Of a DNA stretch of 64,000 nucleotides, positions 1 through 64,000 are shown piece by piece. The stretch is taken from IMG/VR virus record IMGVR_UViG_3300024999_000029, positions 285,051-349,050 of that record; one strand, given 5' to 3'. Below the pieces are notes generated by a model that saw nothing but the letters and a program-made list of their open reading frames with translations, ran no database searches and had not been told where the DNA came from. Numbering within the stretch: the first letter of the stretch is position 1; the number at the start of each line of letters is the position of its first letter. Both the position numbers and the translations under genes were made by a program.

Positions 1-1
1 T

Positions 2-181
2 AGCAAAGATGAAATTCGAGTTCGTCATATGAATCAAGCGCAGAATAAATCAAATAAGATTAAGATGCATGAAGAAAAAATTAGATTTAATGATTGGTTC
101 AAATGTTTTCAATGGCTTAAAAGTTCTCACGCATACAATACAAAACTTAAGAAAGATATTTTTGATTTGTTGAAAAAGTAA
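2..181 (+). CDS. 3' end of hypothetical protein (partial)
   Basis: Open frame 2 (SKDEIRVRHMNQAQNKS...DLLKK*) running in from the window edge; weak resemblance to 663..1016. Confidence 0.6.
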   Translation, partial: SKDEIRVRHMNQAQNKSNKIKMHEEKIRFNDWFKCFQWLKSSHAYNTKLKKDIFDLLKK

Positions 182-213
182 GATTAAAAATATAAAAGTA
201 TAATAACATTCTC

Positions 214-242
214 TTGACATATTGGTATTTTTTATGATATAT
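214..242 (+). promoter_or_regulatory. sigma70/sigA-type promoter of Agr-like cassette
   Basis: TTGACA at 214 followed by a TATGAT/TGATAT -10-like box upstream of the ORF at 275. Confidence 0.55.
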
Positions 243-274
243 TTAAAATAAAAATATGTCGGGAGAATCTAGAG

Positions 275-700
275 ATGAGAAAAATCAAATTTAGCAAATG
301 GTCAATGTTGACATTAGTTGCTGTAGGAATTGTTACATGTAGTTTATTATATTATTCTGTAGTTTTCATTAAAGATAGACAATTAGAATTTATTAGTACT
401 GATGGATTTAAGCTTCTTGGAATGATATTTCTAATTTTTTGGATTTTATTATTTTGCACTATACTTGTTTTTAAAAATTATGAATTATTGAAAAGGGTAT
501 TTGTTTTAACAGAAAAAAACAATGAATTAATCCAAGAAAATAATAATTTATTGAAACAAGTAATAGCACATAATAACAACCACGTACAACAATGCGAATA
601 TCAATATGACAACATCGTTCGCTCCAATATGGAAGTTAAAGAAATGATAGTAGATTCATCTATTGATTATCGGAGGACGAACGATGTTGTTGAGAAATAA
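275..700 (+). CDS. membrane protein (2 TM + coiled coil)
   Basis: Two hydrophobic helices, then an N/E/L-rich heptad region. Confidence 0.7.
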   Translation: MRKIKFSKWSMLTLVAVGIVTCSLLYYSVVFIKDRQLEFISTDGFKLLGMIFLIFWILLFCTILVFKNYELLKRVFVLTEKNNELIQENNNLLKQVIAHNNNHVQQCEYQYDNIVRSNMEVKEMIVDSSIDYRRTNDVVEK

Positions 701-1016
701 GATTAATTGGATTGATACTAATTCATTCAAAAAGAATGAAGGATATATCAATAAACTTTTAAAATTTTATAAGTTTGAAGAGAATAAAGATTATAAATTA
801 ATATATAATGGTTATGGAGACTATGATTTACTTATAACTTGGAATAGAAAAACTTATAAAATTCAGATAGATGAAGAATCTCAATGTTATAATTTGCTTG
901 CTAGAAATGAAGCAAATAATATTAAAAAAAAAGAAAGATACCATTTTTTAGAATCTTTTCACGGAGATGATTTAATTTTAAAAATTATAAAACATATTAA
1001 AAGTCGAGAGGTTTAA
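663..1016 (+). CDS. hypothetical protein, paralog of 18745..19017 (likely start 684)
   Basis: GGAGG RBS before ATG 684; aligns by eye with the 18745 ORF. Confidence 0.7.
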   Translation: MIIGGRTMLLRNKINWIDTNSFKKNEGYINKLLKFYKFEENKDYKLIYNGYGDYDLLITWNRKTYKIQIDEESQCYNLLARNEANNIKKKERYHFLESFHGDDLILKIIKHIKSREV

Positions 1017-1017
1017 A

Positions 1018-1464
1018 ATGGAAACAATAATTAAAGAATTTGTATTATTTAATTTAATAGAAAATTTATTTATTGTTTTATTTTTCTTGATGTTTAATAA
1101 AATTAAAGAAAACCCAATGATTATAATAGTTCATGTGTTTATGTTAAGTTCCCTTAATACAATTTTAAAAGTATTGTTTTCAGGTTCTATATTAATGCAA
1201 TTATTTGGAATAATAGTTATTATAATATATTTTACAAGTATATATCATGTTAAAATTTCACATAGCATAATAACCGTTATAATTTCATTTTCTATTTTAT
1301 TAGTATCAGAGGCAATCATAGTAATATTTTATTTAAATATTACTATGATTGATATGTCAAAAATGTCAAATGATTTTAATAAGTTTTTATGGTTTATTCC
1401 AATTAGAATTTTGGAATATATTTCATTATATATTTTGTACTTAATAAAAAATAAAATGAGGTGA
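1018..1464 (+). CDS. polytopic membrane protein resembling an AgrC/VirS sensor domain, no kinase domain
   Basis: 4-5 TM helices next to agrB; no HisKA/HATPase motifs. Confidence 0.55.
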   Translation: METIIKEFVLFNLIENLFIVLFFLMFNKIKENPMIIIVHVFMLSSLNTILKVLFSGSILMQLFGIIVIIIYFTSIYHVKISHSIITVIISFSILLVSEAIIVIFYLNITMIDMSKMSNDFNKFLWFIPIRILEYISLYILYLIKNKMR

Positions 1465-1469
1465 TATTA

Positions 1470-1520
1470 ATGATGATTAGCACTGAGAAATGGTGGTTTG
1501 GAGATATTAAAAGAAGGTAA
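1470..1520 (+). CDS. 16-aa peptide MMISTEKWWFGDIKRR, candidate AgrD-like precursor
   Basis: GAGGTG RBS at 1458-1463; lies between the sensor-like gene and agrB; S/T then WWF core and charged tail. Confidence 0.5.
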   Translation: MMISTEKWWFGDIKRR

Positions 1521-1537
1521 TTTAAAAACACATTTAC

Positions 1538-1568
1538 TAGGAGTAGATAAAAATCTACTCCTTTTTTG
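1538..1568 (+). terminator. intrinsic terminator after peptide ORF
   Basis: aggagtagat-aaaa-atctactcct + T tract. Confidence 0.75.
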
Positions 1569-1598
1569 TGTTCAATTTTATTTTAAGGATGATGGTAT

Positions 1599-2168
1599 TT
1601 GTTAGATAATATATCAGAAAAGTTTATAAATTGGCTTATAAAAATAAAAATTCTTAAGCAAGAACAATACTCAGATTGGGATTATTGGTTTAGGATTTTT
1701 TTATTTAATTCTATAGTTGTTTTTTCTTTATTAACAATAAATATATTGTTAGGCAGTTGGATTCAGTTAATTATAATTAGTATAGTAGTAAATGTTTTAC
1801 GAATGTATAGTGGAGGTTTCCATGCTCCACAAGGTAAATTAGAATATTGTGTTCTGTTAACAATTCCCTTAGTTACAATTGCATCTTTCATTGCAAAGTA
1901 TCTTCAATTATATCCATTGCAATTATTCATGGTTGCAGTTTTTTTAGGTATTCTTATAATCAGAAAAATTCCATTAATATCAGAAGAAGAAAAAGAAAAT
2001 AAGTCAGATAAATATTTTAGAGATAAATATATTTATAATTTTTTAATATTTTACAGTATTAGTTGTTTGGCAATAATGATAGATTCAAATATATGCAATA
2101 TTATTTCAAGCGCAATAAGCATGGGAATTATATTAGTTGCATTAGCAATGAAAAGTTCAACAAAATAA
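1599..2168 (+). CDS. agrB: AgrB-family peptide-processing membrane protease
   Basis: LRMYSGGFHA...EYC matches the AgrB LR..(A/S)GG.HA...C His/Cys motif; 189 aa, multi-TM. Confidence 0.8.
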   Translation: MLDNISEKFINWLIKIKILKQEQYSDWDYWFRIFLFNSIVVFSLLTINILLGSWIQLIIISIVVNVLRMYSGGFHAPQGKLEYCVLLTIPLVTIASFIAKYLQLYPLQLFMVAVFLGILIIRKIPLISEEEKENKSDKYFRDKYIYNFLIFYSISCLAIMIDSNICNIISSAISMGIILVALAMKSSTK

Positions 2169-2298
2169 AAGTATGATTTTATGGGAAGAAAAGAAAAATC
2201 TTCCCTTATACCTCTCAAATAATTAAAGAAAGGAATGAAATAAAGATACGTTTTTAATTATAGAAACGTATTAATTTAAATTGAGAGGATGATAAAAA

Positions 2299-2634
2299 AT
2301 GGGTAATTTCCATGCAGGAACGCATTATTGTGGTGCAATTCTTAAATCAACAGATAATTATATTTATGACCCAGTTACAAATCAAATAACTACTGGTGTA
2401 AATAGTCAAATTTTTTACTTAGAAGACCCAAGAACTGGTGAGACAACTATTGCAAGGGTATTTCTTTTTACTCCAATCGGGAGCGATATAAATTTCGATC
2501 TAAACAATAATTCAAATAGTAGACTTAAATGCCAAGATAGTATACCTAACGGAATCGAAAATGAAATGTTTTTAAGTTCATTTAAAGTTGGTAGTTTGGC
2601 AAACAGTATATTTGAATTCTATTGTGTCGTTTAG
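2299..2634 (+). CDS. hypothetical protein
   Basis: ORF with RBS GAGAGGA. Confidence 0.65.
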   Translation: MGNFHAGTHYCGAILKSTDNYIYDPVTNQITTGVNSQIFYLEDPRTGETTIARVFLFTPIGSDINFDLNNNSNSRLKCQDSIPNGIENEMFLSSFKVGSLANSIFEFYCVV

Positions 2635-2652
2635 AAAGGAGAAGTGAAATAA

Positions 2653-5388
2653 ATGCCTTATATTGGTACAAAATATGGAAGTGGAAGTAGTGGTAGTTCT
2701 TCTTCAAATACTTCAACAACTTATATATCTTCAGGTACAAAAATAGCTCCAACAATTACATATAACAATGGTTTAGGAACAGTTACTATAGGTGATGGAA
2801 CATATAGACTTTTTCATACTACAAATTATACAGGAGTTATATCTGAACATGTTATATCTGGTGCAACTTTCCCTATAACAGAACATATCACAACTTATAT
2901 TTGTTCTGATTATAATAGTGGAACTCCTATAATTCGTACGATTACAGATTCATCTCAATTTAATTGGTCTAATATATGTCCTATTTATACAGTAACCAGA
3001 GATGGAGATAACTTATCTTGGGTCGATTGGGACTCGCCCAGCAATGGTTTACCTAACAAGATTCATGATCGTTTAATACGTACTGATAGATTTTCAAGAG
3101 AATCTGGATTAAGCATTGGAGAATCTAGTGTTCCAATAGCACATACTATAATTGTATCGGCAGGTACAATTTGGCAAGGTGTTTATAAAAACTCAATGGA
3201 TTCAGTTGATTCATCTATTGATATAGTTAAAATGCTATATACTGATGGTACTGGAAATTGGATTGATAGTTTTATAACTCAATATAATAACACACAATAT
3301 GATACAGGATTGGGATTAGCTACTCTTACAGATGGTAATTATGCAGTAAATTGGATATTTAGAATGATAGGTAATACTAAAGAAATTACTGTATTTTTGG
3401 GTGATGGGGATTTTGATTTAAATACAGCAAAAGCGTCTCAATTGCCTAATAATATTCCTGCATCAATGTCTACTAATGGTATGCTTATAGGTCGTATTAT
3501 TGTTCTAAAAGGTGCGGATACAGCAACTCAAATAGATAGTGCATTTGTAACAAAGTTCGCTGCTAGTACTGTAACAAGTCATAGTGGATTGACAGAAATT
3601 GAAGGTGGAGATGCACTTGTAGGACACTATTATCATTCAGATCAAGAAATTAATACTGATGATGATGTTGAATTTGCTTCAGTAACAACAAATGATTATA
3701 GAAGTTTGGCTGATGATTTACATTTAAACGCAGATGTTGGCTATGATATTATGGTTCATGACAATATTATTCCTTCTTTAAACAATTCTAAAACATTGGG
3801 TGAATCAGGCTTAGTGTATGCTGAAACATTTACACGAAAAGTAACTTCTGATGATGATTTATCATTAGATGCTTTAACTGGTAAAAATATTGTAATTAAG
3901 AAAAGTGTTTTACCAGATTTGACAAATACTCACAGTATAGGTTCTTCCACAAAAGTTATTAAAGAAGTTTTTACAGAGAAGGTTACTTCTGATGTTGATT
4001 TAATATTAGGTTCAGCTATTGGTTCTGATATTATTTTAAGAAATGGCAATGTGGATGCTGGAATAATTACAGAAACAGGCAATTGGGGAATTGGCAATAT
4101 TAATCCTACTAAAAAACTTGAAATAACTGGTGATGTATTAATTGATGGTGACTTGAGTGTTGATGGAACGGTTACACAGGTAGACGTTGTTAATCTTGAC
4201 GTTACAAATAAAAATATAAACTTAGCTGTAACAGATACTCCTACAGATGCACTAGCAAATGGTGGAGGTATTGTTTTAAAAGGAACAACCGATAAAACTA
4301 TATTATGGGATAATTCTAATGTTGAATGGGATATTTCTGATGGATTAGATGTTGATGGCATAGTTAAAGCAAATGGAACTACTAGTGATGGTAGTACTAA
4401 TATATTTATTGGTAAAGATTCTCTTGGCGCTGATGTATTTAAAGTAGATACTGATGGTAAAGTTACTGCTTCGGTCATTTCACCATCAATAGATAGTACA
4501 ACAGGTGTACAAATAACCAAAGCTGATAAAATAACGCCAATCATTAATGTTGATACTACTAATGAAAGAGTAGAGATCAAAGGTGCTTCTGCTTATGGTA
4601 TAACACAGTTTATTGGGAATGGATTAGACGCAGAATCTTCAATTGGCTTTAAGGATTCTACTGATATAAATGATGAAGCTTGGGTTATTGGTAAGAATGT
4701 AGGTTTGAGTAATACAACAGGCAGATTTGGTATATTTTATTTAAATGGTGAAAAATTAGTTATTACAACTGATGGGAATATTGGAGTGGGAATTGGAGAG
4801 CCTGATGACAGTGCAATTTTAGATTTAACGAGTACAAGTAAAGGATTTCTTTGTCCTAGAGTAACCAAAGCTCAACGACTGTTAATAACTCCGGTTGAAG
4901 GATTAGAAGTATTTGATACTACCGATAGTGGAAAATATTGTTATTCCTCAGGCAGATGGATACAAATAAGTGGTTTAGCTCAACTTACGGTTTATAAAAC
5001 TGTAGATGCTTTCATTCCAGATAATACCGATATCCCATTCGTAACTGAAATTAACTACAATATGGGAACAGTTACGTCCCCTTCAATTCCACTTAAAGCA
5101 AATAAGACCTACCGTGTCCATGCATACGTGCAAATAGATGGGGATGGTGCCGCCGCTGGTGCAAGGTTTGCATTTGTAAACTCTTCCGATAACAGTGCTA
5201 TCAGTGGTTTAAAACAAGGGTTAGTTTACACAACTACAACTACTGGACATGCTAGTTCACAACCAGTAGTAGGAGGATTGTATAGACCTACGAGTGATAT
5301 ATCAATAAAGCTAAGAGTTATATCAAGTTCTGGTACACCTAAGTTAAAGTACGATACATTCCGAATTGAGATCCAGCAAATAGACTAA
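2653..5388 (+). CDS. large beta-rich virion/tail-fibre-like protein
   Basis: 911 aa, G/T/S/D-rich, GNWGIG/GNIGVG repeats, SAILDLTSTSKGFLCPR motif seen in fibre-like proteins. Confidence 0.6.
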   Translation: MPYIGTKYGSGSSGSSSSNTSTTYISSGTKIAPTITYNNGLGTVTIGDGTYRLFHTTNYTGVISEHVISGATFPITEHITTYICSDYNSGTPIIRTITDSSQFNWSNICPIYTVTRDGDNLSWVDWDSPSNGLPNKIHDRLIRTDRFSRESGLSIGESSVPIAHTIIVSAGTIWQGVYKNSMDSVDSSIDIVKMLYTDGTGNWIDSFITQYNNTQYDTGLGLATLTDGNYAVNWIFRMIGNTKEITVFLGDGDFDLNTAKASQLPNNIPASMSTNGMLIGRIIVLKGADTATQIDSAFVTKFAASTVTSHSGLTEIEGGDALVGHYYHSDQEINTDDDVEFASVTTNDYRSLADDLHLNADVGYDIMVHDNIIPSLNNSKTLGESGLVYAETFTRKVTSDDDLSLDALTGKNIVIKKSVLPDLTNTHSIGSSTKVIKEVFTEKVTSDVDLILGSAIGSDIILRNGNVDAGIITETGNWGIGNINPTKKLEITGDVLIDGDLSVDGTVTQVDVVNLDVTNKNINLAVTDTPTDALANGGGIVLKGTTDKTILWDNSNVEWDISDGLDVDGIVKANGTTSDGSTNIFIGKDSLGADVFKVDTDGKVTASVISPSIDSTTGVQITKADKITPIINVDTTNERVEIKGASAYGITQFIGNGLDAESSIGFKDSTDINDEAWVIGKNVGLSNTTGRFGIFYLNGEKLVITTDGNIGVGIGEPDDSAILDLTSTSKGFLCPRVTKAQRLLITPVEGLEVFDTTDSGKYCYSSGRWIQISGLAQLTVYKTVDAFIPDNTDIPFVTEINYNMGTVTSPSIPLKANKTYRVHAYVQIDGDGAAAGARFAFVNSSDNSAISGLKQGLVYTTTTTGHASSQPVVGGLYRPTSDISIKLRVISSSGTPKLKYDTFRIEIQQID

Positions 5389-5649
5389 GTAAATAACGCA
5401 ATATCATAAAACCCGATAAAACATTCGATTTATGTTAATTTTGTACTAGAAAAACGAAGTATGAGTGAGTATTAATAAGATTGAAAGAGTTACAATATTT
5501 TACAAATATAAAGAAGAGTCGGAAATGGCTCTTCTTTTAAATTTACAATAAATGCATATGCATTTTACATATAGCGAATAGGAAGATGATTATTATTTTG
5601 AGTCTTCCTATTCTATTTAATTTAAATTATTGAATGGAGGATTTTTAGA

Positions 5650-6228
5650 ATGATTAATTTTAAACAAGTAAAACCAATTGAGGTTGAGTTTCAAGGAGAA
5701 AAGATAGAAGTAAATCAGTATATAAAATTTAAAGATAAACAGGTTTTTGTAGATTTATGCGTTAATGATTATTTTATTATGGATGAAAATGGTAAAACAA
5801 CTGGAACTTCTGATTTTGATAAAGATTTAACATACTTTTATTGTATTATGCATTATTTCACAAATCTAGAAATTCCAGAAAAAGATTTAATTTCAGATGT
5901 TTATGATAATATTGTTGGAAGTGGATTGTTTGATTTGATTTGCAAAACAATACCATCAGATATAAAAGCGGATATTGACAATAAGATTTATAATAGTATT
6001 TATAATGCTGAAATAAAATTAGAAGAAGAAATGAAAAAAGAAAATAGTATTCAAAATATAATTGTTAATACTATTCAAGGGTTAATGGAGCGAATTCCGA
6101 ACGAAAAGGAAATTGGGAAGCTAATAAAAAAAGCAAAGAAAGAATTTGAAAATTTTAATCCTGAAAAGCTAAAAGTGGTTAAGGATTTATATGATTTTTC
6201 CAATGGCAAAAGTGAAAAATCTGAGTAA
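5650..6228 (+). CDS. hypothetical protein (tail region)
   Basis: ORF with GGAGG RBS upstream of the tape measure region. Confidence 0.65.
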   Translation: MINFKQVKPIEVEFQGEKIEVNQYIKFKDKQVFVDLCVNDYFIMDENGKTTGTSDFDKDLTYFYCIMHYFTNLEIPEKDLISDVYDNIVGSGLFDLICKTIPSDIKADIDNKIYNSIYNAEIKLEEEMKKENSIQNIIVNTIQGLMERIPNEKEIGKLIKKAKKEFENFNPEKLKVVKDLYDFSNGKSEKSE

Positions 6229-6304
6229 AATATCGGTTTTGTTGAAATTCTAGCCTTAGAGTCGCAATGGTTCTGAGGCTTAATATTTAAGGGAGTGATG
6301 AATT

Positions 6305-6814
6305 TTGCCTTCTTTTAGGTCGTTGGACGAACTAAATAAACATTTAAGTAAAACTAATGGTTCTAGAGTGAATTTGTCTAATGGAATGAGTGTAATGAAG
6401 TTAATGAAACAAGAAGGAAAAAGACTATATGATATTATACAAAAACATATTAATACTTATTATGCTTCATATGATCCCGTTTACTACGAAAGAACCTATC
6501 AATTTATGAAATCGCTTAGGATTGAACCAGTTAAATTATCTGGTAATATAGCAAGTGTTAAAATATATTTTGACGAAGATTTAGCGACTCATCATTCAAT
6601 AATGGGAGGAAAAGATGGGTATCTTCCTATCTTGCTCAATGAAGGTTGGCAGTGGAAAAATGGGGATAAATCAAGATATCATATGAGTTTTTATCCTGGT
6701 TATCATTTTATAGAAAAAGCAATTAAAGAATATAATTCAAGCAATCCTTATGGTTTTAAAATAATTGTCCATAAAGAATGGAATGGCAATATGATTGAAC
6801 ACAAGGAATATTAA
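6305..6814 (+). CDS. hypothetical phage structural-region protein
   Basis: YDPVYYERT motif recurrent in large Firmicutes phages; position. Confidence 0.6.
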   Translation: MPSFRSLDELNKHLSKTNGSRVNLSNGMSVMKLMKQEGKRLYDIIQKHINTYYASYDPVYYERTYQFMKSLRIEPVKLSGNIASVKIYFDEDLATHHSIMGGKDGYLPILLNEGWQWKNGDKSRYHMSFYPGYHFIEKAIKEYNSSNPYGFKIIVHKEWNGNMIEHKEY

Positions 6815-6896
6815 TAAATGAGGTTGAAATATGCCTCATTTTTGTTTTGAAAATTATTATTTTATATAGATATAAAATATAAAAGGCGGTGACTGA

Positions 6897-7901
6897 ATGA
6901 GTAAAATAACTAGAGTTAAATACTTTACTGAAGATAGAAAATCTAAAATAAATCCTGATAATCTAAAATTATATGATAGGTATTTAAAGTCAAGTATTTT
7001 GAAAAATAAAGATGTCGAAACTACTACATATAAAGTTTATAAAAATTATATGGATATGTTTTTAGTTTATTTGTCTGAGCAATGGGATAATGTTGGTCTA
7101 TATGATCCAGAATTATTTAAAAACTCCATAGATGTAATCGAAGGATATATGGGTTTTTGTCAGGAAGTTTTACATAATAATAAGAAAGTAATTAACACGA
7201 AGGTATCAACGATATCTTCTTTTTATTTATGGTCATTAAAACGTAGATTAATTGATAGACATCCTTTCGATAAACAAGTAGATAGAATGAAAGGCGCTTC
7301 TGATGAGAAAATAATTAATTCTTACTTTCTAAATGATGAAGAAATAGAAAAAGTTTCTCAAGGAATAACTGAAGAAAATGGCTACGATATTATTGATAAA
7401 TTGCTTTGGAATATTATGCTTGATTCCGCAAACAGAATAGGAGCAATCGACAACTTAAAACTATCTAATTTAGACATAGAAAACTGTATGTTTACTGACA
7501 TAAGAGAAAAAAGAGGATATAGAGTTGAAGTTGTAGTATCTGAGCCAACCATGCAATTAATTGAGGAGTGGTTAGAAAAAAGAAAATCTATGGATAATTT
7601 AGAGGTAGATGCTTTATTTATCAGTAATTATGGTGGTGAGTATAGACAAATGACAAAATCTACACTCCAAAATCGAATTAAAAACATAGGTAAGATATTA
7701 GGTTTGGAAGATTTTCATAGTCACTGTATTAGGAAAACTACTTTGAATAATATTTATGACAAGACTGGGGATTTATCTTTAGCTGCCGAAATGGGAAATC
7801 ATAAATCTACTGAAACTACTAGGAGTAGTTACATAAAGCCTAAATCAAAAACAGAGATTAGAGACAAAATTAAAGAATTAATGGATAAAAAGAAAGAATA
7901 A
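6897..7901 (+). CDS. tyrosine recombinase (phage integrase family)
   Basis: Catalytic set R (ANRIG), HxxR (HCIRK), H (GNHKS), Y (SSYIK). Confidence 0.9.
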   Translation: MSKITRVKYFTEDRKSKINPDNLKLYDRYLKSSILKNKDVETTTYKVYKNYMDMFLVYLSEQWDNVGLYDPELFKNSIDVIEGYMGFCQEVLHNNKKVINTKVSTISSFYLWSLKRRLIDRHPFDKQVDRMKGASDEKIINSYFLNDEEIEKVSQGITEENGYDIIDKLLWNIMLDSANRIGAIDNLKLSNLDIENCMFTDIREKRGYRVEVVVSEPTMQLIEEWLEKRKSMDNLEVDALFISNYGGEYRQMTKSTLQNRIKNIGKILGLEDFHSHCIRKTTLNNIYDKTGDLSLAAEMGNHKSTETTRSSYIKPKSKTEIRDKIKELMDKKKE

Positions 7902-8006
7902 AATAAAACCCTTATTTTAATCATACCGCTTTTTGTTTTAATAAATTAAAAATATAAACATCTGAGGCAACTAGCCTCTTTTTATTTTCCTGAAAGGAGG
8001 ATATAT

Positions 8007-9586
8007 ATGGCAAATGACCTTTCTATAATATTAAAGTCAAAATTAGACCAATCAGCAAAGGCTGTTGGAGATTTAAACAAGCAAATAAAAGAAATTGAAT
8101 CTAAATTAAAAGAAATAAAATTAAAAGTTAATTTTGATAGTAAAAATATAAATTCTAATGTAAAAAGTAAAATGAAAGATGTTGAAACTACTGTTAAAAA
8201 TACATCAAAAAAAATAAAAATATTTGACGAAAATCAACTCAATAAAGATTTTATCGGTGTAAAAGATATCGTTAATAGAATCCAAAAAACCTTTAGTAAA
8301 TTAGGAGATACAAAAATTGCTATAGGTAAAAACGCAAAAGGTGAAATACAATCAGTAACAGCAGAAGTTACAAAAGCTAATGGTGTAATTGAAAAATTTA
8401 AATATAATTTAGGTGAAATACAAAAGGGTGGAAGGAAATATGCTGGTTTTGTATCTGGTGGTTCTAAAGTTACTGATAATACTGCTCAAATTGCAGAAAG
8501 ACAATTACAAGCAGCTCAAAAGACAAATTCAGCAATTGAAAAACAGAATCAATCAAGAATACGCGCAGAAAATAAAATAAATGAAATACAAGAGAGAAAT
8601 CTTAGGAATAGAGAAGCAAGAGAGGCACAAGCAACACAGAGAGAGTCACAAAGAAGACAAAGACTTGAATCTTCAACTAACGAAAGATGGCAGAGAAATT
8701 TAATACAAAGAGAAGCAAGAGAAGCACAAGTAGCTAGAAGAACGGCTCAAGTTGCAACTAATACTTCAAATCAACTAGGACTTTTTCAACAGCAGCAAAA
8801 TCTTAGAGCAACGTCACTCACTGGTGGTGCGGCTGGGAGATTTGTTGATAATACTGCATTAGAGCAATTTAGAAGAAGTGTTGCATCTCTAACACGAGAT
8901 ACGCCTAATCTTAGAAATAGAATGGCAGAATTGAGATTGGAATTTCAAAGAATTAATTCTTCCGCACAAAACGCTAGTAGAAGTTCTTTAAATCTTGGAG
9001 AATCTATTAGACAGGCCGCAATAAAATTCCCCCTCTGGATGGGCATAGCGACTGTCTTTATGCAAATAACAAATCAAGTAAGAGATTCTATTAAGTATAT
9101 ATATGATATGGATACCGCTCTTACTGAATTATCTAAGGTTACTGATTTTAGTGCAGAAAGATTGGATAATATGCGTCAATCTGCATTGGAACTTGGAAAG
9201 CAACTTGGTCATAGTTCTGTTGATGTCATGAAATCTATGGCTGAATTTGGTAGAGTAACTAAAGATCCAGAGGCAATAAAACAACTTGCTAAAACAGCAA
9301 CAATGGCTTCAAATGTTACTTCTATGACAGCTCAAGAAGCAGCCAAAGCTTTAAATTCTACAATGATTTCTTTTAAAATGAACGCAACTGATAGTATGAA
9401 GATATTAGATCAGTGGAATGAGATCCAAAATAATTTTCGTGTAAGTGCTGAAGATTTGGCAGATTCAATTGGGAAAGTAGGAGCAGCAGCAGGGCAAGCA
9501 GGAGTTAAAATTGAAGAATTAGAAGGATATACGGCAGCAATTGTATCAGCAACAGGCATTACAGGTTCGGAAAGTGGAACAGCCCT
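8007..9586 (+). CDS. tail tape measure protein, exon 1
   Basis: TP901-type TMP motifs (DTALTELSKVT, ILDQWNEIQNNF, ESGTALK); joins exon 2 in frame as CT|T AAA TCC; spliced product about 1673 aa. Confidence 0.85.
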
Positions 9587-10802
9587 TAAATTTAGGGGCT
9601 TGGCAGCATAATACATAAACTGCTAAGAAAAATCTATTCTAATATACGGCGAAACTCCAGAGATGGACAACGCCTTCCAATTTTTAATGTTATTTATAAA
9701 ATAAAATAAAATCATCACAAATATAAACTAAAATATAAAAAGGGTGATATAATGGCTTTTCATAAAATCAAAAAGCAAGATAGTTTTGCGCAATGGTTTT
9801 TAGATAATTTTGGTATTGATAAATTCAATACATTAATAAAACATGAGAAAAACTTAGAAGTAGGATTAGATATATGGATGATATTTAAAAGAAGCACAGC
9901 TAAAATATGGTTCTATTGCGAAAATAAAAATTATCATGAATTTTGTATGTCAGCATATAATTATTATAAAGGTCAAAGATGTAAATATTGTGCAAGAACA
10001 AAATATATTCATCCTAAGGATTCTTTAGGACAGTATATTATTGATAATTTTGGAGAAGATTTTTTAAATATAATATGGTCAAGTAAAAATATAAAATCTC
10101 CTTTTAAATATTCAATAGGAACTGAAAAAAAAGTATGGTTTTCATGTATTAATGAAATACATGAAGATAAATTAAGACAAGTAAAAAATGCGGTAAGAGG
10201 CGATTTTTATTGTCCTTATTGTATGGAAAATAATAATTCTTCAAAATTACAAGAAAAGGTAAATCAATATATAAATTCATTAGGATATAAAATAAATACA
10301 GAATGTAATTGCACTATTATCCCTAAAAATCCAAAAACAAAATTTAATTTACCTTTTGATAATGAAATAGAAGAATTAAAATTAATAATTGAAGTCAATG
10401 GACGCCAACACTATGATGAAATTAGCAGTAATAGTAAGTGGCTCAATGGGAAAACAGCTAAAGAATATTTACATAATAGAAAACTTAAAGACAGATATAA
10501 AAAAATCTTTGCGAAATCGCAAGGATATTTTTATTTGGAGATTCCTTATTGGTGTGATGACTATAAAGAATCTTGGAAAGATTTAATAAACAATAAAATA
10601 AATAATATTAAAAAGGGAACAACGACTGAGACGAATAGACTACATTTCTGATGTAGATGCAACAGTCTGAACGTCACGCTATAATCTAAAAAATGAAACG
10701 TGAGAGAAATGGTCGCTGGTAATCAGACCAGCTAAAGAAGAACCGTTTCCGCTATCGAACAGATAGTCAGTAACCTTAAATCAAGGTGAAAGTAACAGAT
10801 TG
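9587..10802 (+). ncRNA. group I intron in tape measure gene
   Basis: P1 agcccU/Ggggcu with U.G at the splice site; terminal G10802; P10 uaaau/auuua; P7 aacGACUg...acAGUCug; removal restores GTALKSIISR. Confidence 0.85.
9752..10651 (+). CDS. intron-encoded putative homing endonuclease (Zn-ribbon repeats + Vsr/PD-(D/E)xK-like domain)
   Basis: Two WFxC...H...CxYC repeats and LPFD...IIEVNGRQHY; 3' end overlaps the intron core. Confidence 0.75.
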   Translation: MAFHKIKKQDSFAQWFLDNFGIDKFNTLIKHEKNLEVGLDIWMIFKRSTAKIWFYCENKNYHEFCMSAYNYYKGQRCKYCARTKYIHPKDSLGQYIIDNFGEDFLNIIWSSKNIKSPFKYSIGTEKKVWFSCINEIHEDKLRQVKNAVRGDFYCPYCMENNNSSKLQEKVNQYINSLGYKINTECNCTIIPKNPKTKFNLPFDNEIEELKLIIEVNGRQHYDEISSNSKWLNGKTAKEYLHNRKLKDRYKKIFAKSQGYFYLEIPYWCDDYKESWKDLINNKINNIKKGTTTETNRLHF

Positions 10803-13800
10803 TAAATCCATAATTTCCAGAACATTTCGTATAGGCGAAGAAGGTGCTGAAGATGCAGGTAAAACAGAAGAGTATCTTAATTCTATAGGTATTGCTGTCA
10901 GAAAATCAGCTACAGAATTTAGGGATTTTTCTGGCATATTAGATGATATTAAAGGTAGATGGGGTTCTTTAACATCTACGGAAAAAAGTGCTTTAGCTCA
11001 ACAAATGGCTGGAACCTGGCATTATTCAAAATTTATTGCATTAATGGAAAATTATGGAATAGCACAAGATGCAACCAATAAAGCAATGAATAGTCAAAAT
11101 TCAGCATTACAAGAAAATGCAAAATATATGAATAGTGTTGCTGGTAAAGTTGGACTATTTAAAGTTTCGTTAGAAAATTTATATTCCACAATTTTATCAT
11201 CTGATGCTTTAAAAAATATATTAGATGGTTTAATTAAATTTATAGAAGTCACAAATAGAGTTGTGACAGGATTGGGCGGATTTAATACAGCTTTATTATT
11301 AATAATTAATACTTTAATAATATTTAAAAGTAAGGCAATTGCTAGTGCTATAACAAGTGTATGGGCATACATTGCCGCTTTCGGTTTAGCCGAAACAGCA
11401 ACACTTGGGTTTAGTGCGGCAGTTAGTGTATTAAATACTGCTTTATTAGCATTGCTTAAAAATCCTATAACATGGATACTTGCGGCAGTGGGAACATTGA
11501 CTATTGGTATTTTTTCATGGATTAATGCTAATCAAAAATTAAAAGAATCAATAATTGAAACAAATAAAGCTCAACTAGATTTTAACTTGGCTGTTAAAGA
11601 TTTTTATCAAGATATGTCACCTGATAAAGTAAATGCAACTGCACAAGCTTTTGAAAATTTAAAAAAGCAACTTAATTATAAAAATGATAATGATTTACAA
11701 GAAGATATTAATAAAATTCAAGAGTTAAGAAAAGAATCTGAATGGGCTAAAAAAGTTTTATCTGATTCTGGCCGTAGTTCATATGAAAAGAATTTAGCTC
11801 AAAAAATATTACAACAACTATCTGATTTAGAAGATAAAACTAAAAAATACACTGAAGCTCAAAAAGAATTAGATACACAAAAGGCAATTACCAACATACT
11901 AGATACAGAATCCCAGAATAATATTGCCAAAAAGGTTAAAGGGAAATTATCTGAATTAGATGCAGACAAAGAATTGATAAAACAGTATGAAAAAAGCGTT
12001 AAAGCTGGAAAAGAAGATAAAGAGATTCGTGACCAAATTTTAGATAAATATCCTCAATATCTTAAAATGATTGGTGAGCATTCAGATAAAATTGGCATTA
12101 ACACAGATACATTAAAAATTAATATAGATATTCAAGAAACTCTTGCAAAAGCTGAAATAGTAGAAGCACAAGTAGCAATGCGGGCAAGCTTAGATAAGAC
12201 AACTACAATTGTAGAACAAACTAAGCAAAGAATAACGGCGTTAAAAGAAGAGCAATCCGCACTAGTAGCTATAAGTAAACCTATTTCTGTAGCTGATGTA
12301 GAAATTTCACCAGCTACAGAAATATTTAATGATCGAATAGAAGAAAAGTTTTCTCAAATAGTTGAGGCTGAAAAGGGTTTGGAACGACTTCAGTCAGCTA
12401 TTGAAATTCAAAAAGGCTCTTTAGAATTAACTCCAGAACAAATTTTAGCTGCTGCAAAATCAGGTAAAAAAGGATATTTTTCAGATTCAGATGGAGATAA
12501 ATCTTCCTTGCCAACTCTTAAAGAAGCAGTTGCTCGTGAAGAGTTAACTAAAGAACTTGTTAAGGCTTATAATAAAGAAGTTGATATATCAGATGTTAAG
12601 ATTAAACATCTTGAGAGACAACTTAAAATAAATGACGAACAAAAAAATTATAATAGAGAGCTTGAATTAACTAATTCACTTATATCAAACCAAGAGGCTA
12701 AAATTGGTCAACTTGGGACAGCTAATAAAAGTATAACAAAAGAGGCAGATAAACTACGTGCCGATAATCTTAAATTTGACACAACCAAGTGGTTTGATGT
12801 GGGTGGAGAAGCAACAGTAGATTATAGGAAACTTCTTAATTCATTTGCTATTGAATCAGAAAAAATACGTGCCAAAGCAGAAAAAACTAATACTAAAACA
12901 GCTATTCAAGAATCAAATAAACAGATTCAGGCTTTAGAAAATCAAAAGAAAAAAATTGAGGAATTATTTAACAATATTTATGCTCTTAAAAAGGCTTATG
13001 CTTCTAATACGGACGAAATATTAAAGACTGAAGATGCAGTTGATTCATTAAAACAAAGTGTTGTTAAATTAAATGAAGAACAAAAGAAACTCCAAGAAGA
13101 ACTTTACAAAAAGCAAAAAAAATCTCTTGAAGAAATTTTAGATTTAGTCACTGAGATGATTAAGCAAGAAGCGGAAGATCAAATTGACGCACTTGAAGAA
13201 CAAGTTGATAAATATAAAGAAATAATTAGTGCAAAAAAAGAAGCATTGAAGCTTACTGAAGAACAACACGATTATGAGAAGTCTTTAGCTGAAAAACAAA
13301 AAGATATATCTAAGATTCAAAATCGTCTTTTAGAATTAAGTCTTGATGATAGTCGTGCAGCACAGGCTGAAAGACTTAAATTAGAAGAAGACTTAGCAGA
13401 TAAAACATCGGATTTAGATGAGTTGCAACATGATAGAAGTATTGAACTTCAAGAGCAAGCTTTAGATAAAGAATTAAAACAGTTTGAAGATACTAAAGAC
13501 AAAGAGATTAAAGAAATTAAAGATTATCTTGATAAATCTGGACGTTTAACTGCCGATGCTATGAAATTAATTAATACTCAAGGTGATACGGTTTATAACA
13601 ATTTAGTAAAATGGAATGAATTGTACGGAGATTCGATTGAAAATAATGTAAAAAATTCCTGGGAGAGTGCTAAACAAGCCTTAAATAGTTATAAAAACTC
13701 TTTGAATCAAATTGATTATAATTTTGCATCACAAACTCTTAGCGATACTTTAAATGAGAGCGATATTATTGCTCAAATGCAAGCAAATTCTAAGTCTTGG

Positions 13801-14244
13801 TCTAATGCTAGTCCTGAATATAAAAAAGAGCTTGCGGCAGAGAATCTTAGACTTGGAACAAGTATAGGATTAACCAGAGATGATAAGACTGGCATTTGGT
13901 ATGATAAAAGTGGAGTTAGAGCTTATGCTGGTGGTGGCACAAGTACTGAAACTCAACTTGCATTATTACATGGCACAAAAGCTAATCCAGAATGGATTCT
14001 TAATTCAGGTCAAATGAAAAGTTTGATTACTAATTTGACTTTACCTCAATTCAAGATGCCTGAAGTTAAGGGATTATCTAATGGCAGTGGGGTTCAAATT
14101 GGTAGTTTGATTACAGTAAATGGAAATGTAGATAAAGCAGCTATGCCAAAACTTGAAACTGTTGTAAATCAAGCAGTTGATAAGTTGGTTAATACGATGG
14201 GACTTAGGGGCAATACTAGGTCGACAAAATCATATAGCATTTAG
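10803..14244 (+). CDS. tail tape measure protein, exon 2
   Basis: Continues the TMP domain (RDFSGILDDI), hydrophobic segment, long coiled coil, YAGGG...LHGT...PEWIL C-terminus. Confidence 0.85.
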
Positions 14245-14335
14245 TTTTATAGGGTATTGCAGAAATGTAATGCCCTTTGTTTTGAGAATAATTAAAAATT
14301 TAAATAGATATTAAAAAATTAAGGTGGTGAAATAA

Positions 14336-15124
14336 TTGGCTATACAGGCTTTAAATTTTATATATGACAATATTTCAAGCGAGGTATTTTCGGTCAAGAT
14401 TGTGAATTTTAACTCCAGTGGTTTACAAGAAAATAATTTTGGAGGTAACGTAATTCCGATTTATGAATCAATAAAAAGAAAACATAATGTGTTTTTGTAT
14501 GGGACTCAGCCGTCACAACCATTAGAATTTGAATTGAATATTGCAACAGAGGGAGAAGAACTTGACAGTTATTCACTAGGAGCATTGGGCAAGTGGCTCT
14601 TTGGTCATCAAGATTGGAAATGGCTACAAATTGAGCAAGTTTCATATGAAGGGTTATGGTTTAAGTGTTTATTATTAGATCCTCAAGTTATTTCAGTTGG
14701 TAATATGAATATAGGCTTTAAATGTAAGGTATTCTGTGACAGTTCATATGTATATTCTGATGAGTTTACATATAACCACAATATCACTACTTCTAATCAG
14801 CAAATTACATTTAATAATTTAAGTGATGCTAACTTGTATTTATATCCCTATATATCCTTCACAACGTCTAGTACAACTACTAGCTTCAGTATAAAAAATT
14901 CCTCAGATAGTGATAGAGAATTTAAATTTACAAGTATTGCAAATAATGAGACTATAACTGTGAATAATGATTTAAAAATTATAACGTCTAGTACATCTAA
15001 TAATAGATTGAGTAATTTTAATTTAAAGTGGTTGAGGTTAGTTCCAGGAACTAATAATTTAGTAGTTAATGGGAATGGTAGTATGTTTTTAAGAATGAGA
15101 TTCCCAGTTAAGGTTGGTGGGTAA
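14336..15124 (+). CDS. distal tail protein (Dit)
   Basis: Directly after TMP; NFIYDNISS start, WLRLVPGTNNL end. Confidence 0.75.
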   Translation: MAIQALNFIYDNISSEVFSVKIVNFNSSGLQENNFGGNVIPIYESIKRKHNVFLYGTQPSQPLEFELNIATEGEELDSYSLGALGKWLFGHQDWKWLQIEQVSYEGLWFKCLLLDPQVISVGNMNIGFKCKVFCDSSYVYSDEFTYNHNITTSNQQITFNNLSDANLYLYPYISFTTSSTTTSFSIKNSSDSDREFKFTSIANNETITVNNDLKIITSSTSNNRLSNFNLKWLRLVPGTNNLVVNGNGSMFLRMRFPVKVGG

Positions 15125-15325
15125 ATTCCTTCGCAATAAGAAAATATTTTTTGTAGAAAATAGTAAAACAATATATTATAATCAATAATAAGAATAATTA
15201 TTCATATATTATGAAATATTGTTGTCAAATATACCATAATATGCTAAAATAAATTATACAGTTCTACAAATACTTTAATCCATTTGAGTTATATTATATT
15301 CAAATAAGCTTATTGAGGTGTTTGT

Positions 15326-15553
15326 ATGAATAAACGAATAAGAAAGAAAAAACAAATAAATGAGGAGGCGAATGATATGAGTGTTGCAACTATTAATAAT
15401 AGGAGTTATAATTCACTTGATTTGAATAAATTAAAAAGTAAAAAACATACTATTATATCCTCAAAAGAAGCACTCAAAGATATTACTCCTATTGAATGGT
15501 CTGAAGATGTTTTGTCTGGGAAAAAGAAAGTCATTATTGACTGTAACAAATGA
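15326..15553 (+). CDS. small protein, candidate antitoxin (alternative start 15377)
   Basis: Directly upstream of the PemK-like gene; motif EALKDITPIEWSEDVLSGKKKV. Confidence 0.5.
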   Translation: MNKRIRKKKQINEEANDMSVATINNRSYNSLDLNKLKSKKHTIISSKEALKDITPIEWSEDVLSGKKKVIIDCNK

Positions 15554-15571
15554 TATTTTTGGGGGCATACG

Positions 15572-15976
15572 ATGTGTAAGGTCGGAGACATTATTTTAAT
15601 TAAGAATTATATAGTTAATGGTGTACATTTAACAAAACATTCTTTCGTAGTTTTAAATGATAAAGCGGGACAAATTCAAGGCTTAGATTACGATATAATA
15701 TGCAATACCATGTCTTCATTTAAAAATGAGGAGCAACGAAAGAAAAAGTTGAGTTATTCTAGTAATTTTGAGATATTACATAATGATCAAGTTATAAGTA
15801 ATGGTGGAAATGATATAGATGGCTTTATAAAAGCGGAACAATTTTATTATTTTGATAAAGATAAAATTGATTATATGGTTATTGGCACTATGAAAGCAGA
15901 AGCTTTTAATTTATTATTAGAATTTATAGATGAATTAGAAATACCAATTCAAGATGTAGTAGATAATTTAAAGTAA
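15572..15976 (+). CDS. PemK/MazF-like putative toxin
   Basis: KVGDIILI...HSFVVL...SSF...FIKAEQFY pattern of the PemK fold; canonical RP replaced by HS. Confidence 0.5.
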   Translation: MCKVGDIILIKNYIVNGVHLTKHSFVVLNDKAGQIQGLDYDIICNTMSSFKNEEQRKKKLSYSSNFEILHNDQVISNGGNDIDGFIKAEQFYYFDKDKIDYMVIGTMKAEAFNLLLEFIDELEIPIQDVVDNLK

Positions 15977-16129
15977 TTTTACTGATTTTTAAGACCTCTC
16001 TAACTAGAGGTCTTATTCATTGTAAATAACCTCCTTTTCAGTAATATTATACTTGCATAATATTTTCCATAAGATATAATAATTATATCAATATAAAAAT
16101 ATATAAATCACTGAGAAGGAGAGATAAAA

Positions 16130-17086
16130 ATGAATAAATGTACTAAATGTGGGGCTATCAACACAGATGAAACAATATATTGTGAGTGTGGTGAACCTTT
16201 GAATGACAATATTTCCGATAGAGATAATTCAATAAGCAAGGAACTGAGAAATACACTTATTTTTGGTGGAATATTCGCTATTGTTGTATTATTTATAATT
16301 ATTATTACTAATGTAAATAGTAAGTACCAACAGCCAGATCATAGCGAGCAGTCAAATGTAAGTATAGATGATAATGAAATAAAAATGAATAATTACAAAA
16401 ATGAGCTAAAAGATAAAATGTCATCTATTATTAAAAAATATGATTTTGCCACATCATTCGAACTTGATAGTGATATGGATGCTCATATGACGATAAAAGT
16501 TAATGATAAATTTGACAAATTAAGTAATGTAGAAAAGTATAAGGTATTAAGTAATTTATATCATGATTTTAAGGAAACAATAAATGAATGTATTATGGAT
16601 AAACTTGATAGCAGTTATATAGATACTGATATAGGGAAGCGTATTTTAGCCATTTCACCAAAAGGAACATTTACACAAAATTATGATCACCTAACATTGC
16701 CAGATGGGAAAGAAGTATGCGAGGACGATACACTAACAAAAGAAGAAAAAAAGCAACAACAGGAGGAAATAGAACAATTTAAAAAACAACAAAATCTTAT
16801 TGATAGTAGCGTGAATGGTTTAATTATTCAAAATGAAAAGATATGGACAAATGATGGCGATTATAGTTATTTTAAAGGAAGAGTTAAGAATATCGGCAAT
16901 TTAGACATTACATATTGGAAATTAACGCTTGAACTTTGTGATAGCAATGAAAATGTATTAGATACAGATTATACAAACTCATCGGAAACAATTAGACCTG
17001 GAAATATGAAAGAGTTTGAAATAATGCATAAATATGACTCTGAGTATAAAAAAGCAAGAGTTTTTATAGATGAAGCTAAGAACTAA
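16130..17086 (+). CDS. Zn-ribbon, single-TM, C-terminal FxLYD-like domain protein (moron)
   Basis: CTKCG...CECG, TM helix, GRVKNIG...LELCDSNENVLD...IRPG. Confidence 0.7.
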   Translation: MNKCTKCGAINTDETIYCECGEPLNDNISDRDNSISKELRNTLIFGGIFAIVVLFIIIITNVNSKYQQPDHSEQSNVSIDDNEIKMNNYKNELKDKMSSIIKKYDFATSFELDSDMDAHMTIKVNDKFDKLSNVEKYKVLSNLYHDFKETINECIMDKLDSSYIDTDIGKRILAISPKGTFTQNYDHLTLPDGKEVCEDDTLTKEEKKQQQEEIEQFKKQQNLIDSSVNGLIIQNEKIWTNDGDYSYFKGRVKNIGNLDITYWKLTLELCDSNENVLDTDYTNSSETIRPGNMKEFEIMHKYDSEYKKARVFIDEAKN

Positions 17087-17308
17087 TTATATTATTAATG
17101 TAAAAGATTTATTTAAACTGGTGATGAGCCAGTTTTCTTTTTATAAAAATCTCTAATAATTTTCACCTCAACTTTTATTAAAATATTGATAATTCTAATA
17201 TTTCTCTTGACAAATTATTAATATATTGATAATATTAATATATTAAGAAATTTTATATTGATTAATTTTATGGTATAATCAAAATAAAAATGTTAATGAG
17301 GGATATTA

Positions 17309-17545
17309 ATGGAAGTAATGATTAAATTAAAAATAAATGAAAAAATTGAAGAGTACAGAAAAGACACAGGAGCAACGAAAACTTGGATTTCTCATAAACT
17401 TGGAATGAGTAAACAAAGATTGTCCAATATCGGCAACGGGGACAATATTACTTTAAAATTATTACTAAGAGTTGCAATATTTCTAAATTGTAAAACCGAA
17501 GATTTATACGAATATAGTATTGTTGACGATAATATTCAATCTTAG
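17309..17545 (+). CDS. Cro/C1-type HTH regulator
   Basis: HTH_26-like (LGMSKQRLSNI...IAIFLNCKTEDLYEY); upstream TTGACA promoter with repeated ATATTGAT boxes. Confidence 0.8.
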   Translation: MEVMIKLKINEKIEEYRKDTGATKTWISHKLGMSKQRLSNIGNGDNITLKLLLRVAIFLNCKTEDLYEYSIVDDNIQS

Positions 17546-17651
17546 ATATTTTTGTATTTATTTTTGTTGACATTATTCAAACTCTTTTGTATACTATTAA
17601 TGCAAGGTAGATTTTACCTTTTGTAAAAAATAATATATAGGAGGGTTTATT

Positions 17652-17951
17652 GTGAGTAGATTAAAAACAATTACGATTAATGAATTTGAAAATGATTTTA
17701 GTAAATTAGAAGGAAAATCAGTTTGCGTAGATATCAAAGGGTCTATAAATTTATTGAAGGTTATAACCAACTTCAACGTATGGCAAGACGAAAATAAAAT
17801 TACATTGTTTGATCATGAAGATGAATCCGAAGTTAATATTAAAAAAGATGTTATTGATTGTATTGTAAAAGATAGACATGATACGAGTTTATTTTTAAAG
17901 AATGGTATGGAAGTTAATGTTTATGGGCAGGAGGACGTTGATCATGAATAA
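17652..17951 (+). CDS. hypothetical protein
   Basis: AGGAGG RBS; TTGACA-17-TATACT promoter at about 17567. Confidence 0.65.
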   Translation: MSRLKTITINEFENDFSKLEGKSVCVDIKGSINLLKVITNFNVWQDENKITLFDHEDESEVNIKKDVIDCIVKDRHDTSLFLKNGMEVNVYGQEDVDHE

Positions 17952-18726
17952 TTTAATGATAAAAGAAGTAAGTTTCAACGGAGATAGTTTACTGGCGGTT
18001 AAGAATAATTATGATAGTAAAATATATGTCGGAGTTAGTTATATCTGTAATGGTATAGGGTTATCTGAAGGACAGATGAAAAATGAAAGAAAGAAAATAC
18101 AGGAAGATTTAGTCCTTTCTAAAGGGGGACGAAATTTAATCCTCCCTACAAATGGTGGCAATCAAGAGGTTTTGGGTATAGAATTAGACTTCCTCCCTCT
18201 TTGGTTGGCTAAGATTTCTATCACTCCTAAAATGATAAAAGATAATCCTGATGTAGTAAGCAAACTTGTTGATTATCAATTGAAAGCAAAAGACGTTTTA
18301 GCAAAAGCATTTATATATGGAGAATACAACTTGCCAACCACATATAAAGAAGCACTAATACAATTGCTTACTGTAGTTGAGCAAAAAGAAAAGATTGAAG
18401 AACAAAACAAAGTACTTATTCCAAAGGCTGAAGGATATGATGTATTAATTGCAGCAGATGGTTATCAAAACATGAATGAGGTAGCCAAGGCATTTTCAAT
18501 TGGTCGCAATAAATTATTTAAATTACTAAGAAATGAAAAAATTCTCATGGACAACAACGTACCTTATCAAAAATACATCAACAATAATTATTTTTTAGTT
18601 AAAGAGATATCAATTAGTCGTGGCAATTACTACTATAATGGCCTGCAAACGTTTATTACAGCTAGAGGATTGGGCTTCTTAAAGGACTTGCTAAAAGAAA
18701 ACGGCTACTTGCAAAGTATAGCCTAA
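17944..18726 (+). CDS. phage antirepressor (P22 AR-N + KilAC/ANT)
   Basis: LPTNGGNQEVLGIELDFLPLWLAKI; IGRNKLFKLLR...NVPYQKYI. Confidence 0.85.
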   Translation: MNNLMIKEVSFNGDSLLAVKNNYDSKIYVGVSYICNGIGLSEGQMKNERKKIQEDLVLSKGGRNLILPTNGGNQEVLGIELDFLPLWLAKISITPKMIKDNPDVVSKLVDYQLKAKDVLAKAFIYGEYNLPTTYKEALIQLLTVVEQKEKIEEQNKVLIPKAEGYDVLIAADGYQNMNEVAKAFSIGRNKLFKLLRNEKILMDNNVPYQKYINNNYFLVKEISISRGNYYYNGLQTFITARGLGFLKDLLKENGYLQSIA

Positions 18727-18744
18727 ACAAATATCAAACAAAAG

Positions 18745-19017
18745 ATGAGATTTGACTTAGACTATATAATCAACTTATGCAGACCCAATAATATCTCCGT
18801 CAAAGTTATTGTTAATAAATACGGTGGAGATGATATACTATTAACACACAGGCGGGACACCTATAAGGTACAGCAAGAAGATGATTGCTATATTTTGCTA
18901 AAGCGAAATTGTGCTCAAAATCCAAAAAGACGTGAATATTATCATCTAGTTAAAAATGCTGGAGATAATGGTAAGTTTTATAGTTTGAAAGATTTGATTT
19001 TTGGGATAATTAAATAA
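18745..19017 (+). CDS. hypothetical protein, paralog of 663..1016
   Basis: Shared N.YG..D.L.T....TYK.Q....CY.LL.RN...N.K..E.YH motif. Confidence 0.7.
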   Translation: MRFDLDYIINLCRPNNISVKVIVNKYGGDDILLTHRRDTYKVQQEDDCYILLKRNCAQNPKRREYYHLVKNAGDNGKFYSLKDLIFGIIK

Positions 19018-19104
19018 ATATAAAATCCAAGCAAGTAGCGGATAGTTCTCTACCCGCTTTTTGTTTTTATAGTAAATTAAAATATAATTTAGAAAGGTAG
19101 AATA

Positions 19105-19434
19105 ATGGAGTTAAAAGAAAATATTTTAGGTCAATTACATATATATTACGAATCAGTAAGTAGTGACTGTAAACCTATGGCTTTTTTCCCTATTCAAGAA
19201 CGATATGTTGAAGAAATAAAAAACTATGTTTTCTCTCGGAAATTAAACATCCATATTGAACCTTTATCAGATGGTTGGTTTACTATTTATATATATAAAT
19301 ATGATTATTTAATTCATATTATAGAAAATTTGCCCCAAAAACCACAAACTCCCTATGACCATTGGGTTATAGGAAAAGCCTGTGGCTATTCAGATTCAGC
19401 TATTGGTGAGTTTATCAAGTCAAAATTTAAGTAA
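19105..19434 (+). CDS. hypothetical protein (DUF2023-like)
   Basis: LHIYYE...TPYDHWVIGKACGYS. Confidence 0.5.
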   Translation: MELKENILGQLHIYYESVSSDCKPMAFFPIQERYVEEIKNYVFSRKLNIHIEPLSDGWFTIYIYKYDYLIHIIENLPQKPQTPYDHWVIGKACGYSDSAIGEFIKSKFK

Positions 19435-19471
19435 TTATTGTGTTACAATTAGAGCATTTTTTTCAACATAC

Positions 19472-19499
19472 TTGACATATAACCATGCTATGGTATAAT
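19472..19499 (+). promoter_or_regulatory. sigA promoter, near-identical to CptIN promoter at 24963
   Basis: TTGACA-16-TATAAT with extended -10 TG. Confidence 0.8.
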
Positions 19500-19544
19500 T
19501 AAATTAAGGTAGAATAAAATATCTTATGTAGTTTATATAATATC

Positions 19545-19635
19545 TGTCGGGATGGAGACGAAAAACTCATTCTCATTGGTCGGGATGAAGACCTAAAACT
19601 CATTCCCATTGCAGAGTGAACTGCTAAAAATCAGT
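19545..19635 (+). ncRNA. tandem 33-nt pseudoknot repeats (2 full + 1 degenerate), candidate RNA antitoxin
   Basis: tgtc-gggatgga-gacg-aaaaac-tcattctc-att / ggtc-gggatgaa-gacc-taaaac-tcattccc-att / gcag-agtgaa-ctgc-taaaaa-tca; covarying stem 1 and 7-bp loop pairing. Confidence 0.7.
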
Positions 19636-19666
19636 AAAAGATGGCTTAGGTCATCTTTTTACTTTT
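19633..19666 (+). terminator. terminator between repeats and nuclease gene
   Basis: aaaagatggc-ttag-gtcatctttt followed by T-rich tail. Confidence 0.75.
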
Positions 19667-19680
19667 AATAGGAGATACAT

Positions 19681-20397
19681 ATGACAGAAGAAAAAAGTTT
19701 TAAAAAACGTGTAAAAGATGAAATTATAAATGGTGCAAAGATTTATAAGGAAAATTTTGTGGATTATGAATATCTTATATGTTCAGAAGCTTTTACTGCT
19801 AAAGAATTTTATACTATTGACGCAAAAGAAGATAATTATCAACATTTAACTGGAGTTAATTCCTTAATTGCATCAAAAGATTTTTTTAACAAGTCATATG
19901 ATAAAACTCTTCAAGAATCTGATTTTGATTTTAATAAGCGTGGGCAAAGTGAAAAATCAGTAAAAGGTTCTGTAAGAAGAAAAATTAGTGTTTTGCCTAA
20001 TATTATACATATTTTTGAGAATGGTACATTAGTAGAAGAAAATCTTATAAAAAATCAAATTAAATGTTCTTTTGCAACCACCGATAAGAAATGTACATTA
20101 GGCTTTATTGACTTGACAAAATCAAGACCTATGTCTTTACTTAAAGGTGACGAGATTGACAATACAAAAGCTAAAAACATTGACTTGCTTTTAAGGAAGC
20201 ATATATCCAAAGATAAATTTAATGAAATTATAATTGGTGATTTTGTCGCATTGCAAAAATATAGAGAAAACATAGAAGCGTTTTTAGATGAAAAAATTAT
20301 AACGGAACTAGATAAAATGAAAGTACTCTTAGTCAAACAGGAATTACAAGAAGCTCAAGAGCAAGTTGCTTCGGGCGAATATGTAAGACCTCTCTGA
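19681..20397 (+). CDS. PBECR4-like (BECR-fold) RNase, candidate toxin
   Basis: AKIYKENF...NYQHLTGV...KISVLPNI...CTLGF...PMSLLK pattern. Confidence 0.7.
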   Translation: MTEEKSFKKRVKDEIINGAKIYKENFVDYEYLICSEAFTAKEFYTIDAKEDNYQHLTGVNSLIASKDFFNKSYDKTLQESDFDFNKRGQSEKSVKGSVRRKISVLPNIIHIFENGTLVEENLIKNQIKCSFATTDKKCTLGFIDLTKSRPMSLLKGDEIDNTKAKNIDLLLRKHISKDKFNEIIIGDFVALQKYRENIEAFLDEKIITELDKMKVLLVKQELQEAQEQVASGEYVRPL

Positions 20398-20502
20398 GTG
20401 GAGTTAAAAATTTGTCAAATTTAAGTAAATTAAAAATATAAATAAATCAGCATGAAGAGAGGAAAACACCTCTCTTTTATTATATAAAAAAGAGGTGAAA
20501 TA

Positions 20503-23385
20503 ATGAATTTTACATATGATCTTTTTAATCGCATTGAAGCAATCCAAATAATTCTCTGTAAAAATAACTTAGAAAAAGTTGGTGTCTTAGGTTTAGCATA
20601 CGATAAAAAAGCAATATTGAGGCTTACGGACTTCTCGGAAATTTCTTTTACATATCCTCAAAAAGTTGATAATAAAACAACTCAATATTATAATGATATT
20701 AAAACTAAAAAAATAATTTATGTTCCAGAGTTAGGTTATTTTAGACTTGAAAAAGTAAAGATTGAATCGGATGGCATCAGGGAGGTAAAAAATTGTGTTG
20801 GTTATTCTATTCAGATAGAATTAAAAAATAAACAATTAGTTAATTTCTCAGGTACGTATAAACTATATGACAGTTTAAAACCCCAAGAAAGTTTGATGGG
20901 TATTCTTATAGATTATTTTCCAAATTGGAGTATTAATGAGGTTGATGAGAATCTTTGGAACATCTATCGTACATATGACATTTCAGAGAAGGATATCTAT
21001 TCATTTTTAATGGATGATTTAATGACCTCATTTAATTGCGTGGTACTATTTGATATTATGAATCGTAAAATAAGTGTCAAAGAATTAGGAAATGTATCTA
21101 AAGAAACTGATATATATATTAGTTTTGATAATCTTATTAAGTCAGCAGAAATTGAAGAATTGTCGGATGAAATTTGCAGTTCACTGAGGGTGAGGGGTGG
21201 ATCGGAAAGTACTGACATCAGGAGTGTAAACCCGAATGGAACTGACACTATTTATAATATAAACTATTATAAAACACTTGAGTATATGAGCCAGAGTCTA
21301 ATAGATGCTTTAAATGCATATGAAATAAAATATAATAGTAATAAGACTACATATTCAACAAAATTAACACAAATTAAAGATAAGAATACTATTTTAATAA
21401 CCAAAAATGGAGAATTAGATACACTCAATACTCAGATGGATGTGCTTGTAGCAACAAAAATGGTTAAAATACAAGGCGGTTTATCATTAACTGAAATAAA
21501 TTCTCAAATATCTTCAAAACAATCTGAGATAAATACAAAAAATAATGAGATAACGGGAATAAAAAATGAGATTGCGGTATTGCAAAGCAATCTAAATGAT
21601 ATAGTAGTTCAATTAAAATTCAGTAATAATTTTACAGTAGATCAATTAAAAGAGTTGGACAATTTTTTAATTGAATCCACATATACCGACTCAACATTTA
21701 TAGTTGTAGACAGTATGACGGAAGTGCAGAAGCAAGAGAAAATGCAAGAATTATATGATTATGCTAGTACTATATTAACACGACTGTCTCAACCAAGATT
21801 TTCTTTTAGTATTTCTAGTGCAAACTTTGTTTTTCTAAAAGAGTATGAAAGTTTTATGAAACAATTAGAATTAGGGTGTTTAATTAAAACTGAATTAAGA
21901 GAAGATTATATAGTAACACCAATTTTACTTGAAATTGAGATTGATTTTGAACAGGATGATAATTTTAATCTTCGTTTCGGGAATAGATATAAGCTGAGTG
22001 ACAACACGTTTACTCTAGCCGATATAATGAGTCAAACTACACAAAGTTCAAGCACTATAAGTTTTGAAAAGTATACTTATAAAGATTGGTATAAAAACAG
22101 TAAAGATTCGGTTAGTACGTTCATCGAAAGTGCCTTAAATGCTTCCGTAAACAATATCAAATCCTCCGATAACCAGGATATCTTAATAGATCAGCATGGC
22201 ATGCGCTGTAGACAATTCGATACAAGTACTAATGCATTTAAACCTGAACAACTTTGGATAGTCAATAACATGATCTCGATGTCTAATGATGGATTTTCTA
22301 ACACAGGTAAGATTGCAATCGGTAAAATTATAGATGATCGTTACGGAGAAATTTGGGGTATAGCCGCACCTCTATTAGCAGGAAAAATTCTTACGGGCAA
22401 CAACCTTCGCATAGAGAATTCAAAAAATAGTTTTGTACTGGATGAAAATGGTTGTGTGCTTACAGATGCAAAATTCACTCTCCAAACATCTAATGGAAAA
22501 GGCAAAATTATTTTAGACCCCACATTAGGTATAAGAATACAAGGAAATACAGGGGGTACTTTTGTAGATAAATTTTATGTAGACTCTTTGGGGAATGTGA
22601 AATTTTCAGGAGAATTGTCAGCTGCTACTGGAACTTTCAGTGGAACTGTTCAAGCAGGTAGTATTATATCAAGTACTATCACTGGAGGAACAATCTCTAT
22701 CGGTTCTAATTTTAGTGTTAATTCTAGTGGAATAATTACAGCTACAGGAGCTAATATTTCTGGTAATATAACTGCGAATGCTTTAACTGCAAATGCCACT
22801 ATACAATCTCCAATTGTTACTGGTGGAACAATAAAAACTTCAAGCAGTGGACAAAGAATTGAATTAAGTTCCAACAAACTACAAGCATTTGATTCAAATG
22901 GCATATCAAGAATAAAATTTGAGCCAGTAACTACTTCTGAAGTAAATTATTATGAATTACAATTTCAAGGACAAAGTGGTAGTCAACAAGGAAGTATATC
23001 TGGAACAGATAATCAACTTAATATTGTTGGTCATAATGCACTTGTCTTAAATGGTGGTAATGATAAGGTGTATTTTACTTCAGATGTCGATTTTCAAGGT
23101 AATATTGCTTATATTAATACGATTGAACCAGATGTTGCATTAGCTATTAATGGAATATTAGGACATACTGGTTCTAGAATAGGATTTTTTGGAGTAGATC
23201 CAGCTATACAACAAACAGCTTCATTATTAGGCGATAAATTTACAACTGAAACAGCAGACCTTACTTACGGCAGTATTGAGGTTTCCATGTTGACTCATTT
23301 AAAATCTGACGTAGGAAATTTGTATAATAAAGTTAATGGTATATTGACTAAATTGGCAGAATATGGATTATTTGAATTAGAATAA
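20503..23385 (+). CDS. large tail protein (Tal/prophage endopeptidase-like hub, coiled coil, beta-rich C-terminus)
   Basis: After Dit; DIRSVNPNGT..IYN, LSQPRFSF, GTFSGTV repeats. Confidence 0.8.
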   Translation: MNFTYDLFNRIEAIQIILCKNNLEKVGVLGLAYDKKAILRLTDFSEISFTYPQKVDNKTTQYYNDIKTKKIIYVPELGYFRLEKVKIESDGIREVKNCVGYSIQIELKNKQLVNFSGTYKLYDSLKPQESLMGILIDYFPNWSINEVDENLWNIYRTYDISEKDIYSFLMDDLMTSFNCVVLFDIMNRKISVKELGNVSKETDIYISFDNLIKSAEIEELSDEICSSLRVRGGSESTDIRSVNPNGTDTIYNINYYKTLEYMSQSLIDALNAYEIKYNSNKTTYSTKLTQIKDKNTILITKNGELDTLNTQMDVLVATKMVKIQGGLSLTEINSQISSKQSEINTKNNEITGIKNEIAVLQSNLNDIVVQLKFSNNFTVDQLKELDNFLIESTYTDSTFIVVDSMTEVQKQEKMQELYDYASTILTRLSQPRFSFSISSANFVFLKEYESFMKQLELGCLIKTELREDYIVTPILLEIEIDFEQDDNFNLRFGNRYKLSDNTFTLADIMSQTTQSSSTISFEKYTYKDWYKNSKDSVSTFIESALNASVNNIKSSDNQDILIDQHGMRCRQFDTSTNAFKPEQLWIVNNMISMSNDGFSNTGKIAIGKIIDDRYGEIWGIAAPLLAGKILTGNNLRIENSKNSFVLDENGCVLTDAKFTLQTSNGKGKIILDPTLGIRIQGNTGGTFVDKFYVDSLGNVKFSGELSAATGTFSGTVQAGSIISSTITGGTISIGSNFSVNSSGIITATGANISGNITANALTANATIQSPIVTGGTIKTSSSGQRIELSSNKLQAFDSNGISRIKFEPVTTSEVNYYELQFQGQSGSQQGSISGTDNQLNIVGHNALVLNGGNDKVYFTSDVDFQGNIAYINTIEPDVALAINGILGHTGSRIGFFGVDPAIQQTASLLGDKFTTETADLTYGSIEVSMLTHLKSDVGNLYNKVNGILTKLAEYGLFELE
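22873..23102 (+). repeat. 230-bp direct repeat A, copy 1 (copy 2 at 23620..23849)
   Basis: Identical ends (about 65 and 50 bp), diverged middle, no indels. Confidence 0.9.
23323..23376 (+). repeat. 54-bp direct repeat B, copy 1 (copy 2 at 24039..24092)
   Basis: tataataaagttaatggtatattgactaaattggcagaatatggattatttgaa exact duplicate. Confidence 0.9.
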
Positions 23386-23517
23386 GGGATATTAATTAAT
23401 ATCCCTTTATTTTCATTAATTATATTATATTTTTATTTATGAAATATTGACAAATCTACCCAATGTGGTATACTAAAAGTATAATAAAATTATATTTAAT
23501 AATATTGGAGGTATATC

Positions 23518-24033
23518 ATGAAAAAATATAAACAATTTATCATAGGACTTTTACTTGGTTCATTATTATTTTCCACACTGGGAGTATTCGCTGCCAATGA
23601 ATTAATAAATATTAAATTAAACAAACTACAAGCATTTGATTCAAATGGCATATCAAGAATAAAATTTGAGCCAGTAACTACTTCTGGAGTAAATTACTAT
23701 GAATTGCAGTTCTTTGGTCAAGGTGGGAATGAAGAAGGGATAATATCTGGAACTAATGGGAAACTTAATATTGTAGGTCGTAACAAACTTATTTTAGATG
23801 GTGGTAATGATAAGGTGTATTTTACTTCAGATGTCGATTTTCAAGGTAAGAACCTTAACTTTAGTAATGCAACGGTTAATGGATTAGACACAAATTCACA
23901 TCTTCAAAAAAATCACAATCATGGAATTAAACCAGGAACAAAATTGGCTATTACTGATGGACGAGGGAAAATTACAGGATATGTTGAATGGACTGAGGAT
24001 GGAGGTTTTACTCATTCTCATAATATAGAATAA
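23518..24033 (+). CDS. signal-peptide protein containing a copy of a tail-protein segment
   Basis: MKKYKQFIIGLLLGSLLFSTLGVFA-A signal, then about 76 aa homologous to the tail protein C-terminal region; own promoter TTGACA-16-TATACT at about 23447. Confidence 0.8.
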   Translation: MKKYKQFIIGLLLGSLLFSTLGVFAANELINIKLNKLQAFDSNGISRIKFEPVTTSGVNYYELQFFGQGGNEEGIISGTNGKLNIVGRNKLILDGGNDKVYFTSDVDFQGKNLNFSNATVNGLDTNSHLQKNHNHGIKPGTKLAITDGRGKITGYVEWTEDGGFTHSHNIE

Positions 24034-24123
24034 TTGACTATAATAAAGTTAATGGTATATTGACTAAATTGGCAGAATATGGATTATTTGAAATAGTTGA
24101 TTAATAGGGGTGTTGAATATCCC

Positions 24124-24873
24124 CTATTTTAATAATGGTAAAACATTTTGAGTATAATAATTATATGGGATATAATAATGCAGAACATCTTCAGAATCAG
24201 TATATGTTGTAAATGGTATGTTATTTATTAATATATCTCCTTCTTGTATTTTATGAATAGCTTTGGCTTTAGAAGCCGACCTCATACTCTTATCTTTTTT
24301 TATATTTTCTAATTGTGTTAAATCTTTTTTATACAAACTCAAAGTATCATTATCTTTATTTATTTTAGTGGTATATCCTACAGCAAGTTGTTTACCGCTA
24401 TATTTATCAGGCTTAACATATTGGTTATATTTACTTCCTATATACCTAGTAGGCACATACTGACCGCCATCAATATACACTATGGGTAATCCATCAGAAG
24501 TTTTCTCAACATTTTTATTACGAGATTGTTCATAAGGATTAAGTGTTTTAATATCTACTTTATCAATTTGTTCAGTTTCATAAACACCTTGAGTTACAGT
24601 AATATTCTCAGTTACACGAGCTATTTCTATATGACCGTTGGTTTGATTAAAAACAACTGGAATTTTTAAAACTTTACCAATATCTCCCAATTTCATATAG
24701 GTATAATCATTTATATTATAACCTTCAACGGCTACTTGCTCTCCATTAAAGAATATAGGATATTGATTTAGTTTGATAGTCAGTCCTAATTCATTAGTGG
24801 CAAATACTCCCAGAGTAGAAAATAATACTGAACCAATTAAAAATCCTACAGTAAATTGCTTATATTTTTTCAT
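24124..24873 (-). CDS. secreted protein with copper-amine-oxidase N-terminal-like domain
   Basis: True start 24873 (GGAGG RBS); MKKYKQFTVGFLIGSVLFSTLGVFA signal; YNINDYTYMKLGDIGKVL motif. Confidence 0.75.
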   Translation of the reverse strand: MKKYKQFTVGFLIGSVLFSTLGVFATNELGLTIKLNQYPIFFNGEQVAVEGYNINDYTYMKLGDIGKVLKIPVVFNQTNGHIEIARVTENITVTQGVYETEQIDKVDIKTLNPYEQSRNKNVEKTSDGLPIVYIDGGQYVPTRYIGSKYNQYVKPDKYSGKQLAVGYTTKINKDNDTLSLYKKDLTQLENIKKDKSMRSASKAKAIHKIQEGDILINNIPFTTYTDSEDVLHYYIPYNYYTQNVLPLLK

Positions 24874-24962
24874 AATAACCTCCAAAAATTTAATAATTAT
24901 AGTTTGTTTTATTTTCAGTATATCATACTGGTCGAATTTGTCAATATTTTTGTCGTTAAGAC

Positions 24963-24990
24963 TTGACATGGTATTATGCTATGGTATAAT
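24963..24990 (+). promoter_or_regulatory. sigA promoter of type III TA
   Basis: TTGACA-16-TATAAT, extended -10. Confidence 0.8.
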
Positions 24991-25054
24991 TAAATTAAGG
25001 ACAGAATAAAATAACTTGTAATAGGAAACCCCTTGCCTGATAGTAGGGATCTGA

Positions 25055-25175
25055 ACAAACACGCTTCACAATGTGCGGCAAAGAAACATTGTTAATACAA
25101 AAGTGCTTCACAATGTGCATTAAATTACATTGTTGATACAAACACGCTTCACAATGTGCGGCAAAGAAACATTGT
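25055..25175 (+). ncRNA. cptI: CptI-like RNA antitoxin, about 2.9 repeats of 41-42 nt
   Basis: acaaacacgcttcacaatgtgcggcaaagaaacattgt repeats; pseudoknot stems cgc/gcg (gtgc/gcat in repeat 2) and acaatgt/acattgt. Confidence 0.8.
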
Positions 25176-25204
25176 AAGAAAGCCTTTTATGGGCTTTCTT
25201 TTAT
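25176..25204 (+). terminator. terminator between CptI and toxin
   Basis: aagaaagcc-loop-ggctttctt + T tract. Confidence 0.8.
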
Positions 25205-25215
25205 ATGAGGTACAA

Positions 25216-25743
25216 ATGAAAAAGAATGCCATATATTTTGGAAATAAAGACATATATCAAAAAATTAGAAATGCTGGTGGAGTATGGAATGATTCTAAAG
25301 ATAGACCTATTGTATGCTTGCTAGAATCAACAGAAACAATAGGCTTGTATTGGGCTATTCCAGTGGGGAATTGGGAGCATCGAGATCAGACAGCTAAAAA
25401 TAGAATTGAGAAATATGTGTCTTACCCAAAATCAGATTTAAGGTCGTGTTACTATCATGTCGGCAAGACTAATGAAAAATCAATTTTCTTTATAAGTGAT
25501 GTTATCCCTATAGCTAAAAAATACATAGATAGAGAATATAAAGGGTTTGACAAAAAGTTGTATGTAATTAAAAATAAAAAACTCATACAATCTTTAGAAG
25601 AAAAATTAACAAGGATTTTAGCTTTTGAAGCTACAAATAATAATTATTTTAGACAACGTATTACTGATGTTAAACATGTGTTGATTGAAGAATTAGAACT
25701 AGAAAATACATTCGGAAAAGTTGCACCAATCAAAGAGGAATAA
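25216..25743 (+). CDS. cptN: type III TA toxin, CptN family
   Basis: RPIVC...GLYWAIP...FFISDVIPI.KKYIDREY; GAGGT RBS before ATG 25216. Confidence 0.75.
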   Translation: MKKNAIYFGNKDIYQKIRNAGGVWNDSKDRPIVCLLESTETIGLYWAIPVGNWEHRDQTAKNRIEKYVSYPKSDLRSCYYHVGKTNEKSIFFISDVIPIAKKYIDREYKGFDKKLYVIKNKKLIQSLEEKLTRILAFEATNNNYFRQRITDVKHVLIEELELENTFGKVAPIKEE

Positions 25744-25882
25744 CTTACATAATTCAGACCTCAACCTAGAGGTCTTTTTCATGTAATCAAATGGTACTTT
25801 TATTGAGTTATTTAGACATCTAAGAAGGTGTCTTTTTATTTTGTTTATAAATAAAAATATAATTATAGAAAGGATTTAAAAC

Positions 25883-26047
25883 ATGGATAACAAAAAAATC
25901 ACAGACACATTAATGAACATTCACAGTACTCTTAACATTGTAGAAGTTAAAGGCAAACAGAATTTAACTTATCTAGTAGGTTGCATGAATGCAATAGAAA
26001 GTTTAGTACAAGAGATTTTAAATGAAAATGAAAACAAGTCTGAATAA
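25883..26047 (+). CDS. small hypothetical protein (54 aa)
   Basis: GAAAGGA RBS; MDNKKITDTLMNIHSTLNIVEVKGKQNL... Confidence 0.6.
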   Translation: MDNKKITDTLMNIHSTLNIVEVKGKQNLTYLVGCMNAIESLVQEILNENENKSE

Positions 26048-26063
26048 AAGGATGGTGATATAA

Positions 26064-26411
26064 ATGGCTATAAATGATTTATATACGTTAGAACAGATAC
26101 AATTTATCGGGGGGTCGACTATGATGCTTGAATATTCAGTGTATGATTCAGATGGGTTGCCCGTAGATCTCAATGGTGCAACTTGCCAAATGAAATTACG
26201 CAGATATGGTTCATTTGGAAGTGATGCAGTATTAACAAAAGATGGTACTATAATTACTTCTACAGATAATAATGTCTTTCAAGTGATTTTAAGTACAGCC
26301 GATACGCTTAGTTTGTACGGTAAATTCACACAACAAGTTATTGTTACTGATATGAGTAGTAAACAGTTCCGTTTCCAAGGCATAATCGTTATAGATAAGT
26401 CAGTGACTTAA
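26064..26411 (+). CDS. baseplate upper (BppU N-terminal-like) protein
   Basis: PVDLNGATCQM...VILSTADTLSLYGKF. Confidence 0.6.
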   Translation: MAINDLYTLEQIQFIGGSTMMLEYSVYDSDGLPVDLNGATCQMKLRRYGSFGSDAVLTKDGTIITSTDNNVFQVILSTADTLSLYGKFTQQVIVTDMSSKQFRFQGIIVIDKSVT

Positions 26412-26492
26412 TTTTAAAAATTAAAATATAATGAAGAAAATTTTTAAAAAAGAGCTATTAAATTAAAAATATAAAATAGGAGGAAAATATAA

Positions 26493-26906
26493 ATGTCTCA
26501 AACTTTTTCGATGAGTAATTCTATACTTGACCATTGGTTCGGATTAACAAGCCCAACCGTTCCTACGAATTGGTATATGGGAATTTCTACCAGTTCAATT
26601 TCCCCTGATGGATCGGGAATATCAGAACCAACATCAGATCCAAATTATGCCAGAGTAGCTATAGCAAATTCAAAAGTTAGCTTCACAACTTCATCGAATG
26701 GTTCTCTGTCTAATGCCGTACAATTCACGTTTCCAGAGTCTACTATTTCGTGGGGAACTATTACGCACTTTTTTTTATCAGATGCAGCAACGTCTGGAAA
26801 TATTAAAGTTTATGGAGCTTTAACAGCCAGTAGAACAGTAGAGTCTCAAACAACTCTGATTCTTGCTGTAGGAGCATTACAGATTAACTTACAAAATATT
26901 GCATAG
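26493..26906 (+). CDS. tail fibre/baseplate protein
   Basis: NYARVA...FPEST.SWGTITHF.L.DAATSGN. Confidence 0.7.
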   Translation: MSQTFSMSNSILDHWFGLTSPTVPTNWYMGISTSSISPDGSGISEPTSDPNYARVAIANSKVSFTTSSNGSLSNAVQFTFPESTISWGTITHFFLSDAATSGNIKVYGALTASRTVESQTTLILAVGALQINLQNIA

Positions 26907-26918
26907 GCGGTGATGTAA

Positions 26919-27554
26919 ATGGCTCATCCACTATATCAACAAAAGTTACAAGAAGAGCCTTATGTACATAGTTTTAAAATAACATTAGGTGAAATACAAA
27001 AATTTAATTTAACCCTGCCAAAATATCAACATAGTTTTAGTTTATCTGTATTTGGATTTTCCGTAAGTAATTCTATATTTGTAAAATTAAAATCTTATAT
27101 AGCAACAACTATTAATTTCTTAGCAAATAAAAAAATTGCTTATACAAGTAAAAATAAAATAAATACAAATATAAGTTTTAATATGACTAAAAAATTTGCA
27201 TCCAACATTCAAAACGCAATATCAACTATTATTCAATATACATTATCTAAAAAAATTAGCTCAACATTTAATACTGGTTTTACTGTTGGGAAACATACAA
27301 AATTATCTTCCCTTGATGATAAAGATTTATCTGAATTAGATAATAACACATTAAATTATGTAGATAGTTTTATTGGTAGTGGAATTTTATTAAATATGCT
27401 AAAAAAAATAGTCACCAATCCTTCCTCAAGTATAGTATCAAGTGCAACATTTACTTTAATTCGTTATATATCTTTAAATACACATGATACTAAAACATTA
27501 AATCAAATGGACAATATTACTTTAGGGGATTTGGATAGAACGATAGTTTCATAA
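26919..27554 (+). CDS. hypothetical tail-associated protein
   Basis: Operon position; LD..TL..LD repeats. Confidence 0.6.
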   Translation: MAHPLYQQKLQEEPYVHSFKITLGEIQKFNLTLPKYQHSFSLSVFGFSVSNSIFVKLKSYIATTINFLANKKIAYTSKNKINTNISFNMTKKFASNIQNAISTIIQYTLSKKISSTFNTGFTVGKHTKLSSLDDKDLSELDNNTLNYVDSFIGSGILLNMLKKIVTNPSSSIVSSATFTLIRYISLNTHDTKTLNQMDNITLGDLDRTIVS

Positions 27555-27580
27555 ATTAAAAATATAAGGAGGATGATATA

Positions 27581-29605
27581 ATGCCAAGTCAAACTACTAA
27601 TTATAACCTTAATTTGTACGATAAAACCGCAGATAGCGGTTCTAATTTTATAGATTTCAGAGATGATGTTGCTGGGTCTGGTTCAAATAGCAATATGGTT
27701 AAAATTGATAATCAAATGAAAGTAAATACGGACGCAATATCCAATTTAGCAGGAACTGGGAGAACTACAGAAACGGTCAAGGCGAACGCAGATTCTATAT
27801 CCACTTTAAAAACTCAGACCCCGTATGCTATAGCTGCCACGGCATCTTCCGCAAACATATATACAGCAACAAATTCAAGTATAACATCTTATACAACTAA
27901 CTTATTGCTTATTACAACGTTCAACCAAGCAAATACTGGTTCAGCAACTTTAAACATAAGTTCATTGGGGGCAAAAACTTTAACTAAAATTGATGCGTTG
28001 GGTAATGCAAATAGTTTATCTGCTGGAGATATAAAATTAAATAAGCCAATGATGTTTAGATATAATGGTTCAGTTTTAGTATTGGTAGGAGCAAATTCAC
28101 AAGACCAAATTAATACTTCCATAATATCTAAAAGTTCCGATACAACTTTATTAGTTTCTGAAAGTGGAATAATTGAAGTAACTACAGGTTCTACGAACAA
28201 AACAATAACATTGCCTACTGCTATTGGTAATAGTGGTTTAAGATTTGCTATCAAAAAAGCAGACATTGATATTGGAACTGTAATAATTGATGGAAATGCT
28301 TCAGAAACAATTGACGGTGCAACAACGTGGACATTATATGCTCAAAATGATTCTGCAAGCATTATTTCCAATGGAACAAATTGGGATATCATTGCTGATA
28401 ACAGTTTGCATAAAATCGGTATTTTATCGAGTTTAAACACGAGTGACAAGAGCACTTTGGTGGCTTCAATTAATGAAGTTAATACTAACAATATAGCAAA
28501 TACCCTATTATCGGTGCAAGGAGACTTACTTTATGCTTCTGCCGCTAATACTCCAGCAAGATTAGCCAAAGGTTCAGCAGGGCAAGCGTTGATTATGAAC
28601 GCTGGTGCTACTGCTCCAATGTGGGCAGATCCACTAACCAACCTATACCAGCAAGCCATAATCAACGGTAACTTCGATGTGTGGCAGAGGGGGACTAGTT
28701 TTGTAGCAAGTACAAGTTATACTGCGGATAGATGGCAAGGTTTTAGGGGGGCACTTGCTACGGGTATGACGGTATCCAGACAATTAGCTGGATTGAATGG
28801 TTCTCAATATTGCAGTAGGGTGCAAAGAGATAGCGGAAATACTAGTACAAATACGCTAAATTTTGGGCAAGCAATAGAAACTAATAATTCTATACTTTTA
28901 AGAGGTCAAAAAATAACATTATCATTTTATGCTAGGGCTGGTGCTAATTTTTCAGCCGCATCAAATTATTTAGTTGCAGGAATTGGACAAAGAACAGTCG
29001 TTGACGAAAATATAACTGCATATAGCGGAACTACAGATTCTATTAATGTTGTATTAACGACATCATGGCAAAAATTCACGCTTACAACAAGTGCAATAGT
29101 AGATGTTAGCATAAATACAATTAAAGCTATTTTTGCACATGTTCCAACAGGAACTGCAGGAGCGGCGGACTATTTTGAACTAGCACAAGTACAACTATGT
29201 GCTGGTGATGTAGCATTACCGTTTCAGCCTAAGAGTTTTGAAGATGAGTTGAGAGCGTGTCAGAGGCATTATTATCGTATGTCTGCAAGTGATGCGTCTG
29301 GAAATTCGTATCCACGTTTAGCGAGTGGTATGTGTAACACGGCAACACAAGCACAAATAATAATACCTTTCCCTGTAAAAATGAGAAGTATACCTACATT
29401 CCAAACTGGCGGTTCATTTGGAGTATTAAATAATGTTGCTAGTGTAGCGGCTGTTACTTCTATGACACAAGACTCATTATCAAGAAACGTTAATAATAAT
29501 ATGTTGCTTGTAAATGTTGCGAGTGGATTGACCATTGGATACACCACAAATTTATTCACCAATAATGATGCGAATGCTTACATAGCATTTGATGCAGAAT
29601 TATAA
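27581..29605 (+). CDS. tail fibre / receptor-binding protein
   Basis: IINGNFDVWQRGTSF...ADRW, ELRACQRHYY, DAEL C-terminus. Confidence 0.8.
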   Translation: MPSQTTNYNLNLYDKTADSGSNFIDFRDDVAGSGSNSNMVKIDNQMKVNTDAISNLAGTGRTTETVKANADSISTLKTQTPYAIAATASSANIYTATNSSITSYTTNLLLITTFNQANTGSATLNISSLGAKTLTKIDALGNANSLSAGDIKLNKPMMFRYNGSVLVLVGANSQDQINTSIISKSSDTTLLVSESGIIEVTTGSTNKTITLPTAIGNSGLRFAIKKADIDIGTVIIDGNASETIDGATTWTLYAQNDSASIISNGTNWDIIADNSLHKIGILSSLNTSDKSTLVASINEVNTNNIANTLLSVQGDLLYASAANTPARLAKGSAGQALIMNAGATAPMWADPLTNLYQQAIINGNFDVWQRGTSFVASTSYTADRWQGFRGALATGMTVSRQLAGLNGSQYCSRVQRDSGNTSTNTLNFGQAIETNNSILLRGQKITLSFYARAGANFSAASNYLVAGIGQRTVVDENITAYSGTTDSINVVLTTSWQKFTLTTSAIVDVSINTIKAIFAHVPTGTAGAADYFELAQVQLCAGDVALPFQPKSFEDELRACQRHYYRMSASDASGNSYPRLASGMCNTATQAQIIIPFPVKMRSIPTFQTGGSFGVLNNVASVAAVTSMTQDSLSRNVNNNMLLVNVASGLTIGYTTNLFTNNDANAYIAFDAEL

Positions 29606-29618
29606 AGGAGGTATATAA

Positions 29619-29933
29619 ATGATTGAAAATTACAACAAACATTACGAAAGAATAGATTCCAACGGATACTTAATAAAAGCTTTTTCAGATGCGTTTGAAC
29701 AGCCTATTAATGGCGATATTTGCGTAAATGAAGAGGGCGGTAGACATTACAATCCTGATTTATTGTCGGAAATAGACGTACCTAAATTTAAGTATGTGAA
29801 TGGAGCTAAATCAGAATTAACACAAGAAGAAATAGAAGCCTACAAGGCTAGTCTACCCAAACCTCCCAAAAGCGAAATAGAACAACTCAAAGATATTATT
29901 GCAGATTTAACATCTGTAGTATTGGGGGTGTAG
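29619..29933 (+). CDS. tail fibre assembly/chaperone-like protein
   Basis: Follows fibre; PKSEIEQLKDIIADL. Confidence 0.6.
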   Translation: MIENYNKHYERIDSNGYLIKAFSDAFEQPINGDICVNEEGGRHYNPDLLSEIDVPKFKYVNGAKSELTQEEIEAYKASLPKPPKSEIEQLKDIIADLTSVVLGV

Positions 29934-29936
29934 GGT

Positions 29937-30038
29937 ATGGATGAAAAGAAGTTAAGGTTATATAAATTTTTGCTTAATATGGGAAGGATTATAATTGAGG
30001 ATGTTCCAGAACCTTATAGGGAAGAATTGAATAAATAA
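29937..30038 (+). CDS. CD1375/XkdX-like small protein (33 aa)
   Basis: LYKFLLNMGRIIIEDVPEPYREE. Confidence 0.7.
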   Translation: MDEKKLRLYKFLLNMGRIIIEDVPEPYREELNK

Positions 30039-30094
30039 CATAAAACAAAACTTTTAATCAAAAATATAAAACATTTCAAATCGGAGGCGATATT

Positions 30095-31108
30095 ATTAAT
30101 CAAAAGGAATTTGAATATTGTAATATCCCATTATGGCACAGTAAAGGTTTCACTGGTAAAGGTGTAAAAATTGGAATATTTGATGAAAATATAAGCATCA
30201 ATATTCCTTTTTTTAATGGAAAAGTTCATGATCCATTTAATATTAGTTCAAATGAACAAAATTCTCATGGACAAAAATCAGTTGATATTATCTTACAAAT
30301 ATCTCCAGATGCAGAAATATACATATTGCCTCACTCATATCCTTCTATTTCACCTGAAAATTCAGGTGAAATAGAAGGACTTAAATGGGCTATAGGTAAT
30401 AAAATTAATCTTATTAATATGAGCATGGCTGGTATTGCTCCAGTACCGTTAGTAAAAGCAGAAACAGAAGCTTACAATAAAGGTATATTCTTAGTTTGTT
30501 CTTCTGGGAATGAAGGAGAAAATAGATTAACTGATTCTGCGAAACAAGAGCAATGGTTTTCTGTTGGTGCTTGTCATTTAATAAATGGATTACCAGTTAG
30601 ACAATCTTATAGTTCTACTGGAAAAGAATTAGATGTGATGGGTTTTAGTAATTTATATGTTAGAAGTTCTACTAATCTAAGTTATACATATCAAGTTCAA
30701 GGAACTTCCTTTTCCAGTCCTTTTATTACGGGAATGTTGGCATTATTTTATCAGTGGTTTAATCAAAAATACAAAAGACTCCCAACATGCGCTGAGACTA
30801 AAACTTTTATATATGCTAACTGTAAGGATTTAGAGAAGATTGGTTTAGATTCTGAGACTGGTCATGGATTACTGGTTTTACCAAGTGAAATTGATATGGA
30901 GGTAGAAATTGTGGAGATCAAAATGAAAATTGATAGTACTGATATTTATATTGATGGAGTAAAAGAAACTACAACCACCCCTGCTAAGTTGATAAACGGA
31001 AGTACATATTTGCCTTTAAGATTTATAACTGAAAAGTTAAAGGGAAAATCTATTAGTGATTTAAAGTGGAATAATATTAATAAAGAAGTCACAATAATTA
31101 CAAGCTAA
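30095..31108 (+). CDS. S8 subtilisin-like protease + copper amine oxidase N-like domain; probable ATT start
   Basis: Catalytic D (GVKIGIFD) and H (NSHGQ) lie in frame upstream of TTG 30326; S in GTSFSSP; GGAGG at 30083 precedes ATT 30092/30095. Confidence 0.75.
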   Translation: MNQKEFEYCNIPLWHSKGFTGKGVKIGIFDENISINIPFFNGKVHDPFNISSNEQNSHGQKSVDIILQISPDAEIYILPHSYPSISPENSGEIEGLKWAIGNKINLINMSMAGIAPVPLVKAETEAYNKGIFLVCSSGNEGENRLTDSAKQEQWFSVGACHLINGLPVRQSYSSTGKELDVMGFSNLYVRSSTNLSYTYQVQGTSFSSPFITGMLALFYQWFNQKYKRLPTCAETKTFIYANCKDLEKIGLDSETGHGLLVLPSEIDMEVEIVEIKMKIDSTDIYIDGVKETTTTPAKLINGSTYLPLRFITEKLKGKSISDLKWNNINKEVTIITS

Positions 31109-31252
31109 ATATATAAAATAATTTCATTTAAAAAAACAACTTCTTACAAAATCGAGAGGTTGTTTTTGTTTTGTAAGCTCAAGGGAATTATCCCTCTTCA
31201 TATACAGTTGTTAGTAAAACTAACGGATGTGAAATGAAAGGAGCGGGTTACA

Positions 31253-31550
31253 ATGACTCAAACAAAACGTAAAAAAGAAGGTCGGAAACAAGCAAGGAGT
31301 TTAAAAAAAATTATTATTCTGGAACGTGGTCGCAGATGTGAAATTTGTGGTTCAACAAGGGATGTATCAATATGAGGATTAAATCTAAAAAATATTAAAC
31401 TTTGATTGTGTAAAAAATGTATCAAAATTTTTAACTCAATTCGTACCATTGGAACAGGCATTGTCTGTTGTTAATTCTCCACTAAAATCAATTGAACTTG
31501 AGGAAACCATTATTTTAATTGAAAAAACGAATAAAGAATGGTTAGTTGGG
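31253..31550 (+). pseudogene. decayed HNH/Zn-finger gene at IStron insertion site
   Basis: RCEICGS...LCKKC with two in-frame TGA and a later stop/frameshift. Confidence 0.5.
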
Positions 31551-31609
31551 GTAACTAACAGTTAATAAAATCTTATAAGAAGTTATAAATTATGAGGTTA
31601 TTATATAAC

Positions 31610-31980
31610 TACGCCCCCTTTGTCGAGTAATTGGCATAGCAAACAACACATATATGCAGGTAATGCCTAAAGCCTTACACCACAATATGACTGAAAAGAT
31701 TATATGATGGGACGAAAGTAGAAAAAACGTAAGGATGGATATAAGGTTAAACCCTAATTATCTATAAACAATGGCTGTTCATGCAGGGAATTTTCTAAGT
31801 CTGAAAAGATATGGATTGCTCTCAACGACTATTCCGATAGGAAGTAAAACCACAAGCGATTGGTGGAAGAAAAGTGTTGCCCCTTAGAAATAAGGGTGGT
31901 GAAATAGTCTACGCTCATATGAAAGTATGAGGTTATTAGCGTGAGCGAAATGGCATTTATGAAGTAGCGTTCATAGGTAA
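31610..31980 (+). ncRNA. group I intron core of IStron
   Basis: gcaggtaatgcctaaagcc, catgcaggg, P7 caacGACTAt...aaaTAGTCt, GNRA-capped hairpins; boundaries approximate. Confidence 0.75.
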
Positions 31981-32053
31981 ATAGTATGAAAGTTATAAGA
32001 AAGCATATAAATCTTTAATAAAATTTATAAAACAAATTAACATCTGACAAATG

Positions 32054-32200
32054 TTAGTTATTAGAAACATAATTCTTTAAAATAGTAATAATTAAGTTAT
32101 TAAATGAACGATTTTCATGTTCGGCTAATTGTTCTAATTGTTCTTTTAATTCTTTAGGGATTGTAATTAAAGTTCTAGTATTGTCTTTAGAAATACTCAT
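32054..32200 (-). CDS. Arc/ribbon-helix-helix protein (48 aa)
   Basis: TRTLITIPKELKEQLEQLAEHENRSFNNLIITIL; GAGGTG RBS; divergent from tnpB. Confidence 0.8.
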   Translation of the reverse strand: MSISKDNTRTLITIPKELKEQLEQLAEHENRSFNNLIITILKNYVSNN

Positions 32201-32288
32201 AAATATCACCTCAATATAATTATAACATGATATAATGGTATTGACAAGGTGATATCACTATGATATACTGTAAATAAGAGGTGAGAGT

Positions 32289-33431
32289 ATGATAAAAGGA
32301 TTTAAAACAAAAATATATCCAAATCAAGAACAAAAAGAAAAAATAATTAAATTTTGTAATGCCAGTAGATTTTCATATAATTGGAGTTTAAATGTTGAAA
32401 GCGACAATTATGAACAAGGAAATAAATTTCTTAGTGGATATGATTTAGCTAAAATATTTACACAATTTAGGAATCAAGAAGGAAATGAATGGTTGAAAGA
32501 AATTCCTGCTTGCACTACTAAGATAGCAATATTTAATTGTGCAGAATCATTTAAAAATTTCTTTGAAAAACGTGCAAAATATCCTAAATTTAAATCTAAA
32601 AAACATAGCAAAATGAAATGTGCTACTAGATATGACAGGATGACTATTGAAGAAAAAAGAATAAAGTTAGAAAAATTAGGATGGATAAGAACAGTAAAAG
32701 GTAGGATACCTGTAGGAAATGATATAAAATATTCTAATCCTGCACTAGAGTACGATGGAATAGATTTCTGGTTTTCTGTAGGGGTTGAAATTATTGATAA
32801 TCAAGATAATGACAAACCTAAAACTGAAGCAATAGGAATTGACTTAGGTATAAAGCAATTAGGTACTTGCTCAAATGAAATGAAGTTAGATAAACCAGAT
32901 ATTAAGAAACAAAAAAAGAAACTTAAAAGACTTCAAAAGCAAGCAAGTAGACATTACCAAAAAATGATTGAGGAAAGCAAACGAACGAAAATCAAGTTTT
33001 CTCAGATTCCTAAATCAAAGAACCTACTTAAACTTGAAAAAGAAATTAAAAAACTACATATAAGAATTAATAATACGCTCACTACAAATATACATGAATT
33101 CACAACAAAACTTATTAAGTTAAATCCAGAAGCAATAGTAATTGAGGATTTAAATGTAATTGGAATGATGAAAAACAAGCATTTATCAGAAAAAGTTAAA
33201 GAAGCAAAATTCTATGAGATACGTAGACAATTAGAATATAAAAGCAAATGGAACAATGTTAATTTAATACTGGCTGATAGGTGGTATGCAAGTAGTAAAA
33301 TATGTAGTGAGTGTGGAAACAAAAAAGATAAATTAAGTTTGAGTGAAAGAATATATATTTGTGAAGAATGTAGCTGTATTATAGATAGAGATATGAATGC
33401 TGCATTAAATTTAAAGAAATTAGCTATATAA
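32289..33431 (+). CDS. tnpB: RNA-guided endonuclease TnpB
   Basis: HTH N-terminus, RuvC D (GIDLG), E (IEDL), D (DRDMNAA), Zn finger CSECG..CEEC. Confidence 0.92.
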   Translation: MIKGFKTKIYPNQEQKEKIIKFCNASRFSYNWSLNVESDNYEQGNKFLSGYDLAKIFTQFRNQEGNEWLKEIPACTTKIAIFNCAESFKNFFEKRAKYPKFKSKKHSKMKCATRYDRMTIEEKRIKLEKLGWIRTVKGRIPVGNDIKYSNPALEYDGIDFWFSVGVEIIDNQDNDKPKTEAIGIDLGIKQLGTCSNEMKLDKPDIKKQKKKLKRLQKQASRHYQKMIEESKRTKIKFSQIPKSKNLLKLEKEIKKLHIRINNTLTTNIHEFTTKLIKLNPEAIVIEDLNVIGMMKNKHLSEKVKEAKFYEIRRQLEYKSKWNNVNLILADRWYASSKICSECGNKKDKLSLSERIYICEECSCIIDRDMNAALNLKKLAI

Positions 33432-33453
33432 GCAACCTAACTGCTTAATATGG

Positions 33454-33634
33454 TATGTACCCTAACCGTTTAGGGGAGTTTAAGTCCTTGGAATCGCACG
33501 TCAAACTGGAGTAGCTTCGGCAAAACAGGCGATAATGAATTGGAAAGTATGAAAGTTAGGGAAATTATAGGTTTTATTAAAGATTTACAACTTTTTATAA
33601 CTTTTATATAACGGTATTTCTTAAATAGGGCTTA
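33454..33634 (+). ncRNA. putative omegaRNA (right end + guide tatttcttaaatagggc)
   Basis: gtacc...ggga.tttaag...gagtagcttcggcaaaa motifs typical of IS607 right ends. Confidence 0.6.
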
Positions 33635-33740
33635 TTTGCCCATTTTTTTTAAAATTACTTGAGAAATCAAGTTAATATAGATTGGAGGTGTTCATTTACT
33701 GGACATCTCCTTTTAATTATAAAAGAATGGAGGCTTAATA

Positions 33741-34307
33741 ATGAATGTTTTTATAGATCATATTATAGATTTTTTAAAAATATTAGGTAATAAAATAATT
33801 TTGTTTTGTAGTTTTATATTTGGAATATTATTATCTGCAATCGGATACCCAAAAGAGATATTGGTTTTTATTTTAGCTCTTATAATTATTGATTTGTTAA
33901 CAAAACATTATTCAATTACAGTAATTAATTATAGAAAATTTAATTTACAAAATTATATAAGAGCATGGCAAGAAAAAAATCTTACAAGTAGGGCTATGAA
34001 AATAGGGGTAGGTATGAAATCTATTTTATATTTACCTCTATTTTATATAGCTCATCAAACATCTATAATACCAGAAATTATTTATGGTCAAACAATATCA
34101 AGCGTTCTATATTCTTTGCTTGTTATTATTGAATCTATAAGTGTAATTGAAAATTTAGTAGATTGTGGTCACACAAAACTTATTCCATTTTTAAGTTTTT
34201 TTAAAAAAAAGGAAGAGGAGATAATTGGCACTCAAATTCAAGACATAAATAATTTGAATTTAGAATCAAAAGGAGAGGGTGACAGTGACTTACAAAGTAC
34301 AATCTAA
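33741..34307 (+). CDS. phage holin
   Basis: TM helices, LIIIDLLT, LTSR, IESISVIENL; upstream of amidase. Confidence 0.8.
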   Translation: MNVFIDHIIDFLKILGNKIILFCSFIFGILLSAIGYPKEILVFILALIIIDLLTKHYSITVINYRKFNLQNYIRAWQEKNLTSRAMKIGVGMKSILYLPLFYIAHQTSIIPEIIYGQTISSVLYSLLVIIESISVIENLVDCGHTKLIPFLSFFKKKEEEIIGTQIQDINNLNLESKGEGDSDLQSTI

Positions 34308-35067
34308 GTTTCTTGTGCCCAATGAACACCCAAATAGATGCGGAATTAAACTTACAAATATTTTAGGTTTGGTTATACATTGGACTGCAAATACAAGTAA
34401 TGGTGCTGATGATATTGCTAATGTTCGATATTTTGGCAGACAATATGAAAAAGATAATGGTAGATGGGAAGAGATTAATACTAATGACCCTTTTAGATAT
34501 GGCTCAGCTCATTACATAGTAGACCAAGATAGTATTCAATTATCTATTCCTGAAGATGAAGTCGCTTATCACGTTGGTGCTAAAACTTATACTAATTTTG
34601 CAAAACAAAAATTTACACAAAACGGAATATGTAAACCCAATTATTTCACTATTGGAATTGAAATGTGTGTAAATAAAGACAATGATTGGGACAAAACAGT
34701 TGAATTAACTGCTGAATTGGCTTCGGATATTATGCTTAGATATAAACTTAATATTGACCAAATAATCAGACATTATGATATAACTGGAAAAATTTGCCCC
34801 AAGCCTTATGTTGATAATCCTAAAGCATGGTCGGATTTTAAAGCGTTGGTAGCAAAAAAAATAAAACAAAAAACTATAGCAGAGGTGATAAATTTGTTTA
34901 AGGATAGTAATAAAGTAAGTGCATTTGCTAAATCTAGCGTAGAAAAATTAGAAAAAATTGGATTAATTAAGGGTGACAATAATGGTAATTTTAATCCAAA
35001 AAATCCTATAAATAGAGAAGAATTTGCTGTAGTTATAGATAGATTGATTAAATATCTTGGCAAATAA
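34279..35067 (+). CDS. endolysin, N-acetylmuramoyl-L-alanine amidase (Amidase_2) + SLH domain
   Basis: VIHWTAN, SAHYIVD, AYHVG, IGIEMC, RHYDITGKICP; GLIKGD.NGNFNPK.PINREE. Confidence 0.9.
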   Translation: MTVTYKVQSKFLVPNEHPNRCGIKLTNILGLVIHWTANTSNGADDIANVRYFGRQYEKDNGRWEEINTNDPFRYGSAHYIVDQDSIQLSIPEDEVAYHVGAKTYTNFAKQKFTQNGICKPNYFTIGIEMCVNKDNDWDKTVELTAELASDIMLRYKLNIDQIIRHYDITGKICPKPYVDNPKAWSDFKALVAKKIKQKTIAEVINLFKDSNKVSAFAKSSVEKLEKIGLIKGDNNGNFNPKNPINREEFAVVIDRLIKYLGK

Positions 35068-35091
35068 AAATATAATATTGGAGGGTTATTT

Positions 35092-35418
35092 ATGGAATAT
35101 ATTTTTTATATAATTGCTATATTTTTAATAGGATATTCTGGATATAGCATTTATAATATAGTCAAAAAAAATAATGGGTTTACAGAAGAAGGATGGAAAG
35201 AAGTCTCTAAAATTGGTTCTGAAACTATTGATGAATTAATAAAATTATATAATTCACGAAAAGATAAAACGAAATTTATATCAGATGTGATTAATATAAT
35301 TATGATAAAAGTTTATAAATTGCCAGATGATATTAAAGAGTTTTTTACTAAGGATCGGATTGAAATTATATTTAAACCAGTAATTGAAAAGTTGATTGAT
35401 AAATTGGATAAAAAATAA
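35092..35418 (+). CDS. small N-terminal TM protein (lysis accessory?)
   Basis: Single TM, after endolysin. Confidence 0.6.
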   Translation: MEYIFYIIAIFLIGYSGYSIYNIVKKNNGFTEEGWKEVSKIGSETIDELIKLYNSRKDKTKFISDVINIIMIKVYKLPDDIKEFFTKDRIEIIFKPVIEKLIDKLDKK

Positions 35419-35427
35419 TTGATACTC

Positions 35428-35473
35428 TAGGGGAAGATGGCGATTTCGGTTACCTCTTCCCTACTATTTTTTT
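35428..35473 (+). terminator. terminator ending the late arm
   Basis: taggggaaga...tcttcccta + T tract. Confidence 0.65.
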
Positions 35474-35576
35474 GTCTATTTTGGTTGTACCCTCGCCAAT
35501 AGCTAGAATGTTGATGTTAAAGGGTTTAGCCTCTCCCCTGTCATAATTTAAGATTTCTTATTTTCAGATAAACCAT

Positions 35577-35918
35577 CTATTTTGTTGTACCCCATGAGAG
35601 TCTTGTGTCAGAAATGATTGTTGAAGGTAATTTTCCATTGCTGTAGTTGATTGTGTATGATCCGTTAATTTCCACAATTATTTCTTTTATCAGTTCTCTC
35701 ATAAACTTGTTGTCTTTTATATAAAGGATATTGTATATATTACATTGTTTTAAAACTACTGAAGCTAATTCTTCTTCATTTATGAAACTTTTATTTATAC
35801 ATGCAAGTGTGCCATTTTTTAAACGGTTATTGCAGCGATAGTTTATTTGGTTGCGTTCTTTTCTACCTTTGTATGCGTGGTTGCAATTTTGACAGTGGAT
35901 TAGTGAACTGAATAACAT
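35577..35918 (-). CDS. stand-alone recombinase zinc-ribbon domain protein
   Basis: AGGAG RBS, ATG 35918; LFSSLIHCQNC...YRC...C resembles the Zn domain of the adjacent serine recombinase. Confidence 0.7.
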   Translation of the reverse strand: MLFSSLIHCQNCNHAYKGRKERNQINYRCNNRLKNGTLACINKSFINEEELASVVLKQCNIYNILYIKDNKFMRELIKEIIVEINGSYTINYSNGKLPSTIISDTRLSWGTTK

Positions 35919-35937
35919 TGATATCTCCTTAAAATTA

Positions 35938-36012
35938 TGGTGGATGCAATGGGGATTGAACCCATGACTTTCACGCTGCCAGCATGACACTCTACCGCTG
36001 AGTTACGCCCCC
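35938..36012 (-). tRNA. tRNA-Ala(GGC)
   Basis: Cloverleaf, G3.U70, anticodon loop CU-GGC-AG, GGTTCAATCC, encoded CCA; G4/A69 mismatch. Confidence 0.85.
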
Positions 36013-36025
36013 ATATATGTATATA

Positions 36026-37822
36026 TTAACCCGCTTCTTTGATATTTACAACAATTAAATTTTCTATAATCTTATTGGTAGTTAAAGGCACTTGCTTGCG
36101 CTCCCCGTTGAGTGCTTTTTGCATCCCAAAATCATTGCTTTTAATTGATTTTACAAACTCATCTATGTACAATTTAACATTAATACTTATTTTGTTTTTA
36201 TAAACAATAATCTCATCTACAATTTGTGAAATCATTATTTTTTTCTTTTCATTTGATGATATTTCAAACTCATTTTTCCAACTAGGGATAGATTTTTGTA
36301 AGCTAGTCATATCATCTAGTTCTATTTTTTTATCTTTAAATTTATCTTCCAACTCAATAATTTTAGAGTTAGTATCTTTTATTTCGTTTTCTTTCTGTTC
36401 CATTAAATTAGATAATTGGTGTGGTTTAAATTCACTTTTGCCCATTATGCTTTTAGTGACTTCTTTATTTAATATATTTAATTCTTTATAATTCTCTTCA
36501 TTTTGTTTTTGGAGTCTTTTTAGTGCTAACGTATCTTGTGAAATATTTTTAGTTTTAAATTTTTCTATTTCACTTATTAAATCAACTTGTTCAAGTTGCA
36601 CCAAATATTTATAAATTTCTTCCATTATTGTTTCTTCGATTTTAATTTTGGCATGAAGTGTTTGCCCATTACAATCAGTTTTACCAGTAGATTTTCCGCT
36701 ACATCTATAAAACACTCTTTGTTTTGTCATTACTGTTCCATCTTTATTTTCCCATTTTCTATTATTATAGGTAGTTGTTAGTGGAGATTGGCATTGCCCA
36801 CATTTTATGAACCCTACAAATAATAAGGGACTTTTTGTTTGAATTGGGAAGTGAATAGTGTTATCATTTTTTCTAGTCATAGTATTTCTTTTTTTTCTTA
36901 ATTGTTGTAATTTATCCCACATTTCTTCTTCGATTATAGCTAATTCAGGTATTTGAGTTGCCGATAATATCCAGTCATTTGAATTAATTCTATTTTTTGA
37001 TGCTCCGTCAGAAGATGTTTTACCATAAGACATATAGCCTTTATAAATTGGATTTCTTAAAATATAGTTTACAACAGATTCTCTCCATCCCGATTCTGTT
37101 TTAGATGGTATTTTAAGAGAATTTAAATATGTAGAGATTCTTTTACCTCCATATCCTTCTTCACATGCCAGTCTAAACATTTCTTTAACTGTTTTACTTT
37201 CATTCTCATCAATGCTTAATTTATGTAATTCCTTGTTCTTCTTATTTTGTTTCCCCGATTTTACTAATTCATAACCATATGGAGGTTTACCACCTCTAAA
37301 AGAACCCTCTTTTGTCATTTGAACATGGCTTTCGTTTACTCTTATCGATGTTTTAATACTTTCTCCGCTTGATGTCCAGTATCTTAAATAGTTTAAAAGC
37401 TTGTCTGTATGATTATCAAATTTTTGCTCTCCTTCTATTACAGACCATATTTCTATTCCTTGTTTACTAAACCATTCTACAACAAATGGCGTTTCGTCAT
37501 CTTTTCTTCCCAATCTGTCAAACATAAATACCAATAAAATATCAAATAACCCCATGCTCGCATCGGCTCTTACTTTTTGAAGTACGTCTCTGTCTTTCGC
37601 AGATTTTTTAAACCCCGATACTCCCATTTCATAATATTCTTTTACTAAGTTCCACTCTAATTGCTTATCAATAAACTCTCTACATGCGGTTTTTTGCATA
37701 GGTATATCATTATTATCCACTTGACCTTTTGTTGATACTCTATATAAACAAGCGACTCTTTTTACATTGCAATTAATTTGTGGGGTTTCCATTAAATATT
37801 CCTCCTTAGTGTAGCATTGCAC
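36026..37822 (-). CDS. large serine recombinase (integrase)
   Basis: YRVST, DRLGR, GGKPPYGY, ILRNPIYKG, Zn ribbon, coiled coil. Confidence 0.92.
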   Translation of the reverse strand: MQCYTKEEYLMETPQINCNVKRVACLYRVSTKGQVDNNDIPMQKTACREFIDKQLEWNLVKEYYEMGVSGFKKSAKDRDVLQKVRADASMGLFDILLVFMFDRLGRKDDETPFVVEWFSKQGIEIWSVIEGEQKFDNHTDKLLNYLRYWTSSGESIKTSIRVNESHVQMTKEGSFRGGKPPYGYELVKSGKQNKKNKELHKLSIDENESKTVKEMFRLACEEGYGGKRISTYLNSLKIPSKTESGWRESVVNYILRNPIYKGYMSYGKTSSDGASKNRINSNDWILSATQIPELAIIEEEMWDKLQQLRKKRNTMTRKNDNTIHFPIQTKSPLLFVGFIKCGQCQSPLTTTYNNRKWENKDGTVMTKQRVFYRCSGKSTGKTDCNGQTLHAKIKIEETIMEEIYKYLVQLEQVDLISEIEKFKTKNISQDTLALKRLQKQNEENYKELNILNKEVTKSIMGKSEFKPHQLSNLMEQKENEIKDTNSKIIELEDKFKDKKIELDDMTSLQKSIPSWKNEFEISSNEKKKIMISQIVDEIIVYKNKISINVKLYIDEFVKSIKSNDFGMQKALNGERKQVPLTTNKIIENLIVVNIKEAG

Positions 37823-37865
37823 ATCCCTATGTTAATTCAATCCTCAGATAATGTCAATAGGACTA

Positions 37866-38081
37866 TTATTTACTAATAGCCCTATCTATAAATTGCTTTG
37901 AAAGTAATTTAATTATTGAGTTTTCTATTTCTTTAGCATTTACTATTGAATGACTTGGGAAATTTATTTCAACCCACATTTTTGTTTTTTTATTAAATCT
38001 ACTAATATTTGATGAATCATCTTCATTTATAACTAAATTATATTTATCGCCTTGGAATTCTATAATTTGTTCATTATCCAT
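37866..38081 (-). CDS. hypothetical protein (possible RDF)
   Basis: Small ORF directly upstream of the integrase. Confidence 0.55.
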   Translation of the reverse strand: MDNEQIIEFQGDKYNLVINEDDSSNISRFNKKTKMWVEINFPSHSIVNAKEIENSIIKLLSKQFIDRAISK

Positions 38082-38592
38082 TTATAACCTCATCATTCTT
38101 ACATTTCTCAATAAATTCCCCTATGTAATAACCATACTTAACCTTTTTTAGCTTGCCTATGACCTCTATAGCCCCATAGTTTTTTATATCTTTTTCATTA
38201 ATACTTTTCTTTTCTGTTTCTACCATAAATCTGTTGAAATCTTCTATGTGTAAAAAATAAGTCTTAGCCACACTTCTCATATTGAAAACAAATCCAGCCA
38301 CAATACCTTTATAATTAATAGCCTTGGTTAATTCTTCTATCTGGTGTTTTTTTATCATTGGCGTTTTACCTGTGAAGCTGTAGCTAGTTCCTTTTGTACT
38401 TTTTAACTCCATTAAAAATAAATTTGGATAACTATACATAAGGGCATCGAAAGGATTTTTTGGAGCAAAGCGCACCCCTGTATTCTCTTTATCATTTCCC
38501 CACCCAATCGCAGGATCTATTATTCTTAGATAATAAACATCTGGAGGAATGCTATTTTTCCATGACTGTTCAAAAACTTTGCCGTCGTTCAT
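38074..38592 (-). CDS. recU: RecU-like Holliday junction resolvase
   Basis: GKVFEQ, NPFD, ELKSTK, KKHQIEEL. Confidence 0.8.
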   Translation of the reverse strand: MNDGKVFEQSWKNSIPPDVYYLRIIDPAIGWGNDKENTGVRFAPKNPFDALMYSYPNLFLMELKSTKGTSYSFTGKTPMIKKHQIEELTKAINYKGIVAGFVFNMRSVAKTYFLHIEDFNRFMVETEKKSINEKDIKNYGAIEVIGKLKKVKYGYYIGEFIEKCKNDEVING

Positions 38593-38651
38593 TTTTTACC
38601 TCACTATTTTATATTTTACATTATTGTATTACTATAAATTTGTATTTTTAA

Positions 38652-39161
38652 TTAAATTTCATCATCATAACTTAATCGTTTACCTGATGCTTGAATTTGT
38701 TCTTTGGTTAATTTAATATCATCTGAGAAGTGTGATATAGTTACCTTCTTTTTACCAGATAAAACATCGTCTGACCATTGTATAGGTTCAACATCTTTCA
38801 ACGCTTCTTCCATAGATACAAAAGTATGTTCTTTTCCTTCAATCATATCATTCAACTGCTTTATATCTTCTTCACTTAATTCATTAAAAGTTTGAATATA
38901 TTTGTTATTATTTTCTTTTTCTAACAGCCATTGTTTATATTCAACTTCTTCATTATCAATTTCATTTGATAGCCAATTAAAAATCAACGCTTTCCCATGA
39001 AGGATTCTTTCTTTGAACTCATCTGGTCTAGTCAAAAATAACTTATATAAAAATATATCTATTTCCTCATCTGAAACTTTTGTTGTATTAAACACAACAT
39101 TATTTTTAGAATCGTCGTGCCATATGTAATGTCCAGTTCCGTTTGGTCTTGCGTAACTCAT
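38652..39161 (-). CDS. hypothetical protein carrying the motif of the 15326 ORF
   Basis: EEALKDVEPIQWSDDVLSGKKKV. Confidence 0.65.
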   Translation of the reverse strand: MSYARPNGTGHYIWHDDSKNNVVFNTTKVSDEEIDIFLYKLFLTRPDEFKERILHGKALIFNWLSNEIDNEEVEYKQWLLEKENNNKYIQTFNELSEEDIKQLNDMIEGKEHTFVSMEEALKDVEPIQWSDDVLSGKKKVTISHFSDDIKLTKEQIQASGKRLSYDDEI

Positions 39162-39174
39162 AAATTTCTCCTTT

Positions 39175-39543
39175 TTATAATAATTGTAGTCTTTTAATAT
39201 ACTGTTGCGCTTCTGACTTCCGCATTACTCCTAACCCGACACATGTTAAACTTCCAGTAGATATTTCAGTCAATCCTAAATCTTCAATATAGTAAAATCC
39301 CTCTTCTTTAAGTTTTAATAAATCTTTAGTCTTACCTCTTAATATAATTTTCTTTTGGTTGTGGTTTGTATACCACTCTATAAATGTTTTCTTTCTTTCC
39401 ACCCATAGTTTATTTTCTTGAAAGCACAAACTATCAAGTGAAATAATGGTTGCAACATGAGCCACTTGACCAGCTATTTTACCGACAGACATATTTAATT
39501 CTGAATTTACTATGTAATATTGAACTAATTCGTCTCTATCCAT
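39175..39543 (-). CDS. peptidyl-tRNA hydrolase Pth2 family
   Basis: MSVGKIAGQVAHV, QKKIIL, DLGLTEI...LTCVGL. Confidence 0.85.
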   Translation of the reverse strand: MDRDELVQYYIVNSELNMSVGKIAGQVAHVATIISLDSLCFQENKLWVERKKTFIEWYTNHNQKKIILRGKTKDLLKLKEEGFYYIEDLGLTEISTGSLTCVGLGVMRKSEAQQYIKRLQLL

Positions 39544-39781
39544 TGCTATTATCCTTTCTTATAATTTTATATTTTGGTTGATTGCCTGCTAACTTTTTCA
39601 TCAATTCTGCATGTTTATCATTAGATTTATTAATGGATTCGACTATATTTTTATCATAATTATATACGCAATTATCCTTACATACGTCTTCCATCCAATC
39701 ATATTGATATGTACATACTCCCCAGTCATCTAATTCAAAATGAGGACATTCTTTTTGTTGTTTTAATTGATTATCATTCAT
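39536..39781 (-). CDS. hypothetical protein
   Basis: ORF, RBS. Confidence 0.55.
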   Translation of the reverse strand: MNDNQLKQQKECPHFELDDWGVCTYQYDWMEDVCKDNCVYNYDKNIVESINKSNDKHAELMKKLAGNQPKYKIIRKDNSNG

Positions 39782-39814
39782 ATAAATTCCACTCCTTTGA
39801 ATAAATGTGATTTT

Positions 39815-40057
39815 TTATTGAAATTTTTTAAATTTTTTAAATGTCTTATTAAAATCTTCTAAAGATTTATTAATTGATTTCATCGTATCTCTAAATGATT
39901 TATCTTGAATTACTTGAAAAACAATATTACATTTTTTACATTTAATTTCATTTTCATCTATTGCGTCTTGTATTTTTATTTTATTTATTTTATTGCAATT
40001 TGGACATTCTATTTCGACATTTTCATTGCCAAACATATTATTAAAATCTAATTTCAT
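39815..40057 (-). CDS. Zn-ribbon protein
   Basis: CPNC...CKKC. Confidence 0.6.
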   Translation of the reverse strand: MKLDFNNMFGNENVEIECPNCNKINKIKIQDAIDENEIKCKKCNIVFQVIQDKSFRDTMKSINKSLEDFNKTFKKFKKFQ

Positions 40058-40089
40058 ATTAATATTCCTCCTTATATTATATTTTTAAT

Positions 40090-40251
40090 TTATACCTTAT
40101 TTAATTCATTTTGCTTTTCTTCTTCGGTAAGCTGTTCCCAATCTTCATAATACATCCATCGTAATTTCTCTTCTGTTTCTGGATGTTTACCTGCTGATTT
40201 TCTCTTGCGTCTGCAACATTTTCCAATATCACTAGGTTCAAATTCATTCAC
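40090..40251 (-). CDS. NUMOD1-like homing-endonuclease DNA-binding remnant (53 aa)
   Basis: IGKCCRRKRKSAGKHPETEEKLRWMYY. Confidence 0.55.
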   Translation of the reverse strand: MNEFEPSDIGKCCRRKRKSAGKHPETEEKLRWMYYEDWEQLTEEEKQNELNKV

Positions 40252-40253
40252 TT

Positions 40254-40541
40254 TTAATCCACAAACATAAAAGACTTTCTTTTTTCTACTTTTGATTTTA
40301 AAAAATCAAATATATCTTTTTGTTTTGTAGAGTTTATCGTACTTCTTTTCCCAAAACTTTGGCTTATCCACTCCGTAACCTCACAAAAATATCCTTTATA
40401 ATCTTTTTTAATTGACACTGTATATCCGTGTGAAATTCCTGCTTCCGTTAATAGTAAATTATATTTTGAATCAATATCAAACCTAACTTTATATCTATCA
40501 ATTGAAAGATGTTGGTCTAATAATGTTTTAAATTTATTCAT
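40254..40541 (-). CDS. hypothetical protein
   Basis: ORF, GGAGG RBS. Confidence 0.6.
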   Translation of the reverse strand: MNKFKTLLDQHLSIDRYKVRFDIDSKYNLLLTEAGISHGYTVSIKKDYKGYFCEVTEWISQSFGKRSTINSTKQKDIFDFLKSKVEKRKSFMFVD

Positions 40542-40579
40542 ATATTCGCCTCCAACTTTGTATTTTTTTATTCATAATA

Positions 40580-41059
40580 TCACCTATTTAAATAGATTTC
40601 ATATCCGCACCAATTCATATTTTCACAACCATTATAATGCTCATATCCATAATAGATTTCTTTAATTTGATTAGTTAGCAATATATTTTTAATTTCATTA
40701 ATGGCTTTTTGATAATTCTTTTCATTTTTTTCAAAGCTTATAGAATTAACTTTACCTTTATAAATTAAATCAACAGACATTTTAGGTAAAGAATATAGCA
40801 AATTATATTCCCTGTCTAAAAAATCATCAATAGTATTTATAAATTGTCTATACATTAATTTTATTCTTTTTAGTAATATATCAACAGGCAATACTTCTTC
40901 TTTATTATAATCATCATATGAGCCATACATTGCATCAAAGGCTTCACACGCATAATCGGTTGCTTCTTCCCATGAACATTTTTCTTCCAACCTAATTTTT
41001 TCCCTTAATTCTTTAAAATCTTTGTCTCTTTCTTTCACTATTTGTTTTATATTTTTCAT
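40580..41059 (-). CDS. hypothetical protein
   Basis: ORF, RBS. Confidence 0.6.
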   Translation of the reverse strand: MKNIKQIVKERDKDFKELREKIRLEEKCSWEEATDYACEAFDAMYGSYDDYNKEEVLPVDILLKRIKLMYRQFINTIDDFLDREYNLLYSLPKMSVDLIYKGKVNSISFEKNEKNYQKAINEIKNILLTNQIKEIYYGYEHYNGCENMNWCGYEIYLNR

Positions 41060-41111
41060 AGTTATAATCTCCCTTTAATTATCACTATAGCCTATTTTTA
41101 ACTATAGCTTA

Positions 41112-41822
41112 TTATATTATTATATTATTATCGTTAATTATGTGTTTCAATTTATCAATAAACTTAAATTTAAATTTATCATAATGCAGTTTATTTTTCC
41201 ATATATCCCAATTCATAATCAATAATACACTTTTTTTATTATCTGACAACACTACACTTAAATTATCAACAATACAATTACTCTCTTTATCACAAATATT
41301 AATTTCAATAATGTTATTTAGAACTCTAATATTAAAATAGTCAACATAAAAGAAATCTTTTCTTATTTGTTTTTCTAAATACTTTGAATTTTTAAATGTT
41401 TTGCCACCAAGTTGTCTTATTTTAATTTTTTCTTGTATCTCTCTTATATTATTTAATGATTGTATAATATTGTCGGCATAATAAAAATTTAAATCTTGAC
41501 TCTCTTGTTTGGCTTTTAACCATTTTGAAAAAGCATTGTCTATTTGGTCTAAATAGCTATTAATACATTTTTCTCCAGCATTATTTCCTAGAGTTTTTGC
41601 ATCATAAATATATTTTTTGTTAATATATAAAGTATTGTTTTTAATTTCAAAATATCTAACTTCATCCATATTATCAGTAAATATTATTTTGAAGTTATCT
41701 ATTTGTTTTTCTCGAAATTCTTTGTCGTGCCTTCCAAATATTACTCCATACCATCCTTTAGTTAAATAATATTTAACTTTATCTTCAAGTGATAATTTTT
41801 CCAATTCTATGTAAGTACTCAT
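41112..41822 (-). CDS. hypothetical protein
   Basis: ORF overlapping the previous stop. Confidence 0.6.
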   Translation of the reverse strand: MSTYIELEKLSLEDKVKYYLTKGWYGVIFGRHDKEFREKQIDNFKIIFTDNMDEVRYFEIKNNTLYINKKYIYDAKTLGNNAGEKCINSYLDQIDNAFSKWLKAKQESQDLNFYYADNIIQSLNNIREIQEKIKIRQLGGKTFKNSKYLEKQIRKDFFYVDYFNIRVLNNIIEINICDKESNCIVDNLSVVLSDNKKSVLLIMNWDIWKNKLHYDKFKFKFIDKLKHIINDNNIII

Positions 41823-42247
41823 ATATTTTCCTCTCTTTGTAATTCTTCTATATCTGAATTTATTATATCTTTAAAAATTTCTTTGTCTGTTTTTAAATAA
41901 GCTAAATATAATTTATATTCTTTATTTTCATTATTAAGTATAATATATAATGAATGATTTATATTTTTTATTGTATTAATAGTTTCAATTATACTATTTT
42001 TATATTCATATTTTCTCAAAGGAGAAACTTTTATAAATTCTTCATAGGAATTTTTATTATCTTTATAATAAATTAATCCTATTTTTGAATTATTTGTTTT
42101 ATCTTTTAAACTTGGGGAAATTTTAAACATGGTTTCAATTAATTTATTTGGTATTTTAATAAATTTACTTTTATTATCTAATACCTCATTTAATAATAAT
42201 TTTTCTATTTCTTCATCATAAAATTTAATTTCTTTTATAATTTTCAT
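41819..42247 (-). CDS. hypothetical protein
   Basis: ORF, AGGAG RBS. Confidence 0.6.
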   Translation of the reverse strand: MKIIKEIKFYDEEIEKLLLNEVLDNKSKFIKIPNKLIETMFKISPSLKDKTNNSKIGLIYYKDNKNSYEEFIKVSPLRKYEYKNSIIETINTIKNINHSLYIILNNENKEYKLYLAYLKTDKEIFKDIINSDIEELQREENI

Positions 42248-42264
42248 ATTTATCTCCTTTTAAT

Positions 42265-42975
42265 TTATATTTTTACTATTTCATTTAACCCAACTATATT
42301 AGAAAAACCATATTTTTTATGAAGTTTTTTATGACATTCATAACATAATGTTAGCCCATTTTCTAAGATATACCTATCGCCTATGTAGATAGCATAGGGT
42401 TTAATATGATGAGATTCTAATTTTCCTCCTTTTTTATTACAACATTTGCAAGTATAATCATCTCTTTTAAAAACATTACTTCTCCAATATGTATATTCTT
42501 CACAACTTCTATTATTTTGATATTCTTTATATAATTCTATATAATTTAATATTTTTATATATGTGTTTTTATATACTAGTTGCAATTCAAAATTTTGTAT
42601 TAAATAATTATATGAAAGTACTAAAGACTTATAATTTGCATATAAATTAATTGTAATAGGAATTACTTCAAATATATTAGATTCTTTTTTAACATTTTGA
42701 TTTAATATATTGCAAAAATTTAAAGCATCATTAAAATCTAAAAAGATTTTGGATTCATTGTATTTAATTAAATAGTCAAATCCATTTTGACAATATGTTC
42801 CATTAAAATAATAATTATTATGAGATATAGTTGTAAATTTATAATCTCCATTTTTGCATTTATAACAATCAATCCAAAAATTATTTTTAAAATCATCTGG
42901 TAAAATTAATTCTTGATACCCTATTGTACAAGCATCAATAAATATATCTCTACATTGTGTTTTTATTTTAATCAT
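42265..42975 (-). CDS. C-terminal HNH endonuclease
   Basis: WR..VFKRDDYTCKCC...HHIK...NGLTLCYECH. Confidence 0.8.
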   Translation of the reverse strand: MIKIKTQCRDIFIDACTIGYQELILPDDFKNNFWIDCYKCKNGDYKFTTISHNNYYFNGTYCQNGFDYLIKYNESKIFLDFNDALNFCNILNQNVKKESNIFEVIPITINLYANYKSLVLSYNYLIQNFELQLVYKNTYIKILNYIELYKEYQNNRSCEEYTYWRSNVFKRDDYTCKCCNKKGGKLESHHIKPYAIYIGDRYILENGLTLCYECHKKLHKKYGFSNIVGLNEIVKI

Positions 42976-43246
42976 CCTTTCATATTTTTATTTTCGATAA
43001 AATGATTCTTTTAATTTATATTTTAGTTTATTGATTAATAATATATTTATAATAATCTGCGGAACGTTTAATTGCCATTTTAGTCCAATCATAATCTTTC
43101 CACATTTTATTAACAATATCAATACACTCTTCTTTGGTAAATTCATAATTATTCACTTCAGAAATTTTTTTTTACTGTATTTAATAGTCCTAAATACATT
43201 GGATGTTCAGAAATCATATACATTGCCTCCTTTCTATAAAATCATT

Positions 43247-43525
43247 TTAATCCAATATATAATCCCTTTTTATGTTTAATTTATTAATTGATAAATTTTC
43301 AAACTTTAATAATTCTTCATATAAAGCTATCCCAAAACCATTAACATCTATGTATATTTCTACATCTTCTTTTTCTGCTATAATCTTAATTACGTCTACA
43401 TAATTACTATAAGTTTTATATGATTTCCCACGTAATATATATTGTTTATCGTTGATATGTACAATTACTACTTCTTCACCTTTGTGATTTTGAATATCAC
43501 TTACATACATTATCTTTTTATTCAT
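43247..43525 (-). CDS. hypothetical protein
   Basis: AAGGAG RBS before MNKKIM. Confidence 0.55.
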   Translation of the reverse strand: MNKKIMYVSDIQNHKGEEVVIVHINDKQYILRGKSYKTYSNYVDVIKIIAEKEDVEIYIDVNGFGIALYEELLKFENLSINKLNIKRDYILD

Positions 43526-43697
43526 AAATACTCCTTTTCTATTTGATGGACAGGTCATCACCCTATTAAATGTGGTTCTGCACCACAAAATTATATTTCG
43601 TTACTAATAATTAACCTTTATGGTTTTTCGTCATAAAAATTATATACTAGTTATGACGAGGTCTTTCACTGTGAGTATATTTTAACTTTCAATAGAA

Positions 43698-44069
43698 TCA
43701 CTCATTTATATTAATATATATTTTATCTCCTTCTATTTCCACCATCTGACCTTTGTTGTGATCCTTGAAATCTTCATTCCATTTAATATCCAAATATAAT
43801 ATAGATTCATTATCCTTTATAAAATCAATATGAGTAATATCTTGATACTGATTAATCCTGTCATATTTTGATTTATTTCTAATATTTATACATGCCGATT
43901 GAGCAGTTTTCTTTAATGTTAATTCACAAGATTCCTTGCCAAATAAATTATTAGTCCATATATTTTCAGTAATTCCACCCAGTGATATATATAATACATC
44001 AGTCATAGGAATACTTATTACTTCACAATTTTCAAAAACTATATCAATTCCATTTATTTGTTCCATCAT
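43698..44069 (-). CDS. hypothetical protein
   Basis: IVFENCE motif common in phage hypotheticals. Confidence 0.6.
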   Translation of the reverse strand: MMEQINGIDIVFENCEVISIPMTDVLYISLGGITENIWTNNLFGKESCELTLKKTAQSACINIRNKSKYDRINQYQDITHIDFIKDNESILYLDIKWNEDFKDHNKGQMVEIEGDKIYININE

Positions 44070-44237
44070 TCTATTCTCCTTTGTTTATATTTTTAATAAA
44101 AAATTCGATCACTTCTTAAAGCATTCTAACGCAAAACTACACATCCGAACCCTACCGCCATGCTCATTACAAAACAGGTTAAAAATAAAATCACGTATTT
44201 CAAGTAATTACTCATGTTTTTCTCCTAATTTTATATT

Positions 44238-44798
44238 TTAGATCAAATAATTTCTTGTTGATTGCCAATTGCTAATTCTTAAACCTTCCCATTCCTCATT
44301 CCAAGGTTTCACTCCACCAAAACAAAATTTTAAAGCTGCGTTTGAGGATTTAAGATTACTATAAACATCGTCCATGAAAATTGAATCTCCGCTCATGTTA
44401 ATTATTTCTTTGTTCATTTGAACTCCATCATTTACAAGTAAAACCGAATTCTTTATAAATGGTAGCTTTTCCTTTATGAATAAAGATTTTCGAGATATAT
44501 TCCCGTAAGTCCCAACACTCGCTATTATTATTTTATACTTCTCATTCAATTCCCGTAGCACTTCATAAGCATCTGGCATAAACTCAAGCACATGGAAAAA
44601 TTCAAATGAAGCAAACATATCGTCAATTCTTTCAATTGCCAGAGGACATTCTTCTCCGAAATCCCATAGTTTATTGTTTAAATAATTAGCTTTTTTGAAG
44701 CCATCTACTCTTTTATATCTTATATTGTAAGCGTCACAATATGCTTTGGAAGACAGGACAAGAGTATCGTCAAAATCAAGAAATAAATTATATTTCAT
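44238..44798 (-). CDS. HAD-family 5'(3')-deoxyribonucleotidase
   Basis: FLDFDDTL, FMDD...NL. Confidence 0.8.
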   Translation of the reverse strand: MKYNLFLDFDDTLVLSSKAYCDAYNIRYKRVDGFKKANYLNNKLWDFGEECPLAIERIDDMFASFEFFHVLEFMPDAYEVLRELNEKYKIIIASVGTYGNISRKSLFIKEKLPFIKNSVLLVNDGVQMNKEIINMSGDSIFMDDVYSNLKSSNAALKFCFGGVKPWNEEWEGLRISNWQSTRNYLI

Positions 44799-44799
44799 A

Positions 44800-45399
44800 T
44801 TACATTTCCTCCAGAATCAATTCTTTAAATCGTGGTAATTCTTCAATCCATTTGCAGAAATAATCCCATTCTTCAAGTTTGTGACTTTTGCGCTGATCAT
44901 AAATAGTTTTTAGTTGTAGATAATTTGTTGTAATTCTTTTAGTAAGTTGCAATCCTTCTGGAATGTTAGAAATAACATATTGAAAATTCTCTGGTGTCGG
45001 GTATGCATTATAACGATCAATATAAAAATTAACAACATCTTTAACTCTTTTATTAACATATTTGTTACATTGTTTATCTAAGTCCATTTTAATAATTCTG
45101 TGCATAGTCGATTGGCTACTTACAACATCGTGAAAATGGTACCTATCCCATTGCAACCAGAAGTATTGAGGCATCTCAACATCAGTTTGAACTATAACTC
45201 CTTTGAAAGCACAATTATGCCCTGAGCCTGCCTTAGCATGACCTAAAGTTTTAGCTCTTTTTAAATCTTTGTCTGTAAATACTTGATTATTTTCTCCAGT
45301 AAATATATCTTCATAATTTTTAACCTCTATGGACATTGGATATCCGCTCGCTATTATTGATTCTTCTAAGCCATAAACTTTAACATTAAATATCTTCAT
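44800..45399 (-). CDS. ThyX-like (flavin-dependent thymidylate synthase-related) protein
   Basis: SQSTMH, NYLQLKTIYDQRKSHKLEEW. Confidence 0.6.
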   Translation of the reverse strand: MKIFNVKVYGLEESIIASGYPMSIEVKNYEDIFTGENNQVFTDKDLKRAKTLGHAKAGSGHNCAFKGVIVQTDVEMPQYFWLQWDRYHFHDVVSSQSTMHRIIKMDLDKQCNKYVNKRVKDVVNFYIDRYNAYPTPENFQYVISNIPEGLQLTKRITTNYLQLKTIYDQRKSHKLEEWDYFCKWIEELPRFKELILEEM

Positions 45400-45580
45400 T
45401 ACGTTCCTCCTTTAATTGTTCATAATGTTGGCTCATGCTCTTTTCCAGTAACTGTTCACTAAATGATTTGTTGATATCTAGCACACAACCCTCACTAATC
45501 ATTTCATCAATCATTTGTTTATCAGTCATATTCTTTATATATTGTATGATTTCATTATAAATATTTTTTATATTTGCCAT
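45386..45580 (-). CDS. hypothetical protein
   Basis: ORF, RBS. Confidence 0.5.
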   Translation of the reverse strand: MANIKNIYNEIIQYIKNMTDKQMIDEMISEGCVLDINKSFSEQLLEKSMSQHYEQLKEERNEDI

Positions 45581-45590
45581 TTATATCTCC

Positions 45591-45779
45591 TTAATTGTTG
45601 ATTAAAAAAGCAATTTTATCTAAAATTTGAGCGATTGTTAATTTTTGAAACTCTTTTCGCTCTAGGTATTCAAGCAATATTGTTGTCATGTAATCAATCT
45701 GATTTTGATTTGGATATACTTCACACCTTTTAAAATACCACTTTTTATATTCTTGGATGATTTCTTCATTATTTATCAT
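45591..45779 (-). CDS. hypothetical protein
   Basis: ORF, RBS. Confidence 0.5.
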   Translation of the reverse strand: MINNEEIIQEYKKWYFKRCEVYPNQNQIDYMTTILLEYLERKEFQKLTIAQILDKIAFLINN

Positions 45780-45809
45780 TTAATCACCTATTGTTTTATA
45801 TTTTATTTA

Positions 45810-46400
45810 TTAAGCTTCTAAATTTTTCTTCCAGCATTTGCGACACATAGATATGTATTCAGCATCTCCGTCGATTTTAATTTGTTCTCCTTTATTAACT
45901 ACTTTACCATTTTCAACTCTGGCATTTATCGTAGCTTTTTTCGAGCAACTGCACATGCTCTTGACTTCATGTATCTCATCAGCAATTTCTAAAAGTCTTT
46001 GACTAGATGGAAAGAAAGATGTTCTAAAGTCAGTTTTTAATCCCCAACATATTACTGGAATTCCTAAAGAATCAACAACGTCTGACAATTGGTCTATATG
46101 TTCTTTGGTAAAAAAATTTGCTTCATCTACTAAAACAACGTCTATTTTTGTTGAATTTGATAAATCAAATACGATGTTGCAAACCATATCATATATGTTG
46201 TCTTTATTATAAACAGAAATTGCTTTATATTCTAATCCTTCAATTCTTGATTTTACTTTATTTAATCCAGATCTCTTGTCTTTTGCCGATGTAAGTATTA
46301 AAGGATTCATTCCTTTTTCTTTATAATTATAAGCAACACAGATGAGCAATCCGCTCTTAATACTGCCCATTACTCCGTGATAAAACCATAACTTGGGCAT
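45810..46400 (-). CDS. tdk: thymidine kinase
   Basis: LVDEANF, GLKTDFR, C.C, CRKC; P-loop variant GVMGSIKS. Confidence 0.85.
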   Translation of the reverse strand: MPKLWFYHGVMGSIKSGLLICVAYNYKEKGMNPLILTSAKDKRSGLNKVKSRIEGLEYKAISVYNKDNIYDMVCNIVFDLSNSTKIDVVLVDEANFFTKEHIDQLSDVVDSLGIPVICWGLKTDFRTSFFPSSQRLLEIADEIHEVKSMCSCSKKATINARVENGKVVNKGEQIKIDGDAEYISMCRKCWKKNLEA

Positions 46401-46584
46401 ATACTTATTTCTCCTCTTTTATATTTTCTATTATATTTAATCCTACTGCCATTTTATTTGCTAATTCTTCAGTTAAAATTTTATCGGCAACCATACATCC
46501 ATATTCATCTCGAATGCAATAAGTTAATGCTGTGCTGTTTTGAAATATTTTATATCCTTCTGCCTTATACATAATTTTTCTCCT

Positions 46585-46962
46585 TTATTCGGGTAATACA
46601 TCCCACAATTCACAATCATTATTATTTTTATAATTAATAAAACCGACTACATACCAATCTTCAATGCTGCTACCATGAACAGGATTCTTATAATTATCAA
46701 TATAATTTCCATGTTTATCTATCCATCCCCATCCAATTTCATCTTTAAATTCTTCTACATCTGTTTCTGCACCCACCCATATATATGGTTTCATTATTTT
46801 GAGTTCAGCAAAATTATCAAATCTTTTATCAATAATCATGCAAAGATACCATCTATTAGAATTGTATATTGCATCTTCTTTAGAATCTTTAATTGTACAT
46901 TCTTCTATTGGAAAATTAGTACTTAGAAAACTATGAATATCTTTTAAATTATGTATTAACAT
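46585..46962 (-). CDS. hypothetical protein
   Basis: ORF, RBS. Confidence 0.55.
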   Translation of the reverse strand: MLIHNLKDIHSFLSTNFPIEECTIKDSKEDAIYNSNRWYLCMIIDKRFDNFAELKIMKPYIWVGAETDVEEFKDEIGWGWIDKHGNYIDNYKNPVHGSSIEDWYVVGFINYKNNNDCELWDVLPE

Positions 46963-46978
46963 TTTTTATGTTCCCTTT

Positions 46979-47572
46979 CTATAATCCATCAATTTTAATC
47001 TCACTATTTTTAAAAATATCATTCACCGTACTTCTGTAAGCAATTCTTCTCAAAACATTAAAAGTATCAACTCTATAACTATCGCTTCTTTTGTACAATT
47101 CTTTCTTTCTGCTGGAGCATTGTTTAGTGGTTTGTATTCCTGTAAATTCAAATCCTCGGTTCGTATTTTTTATTGTATAGTTTTCTAAATCCACCTCAAT
47201 GAGCCCAATTTTTTCTGGAATTTTATCTACTGGAATAATGCCTATTGGAGCAATTATGTAAGTATATTCACACTGGCAACAGAATCCGTTTAAAAAGTCT
47301 TGATATGATGCTTTAGATTCAATACCCATAACCTTGTATTTATCTATTTCATTCTCTTTTAGACTAAATAAGCTACCTTTTATTCCTACGACATCAATAG
47401 TGTTTTTATGGGTTGCTTTAGGCTTAAACCAATTGTATTTTTTGAGATATTGGCTATATCTAGAGAACTGGACTTCTGTGGCTATACAATTGTAGCCTTT
47501 TTGATATAATATATATTTTGCTATTTGTTTCAACTCATAATGTTCTTTGCTCTCGTTTTTGTTGTAATTCAT
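46979..47572 (-). CDS. PD-(D/E)xK nuclease-like (MmcB-like) protein
   Basis: TEV...IDVVG...IESKASYQDF...P.GIIP...IP...GL. Confidence 0.6.
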   Translation of the reverse strand: MNYNKNESKEHYELKQIAKYILYQKGYNCIATEVQFSRYSQYLKKYNWFKPKATHKNTIDVVGIKGSLFSLKENEIDKYKVMGIESKASYQDFLNGFCCQCEYTYIIAPIGIIPVDKIPEKIGLIEVDLENYTIKNTNRGFEFTGIQTTKQCSSRKKELYKRSDSYRVDTFNVLRRIAYRSTVNDIFKNSEIKIDGL

Positions 47573-47637
47573 ATTTAGTAGAATTTATATCACCCACTTT
47601 TATATTTTCAATAAATTGGAAATTTCAATTAAATATT

Positions 47638-48132
47638 TTACCAAATTTTATTCCATAAGTTAAAAACTCTCCTATAATTATTACCCTTTAAACTAAATTC
47701 ATTATTTTTTCTAACTTGTTTATTGCTCCACTTTTTATAAAATCTCTTTGTATTAGTAGCAAACCATACTCTAATTAAATAATGATGTTTTCCTTCTAAA
47801 TCTTTATTCTTTTCCCATACAGTCCACCAAATAGTATTTTTAAGTTTTTGGAGTTTATTCTTGTCGTATAGTTTATTTTTGTAATAATTGTCTTTGTTTT
47901 TAAAGTGTTTTCGGTCGGATTTAAAGTAATGATTATCTTCTAAGACATCTATGCATTCATTTATAGCCCATTGTTCCATTTTCCAATATACATCTTCGCT
48001 TGTATTAGAATCATCATAGACCCATTCTCCATAAAAACAGAAAGACTTTTTTTGTAAATTTCGATATGCTTCTAATTCATTCCAGTCGATGTATAATTCT
48101 ATTAATTGTCTTTCTCTATTTATAAAAATCAC
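47638..48132 (-). CDS. hypothetical protein
   Basis: ORF. Confidence 0.55.
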   Translation of the reverse strand: MIFINRERQLIELYIDWNELEAYRNLQKKSFCFYGEWVYDDSNTSEDVYWKMEQWAINECIDVLEDNHYFKSDRKHFKNKDNYYKNKLYDKNKLQKLKNTIWWTVWEKNKDLEGKHHYLIRVWFATNTKRFYKKWSNKQVRKNNEFSLKGNNYRRVFNLWNKIW

Positions 48133-48361
48133 CTACTTTTATATTTTAGATAATCTTCTATTTTATTCATTATCTATATTATTTTACTAATAATTTCGTT
48201 TACTTTATCTATCACTTCATTTAAGACTTTTGCCAACATTCTAATGTCAGACTTAGAATCATGAAAAATTCCTATACTATCACTCTGCCTAATTTTTGTT
48301 TTTATTGGCTTAATTTTTTCATATACTTTTATCATAATTTTCTCCTCATAAAACAGAATTT

Positions 48362-48835
48362 TTAATTAATTTTTCGCTTTCTCCATTTGTTATTTTCTTT
48401 TCGTAAGTTTTTAAAAAACTCAGTTAGATAATTTTTAAATGGTTTTATTTCTTTTAACGATGTAAAGTTTAAAATTTTTATACCAGTATCGCCAAACCTA
48501 TCAAAACTTTCTTCCCTATACCATGATACTAATATAGGATATTCGTCATCAGAAGGCACTAATGTGTTTTCATTAACATTATTTAATAAAAATACCTCTA
48601 ATTCCGATATGTTGTTTATCAAAAAATTTTCTTCATCACAATTTTCATTCTCATAATTTTCATATCTAACGTCTAAATCATTTAATATATGATATAGTGT
48701 TTCAAACATGGGAATATCTCCACCACAATAATTTTCTGCACCATGCTTTAAAAACCATTTCAATAGTTTGATAAATTCAGAATGATTGTTAATTATGCAT
48801 TGATTAGTGCTATGTGTATAATCTTTTAATGCCAT
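48362..48835 (-). CDS. hypothetical protein
   Basis: ORF, RBS. Confidence 0.6.
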   Translation of the reverse strand: MALKDYTHSTNQCIINNHSEFIKLLKWFLKHGAENYCGGDIPMFETLYHILNDLDVRYENYENENCDEENFLINNISELEVFLLNNVNENTLVPSDDEYPILVSWYREESFDRFGDTGIKILNFTSLKEIKPFKNYLTEFFKNLRKENNKWRKRKIN

Positions 48836-48901
48836 TATTGTTTATCTCCTTATCTCCTATAAAATTTGATCCATCTTATTCTTTCTATAAAAAATTGTAC
48901 G

Positions 48902-49402
48902 TTAATTTTTATTCTCTAAACACTCATTAATAACGTTAGCTACAGCCAATGACATTTTAGATTTAAATACTGCATCTTGCTTCAATTCGTTGCTCACTTT
49001 ATCAAATAATCCATCATTATTACTAATAATTGTCCTAGCAATTTTATGTGAAAATCCAGCCCTAACCGCATCTTTAAATTCATCAAGCTTAATTACATCG
49101 TTAAAACTATCGGATATAATCCTTTTAAGCTCTATTGAGTTTTCGTTAACAACACTGGTCACAAGCTTAATTAACGGACTATCATATCGTGCAAGCGATT
49201 CTTGTATGGCTTTTTGTACTGATATTTGAGCAGTTGATAAAATATCCTGCTCAAGAGTAATAGGCATATGCTTTTGATTTACTTTAGTATTAATTTCTTC
49301 AATCGTCTTGGTTAATTTTTCTACCAATAATTTGTTTTCTGTTTTAATATCTGAAACAGTTTTGTATAATTGGTCTATTGTTTTTTGTTCTGAATTTGTC
49401 AT
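48902..49402 (-). CDS. hypothetical helical protein
   Basis: ORF, RBS. Confidence 0.6.
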   Translation of the reverse strand: MTNSEQKTIDQLYKTVSDIKTENKLLVEKLTKTIEEINTKVNQKHMPITLEQDILSTAQISVQKAIQESLARYDSPLIKLVTSVVNENSIELKRIISDSFNDVIKLDEFKDAVRAGFSHKIARTIISNNDGLFDKVSNELKQDAVFKSKMSLAVANVINECLENKN

Positions 49403-49920
49403 AATTTTATATCCCCTTTTTATTTGAATAATTTTTACCTTTTATTTAGATATCTCAAAGCGGTTTCCAAACCTTCTAAATATCCTTCTTTCCATGCTTT
49501 ATCTTTTATATAATTAATTTCGCTTGAATAACTATCTGCTTGATTTTTAATAAATTCTATTTCATCATTAATCCTTAAAATAGTTTCTTCAATTAAATTA
49601 TCCATAAAAATATCCTTTCAATTAAAGTAAGATTTTGTCTGATAATATTTTTCTACAATCATACCAATCTTTAGCTTCTTCTACCGTTAATTCTCTACCA
49701 TCTTCTTCTCTTAAACAAAAATCATCACTATAATTTTCACTGATTTCTTCATCAGAATAACCACCTACTTTACAATTCAAAATTCCATTAATTTGTTTAT
49801 CTCTTTTATCCCACCAATGCATAATTGGTTCTCCTCTCAATAAAACCCCGAATTTATCAAAAATAAGTTATTCTGACAGCCCCATAGAGCGATTATTTTT
49901 AGGTGGGTGGTACGATTACA

Positions 49921-50136
49921 CTACCTAAATAATGCGACATCCATTAATTTTTGCCACCAAGTTCTTTTTTCTATAAAATTTACATCTCTGCTTTCTAAAA
50001 TTGAAATTACAAATTCCATTCCATTAAGAAATGAATCATTCCAATCTGAAGATTTAGATTCGTCTAATAAAAATTCATAAACTTTTTTAATATCTGCCAT
50101 TTTCTCTTCATAAGTTAATTCGCTTAATGATTTCAT
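49921..50136 (-). CDS. hypothetical protein
   Basis: ORF, RBS. Confidence 0.55.
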   Translation of the reverse strand: MKSLSELTYEEKMADIKKVYEFLLDESKSSDWNDSFLNGMEFVISILESRDVNFIEKRTWWQKLMDVALFR

Positions 50137-50226
50137 TGTATACCCACCTTTTATATTTTACTTAATTAGCCCTGCTATAAAATTCTTCATACTTCTATTT
50201 TTGTAAAATTCATAATTGATCTCCTT

Positions 50227-50736
50227 TTATTTGGCATCCGTAGAACCAAAGCCGCCCTGACGTTCTCCCTCGGCATTGTCATTATCTACAGTCAAAAACT
50301 TTTGAAATACTCCTTGCCCAATTCTGTCTCCCTTTTTTATCTCAACGTCATATGGAAAGAAGTTATAAAATCCAAACATTATTTCACCTTCATTACTTTC
50401 GTTGTTAAAATAGTCGCTCTCTACGCAGCCAACACCATTGCTCAGTACTAATCCTAGTTTAAATGGATTGCTAGAACGGTTATACATAAATAACCCTTCA
50501 TCATCTGGAAAATATGCTTTTATTCCTGTATGTATTAATGTTGGTTTGATTGCAGTAAAATCTTCTAACCCTTTAAAAAAGTTTATTGTATTGTTTGATA
50601 TTTGCTTCCATATGGAAGGTATTTTTATATCCTCTGCTGATTCTATATCGTAACCTACACTATGGGCGGTTGAGCGTTTTGGTAAGTTAATGTTCATATC
50701 TTTATATTTAGAAACTACGTCAAAATATCTAGTCAT
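50227..50736 (-). CDS. dut: dUTPase (trimeric)
   Basis: GYDI, RSS, GCVESDY, GDRIGQG, RQGGFGST. Confidence 0.92.
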   Translation of the reverse strand: MTRYFDVVSKYKDMNINLPKRSTAHSVGYDIESAEDIKIPSIWKQISNNTINFFKGLEDFTAIKPTLIHTGIKAYFPDDEGLFMYNRSSNPFKLGLVLSNGVGCVESDYFNNESNEGEIMFGFYNFFPYDVEIKKGDRIGQGVFQKFLTVDNDNAEGERQGGFGSTDAK

Positions 50737-50917
50737 TGTTTTCCTCCACTTTTATAAATAATTCACATATACATTCTTGCGTTTGGCGAAAATCTAGGCA
50801 GGGACACAAAGAATTTTCGTCGGTTAATATTCTGCAAGGACAATAGTTTGAATTTGCTTTTAGTTTTTCTCGTATTTGATTTACTTTTTCTTTATCTGGA
50901 TTTAATATTGCTTTCAT
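50729..50917 (-). CDS. ferredoxin-thioredoxin reductase catalytic-domain-like protein
   Basis: YCPCR...CPC...ECICELF. Confidence 0.75.
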   Translation of the reverse strand: MKAILNPDKEKVNQIREKLKANSNYCPCRILTDENSLCPCLDFRQTQECICELFIKVEENND

Positions 50918-51600
50918 TAAAACTCCCCTTTTATTGTAGTTTTTATAATCTTATTACACTTATTTTTTATATCTTTTAATTCTTTTACGCTATACGGTTT
51001 TACATCGCAATCAGATAAGTTTTTAGATTCAAACTGCTGCAATATATATTCAGTAACATTAAAACTTTTTAATACTTTAGCAATTTCTATACAATCTTCT
51101 GCATTCACAAATTTAGGATAAACAGTAGTTCTAAACTCGTATTGTATATTTGCATCTAAAATTAATTCTATTGATTCTAAAATGCGTAGATATTTAACCT
51201 CTTTGTTTGTAATTAAGTTGTATTTTTCTTCTGAAGTTTTAATATCCATCCCCACATAGCTTAAATAAGGAAGTATTTCATTTAATACCATGGGTTTGTT
51301 TCCATTAGTGTGAATTCCAACTGTGAACCCATTCATACAAAGTTCTTTAATTAAATCAGATATTCCAGACCACTCGGTACATTCTCCACCACTTATAACA
51401 ATATGATCTATGAAATTTTTACGCTTAATTAATTTAGGCAACACGTCTTTTTTGAAATTAATATTCTTTTGTTTTATTAATGGCTTATTGTGGCAAAAAT
51501 CACAATCCCAACTACATTGCCCAATGAACAATGTAGTTGAAATGTGTTGGGGGTAATCTAACATAGTAGACCAAACTACTGACTTAATCATCTTTTTCAA
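50917..51600 (-). CDS. nrdG: anaerobic RNR activase (radical SAM)
   Basis: CSWDCDFCHN, SGGE, YEFRTT. Confidence 0.85.
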   Translation of the reverse strand: MKKMIKSVVWSTMLDYPQHISTTLFIGQCSWDCDFCHNKPLIKQKNINFKKDVLPKLIKRKNFIDHIVISGGECTEWSGISDLIKELCMNGFTVGIHTNGNKPMVLNEILPYLSYVGMDIKTSEEKYNLITNKEVKYLRILESIELILDANIQYEFRTTVYPKFVNAEDCIEIAKVLKSFNVTEYILQQFESKNLSDCDVKPYSVKELKDIKNKCNKIIKTTIKGEF

Positions 51601-51817
51601 GCTTTACAACAGTTTTTAAATAATCTAAGTCGCCACTATAGTATTGGTCAGCCACGCCAATAACTGGCATTACATTAAACCCTTTTGCTATCATTTTCGC
51701 TTTTGTTCTAAAGTCAGCCATCGCATTTTTTTCTTCGTACTCTATATTATTTTCTTTCATAAAGCCCTTTAGCTCATCGCATCTTGTACATGATGGAATA
51801 GTATAAATCGTAATCAT
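51584..51817 (-). CDS. glutaredoxin-like (NrdH)
   Basis: IYTIPSCTRC. Confidence 0.8.
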   Translation of the reverse strand: MITIYTIPSCTRCDELKGFMKENNIEYEEKNAMADFRTKAKMIAKGFNVMPVIGVADQYYSGDLDYLKTVVKLEKDD

Positions 51818-51826
51818 ATGCTCCTC

Positions 51827-53317
51827 CTAATATGTTTCTCTTTTTCTGTCTTTTAGTTCTGCCTTTTTGCTTGAATTAAACTTATTTATTTGTACCATAT
51901 AGCCAGTAATTCTTGTTTGCGATATTAAATCTTCACCCCCGCATATAGGACATTGTTCCAATAATCCACCAAAGGTTTTTTTACAAACTTTACAGGCGGT
52001 TTGTTCGGGAGAATTTACGTTTTGCACACAATCAGTTTCAAGCCATATCTTTTCAATTAAGTTGTATATAGCTTTTGGTGAAGGTTTCTTTTCCCCAGTC
52101 CATGTATGAATCATACTCCCTGCCTCAACCAATGGATGAAACTTTGATTGCTCTGTCAATCTGGTAATGTAATCAATATCACTGTCCGTCGCAAAATGTA
52201 CGGAATTAGTATAATAAACTCCAAATTCATTTTCTTTATGAAAAGCTTTATCTCCATATTTCTTTATATCAAGTTTGGCAAATCTCCCTGCTGTAGATTC
52301 GGCGGGGGATTCTTCCAGCTTCATCCCGATTTTATATTTTTCATTCAAGTCTTTTATTTTCATATTCATAAACGTAATAATTTCGATACCTTTTTCAAAC
52401 GCTTCGTCTGACTCATGCAGCTCTTTCCCAATTAAATTATATACACATTCATTTAAACCAACTATTCCAATTAAATATGAGCCATTTTCAAGTCTAACAT
52501 AAGGCTTACCATCCATACCTTCGGTATAATATTTTAGAGGGGAATCTTTTAATTTTGTTAAACTCCAAACATAGTCACGCCTAATTATATGCGCTCTTGC
52601 CGATAGCTCCATCCTATATTCAAGCTCTTCGTAGAACTTATCTTCGTCTTTCCCTACTTGTAGCGGAATATTAGGAAGGCTTATTGATACATTTTGTATT
52701 CCTACAAACCTCAATTCTTCTGGGGTAGATATTAACTTCTTATCTTCTTCGGTAAAGGTTATGCTTAATCGACAGCACTGTGAGATGCTAAATGCATTTC
52801 TATCAAATATCTGGTAAACACTTCCCTTTTCACTAATCGCTTCACACGCCAACATTAATAATGCTTTAGATTGAGGATTTGAAAATGCTTCATCATTAAT
52901 ATGAAGATTAATTTTAGGGAAAGCAAACGTTAGTCCCAATGCGTCCCCTTGCTTACTTACTTCAAGAATTGCTTTTAAAAACAATTTAGACTCTTTATCA
53001 AAGTCTTGATATGTAAGAACTTTATAATCATGTTCTTTTGCAAATTCCTTGGCTTTTTCTTGTGTATCTAAATAATGCAAACCTCCAAGGTTATCTTCTA
53101 CAATATATTTGCCACCATTACCCATTGCCAATACGGACTTATAGTGGTTTGGGATATTCAAATATACATTAAAATCTGTAAAACTTACTTGACCGCCTTT
53201 TGCTCCAGCTAGTTGTGACAGATCAAATATTAAAGTTTGCGCAAGTTGTTTGATATCTTTATATTTCATGCCTCTAATCATTGGCGCAAAGAATATATTA
53301 AGTCCTTCCCATCCTAT
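51827..53317 (-). CDS. nrdD: class III ribonucleotide reductase, exon 2
   Basis: SQCCRL, ESPAES, YYTNS, CxxC..CPIC, TRITGY glycyl radical motif. Confidence 0.9.
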   Translation of the reverse strand: MGWEGLNIFFAPMIRGMKYKDIKQLAQTLIFDLSQLAGAKGGQVSFTDFNVYLNIPNHYKSVLAMGNGGKYIVEDNLGGLHYLDTQEKAKEFAKEHDYKVLTYQDFDKESKLFLKAILEVSKQGDALGLTFAFPKINLHINDEAFSNPQSKALLMLACEAISEKGSVYQIFDRNAFSISQCCRLSITFTEEDKKLISTPEELRFVGIQNVSISLPNIPLQVGKDEDKFYEELEYRMELSARAHIIRRDYVWSLTKLKDSPLKYYTEGMDGKPYVRLENGSYLIGIVGLNECVYNLIGKELHESDEAFEKGIEIITFMNMKIKDLNEKYKIGMKLEESPAESTAGRFAKLDIKKYGDKAFHKENEFGVYYTNSVHFATDSDIDYITRLTEQSKFHPLVEAGSMIHTWTGEKKPSPKAIYNLIEKIWLETDCVQNVNSPEQTACKVCKKTFGGLLEQCPICGGEDLISQTRITGYMVQINKFNSSKKAELKDRKRETY

Positions 53318-54216
53318 CGCCTTTTCCATATTTTTCAATATCGGGCTGACTATATCTTTATCCTTCTTAAAGGATAGGATGCACTTCGCAATAATGAATT
53401 TCACATTAAAGCTACTCTACTCACTATAATTTTAAATTATGTTTTCGATAGTCGATACACCTTTTATATTTGTATATGTTTCCAACTATTTCTTTTAATA
53501 ATATTCTCTAATGTGCTTTTAGGAATATTATAATCTTTTGACATCTTACTCCATGATGCATATTTGCCTCTGATTAATATTTTTATTACATCCTCGTCAT
53601 TTAGCTTTGTTGCATTGTTATTTTCTCCAACTTGATTTATTAATCCAACAAAATATGCATGATCTATATTTCCTTTATTAGAAATCCATTCTAAGTTATC
53701 TTCTCTATTGTTACTTTTATTACCATCTTTGTGATTTACTTGCGGAAGATAAAAAGGATTCTCTATAAAATGGATAGCAACCAATCTATGTACTTGAATT
53801 GTTTTCTTTTTTATTCCATTATACAAAGTAACGTTTTTATATCCTCTTATATTTTTATATTTCATTTCTATTGGTTTTATCCTACCAAAAGAAATAATTT
53901 TACCTGTATTGGATATTTTATATCTTTTGTCATATCCTTTTATATATTTCCATATTTCTTCTATATGACGTACCTCCTATTGTTTGAATTTAGCACAATA
54001 ACATCATAGTTGGGTTTTCAAATATAACTTGGCACGGTATTACCTGCTATCTCCTCATGAGACCGTAGGCTTTCTTAGAAAGTGTATTCGTGCAATATGC
54101 CTTATTTAACTTTTACCGTTAGCAGTAGCATAAGTCTTAACTACCACACCCTGCATTTACAGGTTCACATCCTTATTTTTTCTATTCATTACTGAATAGT
54201 GTGCCATCTATTACAT
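53318..54216 (-). ncRNA. group I intron in nrdD
   Basis: P1 gugcU|au / auGgcac with U.G; terminal G; P7 ucGACUAu...auAUAGUCa; splice gives FAGA|IGWEG. Confidence 0.85.
53464..53964 (-). CDS. intron-encoded NUMOD4-HNH homing endonuclease; probable ATA start
   Basis: AGGAGG-8nt-ATA GAA GAA ATA TGG (MEEIWK); VHRLVA..F, VNHKDGNKSNN..DNLEW. Confidence 0.8.
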   Translation of the reverse strand: MEEIWKYIKGYDKRYKISNTGKIISFGRIKPIEMKYKNIRGYKNVTLYNGIKKKTIQVHRLVAIHFIENPFYLPQVNHKDGNKSNNREDNLEWISNKGNIDHAYFVGLINQVGENNNATKLNDEDVIKILIRGKYASWSKMSKDYNIPKSTLENIIKRNSWKHIQI

Positions 54217-54873
54217 AGCACCTGCAAATAAGCTTGTGTAGAACTGAGTAATAGAGCAAATATGCCTAACTAGTACCTCTGCACTATTTGCTGGACTAGA
54301 TGTAGATGGTATAGTAGATATATTTTTAATTCCATTCTTCTTTATATACTCTGGAGAATGTCCTGAACAATAGTATCTCGTTATCATTCCTAGATCGTGA
54401 ATATGTATTTTTCCCTCAAGATGAGCCTTAGATATTTCAGTTTCAAATATTTTCTTTAAAGCGAATTCTTTTAACACTCTTTCTGCAATTGTAAGGTTAA
54501 TACTTTCGGGATTGTGTGATGTATTCCCGTTTTCGCTATTACTATTTTCAATTATTTGTTGAATATCATATAAAGACATAGTTATTTCAGAATCGGAGTT
54601 TAGCTGTTTATTAAATCCTTTTTCATATAATACAACATTTACAAAGCTTCTAATTAAAGACGTTGTAATTGTTTTTAGTTCTAATTTTAATAGTTTATCG
54701 CTTACTGTATGTGCGACTTCTTTAGCTATGTCTTCTGGACAATCCAATTCTTTAATTAATGATTCAGCTATTCTACTTTCATCAAATTCAAAGAAATCCT
54801 CTTGCGTTGTTGATTCAACCATTAGTGCTATGTCTGTAGAATTGTTTTTACTAGTTCTTTTTTTAACCCTCAT
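54217..54873 (-). CDS. nrdD: class III ribonucleotide reductase, exon 1 (ATP cone)
   Basis: FDESRI, AHLEGKIHIHDL, YYC. Confidence 0.9.
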
Positions 54874-54900
54874 ATATTTCCTCCTGTTTTATATTTTGGT

Positions 54901-55122
54901 TTAATGAATTTCTTTAGAAGAACTTGTTTCTGTATTACTCATCAATTCCAACATCTCTAACCCACGAATAGAATCTAATACTAGCTCTCCAGAAGAATAA
55001 ACTAACCCACCTATATCGTTTAATGTCTTTTCAGTAGTATCCTCCAATAAATAGCTATAGACTTTTGCTAATCTTGCATTCACTAATTTCAAATCTTCCA
55101 ACATAGCATTTCTAATACTCAT
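54901..55122 (-). CDS. hypothetical protein
   Basis: ORF, RBS. Confidence 0.55.
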   Translation of the reverse strand: MSIRNAMLEDLKLVNARLAKVYSYLLEDTTEKTLNDIGGLVYSSGELVLDSIRGLEMLELMSNTETSSSKEIH

Positions 55123-55577
55123 AAATCTATCTCCTCTTCATGTTAAATTATACACTACCCAGTAATAAAGTCAATAACTATTTTATATTTTAGTTTATTG
55201 ACTTTGTATAAAAACAGAGTTTAATCGAAATCTTCTTCCTCAAATTCTATTTCATTGCCAAAGAGAGTGCTTTTTAAATAAATTATATATCCCAGCATTC
55301 TTATTTTGTTTAATTCTAATGCTCTAACTTCATATTCTACAGTATCAATTACATCTTTTATATCTTGAAAATTTGTTACCCATTGTCTTATATCCATAAT
55401 AATTTCTCCTATTGATTTTTCTTTTTTGAATATATCTCTTTCCCATCTGCTGTTTTCACTCTAGCATAATTAACATTAGTTTTATTTACTTCATACTCTT
55501 CTTTACTACAAGTCACCCAAGTATTTTCTTCCAGAAAGTTTAAAAAGTAATTTTCAAAACTATTATCTTTCATTTTA

Positions 55578-55778
55578 TTACTCCTCATGGATTCTATTTT
55601 TAATACTCTTAACTGCTAAATCCATTGCGTCAGCAAAAATATGTTCATCTAATTTTTCAAAATCAAAATAGTCAACTTCTTCTCTTTTTTCTGGTTCTCT
55701 AATGATGTTTAAAATAGCATTTGAAATTGATTTAGCATATCTTACGGTTAACATTTGTTCCTTGGTTAATTCAAACAT
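55578..55778 (-). CDS. hypothetical protein
   Basis: ORF, RBS. Confidence 0.55.
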   Translation of the reverse strand: MFELTKEQMLTVRYAKSISNAILNIIREPEKREEVDYFDFEKLDEHIFADAMDLAVKSIKNRIHEE

Positions 55779-55814
55779 TTGGATCTCCTTTTTAATTTCA
55801 TCGAATTCGATGGT

Positions 55815-56024
55815 TTAAATTATTTTATTCATATCATAGTTATCTCTTATGTAGTCTACTAAATCATTCATTGTGGAAATTACATGTTCATCATTTCTAA
55901 TACAAGGATGCATGTTTAGCATACAAGAGTTCTTCTTCCCTTTTGTTTTAAAGTGCTGATAATTAAAGTTTATAAATAATAACGGAATTTGTGTGAGGTT
56001 TTTAGTAAACAATTTTGTAAACAT
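55815..56024 (-). CDS. hypothetical protein
   Basis: ORF, RBS. Confidence 0.55.
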   Translation of the reverse strand: MFTKLFTKNLTQIPLLFINFNYQHFKTKGKKNSCMLNMHPCIRNDEHVISTMNDLVDYIRDNYDMNKII

Positions 56025-56073
56025 GGTTTTCTCCTTTCGTTAAAGATATTTTCATTTAGATGAATTATTTTTA

Positions 56074-56343
56074 TTAAAAATTTAGAATAGATTGTTTTTT
56101 CAGTGCACTTAAATACTGCTTTCCTTTTTCAGTTATAAAAATGTAGTCATTGTCAATCTTTAGCCTTCCAATAAGAACATTTGTCTCGATTAAGTCATCC
56201 AAACTCACATTAGCATTAAAGAAAAAAGTGCTGGCATATTTAGTGTTTAAATTATCAATCAATGCCCCAATCGTTATTCCATCTGATGAACTAATAATAT
56301 CGAACACACCGCATGTTTTTTCTTCTAGCATTGTTACACACAT
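56074..56343 (-). CDS. winged-helix-like hypothetical protein
   Basis: ITEKGKQYL wing motif. Confidence 0.55.
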   Translation of the reverse strand: MCVTMLEEKTCGVFDIISSSDGITIGALIDNLNTKYASTFFFNANVSLDDLIETNVLIGRLKIDNDYIFITEKGKQYLSALKKQSILNF

Positions 56344-56414
56344 ATTATACCTCCTTGTTTAGACGATATGATTATTTGTTTGTTCTCCATAATAATTTCT
56401 CCTTTTAATATATT

Positions 56415-56699
56415 TTAGTTTAATTGTTTCCCTATGTTTTTTATCTCATCTCTTGCCTCTTTAAGTATTTCTTTAAATTCTTTCAATGTAACCAATCCTG
56501 CGCTATCTACCTTTTCAGCCACAAACAGCTTTAGCAATTTTTCAAATAGATTATCCCAATTGCCAAAGTATCCTTCTGCTGTCCACACTACTGTTTCTTC
56601 TTTTGTGGTTTTGTTCTTACTAATACCTTTTTTCTGTAGTGTGAATTGCTTATCCTCCACATTTACTCTGTAATCGTCGGTAAGTATTACTGCTCCCAT
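56415..56699 (-). CDS. hypothetical protein
   Basis: ORF, RBS. Confidence 0.6.
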   Translation of the reverse strand: MGAVILTDDYRVNVEDKQFTLQKKGISKNKTTKEETVVWTAEGYFGNWDNLFEKLLKLFVAEKVDSAGLVTLKEFKEILKEARDEIKNIGKQLN

Positions 56700-56725
56700 A
56701 ATTTTATTCTCCTTTATATTTTTAT

Positions 56726-56908
56726 TTAATCTAAATCTCTTTTATCACATTGTTTTTCTTCATCCCACCAGCCTCCAGCTTGTTCTTGTGGTGTACAAGG
56801 ATTGTCTGATCTTTTTTCAAGTAGTTCACGATAACATTCTTCTTGTGTCTTCCCGTTAAATCGACTTCTTAAATATGCATCTCCCCAACATTTTTCGCAC
56901 CCTGCCAT
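56726..56908 (-). CDS. small Cys-rich hypothetical protein
   Basis: ORF, RBS. Confidence 0.55.
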   Translation of the reverse strand: MAGCEKCWGDAYLRSRFNGKTQEECYRELLEKRSDNPCTPQEQAGGWWDEEKQCDKRDLD

Positions 56909-56943
56909 TATTTTTCTCCTTTCATATAAAATTGGGATTTGGT

Positions 56944-57228
56944 TTAATCTATAATTTTAATGTTTTTTCTTCTATCTATTTCTTCTGCTCTTTTATATGC
57001 GTCATCTAAATTATTATATAAACTCTTTGAATTATCTATAAAACAATAATCATTGTAATCTATTCTATAATTCCATATATTCGTAAAAGAAATAGACGAT
57101 ATTTCAGTTTTCACAATCATGATTTTTCCAAATCTTTTATAAACATAATACACTGTTTGAAATGTATGAAATTTAGGAGTATATACCTTTTCTTCCCCAT
57201 TATTTTCTATAACTAGCTTTATATTCAT
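56944..57228 (-). CDS. hypothetical protein
   Basis: ORF, RBS. Confidence 0.55.
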   Translation of the reverse strand: MNIKLVIENNGEEKVYTPKFHTFQTVYYVYKRFGKIMIVKTEISSISFTNIWNYRIDYNDYCFIDNSKSLYNNLDDAYKRAEEIDRRKNIKIID

Positions 57229-57281
57229 ATTTTCTCCCTTTCTTTTTAAATAAAATTTTGCTTTTATCTTAATTTTATATT

Positions 57282-58730
57282 TTACTTTATTAATAAGTTA
57301 TTAAATATTTCTTCTAATACATTAACTACTATTGAATTACCAGCCATTTTATAAAGTTGAGTATCGGATATTTCATTCTCTTTTAATATGTAATAATCTT
57401 CATCATCAAATCCCATAAGTCGCAAACATTCTTTTGGAGTGAGTTTTCTAATCCGATATAATTCATGAATTAATACTGTTGCACTACTTGTTGTGCTTCC
57501 ACATTGTGTTGTTTGTGTTGGTGCAATATCATTTATTTCTGTCTTATTGTAGGGGTTGAACATACTTGGAATATATCCATTTTCTTTAATAAACTCGTTA
57601 TATTTGTCTTGAACAAATTTTTGATTTTCTAAATACAATCCCGTATGACTACCTATCCCACCTCCATTAGATTTTTGACAGCAAGCAATCCCTTTACTAT
57701 CGTAAACCCTATATCCTTCTTTATAGTTTCTACTTAAATCTTTTTCATTTTCAATCCATTTATCTGTGACATCAATACCTCCAATAAATCTTAACTTATT
57801 TTCTTCTAATATTTTAGGTTGCCTATTGCCTCCACTCATAGTATTTAATGTAGGACTTAATCCGTCAGAAGAGTAGACTCTTCTGACCTGCTCATTGCCT
57901 CTAATATCCAACATGCCAAGCTGAAGAATTCTAACTGGGTCTTTGAAGTCTCTTGCTTTAAGTGTTGGACATATTCCGTTTTCCGAATATACATCTAACC
58001 CATGATGACCCGTATTTCCAACATTACCAACTATATTTAGACTATTATCATTATTTAAGATTTTTTCTTTGTTTAATAATTGGTTAATTAATTTATTTGT
58101 TTTCTCTTGACTTATATAATATTTTTCATCTACCTCATTTTCTAAAATATCTTTAAGTCTTATCCCATTATCAAATTCTTCTGGAAACTCAAATGTTTTA
58201 TTATCAACATCTTTTCTAATGCTAATTATAAATATTCTTTCTCTATTTTGGGGTACTCCAAAATCTTTTGCATTTAATACTTTCCAATAATTATTGTATC
58301 CCGCATCATCTAAATCTTTTAATATCTGGTCAAAATCATTCTTAAATTTCTTTTGTGTTAGTGCCTTTACATTTTCAATTATTGAATATTTAGGTTTTTT
58401 GCATTGTAATATTCTTAACCCTTCATAATACAAACCACTTCTTGTTTTATTGCCTTCTTCATCTATGAAACCTTTTTGTTTTCCTGCTGTAGAAATATCG
58501 GTACATGGAAAACCCCAAGTCATCAAATCAAAATCTTGTAATTCGGTTTCATTAACTTTGGTTATATCTCCAAGATTTAATTCTTCATTTTTATTATGTA
58601 TAAGGCTATAGGATTTACTTGCCCAACGATCTATTTCTGAATAGCCAATTAATTCATATGTAAAATTTATTCTTTGTAAAGCTTTTTCAAATGCCCCAAT
58701 GCCTGAAAATAAACTTAAAACTTTTAACAT
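57282..58730 (-). CDS. dcm: C5 cytosine DNA methyltransferase with long multi-TRD variable region
   Basis: LFSGIG, GFPC, ENV, QNRER, RKLTPKECLRLMGF, AGNSIVV. Confidence 0.92.
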   Translation of the reverse strand: MLKVLSLFSGIGAFEKALQRINFTYELIGYSEIDRWASKSYSLIHNKNEELNLGDITKVNETELQDFDLMTWGFPCTDISTAGKQKGFIDEEGNKTRSGLYYEGLRILQCKKPKYSIIENVKALTQKKFKNDFDQILKDLDDAGYNNYWKVLNAKDFGVPQNRERIFIISIRKDVDNKTFEFPEEFDNGIRLKDILENEVDEKYYISQEKTNKLINQLLNKEKILNNDNSLNIVGNVGNTGHHGLDVYSENGICPTLKARDFKDPVRILQLGMLDIRGNEQVRRVYSSDGLSPTLNTMSGGNRQPKILEENKLRFIGGIDVTDKWIENEKDLSRNYKEGYRVYDSKGIACCQKSNGGGIGSHTGLYLENQKFVQDKYNEFIKENGYIPSMFNPYNKTEINDIAPTQTTQCGSTTSSATVLIHELYRIRKLTPKECLRLMGFDDEDYYILKENEISDTQLYKMAGNSIVVNVLEEIFNNLLIK

Positions 58731-58756
58731 TTATACCCTCACTTTTATATTTTGTA

Positions 58757-59479
58757 TTATTGCATGAAACTATTTAACCATCGCTCAATTCTAGTGTATC
58801 TTTCTTGATTGAATAATTTATTTTTAGGAATAAACCACACATTCCAATCCAATTTTCTTTTCTTGCTGTTGCAGCTTTTACATGCGGGTATACAATTATC
58901 AATTTGATTAGAGCCGTTATTGATTGCATGTTCCTTATGTAGTTTATTATTATATCTTTCTTTAGCATTTTCTTCAGGCATTCCGCAAAATGAGCATTGA
59001 TAATTAAAATAATTTTTACATTTAATCCATTCTTCTTCTGAAATATCATGTTCTTTATGCATTTCTCTTTCAATTCTGTATTTTTTCATTTTGTCTGGAT
59101 TAGCTTTTTGATATTCTTTAGTATAGTTATAAATATCCTCTTTATTATTTTCTCGCCAAACGATCATTTTTAATTTTTCTTGCTCCATATTGTCTTGATA
59201 ATATTGCTTTCTTTGGACGCTACGGTCGTCTCGGTGTTCATAATAATATTTCGTAGCTTCATCTTGTAAATATTCTTTATTATTGCTGTAATAGTTTTTA
59301 TTGTTTTCTTTTTGACAAACTATACAAAAATCATTAACTTTATCTCGGTTGCTATTATTTTTTCTAAAATTATCTTGATTCATAATGAACCATTCTTTGC
59401 ATTTTTTACATTGTTTATATTCCATACCATTAATAGTCTTATGATAATCTTCATATTTTCTATAGCTAATATTTAACAT
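58757..59479 (-). CDS. HNH endonuclease
   Basis: CSFCG...HKEH...NCIPACKSCNSKK. Confidence 0.8.
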   Translation of the reverse strand: MLNISYRKYEDYHKTINGMEYKQCKKCKEWFIMNQDNFRKNNSNRDKVNDFCIVCQKENNKNYYSNNKEYLQDEATKYYYEHRDDRSVQRKQYYQDNMEQEKLKMIVWRENNKEDIYNYTKEYQKANPDKMKKYRIEREMHKEHDISEEEWIKCKNYFNYQCSFCGMPEENAKERYNNKLHKEHAINNGSNQIDNCIPACKSCNSKKRKLDWNVWFIPKNKLFNQERYTRIERWLNSFMQ

Positions 59480-59519
59480 CTCCTCTTAAATTTTCACTTT
59501 TCGATATATTAATCTATCT

Positions 59520-59939
59520 TTAAAATATTACTACCATACTTGGAAACGGAGCTGAATTTTTACTGCAACCAAACTTCAGCCTACCTTTTATAAACCTAAT
59601 CTTTGCCTTGCCATATATGTAATCATGAAACCACCGTGTATCAGTTCTTGCTGGTAATAGCATAACTACTTTTGTATTTTGTCTTATTCCCTCTTCATAG
59701 CTTTTTTTAACCCATTTGCCTATTTCCCTGCCGTAAGGAGGGTTCACAAAGACTATTTCGCCACTCCAATCTTGTTCTAAGCCGTTATTTTCTATGGTGA
59801 AATACAAATTACATTTTGCATTTTCTGGCGTAGCGCAAGGATCTAAGGTGAAATGAAATTCTTTATCTAATTTGTCAAAGAAATCTTGAGGAGTAGCCCA
59901 AAGATCTGTTTGACTGCTAAACATTAAATCTGTATTCAT
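59520..59939 (-). CDS. phage N6-adenine DNA methyltransferase
   Basis: WATPQDFF, NPPY, PARTDT, APFPS. Confidence 0.9.
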   Translation of the reverse strand: MNTDLMFSSQTDLWATPQDFFDKLDKEFHFTLDPCATPENAKCNLYFTIENNGLEQDWSGEIVFVNPPYGREIGKWVKKSYEEGIRQNTKVVMLLPARTDTRWFHDYIYGKAKIRFIKGRLKFGCSKNSAPFPSMVVIF

Positions 59940-59991
59940 TTTAACCTCACTGTTTTATATTTTAGTTAATTACGATCAAACTTTACTTTTA

Positions 59992-60348
59992 TTAAATAAT
60001 TTTTATTTCATTTTCAGACCAATAATCACCTAACTCTAAACACCTATAAACATCCAAATCCCCACAATGATGCGCTCGCTCTACAGTAACAAGACAACCT
60101 ATGTATTTTATCTTCCATGATTTATTATTTTCTTCTTTTTCATTAATCTCTTTGTATAAATGATACATACCAGTTTGATTAATATCATCTACAGCAATAA
60201 TTTTAGCTTTGTATTGTTCACTATGATAATGCAAATTTCTGTCGTAAATTTTACCAGTCTTAATTCCAACATAATCTCTATTTTCATTTAATAAACATTC
60301 TTCGTTCAAACCCATGCAATTATTTTTCCACACATGATATATTTGCAT
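59992..60348 (-). CDS. hypothetical protein
   Basis: ORF, RBS. Confidence 0.55.
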   Translation of the reverse strand: MQIYHVWKNNCMGLNEECLLNENRDYVGIKTGKIYDRNLHYHSEQYKAKIIAVDDINQTGMYHLYKEINEKEENNKSWKIKYIGCLVTVERAHHCGDLDVYRCLELGDYWSENEIKII

Positions 60349-60451
60349 ATTATCCTCACTTTCTATAAAACTGCATTTTTATTGTAATTCTTCCTCTACG
60401 GGCAGTAATGTTTCAGCCTCCGCTTTTTTAAAAATCATGTCTGACCATTGC

Positions 60452-60877
60452 TCAAATACGTTTTTCATCGTTTTTCTCCTCTAAAATTTTAACTTTAGCT
60501 AATTCTTCAGTATTTGAAGATTTCATCGGCTCATGAAAATTAACTGTACTTCCACCTTGGGGATATTTATACCAACTCATATCATGTCTAAGTACTTGTA
60601 TCAAATCCCATGAAATTTTTGAATCTTCATGCGTTTGAGAGTTAAAAATTCCATAATATGAATTATAAGATAATTCTGGGAAGTATATATTTCTTAATAT
60701 TTGTATTGCATCTTCTTCGTCTTTTGTAGAGAAGTATTTATTTAACTCTCTATTTACTCTTAGCCTAAATAAACTTGATATCTCATTCAATTGACCCATT
60801 ATTAATCTACTATAAAGGTCTAATGCGTTTTGAATTACATATGCTTGTTGCTCTGACACTTCTAATTGAACTCTCAT
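60452..60877 (-). CDS. hypothetical protein
   Basis: ORF, RBS. Confidence 0.6.
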   Translation of the reverse strand: MRVQLEVSEQQAYVIQNALDLYSRLIMGQLNEISSLFRLRVNRELNKYFSTKDEEDAIQILRNIYFPELSYNSYYGIFNSQTHEDSKISWDLIQVLRHDMSWYKYPQGGSTVNFHEPMKSSNTEELAKVKILEEKNDEKRI

Positions 60878-60878
60878 A

Positions 60879-61127
60879 TTAACTATTTACCTCCGCAACT
60901 ATTTCATCTAAACTTTTATATTCTTTTTCAACACTACATCTCACAAATTTCTGTTTATCGTTTGGTGAACTTTCTTCATAAGTTATAAACTTATAAAACA
61001 TTGCAACACCATCTTCATATGCAACAATAAAATTTGTTAAATTATTAAAGCTATCACAATCTGAATAAGCAAAATATGATGTTCCTGCCGAATGTAATAT
61101 TGAAACGAACTTTTCTAAATCAGTCAT
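60879..61127 (-). CDS. hypothetical protein
   Basis: ORF, RBS. Confidence 0.55.
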   Translation of the reverse strand: MTDLEKFVSILHSAGTSYFAYSDCDSFNNLTNFIVAYEDGVAMFYKFITYEESSPNDKQKFVRCSVEKEYKSLDEIVAEVNS

Positions 61128-61166
61128 AGTCCCCCTCCTGTTTTATATTTTACTTTAAATAATGGT

Positions 61167-61508
61167 TTACATAAATTCTAATGGTACTTTATTTTTAATA
61201 CAATATTCCATACCTTCTACTAACTCTAGAGCTTCATTTTTATCATAATCATCGTCATCCCATTTATTAACTAATTCTTTTAGTCTTGGTGCAACTTTTT
61301 CACATTCTTCAACTGTTAAAATGCCATCGCAATCTGAATGATTTAAAAATGGCTCAATATTATCTTTGATTGTTTCAAATGAAATATCTCCACCAAATCC
61401 TTTCATGGCACTAAGATTTATGCCTATTTTATTTGCGAGTCTTCTTCTAAAATTACCGAATCCTCCATAGCTCCAATGTGCATCACTATGATTAAAATCC
61501 AGGTCCAT
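61167..61508 (-). CDS. hypothetical protein
   Basis: WSYGGF..FR, HSDCDG motifs common in phages. Confidence 0.65.
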   Translation of the reverse strand: MDLDFNHSDAHWSYGGFGNFRRRLANKIGINLSAMKGFGGDISFETIKDNIEPFLNHSDCDGILTVEECEKVAPRLKELVNKWDDDDYDKNEALELVEGMEYCIKNKVPLEFM

Positions 61509-61618
61509 AATAATATCCTCCTAATATTTTTATACTTTTCTTTAAAACACGAAATTTATCTAAATTTTCAATTTTGAAACTCTTGTGGCGGTAGGGTTTC
61601 AAAATGATGTTATTTGCT

Positions 61619-61966
61619 TTAATCTTCTATATACCATTTTCCATTTAATATTTCTTCAGCGGAAATACCATAGCCATTATTATCGGCAATCACATTGCCT
61701 TCTCCGAATACTATATTATATCTGTTGTTTCTAAATTTTTCTCTTTCACATTTTATTGTTTTACCATTTTGGTATGCTTTAATTGCAGTCGTAAAATCAA
61801 CTGGTTCTTGAATTAGTTCCCACTCTGTATTAAAATAATAAGAATATTCACATTTAAACCATCCATTGTCAGCGCATACCGTATTATAAAGCCCACTTTC
61901 CAACTTACATTTAAATCTTAATTTTGGATTTTCGGTTAACATTTTAATCATTTCCCAAGTTTTCAT
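61619..61966 (-). CDS. hypothetical protein
   Basis: ORF, RBS. Confidence 0.6.
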   Translation of the reverse strand: MKTWEMIKMLTENPKLRFKCKLESGLYNTVCADNGWFKCEYSYYFNTEWELIQEPVDFTTAIKAYQNGKTIKCEREKFRNNRYNIVFGEGNVIADNNGYGISAEEILNGKWYIED

Positions 61967-62021
61967 ATTGGCTTCTCCTTTATATTTTAGTTAATAAGAT
62001 TTAATTTTACTTTAAATCACA

Positions 62022-62210
62022 TTACTCTCCTTTCCCGTGATCTGATTTTGAATGCGCTCCCGAAGTTTTCCACTGTGATATAACACCTGCGCTATAGATT
62101 CTTTCAACTTTCTTATTTCTACATGTTGGGCATTTTTTGAGGGGAAGATCCGTGTAGCTCATTTGAATTTCAAATTGCCCACATTTAGAACATTCATAAG
62201 TATAAAACAT
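62022..62210 (-). CDS. FmdB-family Zn-ribbon protein
   Basis: YTYECSKCG...CPTC. Confidence 0.7.
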   Translation of the reverse strand: MFYTYECSKCGQFEIQMSYTDLPLKKCPTCRNKKVERIYSAGVISQWKTSGAHSKSDHGKGE

Positions 62211-62220
62211 ATTTTGCCTC

Positions 62221-62403
62221 CTATTTACATAGCTCTTTGTACATAAATTCACATTCTTTTAATCGCTGATTTTCTAGATAAAGTTGTGTGTTTTCATTAA
62301 CTAGATTTGTTATTTTTACCTCGACTTCATCAATTAGTTCAAAATATTTTTCTTTGGTAGTCCATTTTGTCGAATTCATTTCTGCTCTTAATTTACTTAA
62401 CAT
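62221..62403 (-). CDS. hypothetical coiled-coil protein
   Basis: ORF, RBS. Confidence 0.5.
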   Translation of the reverse strand: MLSKLRAEMNSTKWTTKEKYFELIDEVEVKITNLVNENTQLYLENQRLKECEFMYKELCK

Positions 62404-62446
62404 TTGTGCATCTCCTTTTATATTTTATTTAATTAGAATTGAAGTT

Positions 62447-62752
62447 TTATAGTATAGATTTTACTGCTTCCCATAGCGCATCACATAATTCATCACCTTC
62501 AAAACATTTGCCACGAAGCCTTTCGGAACCACCAATAGAATATACTCCCACAACTATGTACTCATGCCTATTTTTAGATTCTGTTAAACCTATACGTGGA
62601 AAGCAAAAATCAGAATTGCATAATATCTCTATCATTTTTCCAATTGTATAATGCTCCGCTCTACTGAACACTAAATCCGTTTTAGCTTCTAACGTTCTTC
62701 TTTGTTCACGAGATATTTCTTCAATTTGTCCCTGCCCTATATGTTGTTTCAT
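62447..62752 (-). CDS. hypothetical protein
   Basis: GGAGG RBS before MKQHI; ELCDALWEAVK. Confidence 0.6.
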   Translation of the reverse strand: MKQHIGQGQIEEISREQRRTLEAKTDLVFSRAEHYTIGKMIEILCNSDFCFPRIGLTESKNRHEYIVVGVYSIGGSERLRGKCFEGDELCDALWEAVKSIL

Positions 62753-62795
62753 ATCTAACCTCCATTTTAATAAAACTGAAATTTTACTGCAATAT

Positions 62796-63503
62796 TCATT
62801 TTTCTTTATCTTTTTCATTTAACCAATTGCAGTACTTTTCACATTCTTCTTTTGACTTAAATAATATATCACCCTTATACTCTGAAGCCATTGATTCATC
62901 AAAAGTGTCTATAAATTGAGTAAATTCTAATTTATTCCAACGACAATCATCATCTTCGCTACTCTGATATTTCGGTGTGATTCCGAATTCTCTTCCATAA
63001 TAATCTTTTGATTTATACAAATTTAGTGTTTCTATTACAGTGTGTGTGGGAACATATAGTCTATAGTTTTTTTGACACGAACAATTTTGTTTTATCTCAT
63101 CTCCACTAGGCGATTTATATGTAATTTTTCTATCTTCGTCGCATAATTTACATTTTTTAATCATAGCCCATGTAAAACCTACATAATATCCACTATATTT
63201 TTCTTCAAATGGTTTTAACAATTCTGAGAATTTTTTTCGTAAAAAATCATATTCTAACGACTTTTCTTTTTCCTCAATTTCTCTTTCTTTTCTACTGAGT
63301 TCATATTCTCTTTTTGTTAAAGCTTGTTTGATTTCTTTATTCTCATTTTTAAGTTTATAATTTTCATTTTTAATATTTTCATAATATGTTTTAACTTCTT
63401 TCTTTAATATATCTTTCATCTTATTAGCAAATTCAATAGCTACATTGTCATATTCGCTTGGCTCATAATACTCTCGTTCATTATAGTCATCAAAATCATA
63501 CAT
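62796..63503 (-). CDS. hypothetical protein (coiled coil + Zn finger)
   Basis: CKLCD...CSC. Confidence 0.65.
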   Translation of the reverse strand: MYDFDDYNEREYYEPSEYDNVAIEFANKMKDILKKEVKTYYENIKNENYKLKNENKEIKQALTKREYELSRKEREIEEKEKSLEYDFLRKKFSELLKPFEEKYSGYYVGFTWAMIKKCKLCDEDRKITYKSPSGDEIKQNCSCQKNYRLYVPTHTVIETLNLYKSKDYYGREFGITPKYQSSEDDDCRWNKLEFTQFIDTFDESMASEYKGDILFKSKEECEKYCNWLNEKDKEK

Positions 63504-63552
63504 AGATATATTTCCTTTCTATTATATTTTTCATTAAAATCTGTGTTTCGTG

Positions 63553-63858
63553 TTAATTTTTTTGATAACCCAATTCATCAGCTATACTTTCAAATAACTC
63601 AAAAACCTTATCTATTAATTCTGGCTGTTGAGAAAAACTAGGCTCTATCTTTTCACTCGGTATCCCCATTTTAACTTGACAGTCTTTGCATAAGAATTTT
63701 GAAGTTTGCGTAACTAAATTGCTAGTATATCTTTCATCTATATAACAACTTCCCTTTCTACCTATTAAAAACTTTATCGTCCTATATTCTGAATCTGAAC
63801 TTTTATTATAGGTTTCTTCATGACCACACTTGTCGCAAATATGTATTACTTTTTCCAT
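63553..63858 (-). CDS. Zn-finger hypothetical protein
   Basis: CDKCG...LCKDC. Confidence 0.6.
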   Translation of the reverse strand: MEKVIHICDKCGHEETYNKSSDSEYRTIKFLIGRKGSCYIDERYTSNLVTQTSKFLCKDCQVKMGIPSEKIEPSFSQQPELIDKVFELFESIADELGYQKN

Positions 63859-64000
63859 AATTTCTCCTTATTTTTTTATCAAAACCGCAATTTTAATTTA
63901 ATCTCTTGTGGTTTCAAAAGCCATTACATATCCTTCCAAACTAACAAAATCAATAAGTCCATAATTATCGCAATTGGTGCATTCCCAAGGCATAATGCCT

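Follow-up and report, generated by a model that had tools for sequence, protein, structure and literature searches.

Palindromic dif-like sites at gene boundaries of SPbeta-like phages coincide with apparent points of module exchange

Phage genomes are mosaics, and how non-homologous modules come to be joined cleanly at gene boundaries is a long-standing question, usually answered by illegitimate recombination and subsequent selection or by recombination at shared regulatory motifs. Cluster A mycobacteriophages carry ~24–36 stoperators bound by the L5 repressor, which is the immunity repressor; these 13-bp asymmetric elements are oriented with transcription and vary by immunity group. In T4-like phages, PeSLs lie between small genes in variable regions and coincide with the boundaries of indels and replacements (PMC2839356, PMC4122927). 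In Acinetobacter, many pdif sites occur per replicon, and the small modules they accompany are variously combined in relatives (PMC6449649, PMC13141974, PMC5790767). Two other dif sites, difH and difSL, have arms that end in GAAAA and TTTTC beside the centre (PMC5357621). In phage SPbeta, MrpR, a protein with the tyrosine-recombinase fold, binds an element termed SPBRE at 10 places (PMC10516654).

Here we analysed a 64-kb window at the very end of a 349-kb virus record from groundwater (G000), which consists of two SPbeta-like genomes in tandem, units A and B, which are collinear and diverged. The window carries dispersed copies of the palindrome ATAAAA-N6-TTTTAT, of which no description was found in the searchable literature. 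An earlier note on this DNA had listed 17 copies, and all 17 coordinates carry the motif at the claimed mismatch level (Table 1). The three perfect copies it named are present, but the list was incomplete: it lacked a fourth perfect match, at 28410 within a tail-fibre gene and probably fortuitous, together with one-mismatch copies at 28913, 35264, 41222, 41346, 42997, 45602 and 50917.

Table 1 Sites and recombinase genes in the window, with the sequence context of each
Positions	Strand	Feature	Match	Context
2165..2182	.	site	perfect	TAA is the stop of ORF 1599-2168; GC-rich hairpin follows; no unit A partner
5416..5433	.	site	1 mismatch	27 nt past the stop of a 911-aa ORF; upstream of the three-gene operon ending in the recombinase
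6225..6242	.	site	2 mismatches	overlaps the stop of ORF 5650-6228; identical centre at unit A 112609
6897..7901	+	tyrosine recombinase, 334 aa		SPbeta YomM counterpart, tail module; PF00589 6.6e-23
7903..7920	.	site	1 mismatch	1 nt past the recombinase stop; 18-mer and centre as at unit A 114906, flanks unrelated
25786..25803	.	site	1 mismatch	flanked by two terminator-like hairpins; identical 18-mer at unit A 134040
30040..30057	.	site	1 mismatch	intergenic; identical 18-mer at unit A 144568
36026..37822	-	large serine integrase		Resolvase, Recombinase, Zn_ribbon_recom; SPbeta SprA/YokA-like
38634..38651	.	site	2 mismatches	abuts stop; P2 motif and ribosome-binding site follow; centre as at unit A 150191
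39801..39818	.	site	1 mismatch	stop in arm; 19 nt to start; one-sided homology junction; centre as at unit A 152107
42997..43014	.	site	1 mismatch	immediately past P2 motif; next start 21 nt away
45602..45619	.	site	1 mismatch	start codon with ribosome-binding site 21 nt downstream
48348..48365	.	site	1 mismatch	stop in arm; abuts ribosome-binding site; unit A homology from site position 10
49840..49857	.	site	1 mismatch	next start 17 nt away; one-sided junction
50917..50934	.	site-like	1 mismatch	ribosome-binding site in centre; start overlaps arm; identical 18-mer at unit A 159902
55208..55225	.	site	1 mismatch	overlaps stop; P2 motif and TTGACT-N17-TATAAT promoter follow; centre as at unit A 162971
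57250..57267	.	site	perfect	between methylase stop (with P2 motif) and next ribosome-binding site; one-sided junction
59975..59992	.	site	1 mismatch	abuts stop; P2 motif and ribosome-binding site follow; centre as at unit A 167489
60365..60382	.	site	perfect	next start 16 nt away; one-sided junction
61542..61559	.	site	2 mismatches	next start 33 nt away; weakest member
62433..62450	.	site	2 mismatches	overlaps stop; centre as at unit A 172743
62770..62787	.	site	1 mismatch	8 nt past stop, 17 nt ahead of start

The motif was ~10-fold enriched, and at a spacer of 6 only. The window holds 4 perfect copies against 0.41 expected and 21 copies with at most one mismatch against 6.8 ± 3.0 expected, a count reached by 0 of 100 shuffles. 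Over the whole 349-kb record, the 6-nt spacer gave 23 perfect copies and 124 with at most one mismatch, compared with 0–5 and 30–67 for each of the other spacers from 0 to 20 and with 2 and 31 for the reversed control. When counting was confined to intergenic DNA, N6 yielded 97 copies, spacers of 2–10 yielded 4–20 and Markov resamples 7.8 ± 3.4, so that the comparison with other spacers proposed in the earlier note singled out N6. The two-mismatch class showed no excess by count (72 versus ~70 for other spacers); we regard the members at 6225, 38634 and 62433 as real because each has a counterpart with the same 6-nt centre at the corresponding position of the other, collinear unit.

The 12 conserved bases form the core of a 28-bp dyad comprising an arm TYTRA-ATAAAA, a free 6-bp centre and the mirror arm. 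A pooled half-site logo resolved 11-bp arms on both sides in G000, SPbeta and phi3T, giving the 11-6-11 layout of dif and the anatomy of an Xer/dif-type core site (inverted ~11-13-bp arms around a 6-8-bp centre); from the inverted arms and variable 6-bp core, the earlier note had already seen a resemblance to tyrosine-recombinase sites. Their position at gene boundaries likewise held, with 101 of the 124 sites falling in the intergenic 14% of the genome. Sites lay in the space from a stop codon to a ribosome-binding site, or from a terminator to a promoter; the stop codon was often inside the left arm, and the median distance to the next start codon was 20 nt, distances that carry the error of crude ORF calls. 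The pattern did not resolve into two independent signals, a stop-codon context and a U-rich element ahead of the Shine-Dalgarno sequence, as half-sites showed no positional enrichment upstream of starts.

Neither a promoter nor an intrinsic terminator accounts for the site. A sigma-A or phage-polymerase promoter would be expected to show a hexamer resembling a −10 element, having A at −11 and T at −7, and none was present; recognition as a promoter by an RNA polymerase or sigma factor of the phage itself was rejected after Pfam, phmmer and tblastn searches found no such gene in G000; the single-subunit polymerase YonO of SPbeta uses one promoter (PMC5467207). The site also lacked the character of an intrinsic terminator or structured RNA, and true GC-rich terminators adjoin some copies. 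SPbeta copies occur downstream of known promoters and immediately ahead of terminators. No RNA sequencing run containing the groundwater phage was found.

Among the genomes compared, the site is a boundary element specific to the SPbeta-like temperate phage lineage, present in both units of G000. Members of this lineage include SPbeta, the model prophage of B. subtilis, as well as c-st and relatives from staphylococci and the anthracis group. With at most one mismatch allowed, SPbeta carries 38 copies (4–7 at other spacers), phi3T 33 against 7 in the reversed control, and c-st 45 against 27, with 13 perfect. Perfect copies of ATRAAA-N6-TTTYAT outnumbered the control by 21 to 0 in Tsamsa, 24 to 0 in E3, 38 to 2 in Perkons, 10 to 0 in a Staphylococcus SPbeta-like phage and 12 to 0 in KKP_3916. 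SPO1, SPP1, phage G and phiL47 showed no enrichment of the motif, and it is sparse in LC76P1 (only 4) and Sundance (3); Sundance and KKP_3916 share a site at the place syntenic to 5416. INPHARED contained no near-identical phage, and the IMG/VR and GTDB genomes contained no close relatives of two window proteins.

The centres behave as if they were addresses. The claim that all spacers differ was confirmed in three genomes, in which 0 identical centre pairs occurred within a genome against ~3.3 expected, and no equal or palindromic centres were found within a genome. Between the collinear units A and B, 24 site pairs had a 6/6 identical centre and 2 a 5/6 identical one, while the arms of the same pairs differed at 9.3% of positions; centre conservation could be scored only in pairs with surviving centres, an ascertainment effect that the 24:2 ratio answers only in part. 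Islands of identity of 18–23 bp with both flanks unrelated were seen in at least 9 A/B pairs and in 5 SPbeta/phi3T pairs. In A/B pairs chosen without bias by flank homology, centre identity (0.81) was no higher than that of the homologous flank (0.84), so it is the 24:2 ratio and the islands that indicate a greater conservation of the centre than of the arms. Comparison of the genomes shows that sites retain their individual centres at unchanged map positions even where the left, the right or both flanks have been replaced.

Homology breakpoints between related phages fall at the sites, as the earlier note had proposed to check. Between SPbeta and phi3T, sites were present in 12 of the 19 gaps at junctions, as against 4 of the 50 conserved and 2 of the 38 unique gaps (p = 6e-6; odds ratio ~20), and controlling for gap length left 12/17 versus 3/32 (p = 2e-5; from the phi3T side, p = 0.03). 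In the same pair, a 3.2-kb block of 99.97% identity has a site at each end. In the minus-strand arrays of G000, sites occupied 1 of 25 conserved-adjacency gaps and 28 of 103 junction gaps (p = 0.016), and in the minus-strand gene array of the window, 6 of the 7 boundary sites touching unit A homology were one-sided junctions. With DNA-level homology and gap length controlled, the A/B comparison kept its direction at 9/29 versus 1/14 and was not significant (p = 0.13).

At such junctions, the site goes with the homologous side, be that upstream or downstream, and arm differences numbered 13 on the non-homologous side versus 3. Change-points fell at site positions −6 to +4 in 13 of 22 cases, a mapping of exchange points to the site like that of Xer/dif. 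Because all phage sites have like arms, the crossover cannot be placed within them, and compaction partly dictates a breakpoint at their outer edge, since the preceding stop codon directly adjoins many of them. Many strain variants were present among the contigs from four groundwater DNA runs, and variant contigs in two groundwater samples lost likeness at 57254, inside the site at 57250; a candidate joint from 57283 to 60359 in such contigs was discarded as unreliable, having only 23 matching letters on one side. In the laboratory hybrid Hyb1phi3Ts-SPbeta, the crossover lies inside 20 kb of 99.7% identity and not at a site, and is uninformative on the sites. Judged by these genome comparisons, the sites coincide with the points where SPbeta-like phages appear to swap gene modules, and look like a recombination grid rather than ordinary punctuation.

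Among described systems, Xer/dif and pdif share with the phage site 11-bp arms and a 6-bp centre that differs between sites, many copies per replicon and a position bounding modules, and the inner A4/T4 runs of difH and difSL next to the centre resemble those of the phage site. Recombining Xer/dif partners have identical central regions, and the sharing of centres between allelic sites of relatives, with none equal within a genome, is the pattern that this would lead one to expect, if only indirectly. The arm sequence of Xer/dif sites differs, however, and the phage-site arms are symmetric rather than XerC and XerD halves. Modules flanked by pdif move and invert, whereas the phage sites occupy a phage replicon, preserve gene order and would depend on a phage-encoded enzyme; the same module in other contexts, orders or orientations was not seen, units A and B, like SPbeta and phi3T, being collinear with modules replaced in place. 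PeSLs are similar as short conserved boundary motifs that coincide with the limits of rearrangement between close relatives, but a PeSL is a host-type early promoter with a terminator hairpin that recombines by homology to yield mini-circles. By contrast, the phage site is an 18-28-bp A+T-only dyad with a locus-specific centre that is neither promoter nor terminator, only some copies adjoin either of these, and no circles or reordering were observed. Stoperators resemble the sites in occurring in dozens of copies in short intergenic spaces of early and late operons of a temperate phage, yet the sites of the SPbeta-like phages are palindromic, alike in different genera and not bound by the known master repressor. 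The attC/attI sites of integrons are also tyrosine-recombinase sites at the ends of single-gene units, but attC is a long imperfect palindrome of 57-141 bp, acts as a folded single strand and gives circular cassettes next to one attI beside intI, none of which was seen here: the phage site measures 18-28 bp, its stems are unstable, its centres are unique and no attI-like array head was present. SPBRE, like the site, is a repeated intergenic element of the same phage lineage, but its core AATATGTAT lies within a promoter and its ~10 copies are all at operon starts, the palindrome being separate and more numerous.

At an Xer/dif-type site, a cognate recombinase binds the arms and cleaves at the borders of the centre. 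The phages of this lineage encode several proteins of the tyrosine-recombinase fold that are candidates for such a role. As the earlier note had stated, an intact tyrosine recombinase is encoded at 6897 with a site right after it; its Arg, His-x-x-Arg, His and Tyr are all present, it is XerA/XerH/XerD-like (XerA 6.5e-12, XerH 2e-6), and its operon has a site at each end in both units. Despite these flanking sites, the tie that had been drawn between this recombinase and the sites is not established, its closest homologue (53% identity) being that of the few-site phage LC76P1, and the phyletic profile does not single it out. In YomM and YopP of SPbeta, Lys stands in place of the second catalytic Arg, and YopP- and MrpR-like proteins are encoded outside the window. 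The serine integrase that the earlier note had reported is indeed present and is not part of the site system.

Taking the site anatomy, centres and breakpoints together, we give a probability of roughly 0.45 to the reading in which the sites serve as pivots for crossovers that swap modules without disturbing gene order, probably under the action of a tyrosine-recombinase-fold protein. A dimeric protein would read the site as double-stranded DNA, and the site, lying in an intergenic gap, would be the point around which relatives trade gene modules, most likely through a conservative crossover between two same-centre sites on two co-resident genomes. The differing centres within one genome would prevent deletions and keep the gene order. 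The executor may be a candidate tyrosine-recombinase-fold protein, acting like Xer at dif and as proposed for pdif on Acinetobacter plasmids, and the candidates comprise the YomM-like recombinase at 6897 and the YopP-like and MrpR-like proteins. We are more doubtful of the full form of this proposal, in which ~40–60 address-coded sites per genome, with identical arms and position-unique centres, would let a phage protein cross only equal addresses on co-resident genomes, giving homology-independent, order-preserving reassortment of modules.

A rival that we consider unlikely, though live, holds that a non-MrpR phage dimer binds the sites as stoperator-like operators, blocking or insulating transcription in the gaps so as to silence prophage read-through or shut off early genes, with the breakpoint coincidence secondary. 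Palindromes with conserved half-sites and a free centre are characteristic of proteins that bind DNA as dimers, and the sites show no covariation of the RNA type; they are located in transcribed gaps, in 5′ leaders and between terminator and promoter, and the L5 repressor of cluster A mycobacteriophages offers a precedent. Site-rich phages moreover carry the MrpR/YopQ lysogeny module, homologues of MrpR and YopQ going with site richness across phages, and YopQ is DndB-like. However, immunity operators diverge between relatives, whereas the site arms are invariant from Bacillus to Clostridium phages, and regulation alone gives no reason for the near-absence of sites from conserved gene pairs and their concentration at junctions, nor for a centre kept while both flanks change. 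A CI/LexA-like repressor beside mrpR was considered as the binder and rejected, its relatives being generic and not tracking the site. The repressor operator raised in the earlier note survives in this general form and not for MrpR itself, to which we give hardly any credence as the binder: both units encode an MrpR homologue (2e-22 to PDB 8a0a; Pfam MrpR domains) and its co-occurrence with the sites fits, but SPbeta has both SPBRE and its 38 sites, MrpR ChAP-seq gave only the 10 SPBRE places, and MrpR proteins are only ~27% identical while the arms are invariant. Since the SPBRE motif extracted from those ten targets is a different one, the site is not the operator of the known master repressor.

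It is rather improbable, though a live rival as well, that the sites are passive hotspots, in which the site and a neighbouring P2 motif, promoter or terminator form a repeated regulatory cassette recombined through short homology by general phage proteins, as for the PeSLs of T4-like phages (PMC2839356). Composite cassettes do exist, running in c-st from the site through AAATTAAATTAAA to TTGACA-N17-TATAAT and in G000 from the site through the P2 motif to a promoter or ribosome-binding site, and the phages encode Sak4-like, RecU-like and exonuclease proteins. Yet 12–22 conserved bases split by an unconserved centre are a poor substrate for homology, arms differ up to the base beside an identical centre (for example, ATAAAT versus ATAAAA), equal centres occur between allelic sites and never within a genome, and collinear gene order bears no signature of mini-circles or reordering. 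An RNA element is very unlikely; it would be a weak AU hairpin, placed at 3′ ends or just upstream of the ribosome-binding site, that functions in processing, in stabilisation or as a translational operator. The tight spacing to the start codon with an extended ribosome-binding site adjacent would suit it, as would the preference for a purine at centre position 12 on the coding strand, the greater tolerance of TTTTAA than of TTAAAA, and the transcribed location of SPbeta sites downstream of the PyosX and PyorM promoters. But the conserved stem and free loop are the reverse of RNA-protein sites, c-st sites lie upstream of promoters and after terminators, and no Rfam family matches the site; flanks and centre showed no RNA-type covariation and no excess of compensated double changes, and the hairpins reach only 0 to −3.3 kcal/mol, so it is the sequence that is conserved rather than the pairing. 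The integron-like shuffling of single-gene cassettes proposed in the earlier note, with excision and insertion within a genome by the 6897 recombinase at junctions of the Tn916 coupling type, strikes us as highly improbable. An intact recombinase with sites at both operon ends and sites that bound single genes or small gene groups speak for it; against it, the absence of any two matching centres makes site pairs within a genome incompatible, related genomes are strictly collinear and the recombinase has its nearest relative in a few-site phage. The pattern is instead that of allelic exchange, and the Tn916 analogy found no support.

A large and well-studied phage lineage thus carries dense dif-like sites that coincide with mosaic joints. 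If the sites are operators, they would add a second genome-wide control layer in SPbeta beside MrpR and SPBRE. If they are crossover points, the conserved and so far unexplained tyrosine-recombinase-fold genes YomM and YopP would gain a role, and crossover driven by an enzyme would be a new way of organising viral gene exchange. Should the address-coded grid be true, it would be a dedicated 'sexual' mechanism behind phage mosaicism.

The inverted sequence ATAAAA-N6-TTTTAT, of which an earlier note had listed 17 copies in the window and read them as recombinase cassette sites or repressor operators, was found at every one of the 17 positions and in clear excess, with four perfect copies (0.41 expected) and 21 copies with at most one mismatch (6.8 ± 3.0 expected). 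Record-wide counts were 23 perfect and 124 near-perfect copies at N6, compared with 0–5 perfect and 30–67 near-perfect copies for each of the remaining spacers between 0 and 20, and 2 and 31 for the reversed palindrome. N6 also stood out in intergenic DNA alone, with 97 copies against 4–20 at other spacers and 7.8 ± 3.4 under a Markov null, a comparison that the earlier note had called for and whose refuting outcome, no excess of N6, did not occur; the placement at gene boundaries was borne out, 101 of the 124 sites lying in the intergenic 14% of the genome as delimited by our own, crude ORF calls.

When oriented by the local gene strand, the sites usually lie 1–3 nt ahead of an extended ribosome-binding site (GAAAGGAGG), with a median distance of 20 nt from site end to the next start codon, and in 21 of 76 cases the TAA stop of the upstream gene is the TAA of the left arm. 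Half-sites alone showed no positional enrichment, indicating that the palindrome is one unit. Pooling left and right halves revealed conservation reaching five bases further out in the record, SPbeta and phi3T alike, with TYTRA before ATAAAA, so that the full element is an 11-6-11 dyad of 28 bp. The sequence of the centre, that is, the 6-bp spacer, is free except that purines are favoured at its last coding-strand position; covariation was absent in flanks and centre, and double changes had no preference for compensation. Conserved arms around a free centre point to the trace of a dimeric DNA-binding protein rather than of an RNA structure, suggesting that the site is bound by such a protein. 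A role in RNA is unlikely given this lack of covariation, predicted hairpins of 0 to −3.3 kcal/mol, and sites upstream of promoters in the phage c-st; the palindrome also had no Rfam match.

A second intergenic motif, P2, (AAC)TAAAATATAAAA, is commoner than the palindrome and occupies the same gaps, directly ahead of the ribosome-binding site or 6–8 nt ahead of a TTGACA-N17-TATAAT promoter, at varying distances from the palindrome and on either side of it. Of the 213 copies of its core decamer AAAATATAAA in the record, 189 follow the local gene strand; many of these are chance occurrences inside genes (Lys-Tyr-Lys codons), and the extended motif is confined to the intergenic subset. P2, which is SPBRE-like in flavour (SPBRE being the operator of the SPbeta repressor MrpR), might serve the MrpR homologue as its operator.

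Comparison of the record's proteins with each other revealed ~90 pairs at a constant offset of 157–178 kb with identities of 21–97%, indicating that the 349,050-bp IMG/VR virus record (G+C 28.9%), of which the window is the end (G000:C1, positions 285051–349050), comprises two diverged collinear genomes of ~175 kb each, head to tail, and is no usual jumbo genome. We termed about 1–173.3 kb unit A and the remainder unit B. The final 120 bases of the record, beginning at a palindrome site, exactly repeat a stretch at the unit boundary. The 349-kb record probably reflects an assembly that ran through two phages present together, not a single molecule. Metagenome contigs from groundwater and sediment (runs X1, X2, X4 and X5) covering window positions 56001–62000 comprise several strains, each 85–99% similar to the window there, whose likeness stops at many places, showing that a diverse population of such phages co-occurs in these samples.

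Both units are distant kin of Bacillus phage SPbeta (terminase identity 36%), with YopP, YopQ and MrpR/YopR homologues ordered as in SPbeta, the YomN/YomM pair in the tail module, a YorL polymerase and an MtbP methylase. The MrpR homologue, which contains Pfam MrpR domains, matched the solved structure of MrpR from end to end (2e-22). In the window, the tail genes of unit B occupy the plus strand. The tRNA-Ala gene adjoining the serine integrase gene is a possible attachment-site region, and the RAGATH-18 match is probably the guide-like RNA end of the TnpB element. The Fusobacteriales-1 RNA, homologues of the recombinase in Fusobacterium phages (35–39% identity), ~29% G+C and an anaerobic NrdD together give a hint of the host.

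Coordinates of the features (window positions unless stated otherwise)
Feature	Position	Strand	Remarks
Three-gene operon	5650-7901		two ~165-190-aa proteins, then tyrosine recombinase; just upstream of the tape-measure gene
Tyrosine recombinase	6897-7901	+	tail-gene region
Tape-measure ORFs	8007-9611; 10786-14244 (span 8007-14244)		function apparently split
HNH homing endonuclease	9752-10651		between the two tape-measure ORFs
Fusobacteriales-1 cis-regulatory RNA (Rfam)	25057-25175	+	full-length, 93 bits; upstream of ORF 25156-25743
TnpB (IS605 OrfB / Cas12f-like) element	32289-33546		gene, then RAGATH-18 RNA match at 33485-33546
tRNA-Ala (GGC)	35938-36012	-	immediately downstream of serine integrase gene
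Serine integrase	36026-37822	-	adjoins tRNA-Ala gene
Array of ~55 small genes	~36 kb to window end	-	own ORF calls
One-sided junction sites	39801, 48348, 49840, 50917, 57250, 60365		in minus-strand array
P2 examples	38608, 43015, 54888, 55182, 57274, 59954, 61142, 62417	-	
P2 examples	6874, 7949, 30061	+	
YoqL-like HNH endonuclease	58757-59479	-	45% identity to SPbeta YoqL over 121 aa
Further YoqL-like HNH endonucleases	record 153363, 188427, 212246, 219886		five paralogues in all, mutually 31-43% identical, dispersed in early arrays
120-base exact repeat	63881-64000 (record 348931-349050)		equals record 173265-173384
Lysogeny module (L033)	record 214271-217211		outside window; CI/LexA-like repressor (HTH_3 + Peptidase_S24) divergent to MrpR homologue, plus YopQ homologue; unit A counterpart at record 54226-57155
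c-st cassette examples (L018, c-st 1-50 kb)	c-st 3484, 20281, 29636, 41245		composite of site, box and promoter

The same site is abundant in related phages. SPbeta contains 38 copies with at most one mismatch at N6, against 4–7 at other spacers, located between early-cluster cistrons, in leaders downstream of the yosX and yorM SPBRE promoters, just before or after annotated terminators, and in divergent regions. Counts with at most one mismatch against the reversed control were 33 versus 7 in phi3T and 45 versus 27 in c-st (13 perfect), compared with 0 versus 3 in SPO1, 1 versus 1 in SPP1 and 46 versus 57 in the A+T-rich phage G. Perfect ATRAAA-N6-TTTYAT copies against the reversed control numbered 21 versus 0 in Tsamsa, 24 versus 0 in Geobacillus E3, 38 versus 2 in Perkons, 10 versus 0 in a Staphylococcus SPbeta-like phage, 12 versus 0 in Alicyclobacillus KKP_3916, 4 versus 0 in LC76P1, 3 versus 0 in Sundance and 2 versus 2 in Lactococcus phiL47. 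The Clostridioides phage LIBA2945 had no clear enrichment, with no perfect ATAAAA-N6-TTTTAT and a slight excess only at one mismatch or fewer (45–51 versus 32–33). Enrichment in SPbeta-like phages and flat counts in others indicate that the element is specific to one phage lineage, its arms invariant across host genera. The gaps of c-st are longer, and the site there follows the upstream terminator or stop within an ~80-bp composite of site, ~10 nt, a conserved AAATTAAATTAAA box and a consensus sigma-A promoter; in c-st at least, the site is a DNA-level element upstream of promoters.

Across the genomes compared, the sites coincide with mosaic joints. We classed same-strand intergenic gaps of SPbeta by phi3T homology on both, one or neither side, and found a site in 12 of 19 one-sided gaps (junctions), compared with 4 of 50 two-sided gaps and 2 of 38 with homology on neither side (odds ratio for junctions 19.7, p = 6e-6). 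Restricting the gaps to 35–250 nt gave 12/17 versus 3/32 (p = 2e-5), and the same test from the phi3T side gave 7/15 versus 4/27 (p = 0.03). One SPbeta/phi3T block of 3,213 bp and 99.97% identity extends from the first base of site 83687 to inside site 86885, with unrelated DNA beyond both ends, and at four other sites identity begins one to a few bases from the outer edge. In the minus-strand arrays of units A and B, a site occurred in 1 of 25 gaps with both genes and their adjacency conserved; among junction gaps the figure was 28 of 103, and among gaps flanked by unit-specific genes 42 of 157 (p = 0.016). Controlling for DNA homology and gap length left the trend pointing the same way, on small numbers (9/29 versus 1/14, p = 0.13). 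Six of the seven boundary sites touching unit A homology in the window's minus-strand array are one-sided junctions. The groundwater DNA contigs hold many strain variants, including one break inside site 57250, and nothing decisive; in one laboratory SPbeta–phi3T hybrid, recombination had taken place in long homology.

The site is kept with whichever side is homologous, the upstream gene in most A/B junction pairs and mostly the downstream gene in SPbeta/phi3T, and is thus part of neither module. In allelic pairs, 13 arm differences fell in the arm facing the non-homologous flank versus 3 in the other, and in 13 of 22 pairs the maximum-likelihood change-point lay between −6 and +4 relative to the site. 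Because all arms are alike, a crossover is not placeable inside a site, and compaction pushes many breakpoints to its edge. At least nine A/B and at least five SPbeta/phi3T pairs form identity islands of 18–23 bp, which cover arms and centre and are flanked left and right by unrelated sequence. These patterns suggest that exchange takes place in or at the site.

The centre is locus-specific and conserved between relatives. Among A/B collinear pairs with surviving centres, the only ones in which centre conservation is scorable, 24 had identical centres and only 2 had 5/6, with arms differing at 29 of 312 positions; in an unbiased A/B sample, centre identity (0.81) equalled that of the homologous flank (0.84). 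Ten window sites, among them the one directly after the recombinase gene, have a same-centre partner in unit A; nine of the ten belong to the 17 listed before. Within unit A, unit B and SPbeta, we found no equal centres in either orientation (~3.3 expected) and no palindromic ones, which upholds the observation that all spacers differ. Because the centres are unique and the genomes of relatives collinear, the integron-like cassette excision proposed in the earlier note is disfavoured.

The tyrosine recombinase to which that proposal assigned the sites is intact as described, with all catalytic residues and best solved-structure matches to XerA, XerH and XerD, and lies between a site upstream of its operon (5416) and one 1 nt after its stop (7903). 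The upstream site is syntenic in Sundance and KKP_3916, and the operon, an odd fixture of the tail module, is kept in these two phages, SPbeta (yomO-N-M) and LC76P1. Its link to the sites fared less well, as LC76P1 encodes a 53%-identical recombinase yet has four sites only. It is the phages with MrpR/YopQ lysogeny genes as well that are rich in sites; YopQ is DndB-like, as is its homologue in the lysogeny module of the record. In YomM and YopP of SPbeta, Lys takes the place of the second catalytic Arg.

Two identities for the site were rejected. SPBRE, recovered from ten genes with reported MrpR ChAP-seq peaks (PMC10516654), has the core AATATGTAT inside promoters and is a different sequence. 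A phage RNA polymerase promoter is at odds with the late genes of SPbeta, transcribed by YonO from a single start (PMC5467207), and with sites that run straight into terminators. No RNA polymerase or sigma factor was detected in the record, and the site lacks a sigma-A −10 hexamer.

An operator resembling stoperators would account for both the placement and the palindrome; we consider it doubtful, as it leaves unexplained the near absence of sites from conserved gene pairs, the retention of centres and the constancy of the arms from one genus to the next, immunity operators not normally being invariant across host genera. A passive hotspot of the PeSL type (PMC2839356) would account for the joints, and appears improbable in view of its poor fit to the recurrence of centres by address and to a conserved sequence of 12–22 bases that is interrupted by a centre without conservation.

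Site-specific crossover between partners of the same address is, from the sequence patterns, the most likely mechanism, to which we assign a tentative probability of about 0.45. The SPbeta-like site has the architecture of Xer/dif sites, and the single-recombinase sites difH and difSL share with it the A4 and T4 runs that flank the centre (PMC5357621). The closest described system is the pdif modules of Acinetobacter plasmids, in which multiple dif-like sites bound small reassorting modules, whereas gene order is preserved in SPbeta-like phages. With equal centres only at allelic positions, crossover would be limited to same-address partners, and unequal centres within a genome would protect it from internal deletions.

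What the first reader, a model, noticed from the sequence alone, without database searches (positions are those of the whole stretch)
22873..24125. Signal-peptide-fused copy of the tail-protein C-terminal region: exported decoy or swappable tail-tip cassette
Seen: 23518..24033 has its own sigA promoter and a Sec-type signal peptide. This is fused in frame to a 230-bp copy of tail gene 22873..23102 (identical ends, diverged middle), then to a different His-rich C-terminus (HNHG...HSHNIE). After its stop, 54 bp of the tail gene's 3' end recur (24039..24092), followed by a similar terminator. Inference (a): the lysogen exports a tail-domain mimic that occupies receptors or poisons incoming tails (superinfection exclusion). 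Inference (b): repeats A and B bracket an alternative C-terminus that can recombine into the tail gene and switch host range.
Basis: partly seen in the sequence, partly recalled or inferred. Interest (0 to 1): 0.75.

Follow-up and report, generated by a model that had tools for sequence, protein, structure and literature searches.

The report
Signal-peptide-fused orphan phage tail tip
Next to its tail-tip gene, a large groundwater phage carries a spare, different tail-tip ending that has been welded to a copied promoter and export signal, so it is probably made as a free, exported three-chain tail tip; this is a real and unusual gene fusion, but what it does has not been tested.

Summary

**What ORF171 (23518..24033) is.** It is a three-part chimera:
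- Its promoter, ribosome-binding site and first 34 codons (a Sec-type signal peptide) are an inverted, diverged copy of the 5' end of the convergent neighbour gene (24124..24873, minus strand).
- Codons 35-111 copy a tail-gene domain (repeat A).
- Codons 112-171 form a two-HxH ending. In related phages this is the natural extreme C-terminus of full-length tail proteins and short fibres.

**History of the locus.**
- The 58 nt after the stop (repeat B') continue into the remnant of an older tail-gene end, contiguous with the neighbour gene exactly as in the closest relative, which lacks ORF171.
- Identity between repeats A and A' is mosaic: 67 and 52 nt are identical, around 111 nt with dS 0.87.
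- One natural variant contig carries short patches from two co-occurring phage lineages, so this locus recombines.

**What was not found.**
- No tail allele carrying the HxH ending, though the data could hardly have shown one.
- No RNA evidence.
- No other signal-peptide fusion among about 50 homologues.

**Other results.** The mature part is predicted to form a homotrimer.

**Best reading.** A displaced tail tip was captured as an exported moron, possibly a receptor blocker. The decoy function and programmed switching remain inferences.

The parts
20503..23385 (+). Tal-like (YomG-type) tail-tip protein gene, 960 aa
   Evidence: phrog_6211 minor tail protein, E 1.9e-64. Full-length homologues at 35-43% identity, several carrying YOMG_N or Prophage_tail domains. 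It lies after the tape-measure and Dit genes.
22873..23102 (+). Repeat A: tail codons 791-867, the last beta-rich fibre domain
   Evidence: The same domain type ends many fibre proteins. A relative in run X5 is identical up to 22869 and then has nothing at 90% identity or better.
23103..23385 (+). C-terminal module 1 (IGFFG...QQ motif followed by a long terminal helix)
   Evidence: Shared with P0002, P0003, P0005 and P0045. About 80-85% DNA identity to L016 and L026. The structure model has low confidence except for the terminal helix.
23323..23380 (+). Repeat B: the last 19 codons of the tail gene
   Evidence: 57 of 58 nt identical to 24039-24096.
23384..23407 (+). Terminator 1, L026-like
   Evidence: 10-bp stem followed by a T run. 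It aligns with the terminator of locus L026.
23442..23604 (+). Left arm of the inverted repeat: promoter 23447-23474, GGAGG 23507-23511, signal-peptide codons 23518-23592 and a short linker
   Evidence: 163 nt, 76% complementary to 24787-24949. The hexamers, the TG extension and GGAGG are identical in both arms while the spacer has diverged. Signal-peptide dN/dS is 0.20.
23518..24033 (+). ORF171, the chimeric gene: signal peptide, then domain A', then the HxH tip
23620..23849 (+). Repeat A': ORF171 codons 35-111
   Evidence: 87% identical to A. The central 111 nt are 72% identical, with dS 0.87 and dN/dS 0.28.
23850..24033 (+). C-terminal module 2: NFSNATVNGL, then HNHG, then GGFTHSH (two HxH motifs)
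   Evidence: This is the extreme C-terminus of P0008, P0027, P0057 and more than 20 fibre proteins. H133, N134, H135 and G140 are nearly invariant and H166 is invariant.
24039..24104 (+). Repeat B' plus 8 nt: untranslated remnant of an older tail-gene end (...YGLFEIVD, stop)
   Evidence: Contiguous with terminator 2 and the 249-aa gene, exactly as in relative L016 (L016:3403-4237 matches window 24039-24884 at 90%). It is out of frame with ORF171.
24107..24123 (.). Terminator 2, L016-like, shared by the two convergent genes
24124..24873 (-). Convergent 249-aa secreted-protein gene that donated the promoter and signal-peptide type; its own promoter is at 24944-24917
   Evidence: Weak Cu_amine_oxidN1 match (18 bits, cut-off 24.2). 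Homologues P0047, P0067 and P0053. A paralogue lies at G000:128943-129560. Promoter.

Best explanation
ORF171 is a chimeric moron. An alternative tail-tip ending (fibre domain A' plus a two-HxH tip) was left behind by C-terminal module exchange in the Tal-like tail gene. It became fused in frame to a duplicated promoter, ribosome-binding site and Sec signal peptide of the neighbouring secreted-protein family.

What is shown:
- the three-part origin;
- that the module is a natural tail or fibre ending in other phages;
- that the gene is absent from the closest relatives;
- that the locus has recombined repeatedly.

What is inferred, with about 0.6 confidence: the host RNA polymerase transcribes the gene, and the product is exported, cut after VFA, and folds outside the cell into a metal-clamped homotrimer like a free fibre tip.

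What is inferred, with about 0.3 confidence: the free tip occupies the surface ligand that HxH-tipped phages use. It would then work as receptor masking, that is, superinfection exclusion against relatives that still carry the old tip.

Its 52-67-nt perfect homology blocks also leave it able to recombine back into the tail gene. I regard that as a side property rather than the function under selection.
For: **Origin**
- The inverted repeat 23442-23604 / 24787-24949 and the alignment of both 5' ends.
- A third paralogue with the same signal peptide at 129 kb.
- A/A' and B/B' repeats.
- The B' remnant and terminator 2 are contiguous with the 249-aa gene, as in L016, where the tail gene abuts that gene with no ORF171.
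- L026, L025 and L028 also lack ORF171.

**A natural tail ending**
- P0008, P0057, P0027, P0056 and many short fibres end with the same domain plus HxH module.
- HxH motifs form six-histidine iron sites in trimeric fibres and spikes (PMC6116203, read).

**Expression signals intact**
- Promoter scores 11 of 12 with a TG extension.
- The promoter hexamers and GGAGG are identical in both diverged copies.
- Signal-peptide dN/dS is 0.20.
- A terminator is present.

**Foldable**
- AlphaFold2 mean pLDDT is 85.5.
- Three copies of residues 27-171 scored 0.90 against a best control of 0.11 (three controls). That mark was reached by 21 of 30 proteins solved as pairs of one chain and by 0 of 23 solved as single chains. 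The calibration used two copies, not three.

**Recombination at the locus**
- Mosaic identity between A and A'.
- B and B' are 98% identical, whereas the relatives' B differs by 5-9 nt and the two terminators come from different lineages.
- Variant contig L012 carries an L026-identical patch at 23251-23310 and an L016-type patch at 24700-24751 around an unchanged ORF171.
Against: - No transcript data exist. The only metatranscriptomes from these samples are tiny and hold none of the sequence.
- No other signal-peptide-fused fibre tip was found among 35 hits in 1.8 billion representative proteins, nor among 13 hits in a profile search. The fusion is a single-lineage event with no conservation test after the fusion.
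- The purifying-selection signals (dN/dS, conserved promoter hexamers) may all date from before the fusion.
- All contigs carrying ORF171 come from one phage population.
- The host, the receptor and the binding role of the HxH tip are unknown.
- Fold searches gave nothing significant.
- The signal peptide was judged by eye only.
Confidence: 0.45

Rival explanations
1. Spare cassette. The function under selection is host-range change. Homologous recombination across repeat A (or A together with B) moves the HxH ending into the tail gene, and the promoter and signal peptide are incidental.
For: - Perfect homology blocks of 67, 52 and 57 nt bracket the alternative ending, in the same orientation and frame.
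- The non-coding B' stays 98% identical to B although the relatives' B has diverged.
- The HxH ending is used by real tail proteins.
- Patch recombination is seen at this locus in nature.
- There is an architectural parallel in orphan Rhs toxin tips, which recombine into the main gene (PMC3967940, listed).
Against: - No recombinant allele appeared in 19 contigs, 4 runs or a junction-pattern scan. These tests were weak.
- There is only one cassette.
- A single crossover between direct repeats is an irreversible 747-bp deletion.
- No dedicated recombinase lies nearby. The nearest is a large serine recombinase about 12 kb away, and there is no reverse transcriptase.
- A silent cassette needs no strong promoter, ribosome-binding site or signal peptide, yet all three are intact here.
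Confidence: 0.2
2. Neutral debris. ORF171 is a recent, accidental by-product of illegitimate and homologous recombination in a hotspot. It may be transcribed, but it has no selected function and will decay.
For: - The fusion is unique to one population.
- The region between the Tal gene and the conserved downstream tail genes is an insertion island. Other mobile genes lie elsewhere in the tail-to-lysis gene block.
- The identical repeat ends are compatible with a very recent event.
- All selection signals could date from before the fusion.
Against: - The frame is kept at the junction.
- The first beta-strand of the domain is replaced by a similar I-x-L strand from the donor gene and is modelled confidently.
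- There are no stops or frameshifts.
- All family-conserved residues of both domains are kept.
- The promoter and signal-peptide copy has diverged 20-24% from its source, while its functional elements are intact.
Confidence: 0.3
3. Assembly artefact or strain chimera: the duplicated segments were joined wrongly.
For: Repeats break the k=31 Logan unitigs at every shared stretch.
Against: The same layout appears on 19 contigs from different samples and assemblers (k127, k141, JGI and others). The longest exact shared stretches (67 nt) are shorter than those k values. Unitig depths of the ORF171-specific pieces match the flanks.
Confidence: 0.02

Closest known systems
Morons of temperate phages (promoter-gene-terminator units inserted between late genes; Hendrix and co-workers, from my own knowledge)
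   Same: ORF171 has its own near-consensus host-type promoter and its own terminator. It is inserted between conserved tail genes and is absent from relatives at that position.
   Different: Its coding part is not foreign cargo. It is a piece of the phage's own kind of tail protein joined to a signal peptide.
Orphan (displaced) C-terminal modules downstream of rhs and cdiA genes (PMC3967940)
   Same: An alternative C-terminal ending lies downstream in the same orientation. It keeps a stretch homologous to the main gene, so that one crossover fuses it in frame and deletes what lies between. A remnant of a still older ending (B') is left behind.
   Different: Orphan toxin tips lack their own start and are silent until recombined; this one has a promoter, start codon and export signal. 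It is a phage fibre tip, not a toxin, and has no immunity gene.
Invertible tail-fibre segments (Mu Gin, P1 Cin) and diversity-generating retroelements (BPP-1 Mtd); from my own knowledge
   Same: All provide an alternative C-terminal end for a tail fibre, encoded next to the fibre gene.
   Different: The repeats here are direct, not inverted, and there is no adjacent invertase. There is no reverse transcriptase in the record, and the mismatches are not adenine-specific.
T5 Llp, a phage-encoded exported receptor blocker that binds the phage's receptor FhuA (PMC9586334)
   Same: A small exported protein that could block a surface receptor and so exclude further infection. It is encoded beside the receptor-binding tail gene with its own promoter; that Llp's gene also lies next to the T5 receptor-binding gene is from my own knowledge.
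   Different: Llp is a lipoprotein unrelated to the tail protein. ORF171 has no lipobox, is itself a copy of a tail tip, and its binding is untested.
HxH metal-binding fibre and spike tips (T4 gp37, R-pyocin fibres, P2 gpV; PMC6116203)
   Same: Two conserved HxH motifs and a predicted intertwined homotrimer.
   Different: There is no detectable sequence or fold match to the solved examples. Metal binding is untested.

Membership tests
Moron | Own promoter and own terminator flanking a single ORF | tested here: met
   Promoter at 23447-23474, 11 of 12 with TG extension; hairpin followed by a T run at 24107-24123. These are consensus matches only.
Moron | Absent from the same position in related phages | tested here: met
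   In L016 the tail gene abuts the convergent gene. L026, L025 and L028 also lack it.
Moron | Expressed independently of the late operon (for example from the prophage) | not testable with these tools
   No RNA run holds the stretch.
Orphan C-terminal cassette (rhs/cdiA type) | Lies downstream in the same orientation and shares a homologous stretch with the main gene just before the variable end; the fusion would be in frame | tested here: met
   A and A' are 230 nt, and both start at codon position 1.
Orphan C-terminal cassette (rhs/cdiA type) | Silent: no start or promoter of its own | tested here: not met
   It has a promoter, GGAGG, an ATG and a signal peptide.
Orphan C-terminal cassette (rhs/cdiA type) | Recombinant main-gene alleles carrying the orphan end exist | tested here: inconclusive
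   None in 19 contigs, 4 runs or the junction scan. The scanned collection held only the window's own record, and contigs hide rare variants.
Invertible fibre segment (Gin/Cin type) | Inverted repeats flank the alternative 3' ends, and an invertase gene is adjacent | tested here: not met
   The fibre repeats are direct. The only inverted repeat joins the two promoter and signal-peptide copies. Resolvase-family genes lie at window 36026-37822 and at 148 kb only.
Diversity-generating retroelement | Reverse transcriptase present, and template/variable repeats differ at adenines | tested here: not met
   No RVT_1 match in the 349-kb record. Of 31 mismatches, 13 have A in one copy and 8 have A in the other.
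HxH metal-binding trimeric fibre tip | Conserved HxH motifs | tested here: met
   H133 and H135 are nearly invariant and H166 is invariant across 19 sequences. The second motif reads HxH in most.
HxH metal-binding trimeric fibre tip | Homotrimer | tested here: met
   Prediction only: score 0.90 against a best control of 0.11 (three controls). The mark was reached by 21 of 30 solved one-chain pairs and 0 of 23 single chains; the calibration used two copies.
HxH metal-binding trimeric fibre tip | Bound iron or zinc on the three-fold axis | not testable with these tools
   Needs purified protein.
Sec (type I) signal peptide | Positive n-region, hydrophobic h-region, small residues at positions -3 and -1 | tested here: met
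   KKYK, then a 17-residue hydrophobic core, then V-F-A. Judged by inspection; no predictor was available. The same leader heads three secreted-type paralogues.
Receptor-masking exclusion protein (T5 Llp-like) | Binds the phage receptor and lowers adsorption | not testable with these tools
   Host and receptor are unknown.
Receptor-masking exclusion protein (T5 Llp-like) | Lipoprotein (lipobox cysteine) | tested here: not met
   ORF171 contains no cysteine.
YomG/Tal-type tail-tip protein (the 960-aa gene) | Family match, and position after the tape-measure and Dit genes | tested here: met
   phrog_6211 at 1.9e-64. The gene itself has no Pfam hit, but its homologue P0002 carries YOMG_N. Gene order.

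The most novel reading that the evidence does not exclude
After swapping its tail tip, the phage recycled the displaced old tip as a secreted, trimeric receptor blocker that shuts out relatives still using that tip. The perfect homology arms keep the same gene available as a spare tip. This would be a new class of superinfection exclusion, built from the receptor-binding module itself.
Probability: 0.25. Interest if true: 0.8.

Novelty: new variant of a known kind. Interest (0 to 1): 0.5.

Why it matters
If the exported tip binds the cell surface, this would be a simple, evolvable route to exclusion proteins: any displaced receptor-binding module plus a signal peptide. It would also be a ready-made probe for finding the unknown host of an uncultured groundwater phage.

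Even if the gene has no function, the locus is a clear record of how tail-tip modules are exchanged. It preserves a remnant of an older ending, two terminators from two lineages, conversion patches of about 60-110 nt, and a natural patch-recombinant in the same samples.

Tried and rejected
- **Phage GenBank collection.** No DNA or protein match.
- **Pfam and PHROGs.** Nothing for ORF171 or for either C-terminal module, even at E up to 1.
- **Profile search of solved structures.** Only chance-level hits, with E 0.08 or worse, all to one unrelated clostridial protease chain. I treat these as compositional noise and did not pursue them.
- **Fold searches with the confident monomer model.** Foldseek against PDB and BFVD gave nothing at E 0.001 or better. 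The ESM Atlas gave only sub-threshold fibre-like leads.
- **Structure of the tail's own ending.** Mean pLDDT 54; only the terminal helix is usable, so I did not search with it.
- **Diversity-generating retroelement or invertase switching.** Rejected.
- **Recombinant junction pattern** (tail-specific 23 nt, 230 N, tip-specific 26 nt).
  - Zero hits in metagenome contigs.
  - A control pattern showed that this collection holds only the window's own record.
  - Viral contigs gave no hit even for the control.
  - The null therefore carries little weight.
- **Logan contigs of 4 runs.** They break at every shared 31-mer and cannot link tail to tip. The zero depth beyond 25181 in that output is a filter effect, because contigs L005 and L007 are identical to the window there.
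- **RNA.** None of the listed runs holds the stretch.
- **Inversion between the two promoter and signal-peptide arms.** I considered this, but it would only swap leaders between the two genes, so it explains nothing.

Full report
**Where the window comes from.** The window is the last 64 kb of a 349,050-bp IMG/VR virus record (G000:C1:285051-349050) assembled from groundwater metagenomes. Around the finding lies a siphovirus-type tail module:
- a tape-measure gene, split in two;
- a Dit gene at 14336-15124;
- a Tal-like, YomG-type tail-tip gene of 960 aa at 20503-23385;
- a Gp80-like gene, a 674-aa fibre gene and an endolysin gene.

**Checking the observation.**
- ORF 23518..24033 is intact and 171 codons long.
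- It is preceded by TTGACA-16 nt-TATACT with a TG extension at 23447-23474 and by GGAGG 6 nt before the ATG.
- Residues 1-25 read as a Sec signal peptide (KKYK, a hydrophobic core, V-F-A). This is by inspection; no predictor was available.
- Repeat A (22873-23102) recurs at 23620-23849 with 87% identity. Repeat B (23323-23380) recurs at 24039-24096 with 57 of 58 matches. Within the whole 349-kb record these are the only copies (E 9e-76 and 5e-23).
- All 31 A/A' mismatches fall in the central 111 nt, with 67 and 52 nt identical on either side. If mismatches were spread evenly, P would be about 1.6e-10.
- The exact 171-aa protein occurs on 19 contigs from several samples and assemblers, always in the same layout. 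The ten contigs compared are 98.9-100% identical to the window. The layout is therefore not an assembly artefact.

The promoter, ribosome-binding site and signal-peptide codons (23442-23604) form one arm of a 163-nt inverted repeat. The other arm (24787-24949) is the 5' end of the convergent 249-aa gene at 24124-24873.
- Aligned, the two copies share the -35 and -10 hexamers, the TG and GGAGG exactly, while the spacer and leader have diverged.
- The signal peptides differ at 6 of 29 residues, all of them conservative changes, with dN/dS 0.20.
- The similarity runs through codon 34 (...NEL-x-IKLN). ORF171 then switches to the tail-gene sequence.
- A third paralogue with the same leader lies at 128943-129560 of the record.
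- These paralogues and their homologues P0047, P0067 and P0053 carry a weak copper-amine-oxidase-N-terminal-like domain. In my experience that domain is typical of secreted Firmicute proteins.
- ORF171 is therefore a three-part chimera.

**The ending is a real tail ending.** A search of 1.8 billion representative proteins, plus a profile search, found the A'-plus-HxH module at the extreme C-terminus of two kinds of protein:
- full-length Tal homologues (P0057 of 916 aa and P0008 of 920 aa; also P0027 and P0056);
- many short fibres of about 205-280 aa that begin with a conserved anchor.

In the alignments, H133, N134, H135 and G140 are nearly invariant and H166 is invariant. HxH motifs build six-histidine iron sites on the axis of trimeric fibres and spikes (PMC6116203).

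The tail gene's present ending (IGFFG...QQ, then a long helix that ends in repeat B) is another recurrent module, found in P0002, P0003, P0005 and P0045. P0045 shows that the same short-fibre family can end either way. None of the roughly 50 homologues has a signal peptide.

**Relatives and history.**
- *Closest relative (L016, 4,963 bp).* Its tail gene (P0002) ends in module 1 and is followed at once by the convergent secreted-protein gene (P0047), with no ORF171. L016:3403-4237 aligns in one block, at 90%, with window 24039-24884.
- *B' is a remnant.* B' continues as ...YGLFEIVD-stop, matching L016's ...YGLFDIVDE-stop. B', terminator 2 and the 249-aa gene are thus the remnant of an older tail-gene end.
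- *Two terminator lineages.* The terminator after the present tail gene resembles that of a different phage from the same sample (L026). There, a 577-aa fibre with module 1 (81% amino-acid identity) again faces a secreted-protein gene.
- *B and B' have been homogenised or recently copied.* They are 98% identical to each other, while the B of each relative differs by 5-9 nt.
- *The centre of A/A' is old.* It has dS 0.87 with dN/dS 0.28. It therefore comes from a long-diverged functional homologue, whereas the flanks have dS 0.
- *Recombination is seen directly.* Variant contig L012 carries a patch identical to L026 at 23251-23310 and an L016-type patch at 24700-24751, around an otherwise unchanged ORF171 locus.
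- *A natural module boundary.* A relative in another study (run X5) is identical up to 22869, four bases before repeat A, and then has nothing alike until 24836.
- *An inserted island.* More distant relatives (L025, L028) run from the Tal gene straight into the conserved downstream genes. ORF171, the 249-aa gene and the 195-aa gene at 25156-25743 are therefore an inserted island.

Taken together, the locus is a recombination hotspot with at least three separate joints, and ORF171 carries a displaced tail ending.

**Is it a working gene?**

In favour:
- expression and export signals are intact;
- the fusion is in frame, and the donor's I-x-L strand replaces the first strand of the fibre domain;
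- all family-conserved residues are kept;
- the AlphaFold2 model has mean pLDDT 85.5;
- three copies of residues 27-171 scored 0.90 against a best control of 0.11 (three controls). That mark was reached by 21 of 30 proteins solved as pairs of one chain and by 0 of 23 solved as single chains. The calibration used two copies, not three.

Against, or missing:
- there are no RNA data;
- no second lineage carries the fusion;
- the selection signals may date from before the fusion.

**Is it a switch?**
- A crossover in repeat A would give an in-frame 927-aa tail protein with the HxH tip and delete 747 bp. A double event across A and B would replace only the ending.
- I found no such allele. However, unitigs break at the repeats, assemblies hide rare variants, and the scanned collection held only the window's own record.
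- There is no reverse transcriptase, no adenine bias and no adjacent invertase.

**Verdict.** The anatomy is best described as a displaced tail tip captured by a duplicated promoter and signal peptide: a chimeric moron.
- I put about 0.6 on it being made and exported as a trimer.
- I put about 0.3 on receptor masking as its role.
- I put about 0.2 on tip switching being the selected function.
- I put about 0.3 on it being neutral debris.

The architecture resembles orphan rhs/cdiA tips (PMC3967940) and the idea resembles T5 Llp (PMC9586334), but it belongs to neither family. It is a new variant of known kinds and is moderately interesting. Its main weaknesses are that it rests on a single lineage and that nothing has been tested experimentally.

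Noticed in passing
window 8007-14244: The tape-measure gene is in two pieces (8007-9611 and 10786-14244, matching consecutive parts of phrog_4211). An HNH or homing-endonuclease ORF (9752-10651) separates them, which suggests an intron or a mobile insertion in the tape-measure gene.
   Followed up: no
window 25055-25175: Three copies of a 38-nt unit, spaced 41-42 nt apart. Copies 1 and 3 are identical, and each contains a CACAATGTG...ACATTGT palindrome. They sit just downstream of a perfect 12-of-12 promoter (24963-24990) that faces away from the 249-aa gene's promoter, and they overlap the start of the 195-aa ORF (25156). They look like operator sites.
   Followed up: partly
G000:C1:111000-129560 (outside the window): The same 349-kb record holds a second, diverged tail module: tape measure, Dit, a Tal-like gene at 124023-126089 and a fibre gene at 127387-128946. 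It too ends against a convergent secreted-protein paralogue (128943-129560). The record also has five tyrosine-recombinase matches (four above the family cut-off) and two large serine-recombinase genes. It may therefore be a composite of phage-like elements rather than one simple jumbo phage.
   Followed up: partly
window 24124-24873; L016:3489-4226; L026:6761-7459; G000:C1:128943-129560: In four of four loci of this phage group, the last tail-fibre gene is followed by a convergent gene for a signal-peptide protein with a weak copper-amine-oxidase-N-like domain. The two more distant relatives lack it. The linkage recalls receptor-binding gene plus exclusion gene pairs, but this is untested.
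   Followed up: partly
L012 (window 23240-25063): A natural variant contig carries an L026-identical patch (23251-23310) and an L016-type patch (24700-24751) in an otherwise identical sequence. This points to short-tract exchange among three co-occurring phage lineages.
   Followed up: yes
window 15572-20397: Between the Dit and Tal genes lies an island of non-structural genes: an anti-repressor (17902-18726), a PBECR4-type nuclease (19681-20397) and small ORFs. In L026 a similar island appears to split the Tal gene into a 702-aa part and a 577-aa part.
   Followed up: no
window 6897-7901, 32289-33431, 36026-37822: A tyrosine recombinase gene lies just upstream of the tape-measure gene, a transposase gene lies between the fibre and lysis genes, and a large serine recombinase gene lies just after the lysis genes.
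   Followed up: no
window 51827-53404: An NrdD-like anaerobic ribonucleotide reductase gene, consistent with an anaerobic host.
   Followed up: no
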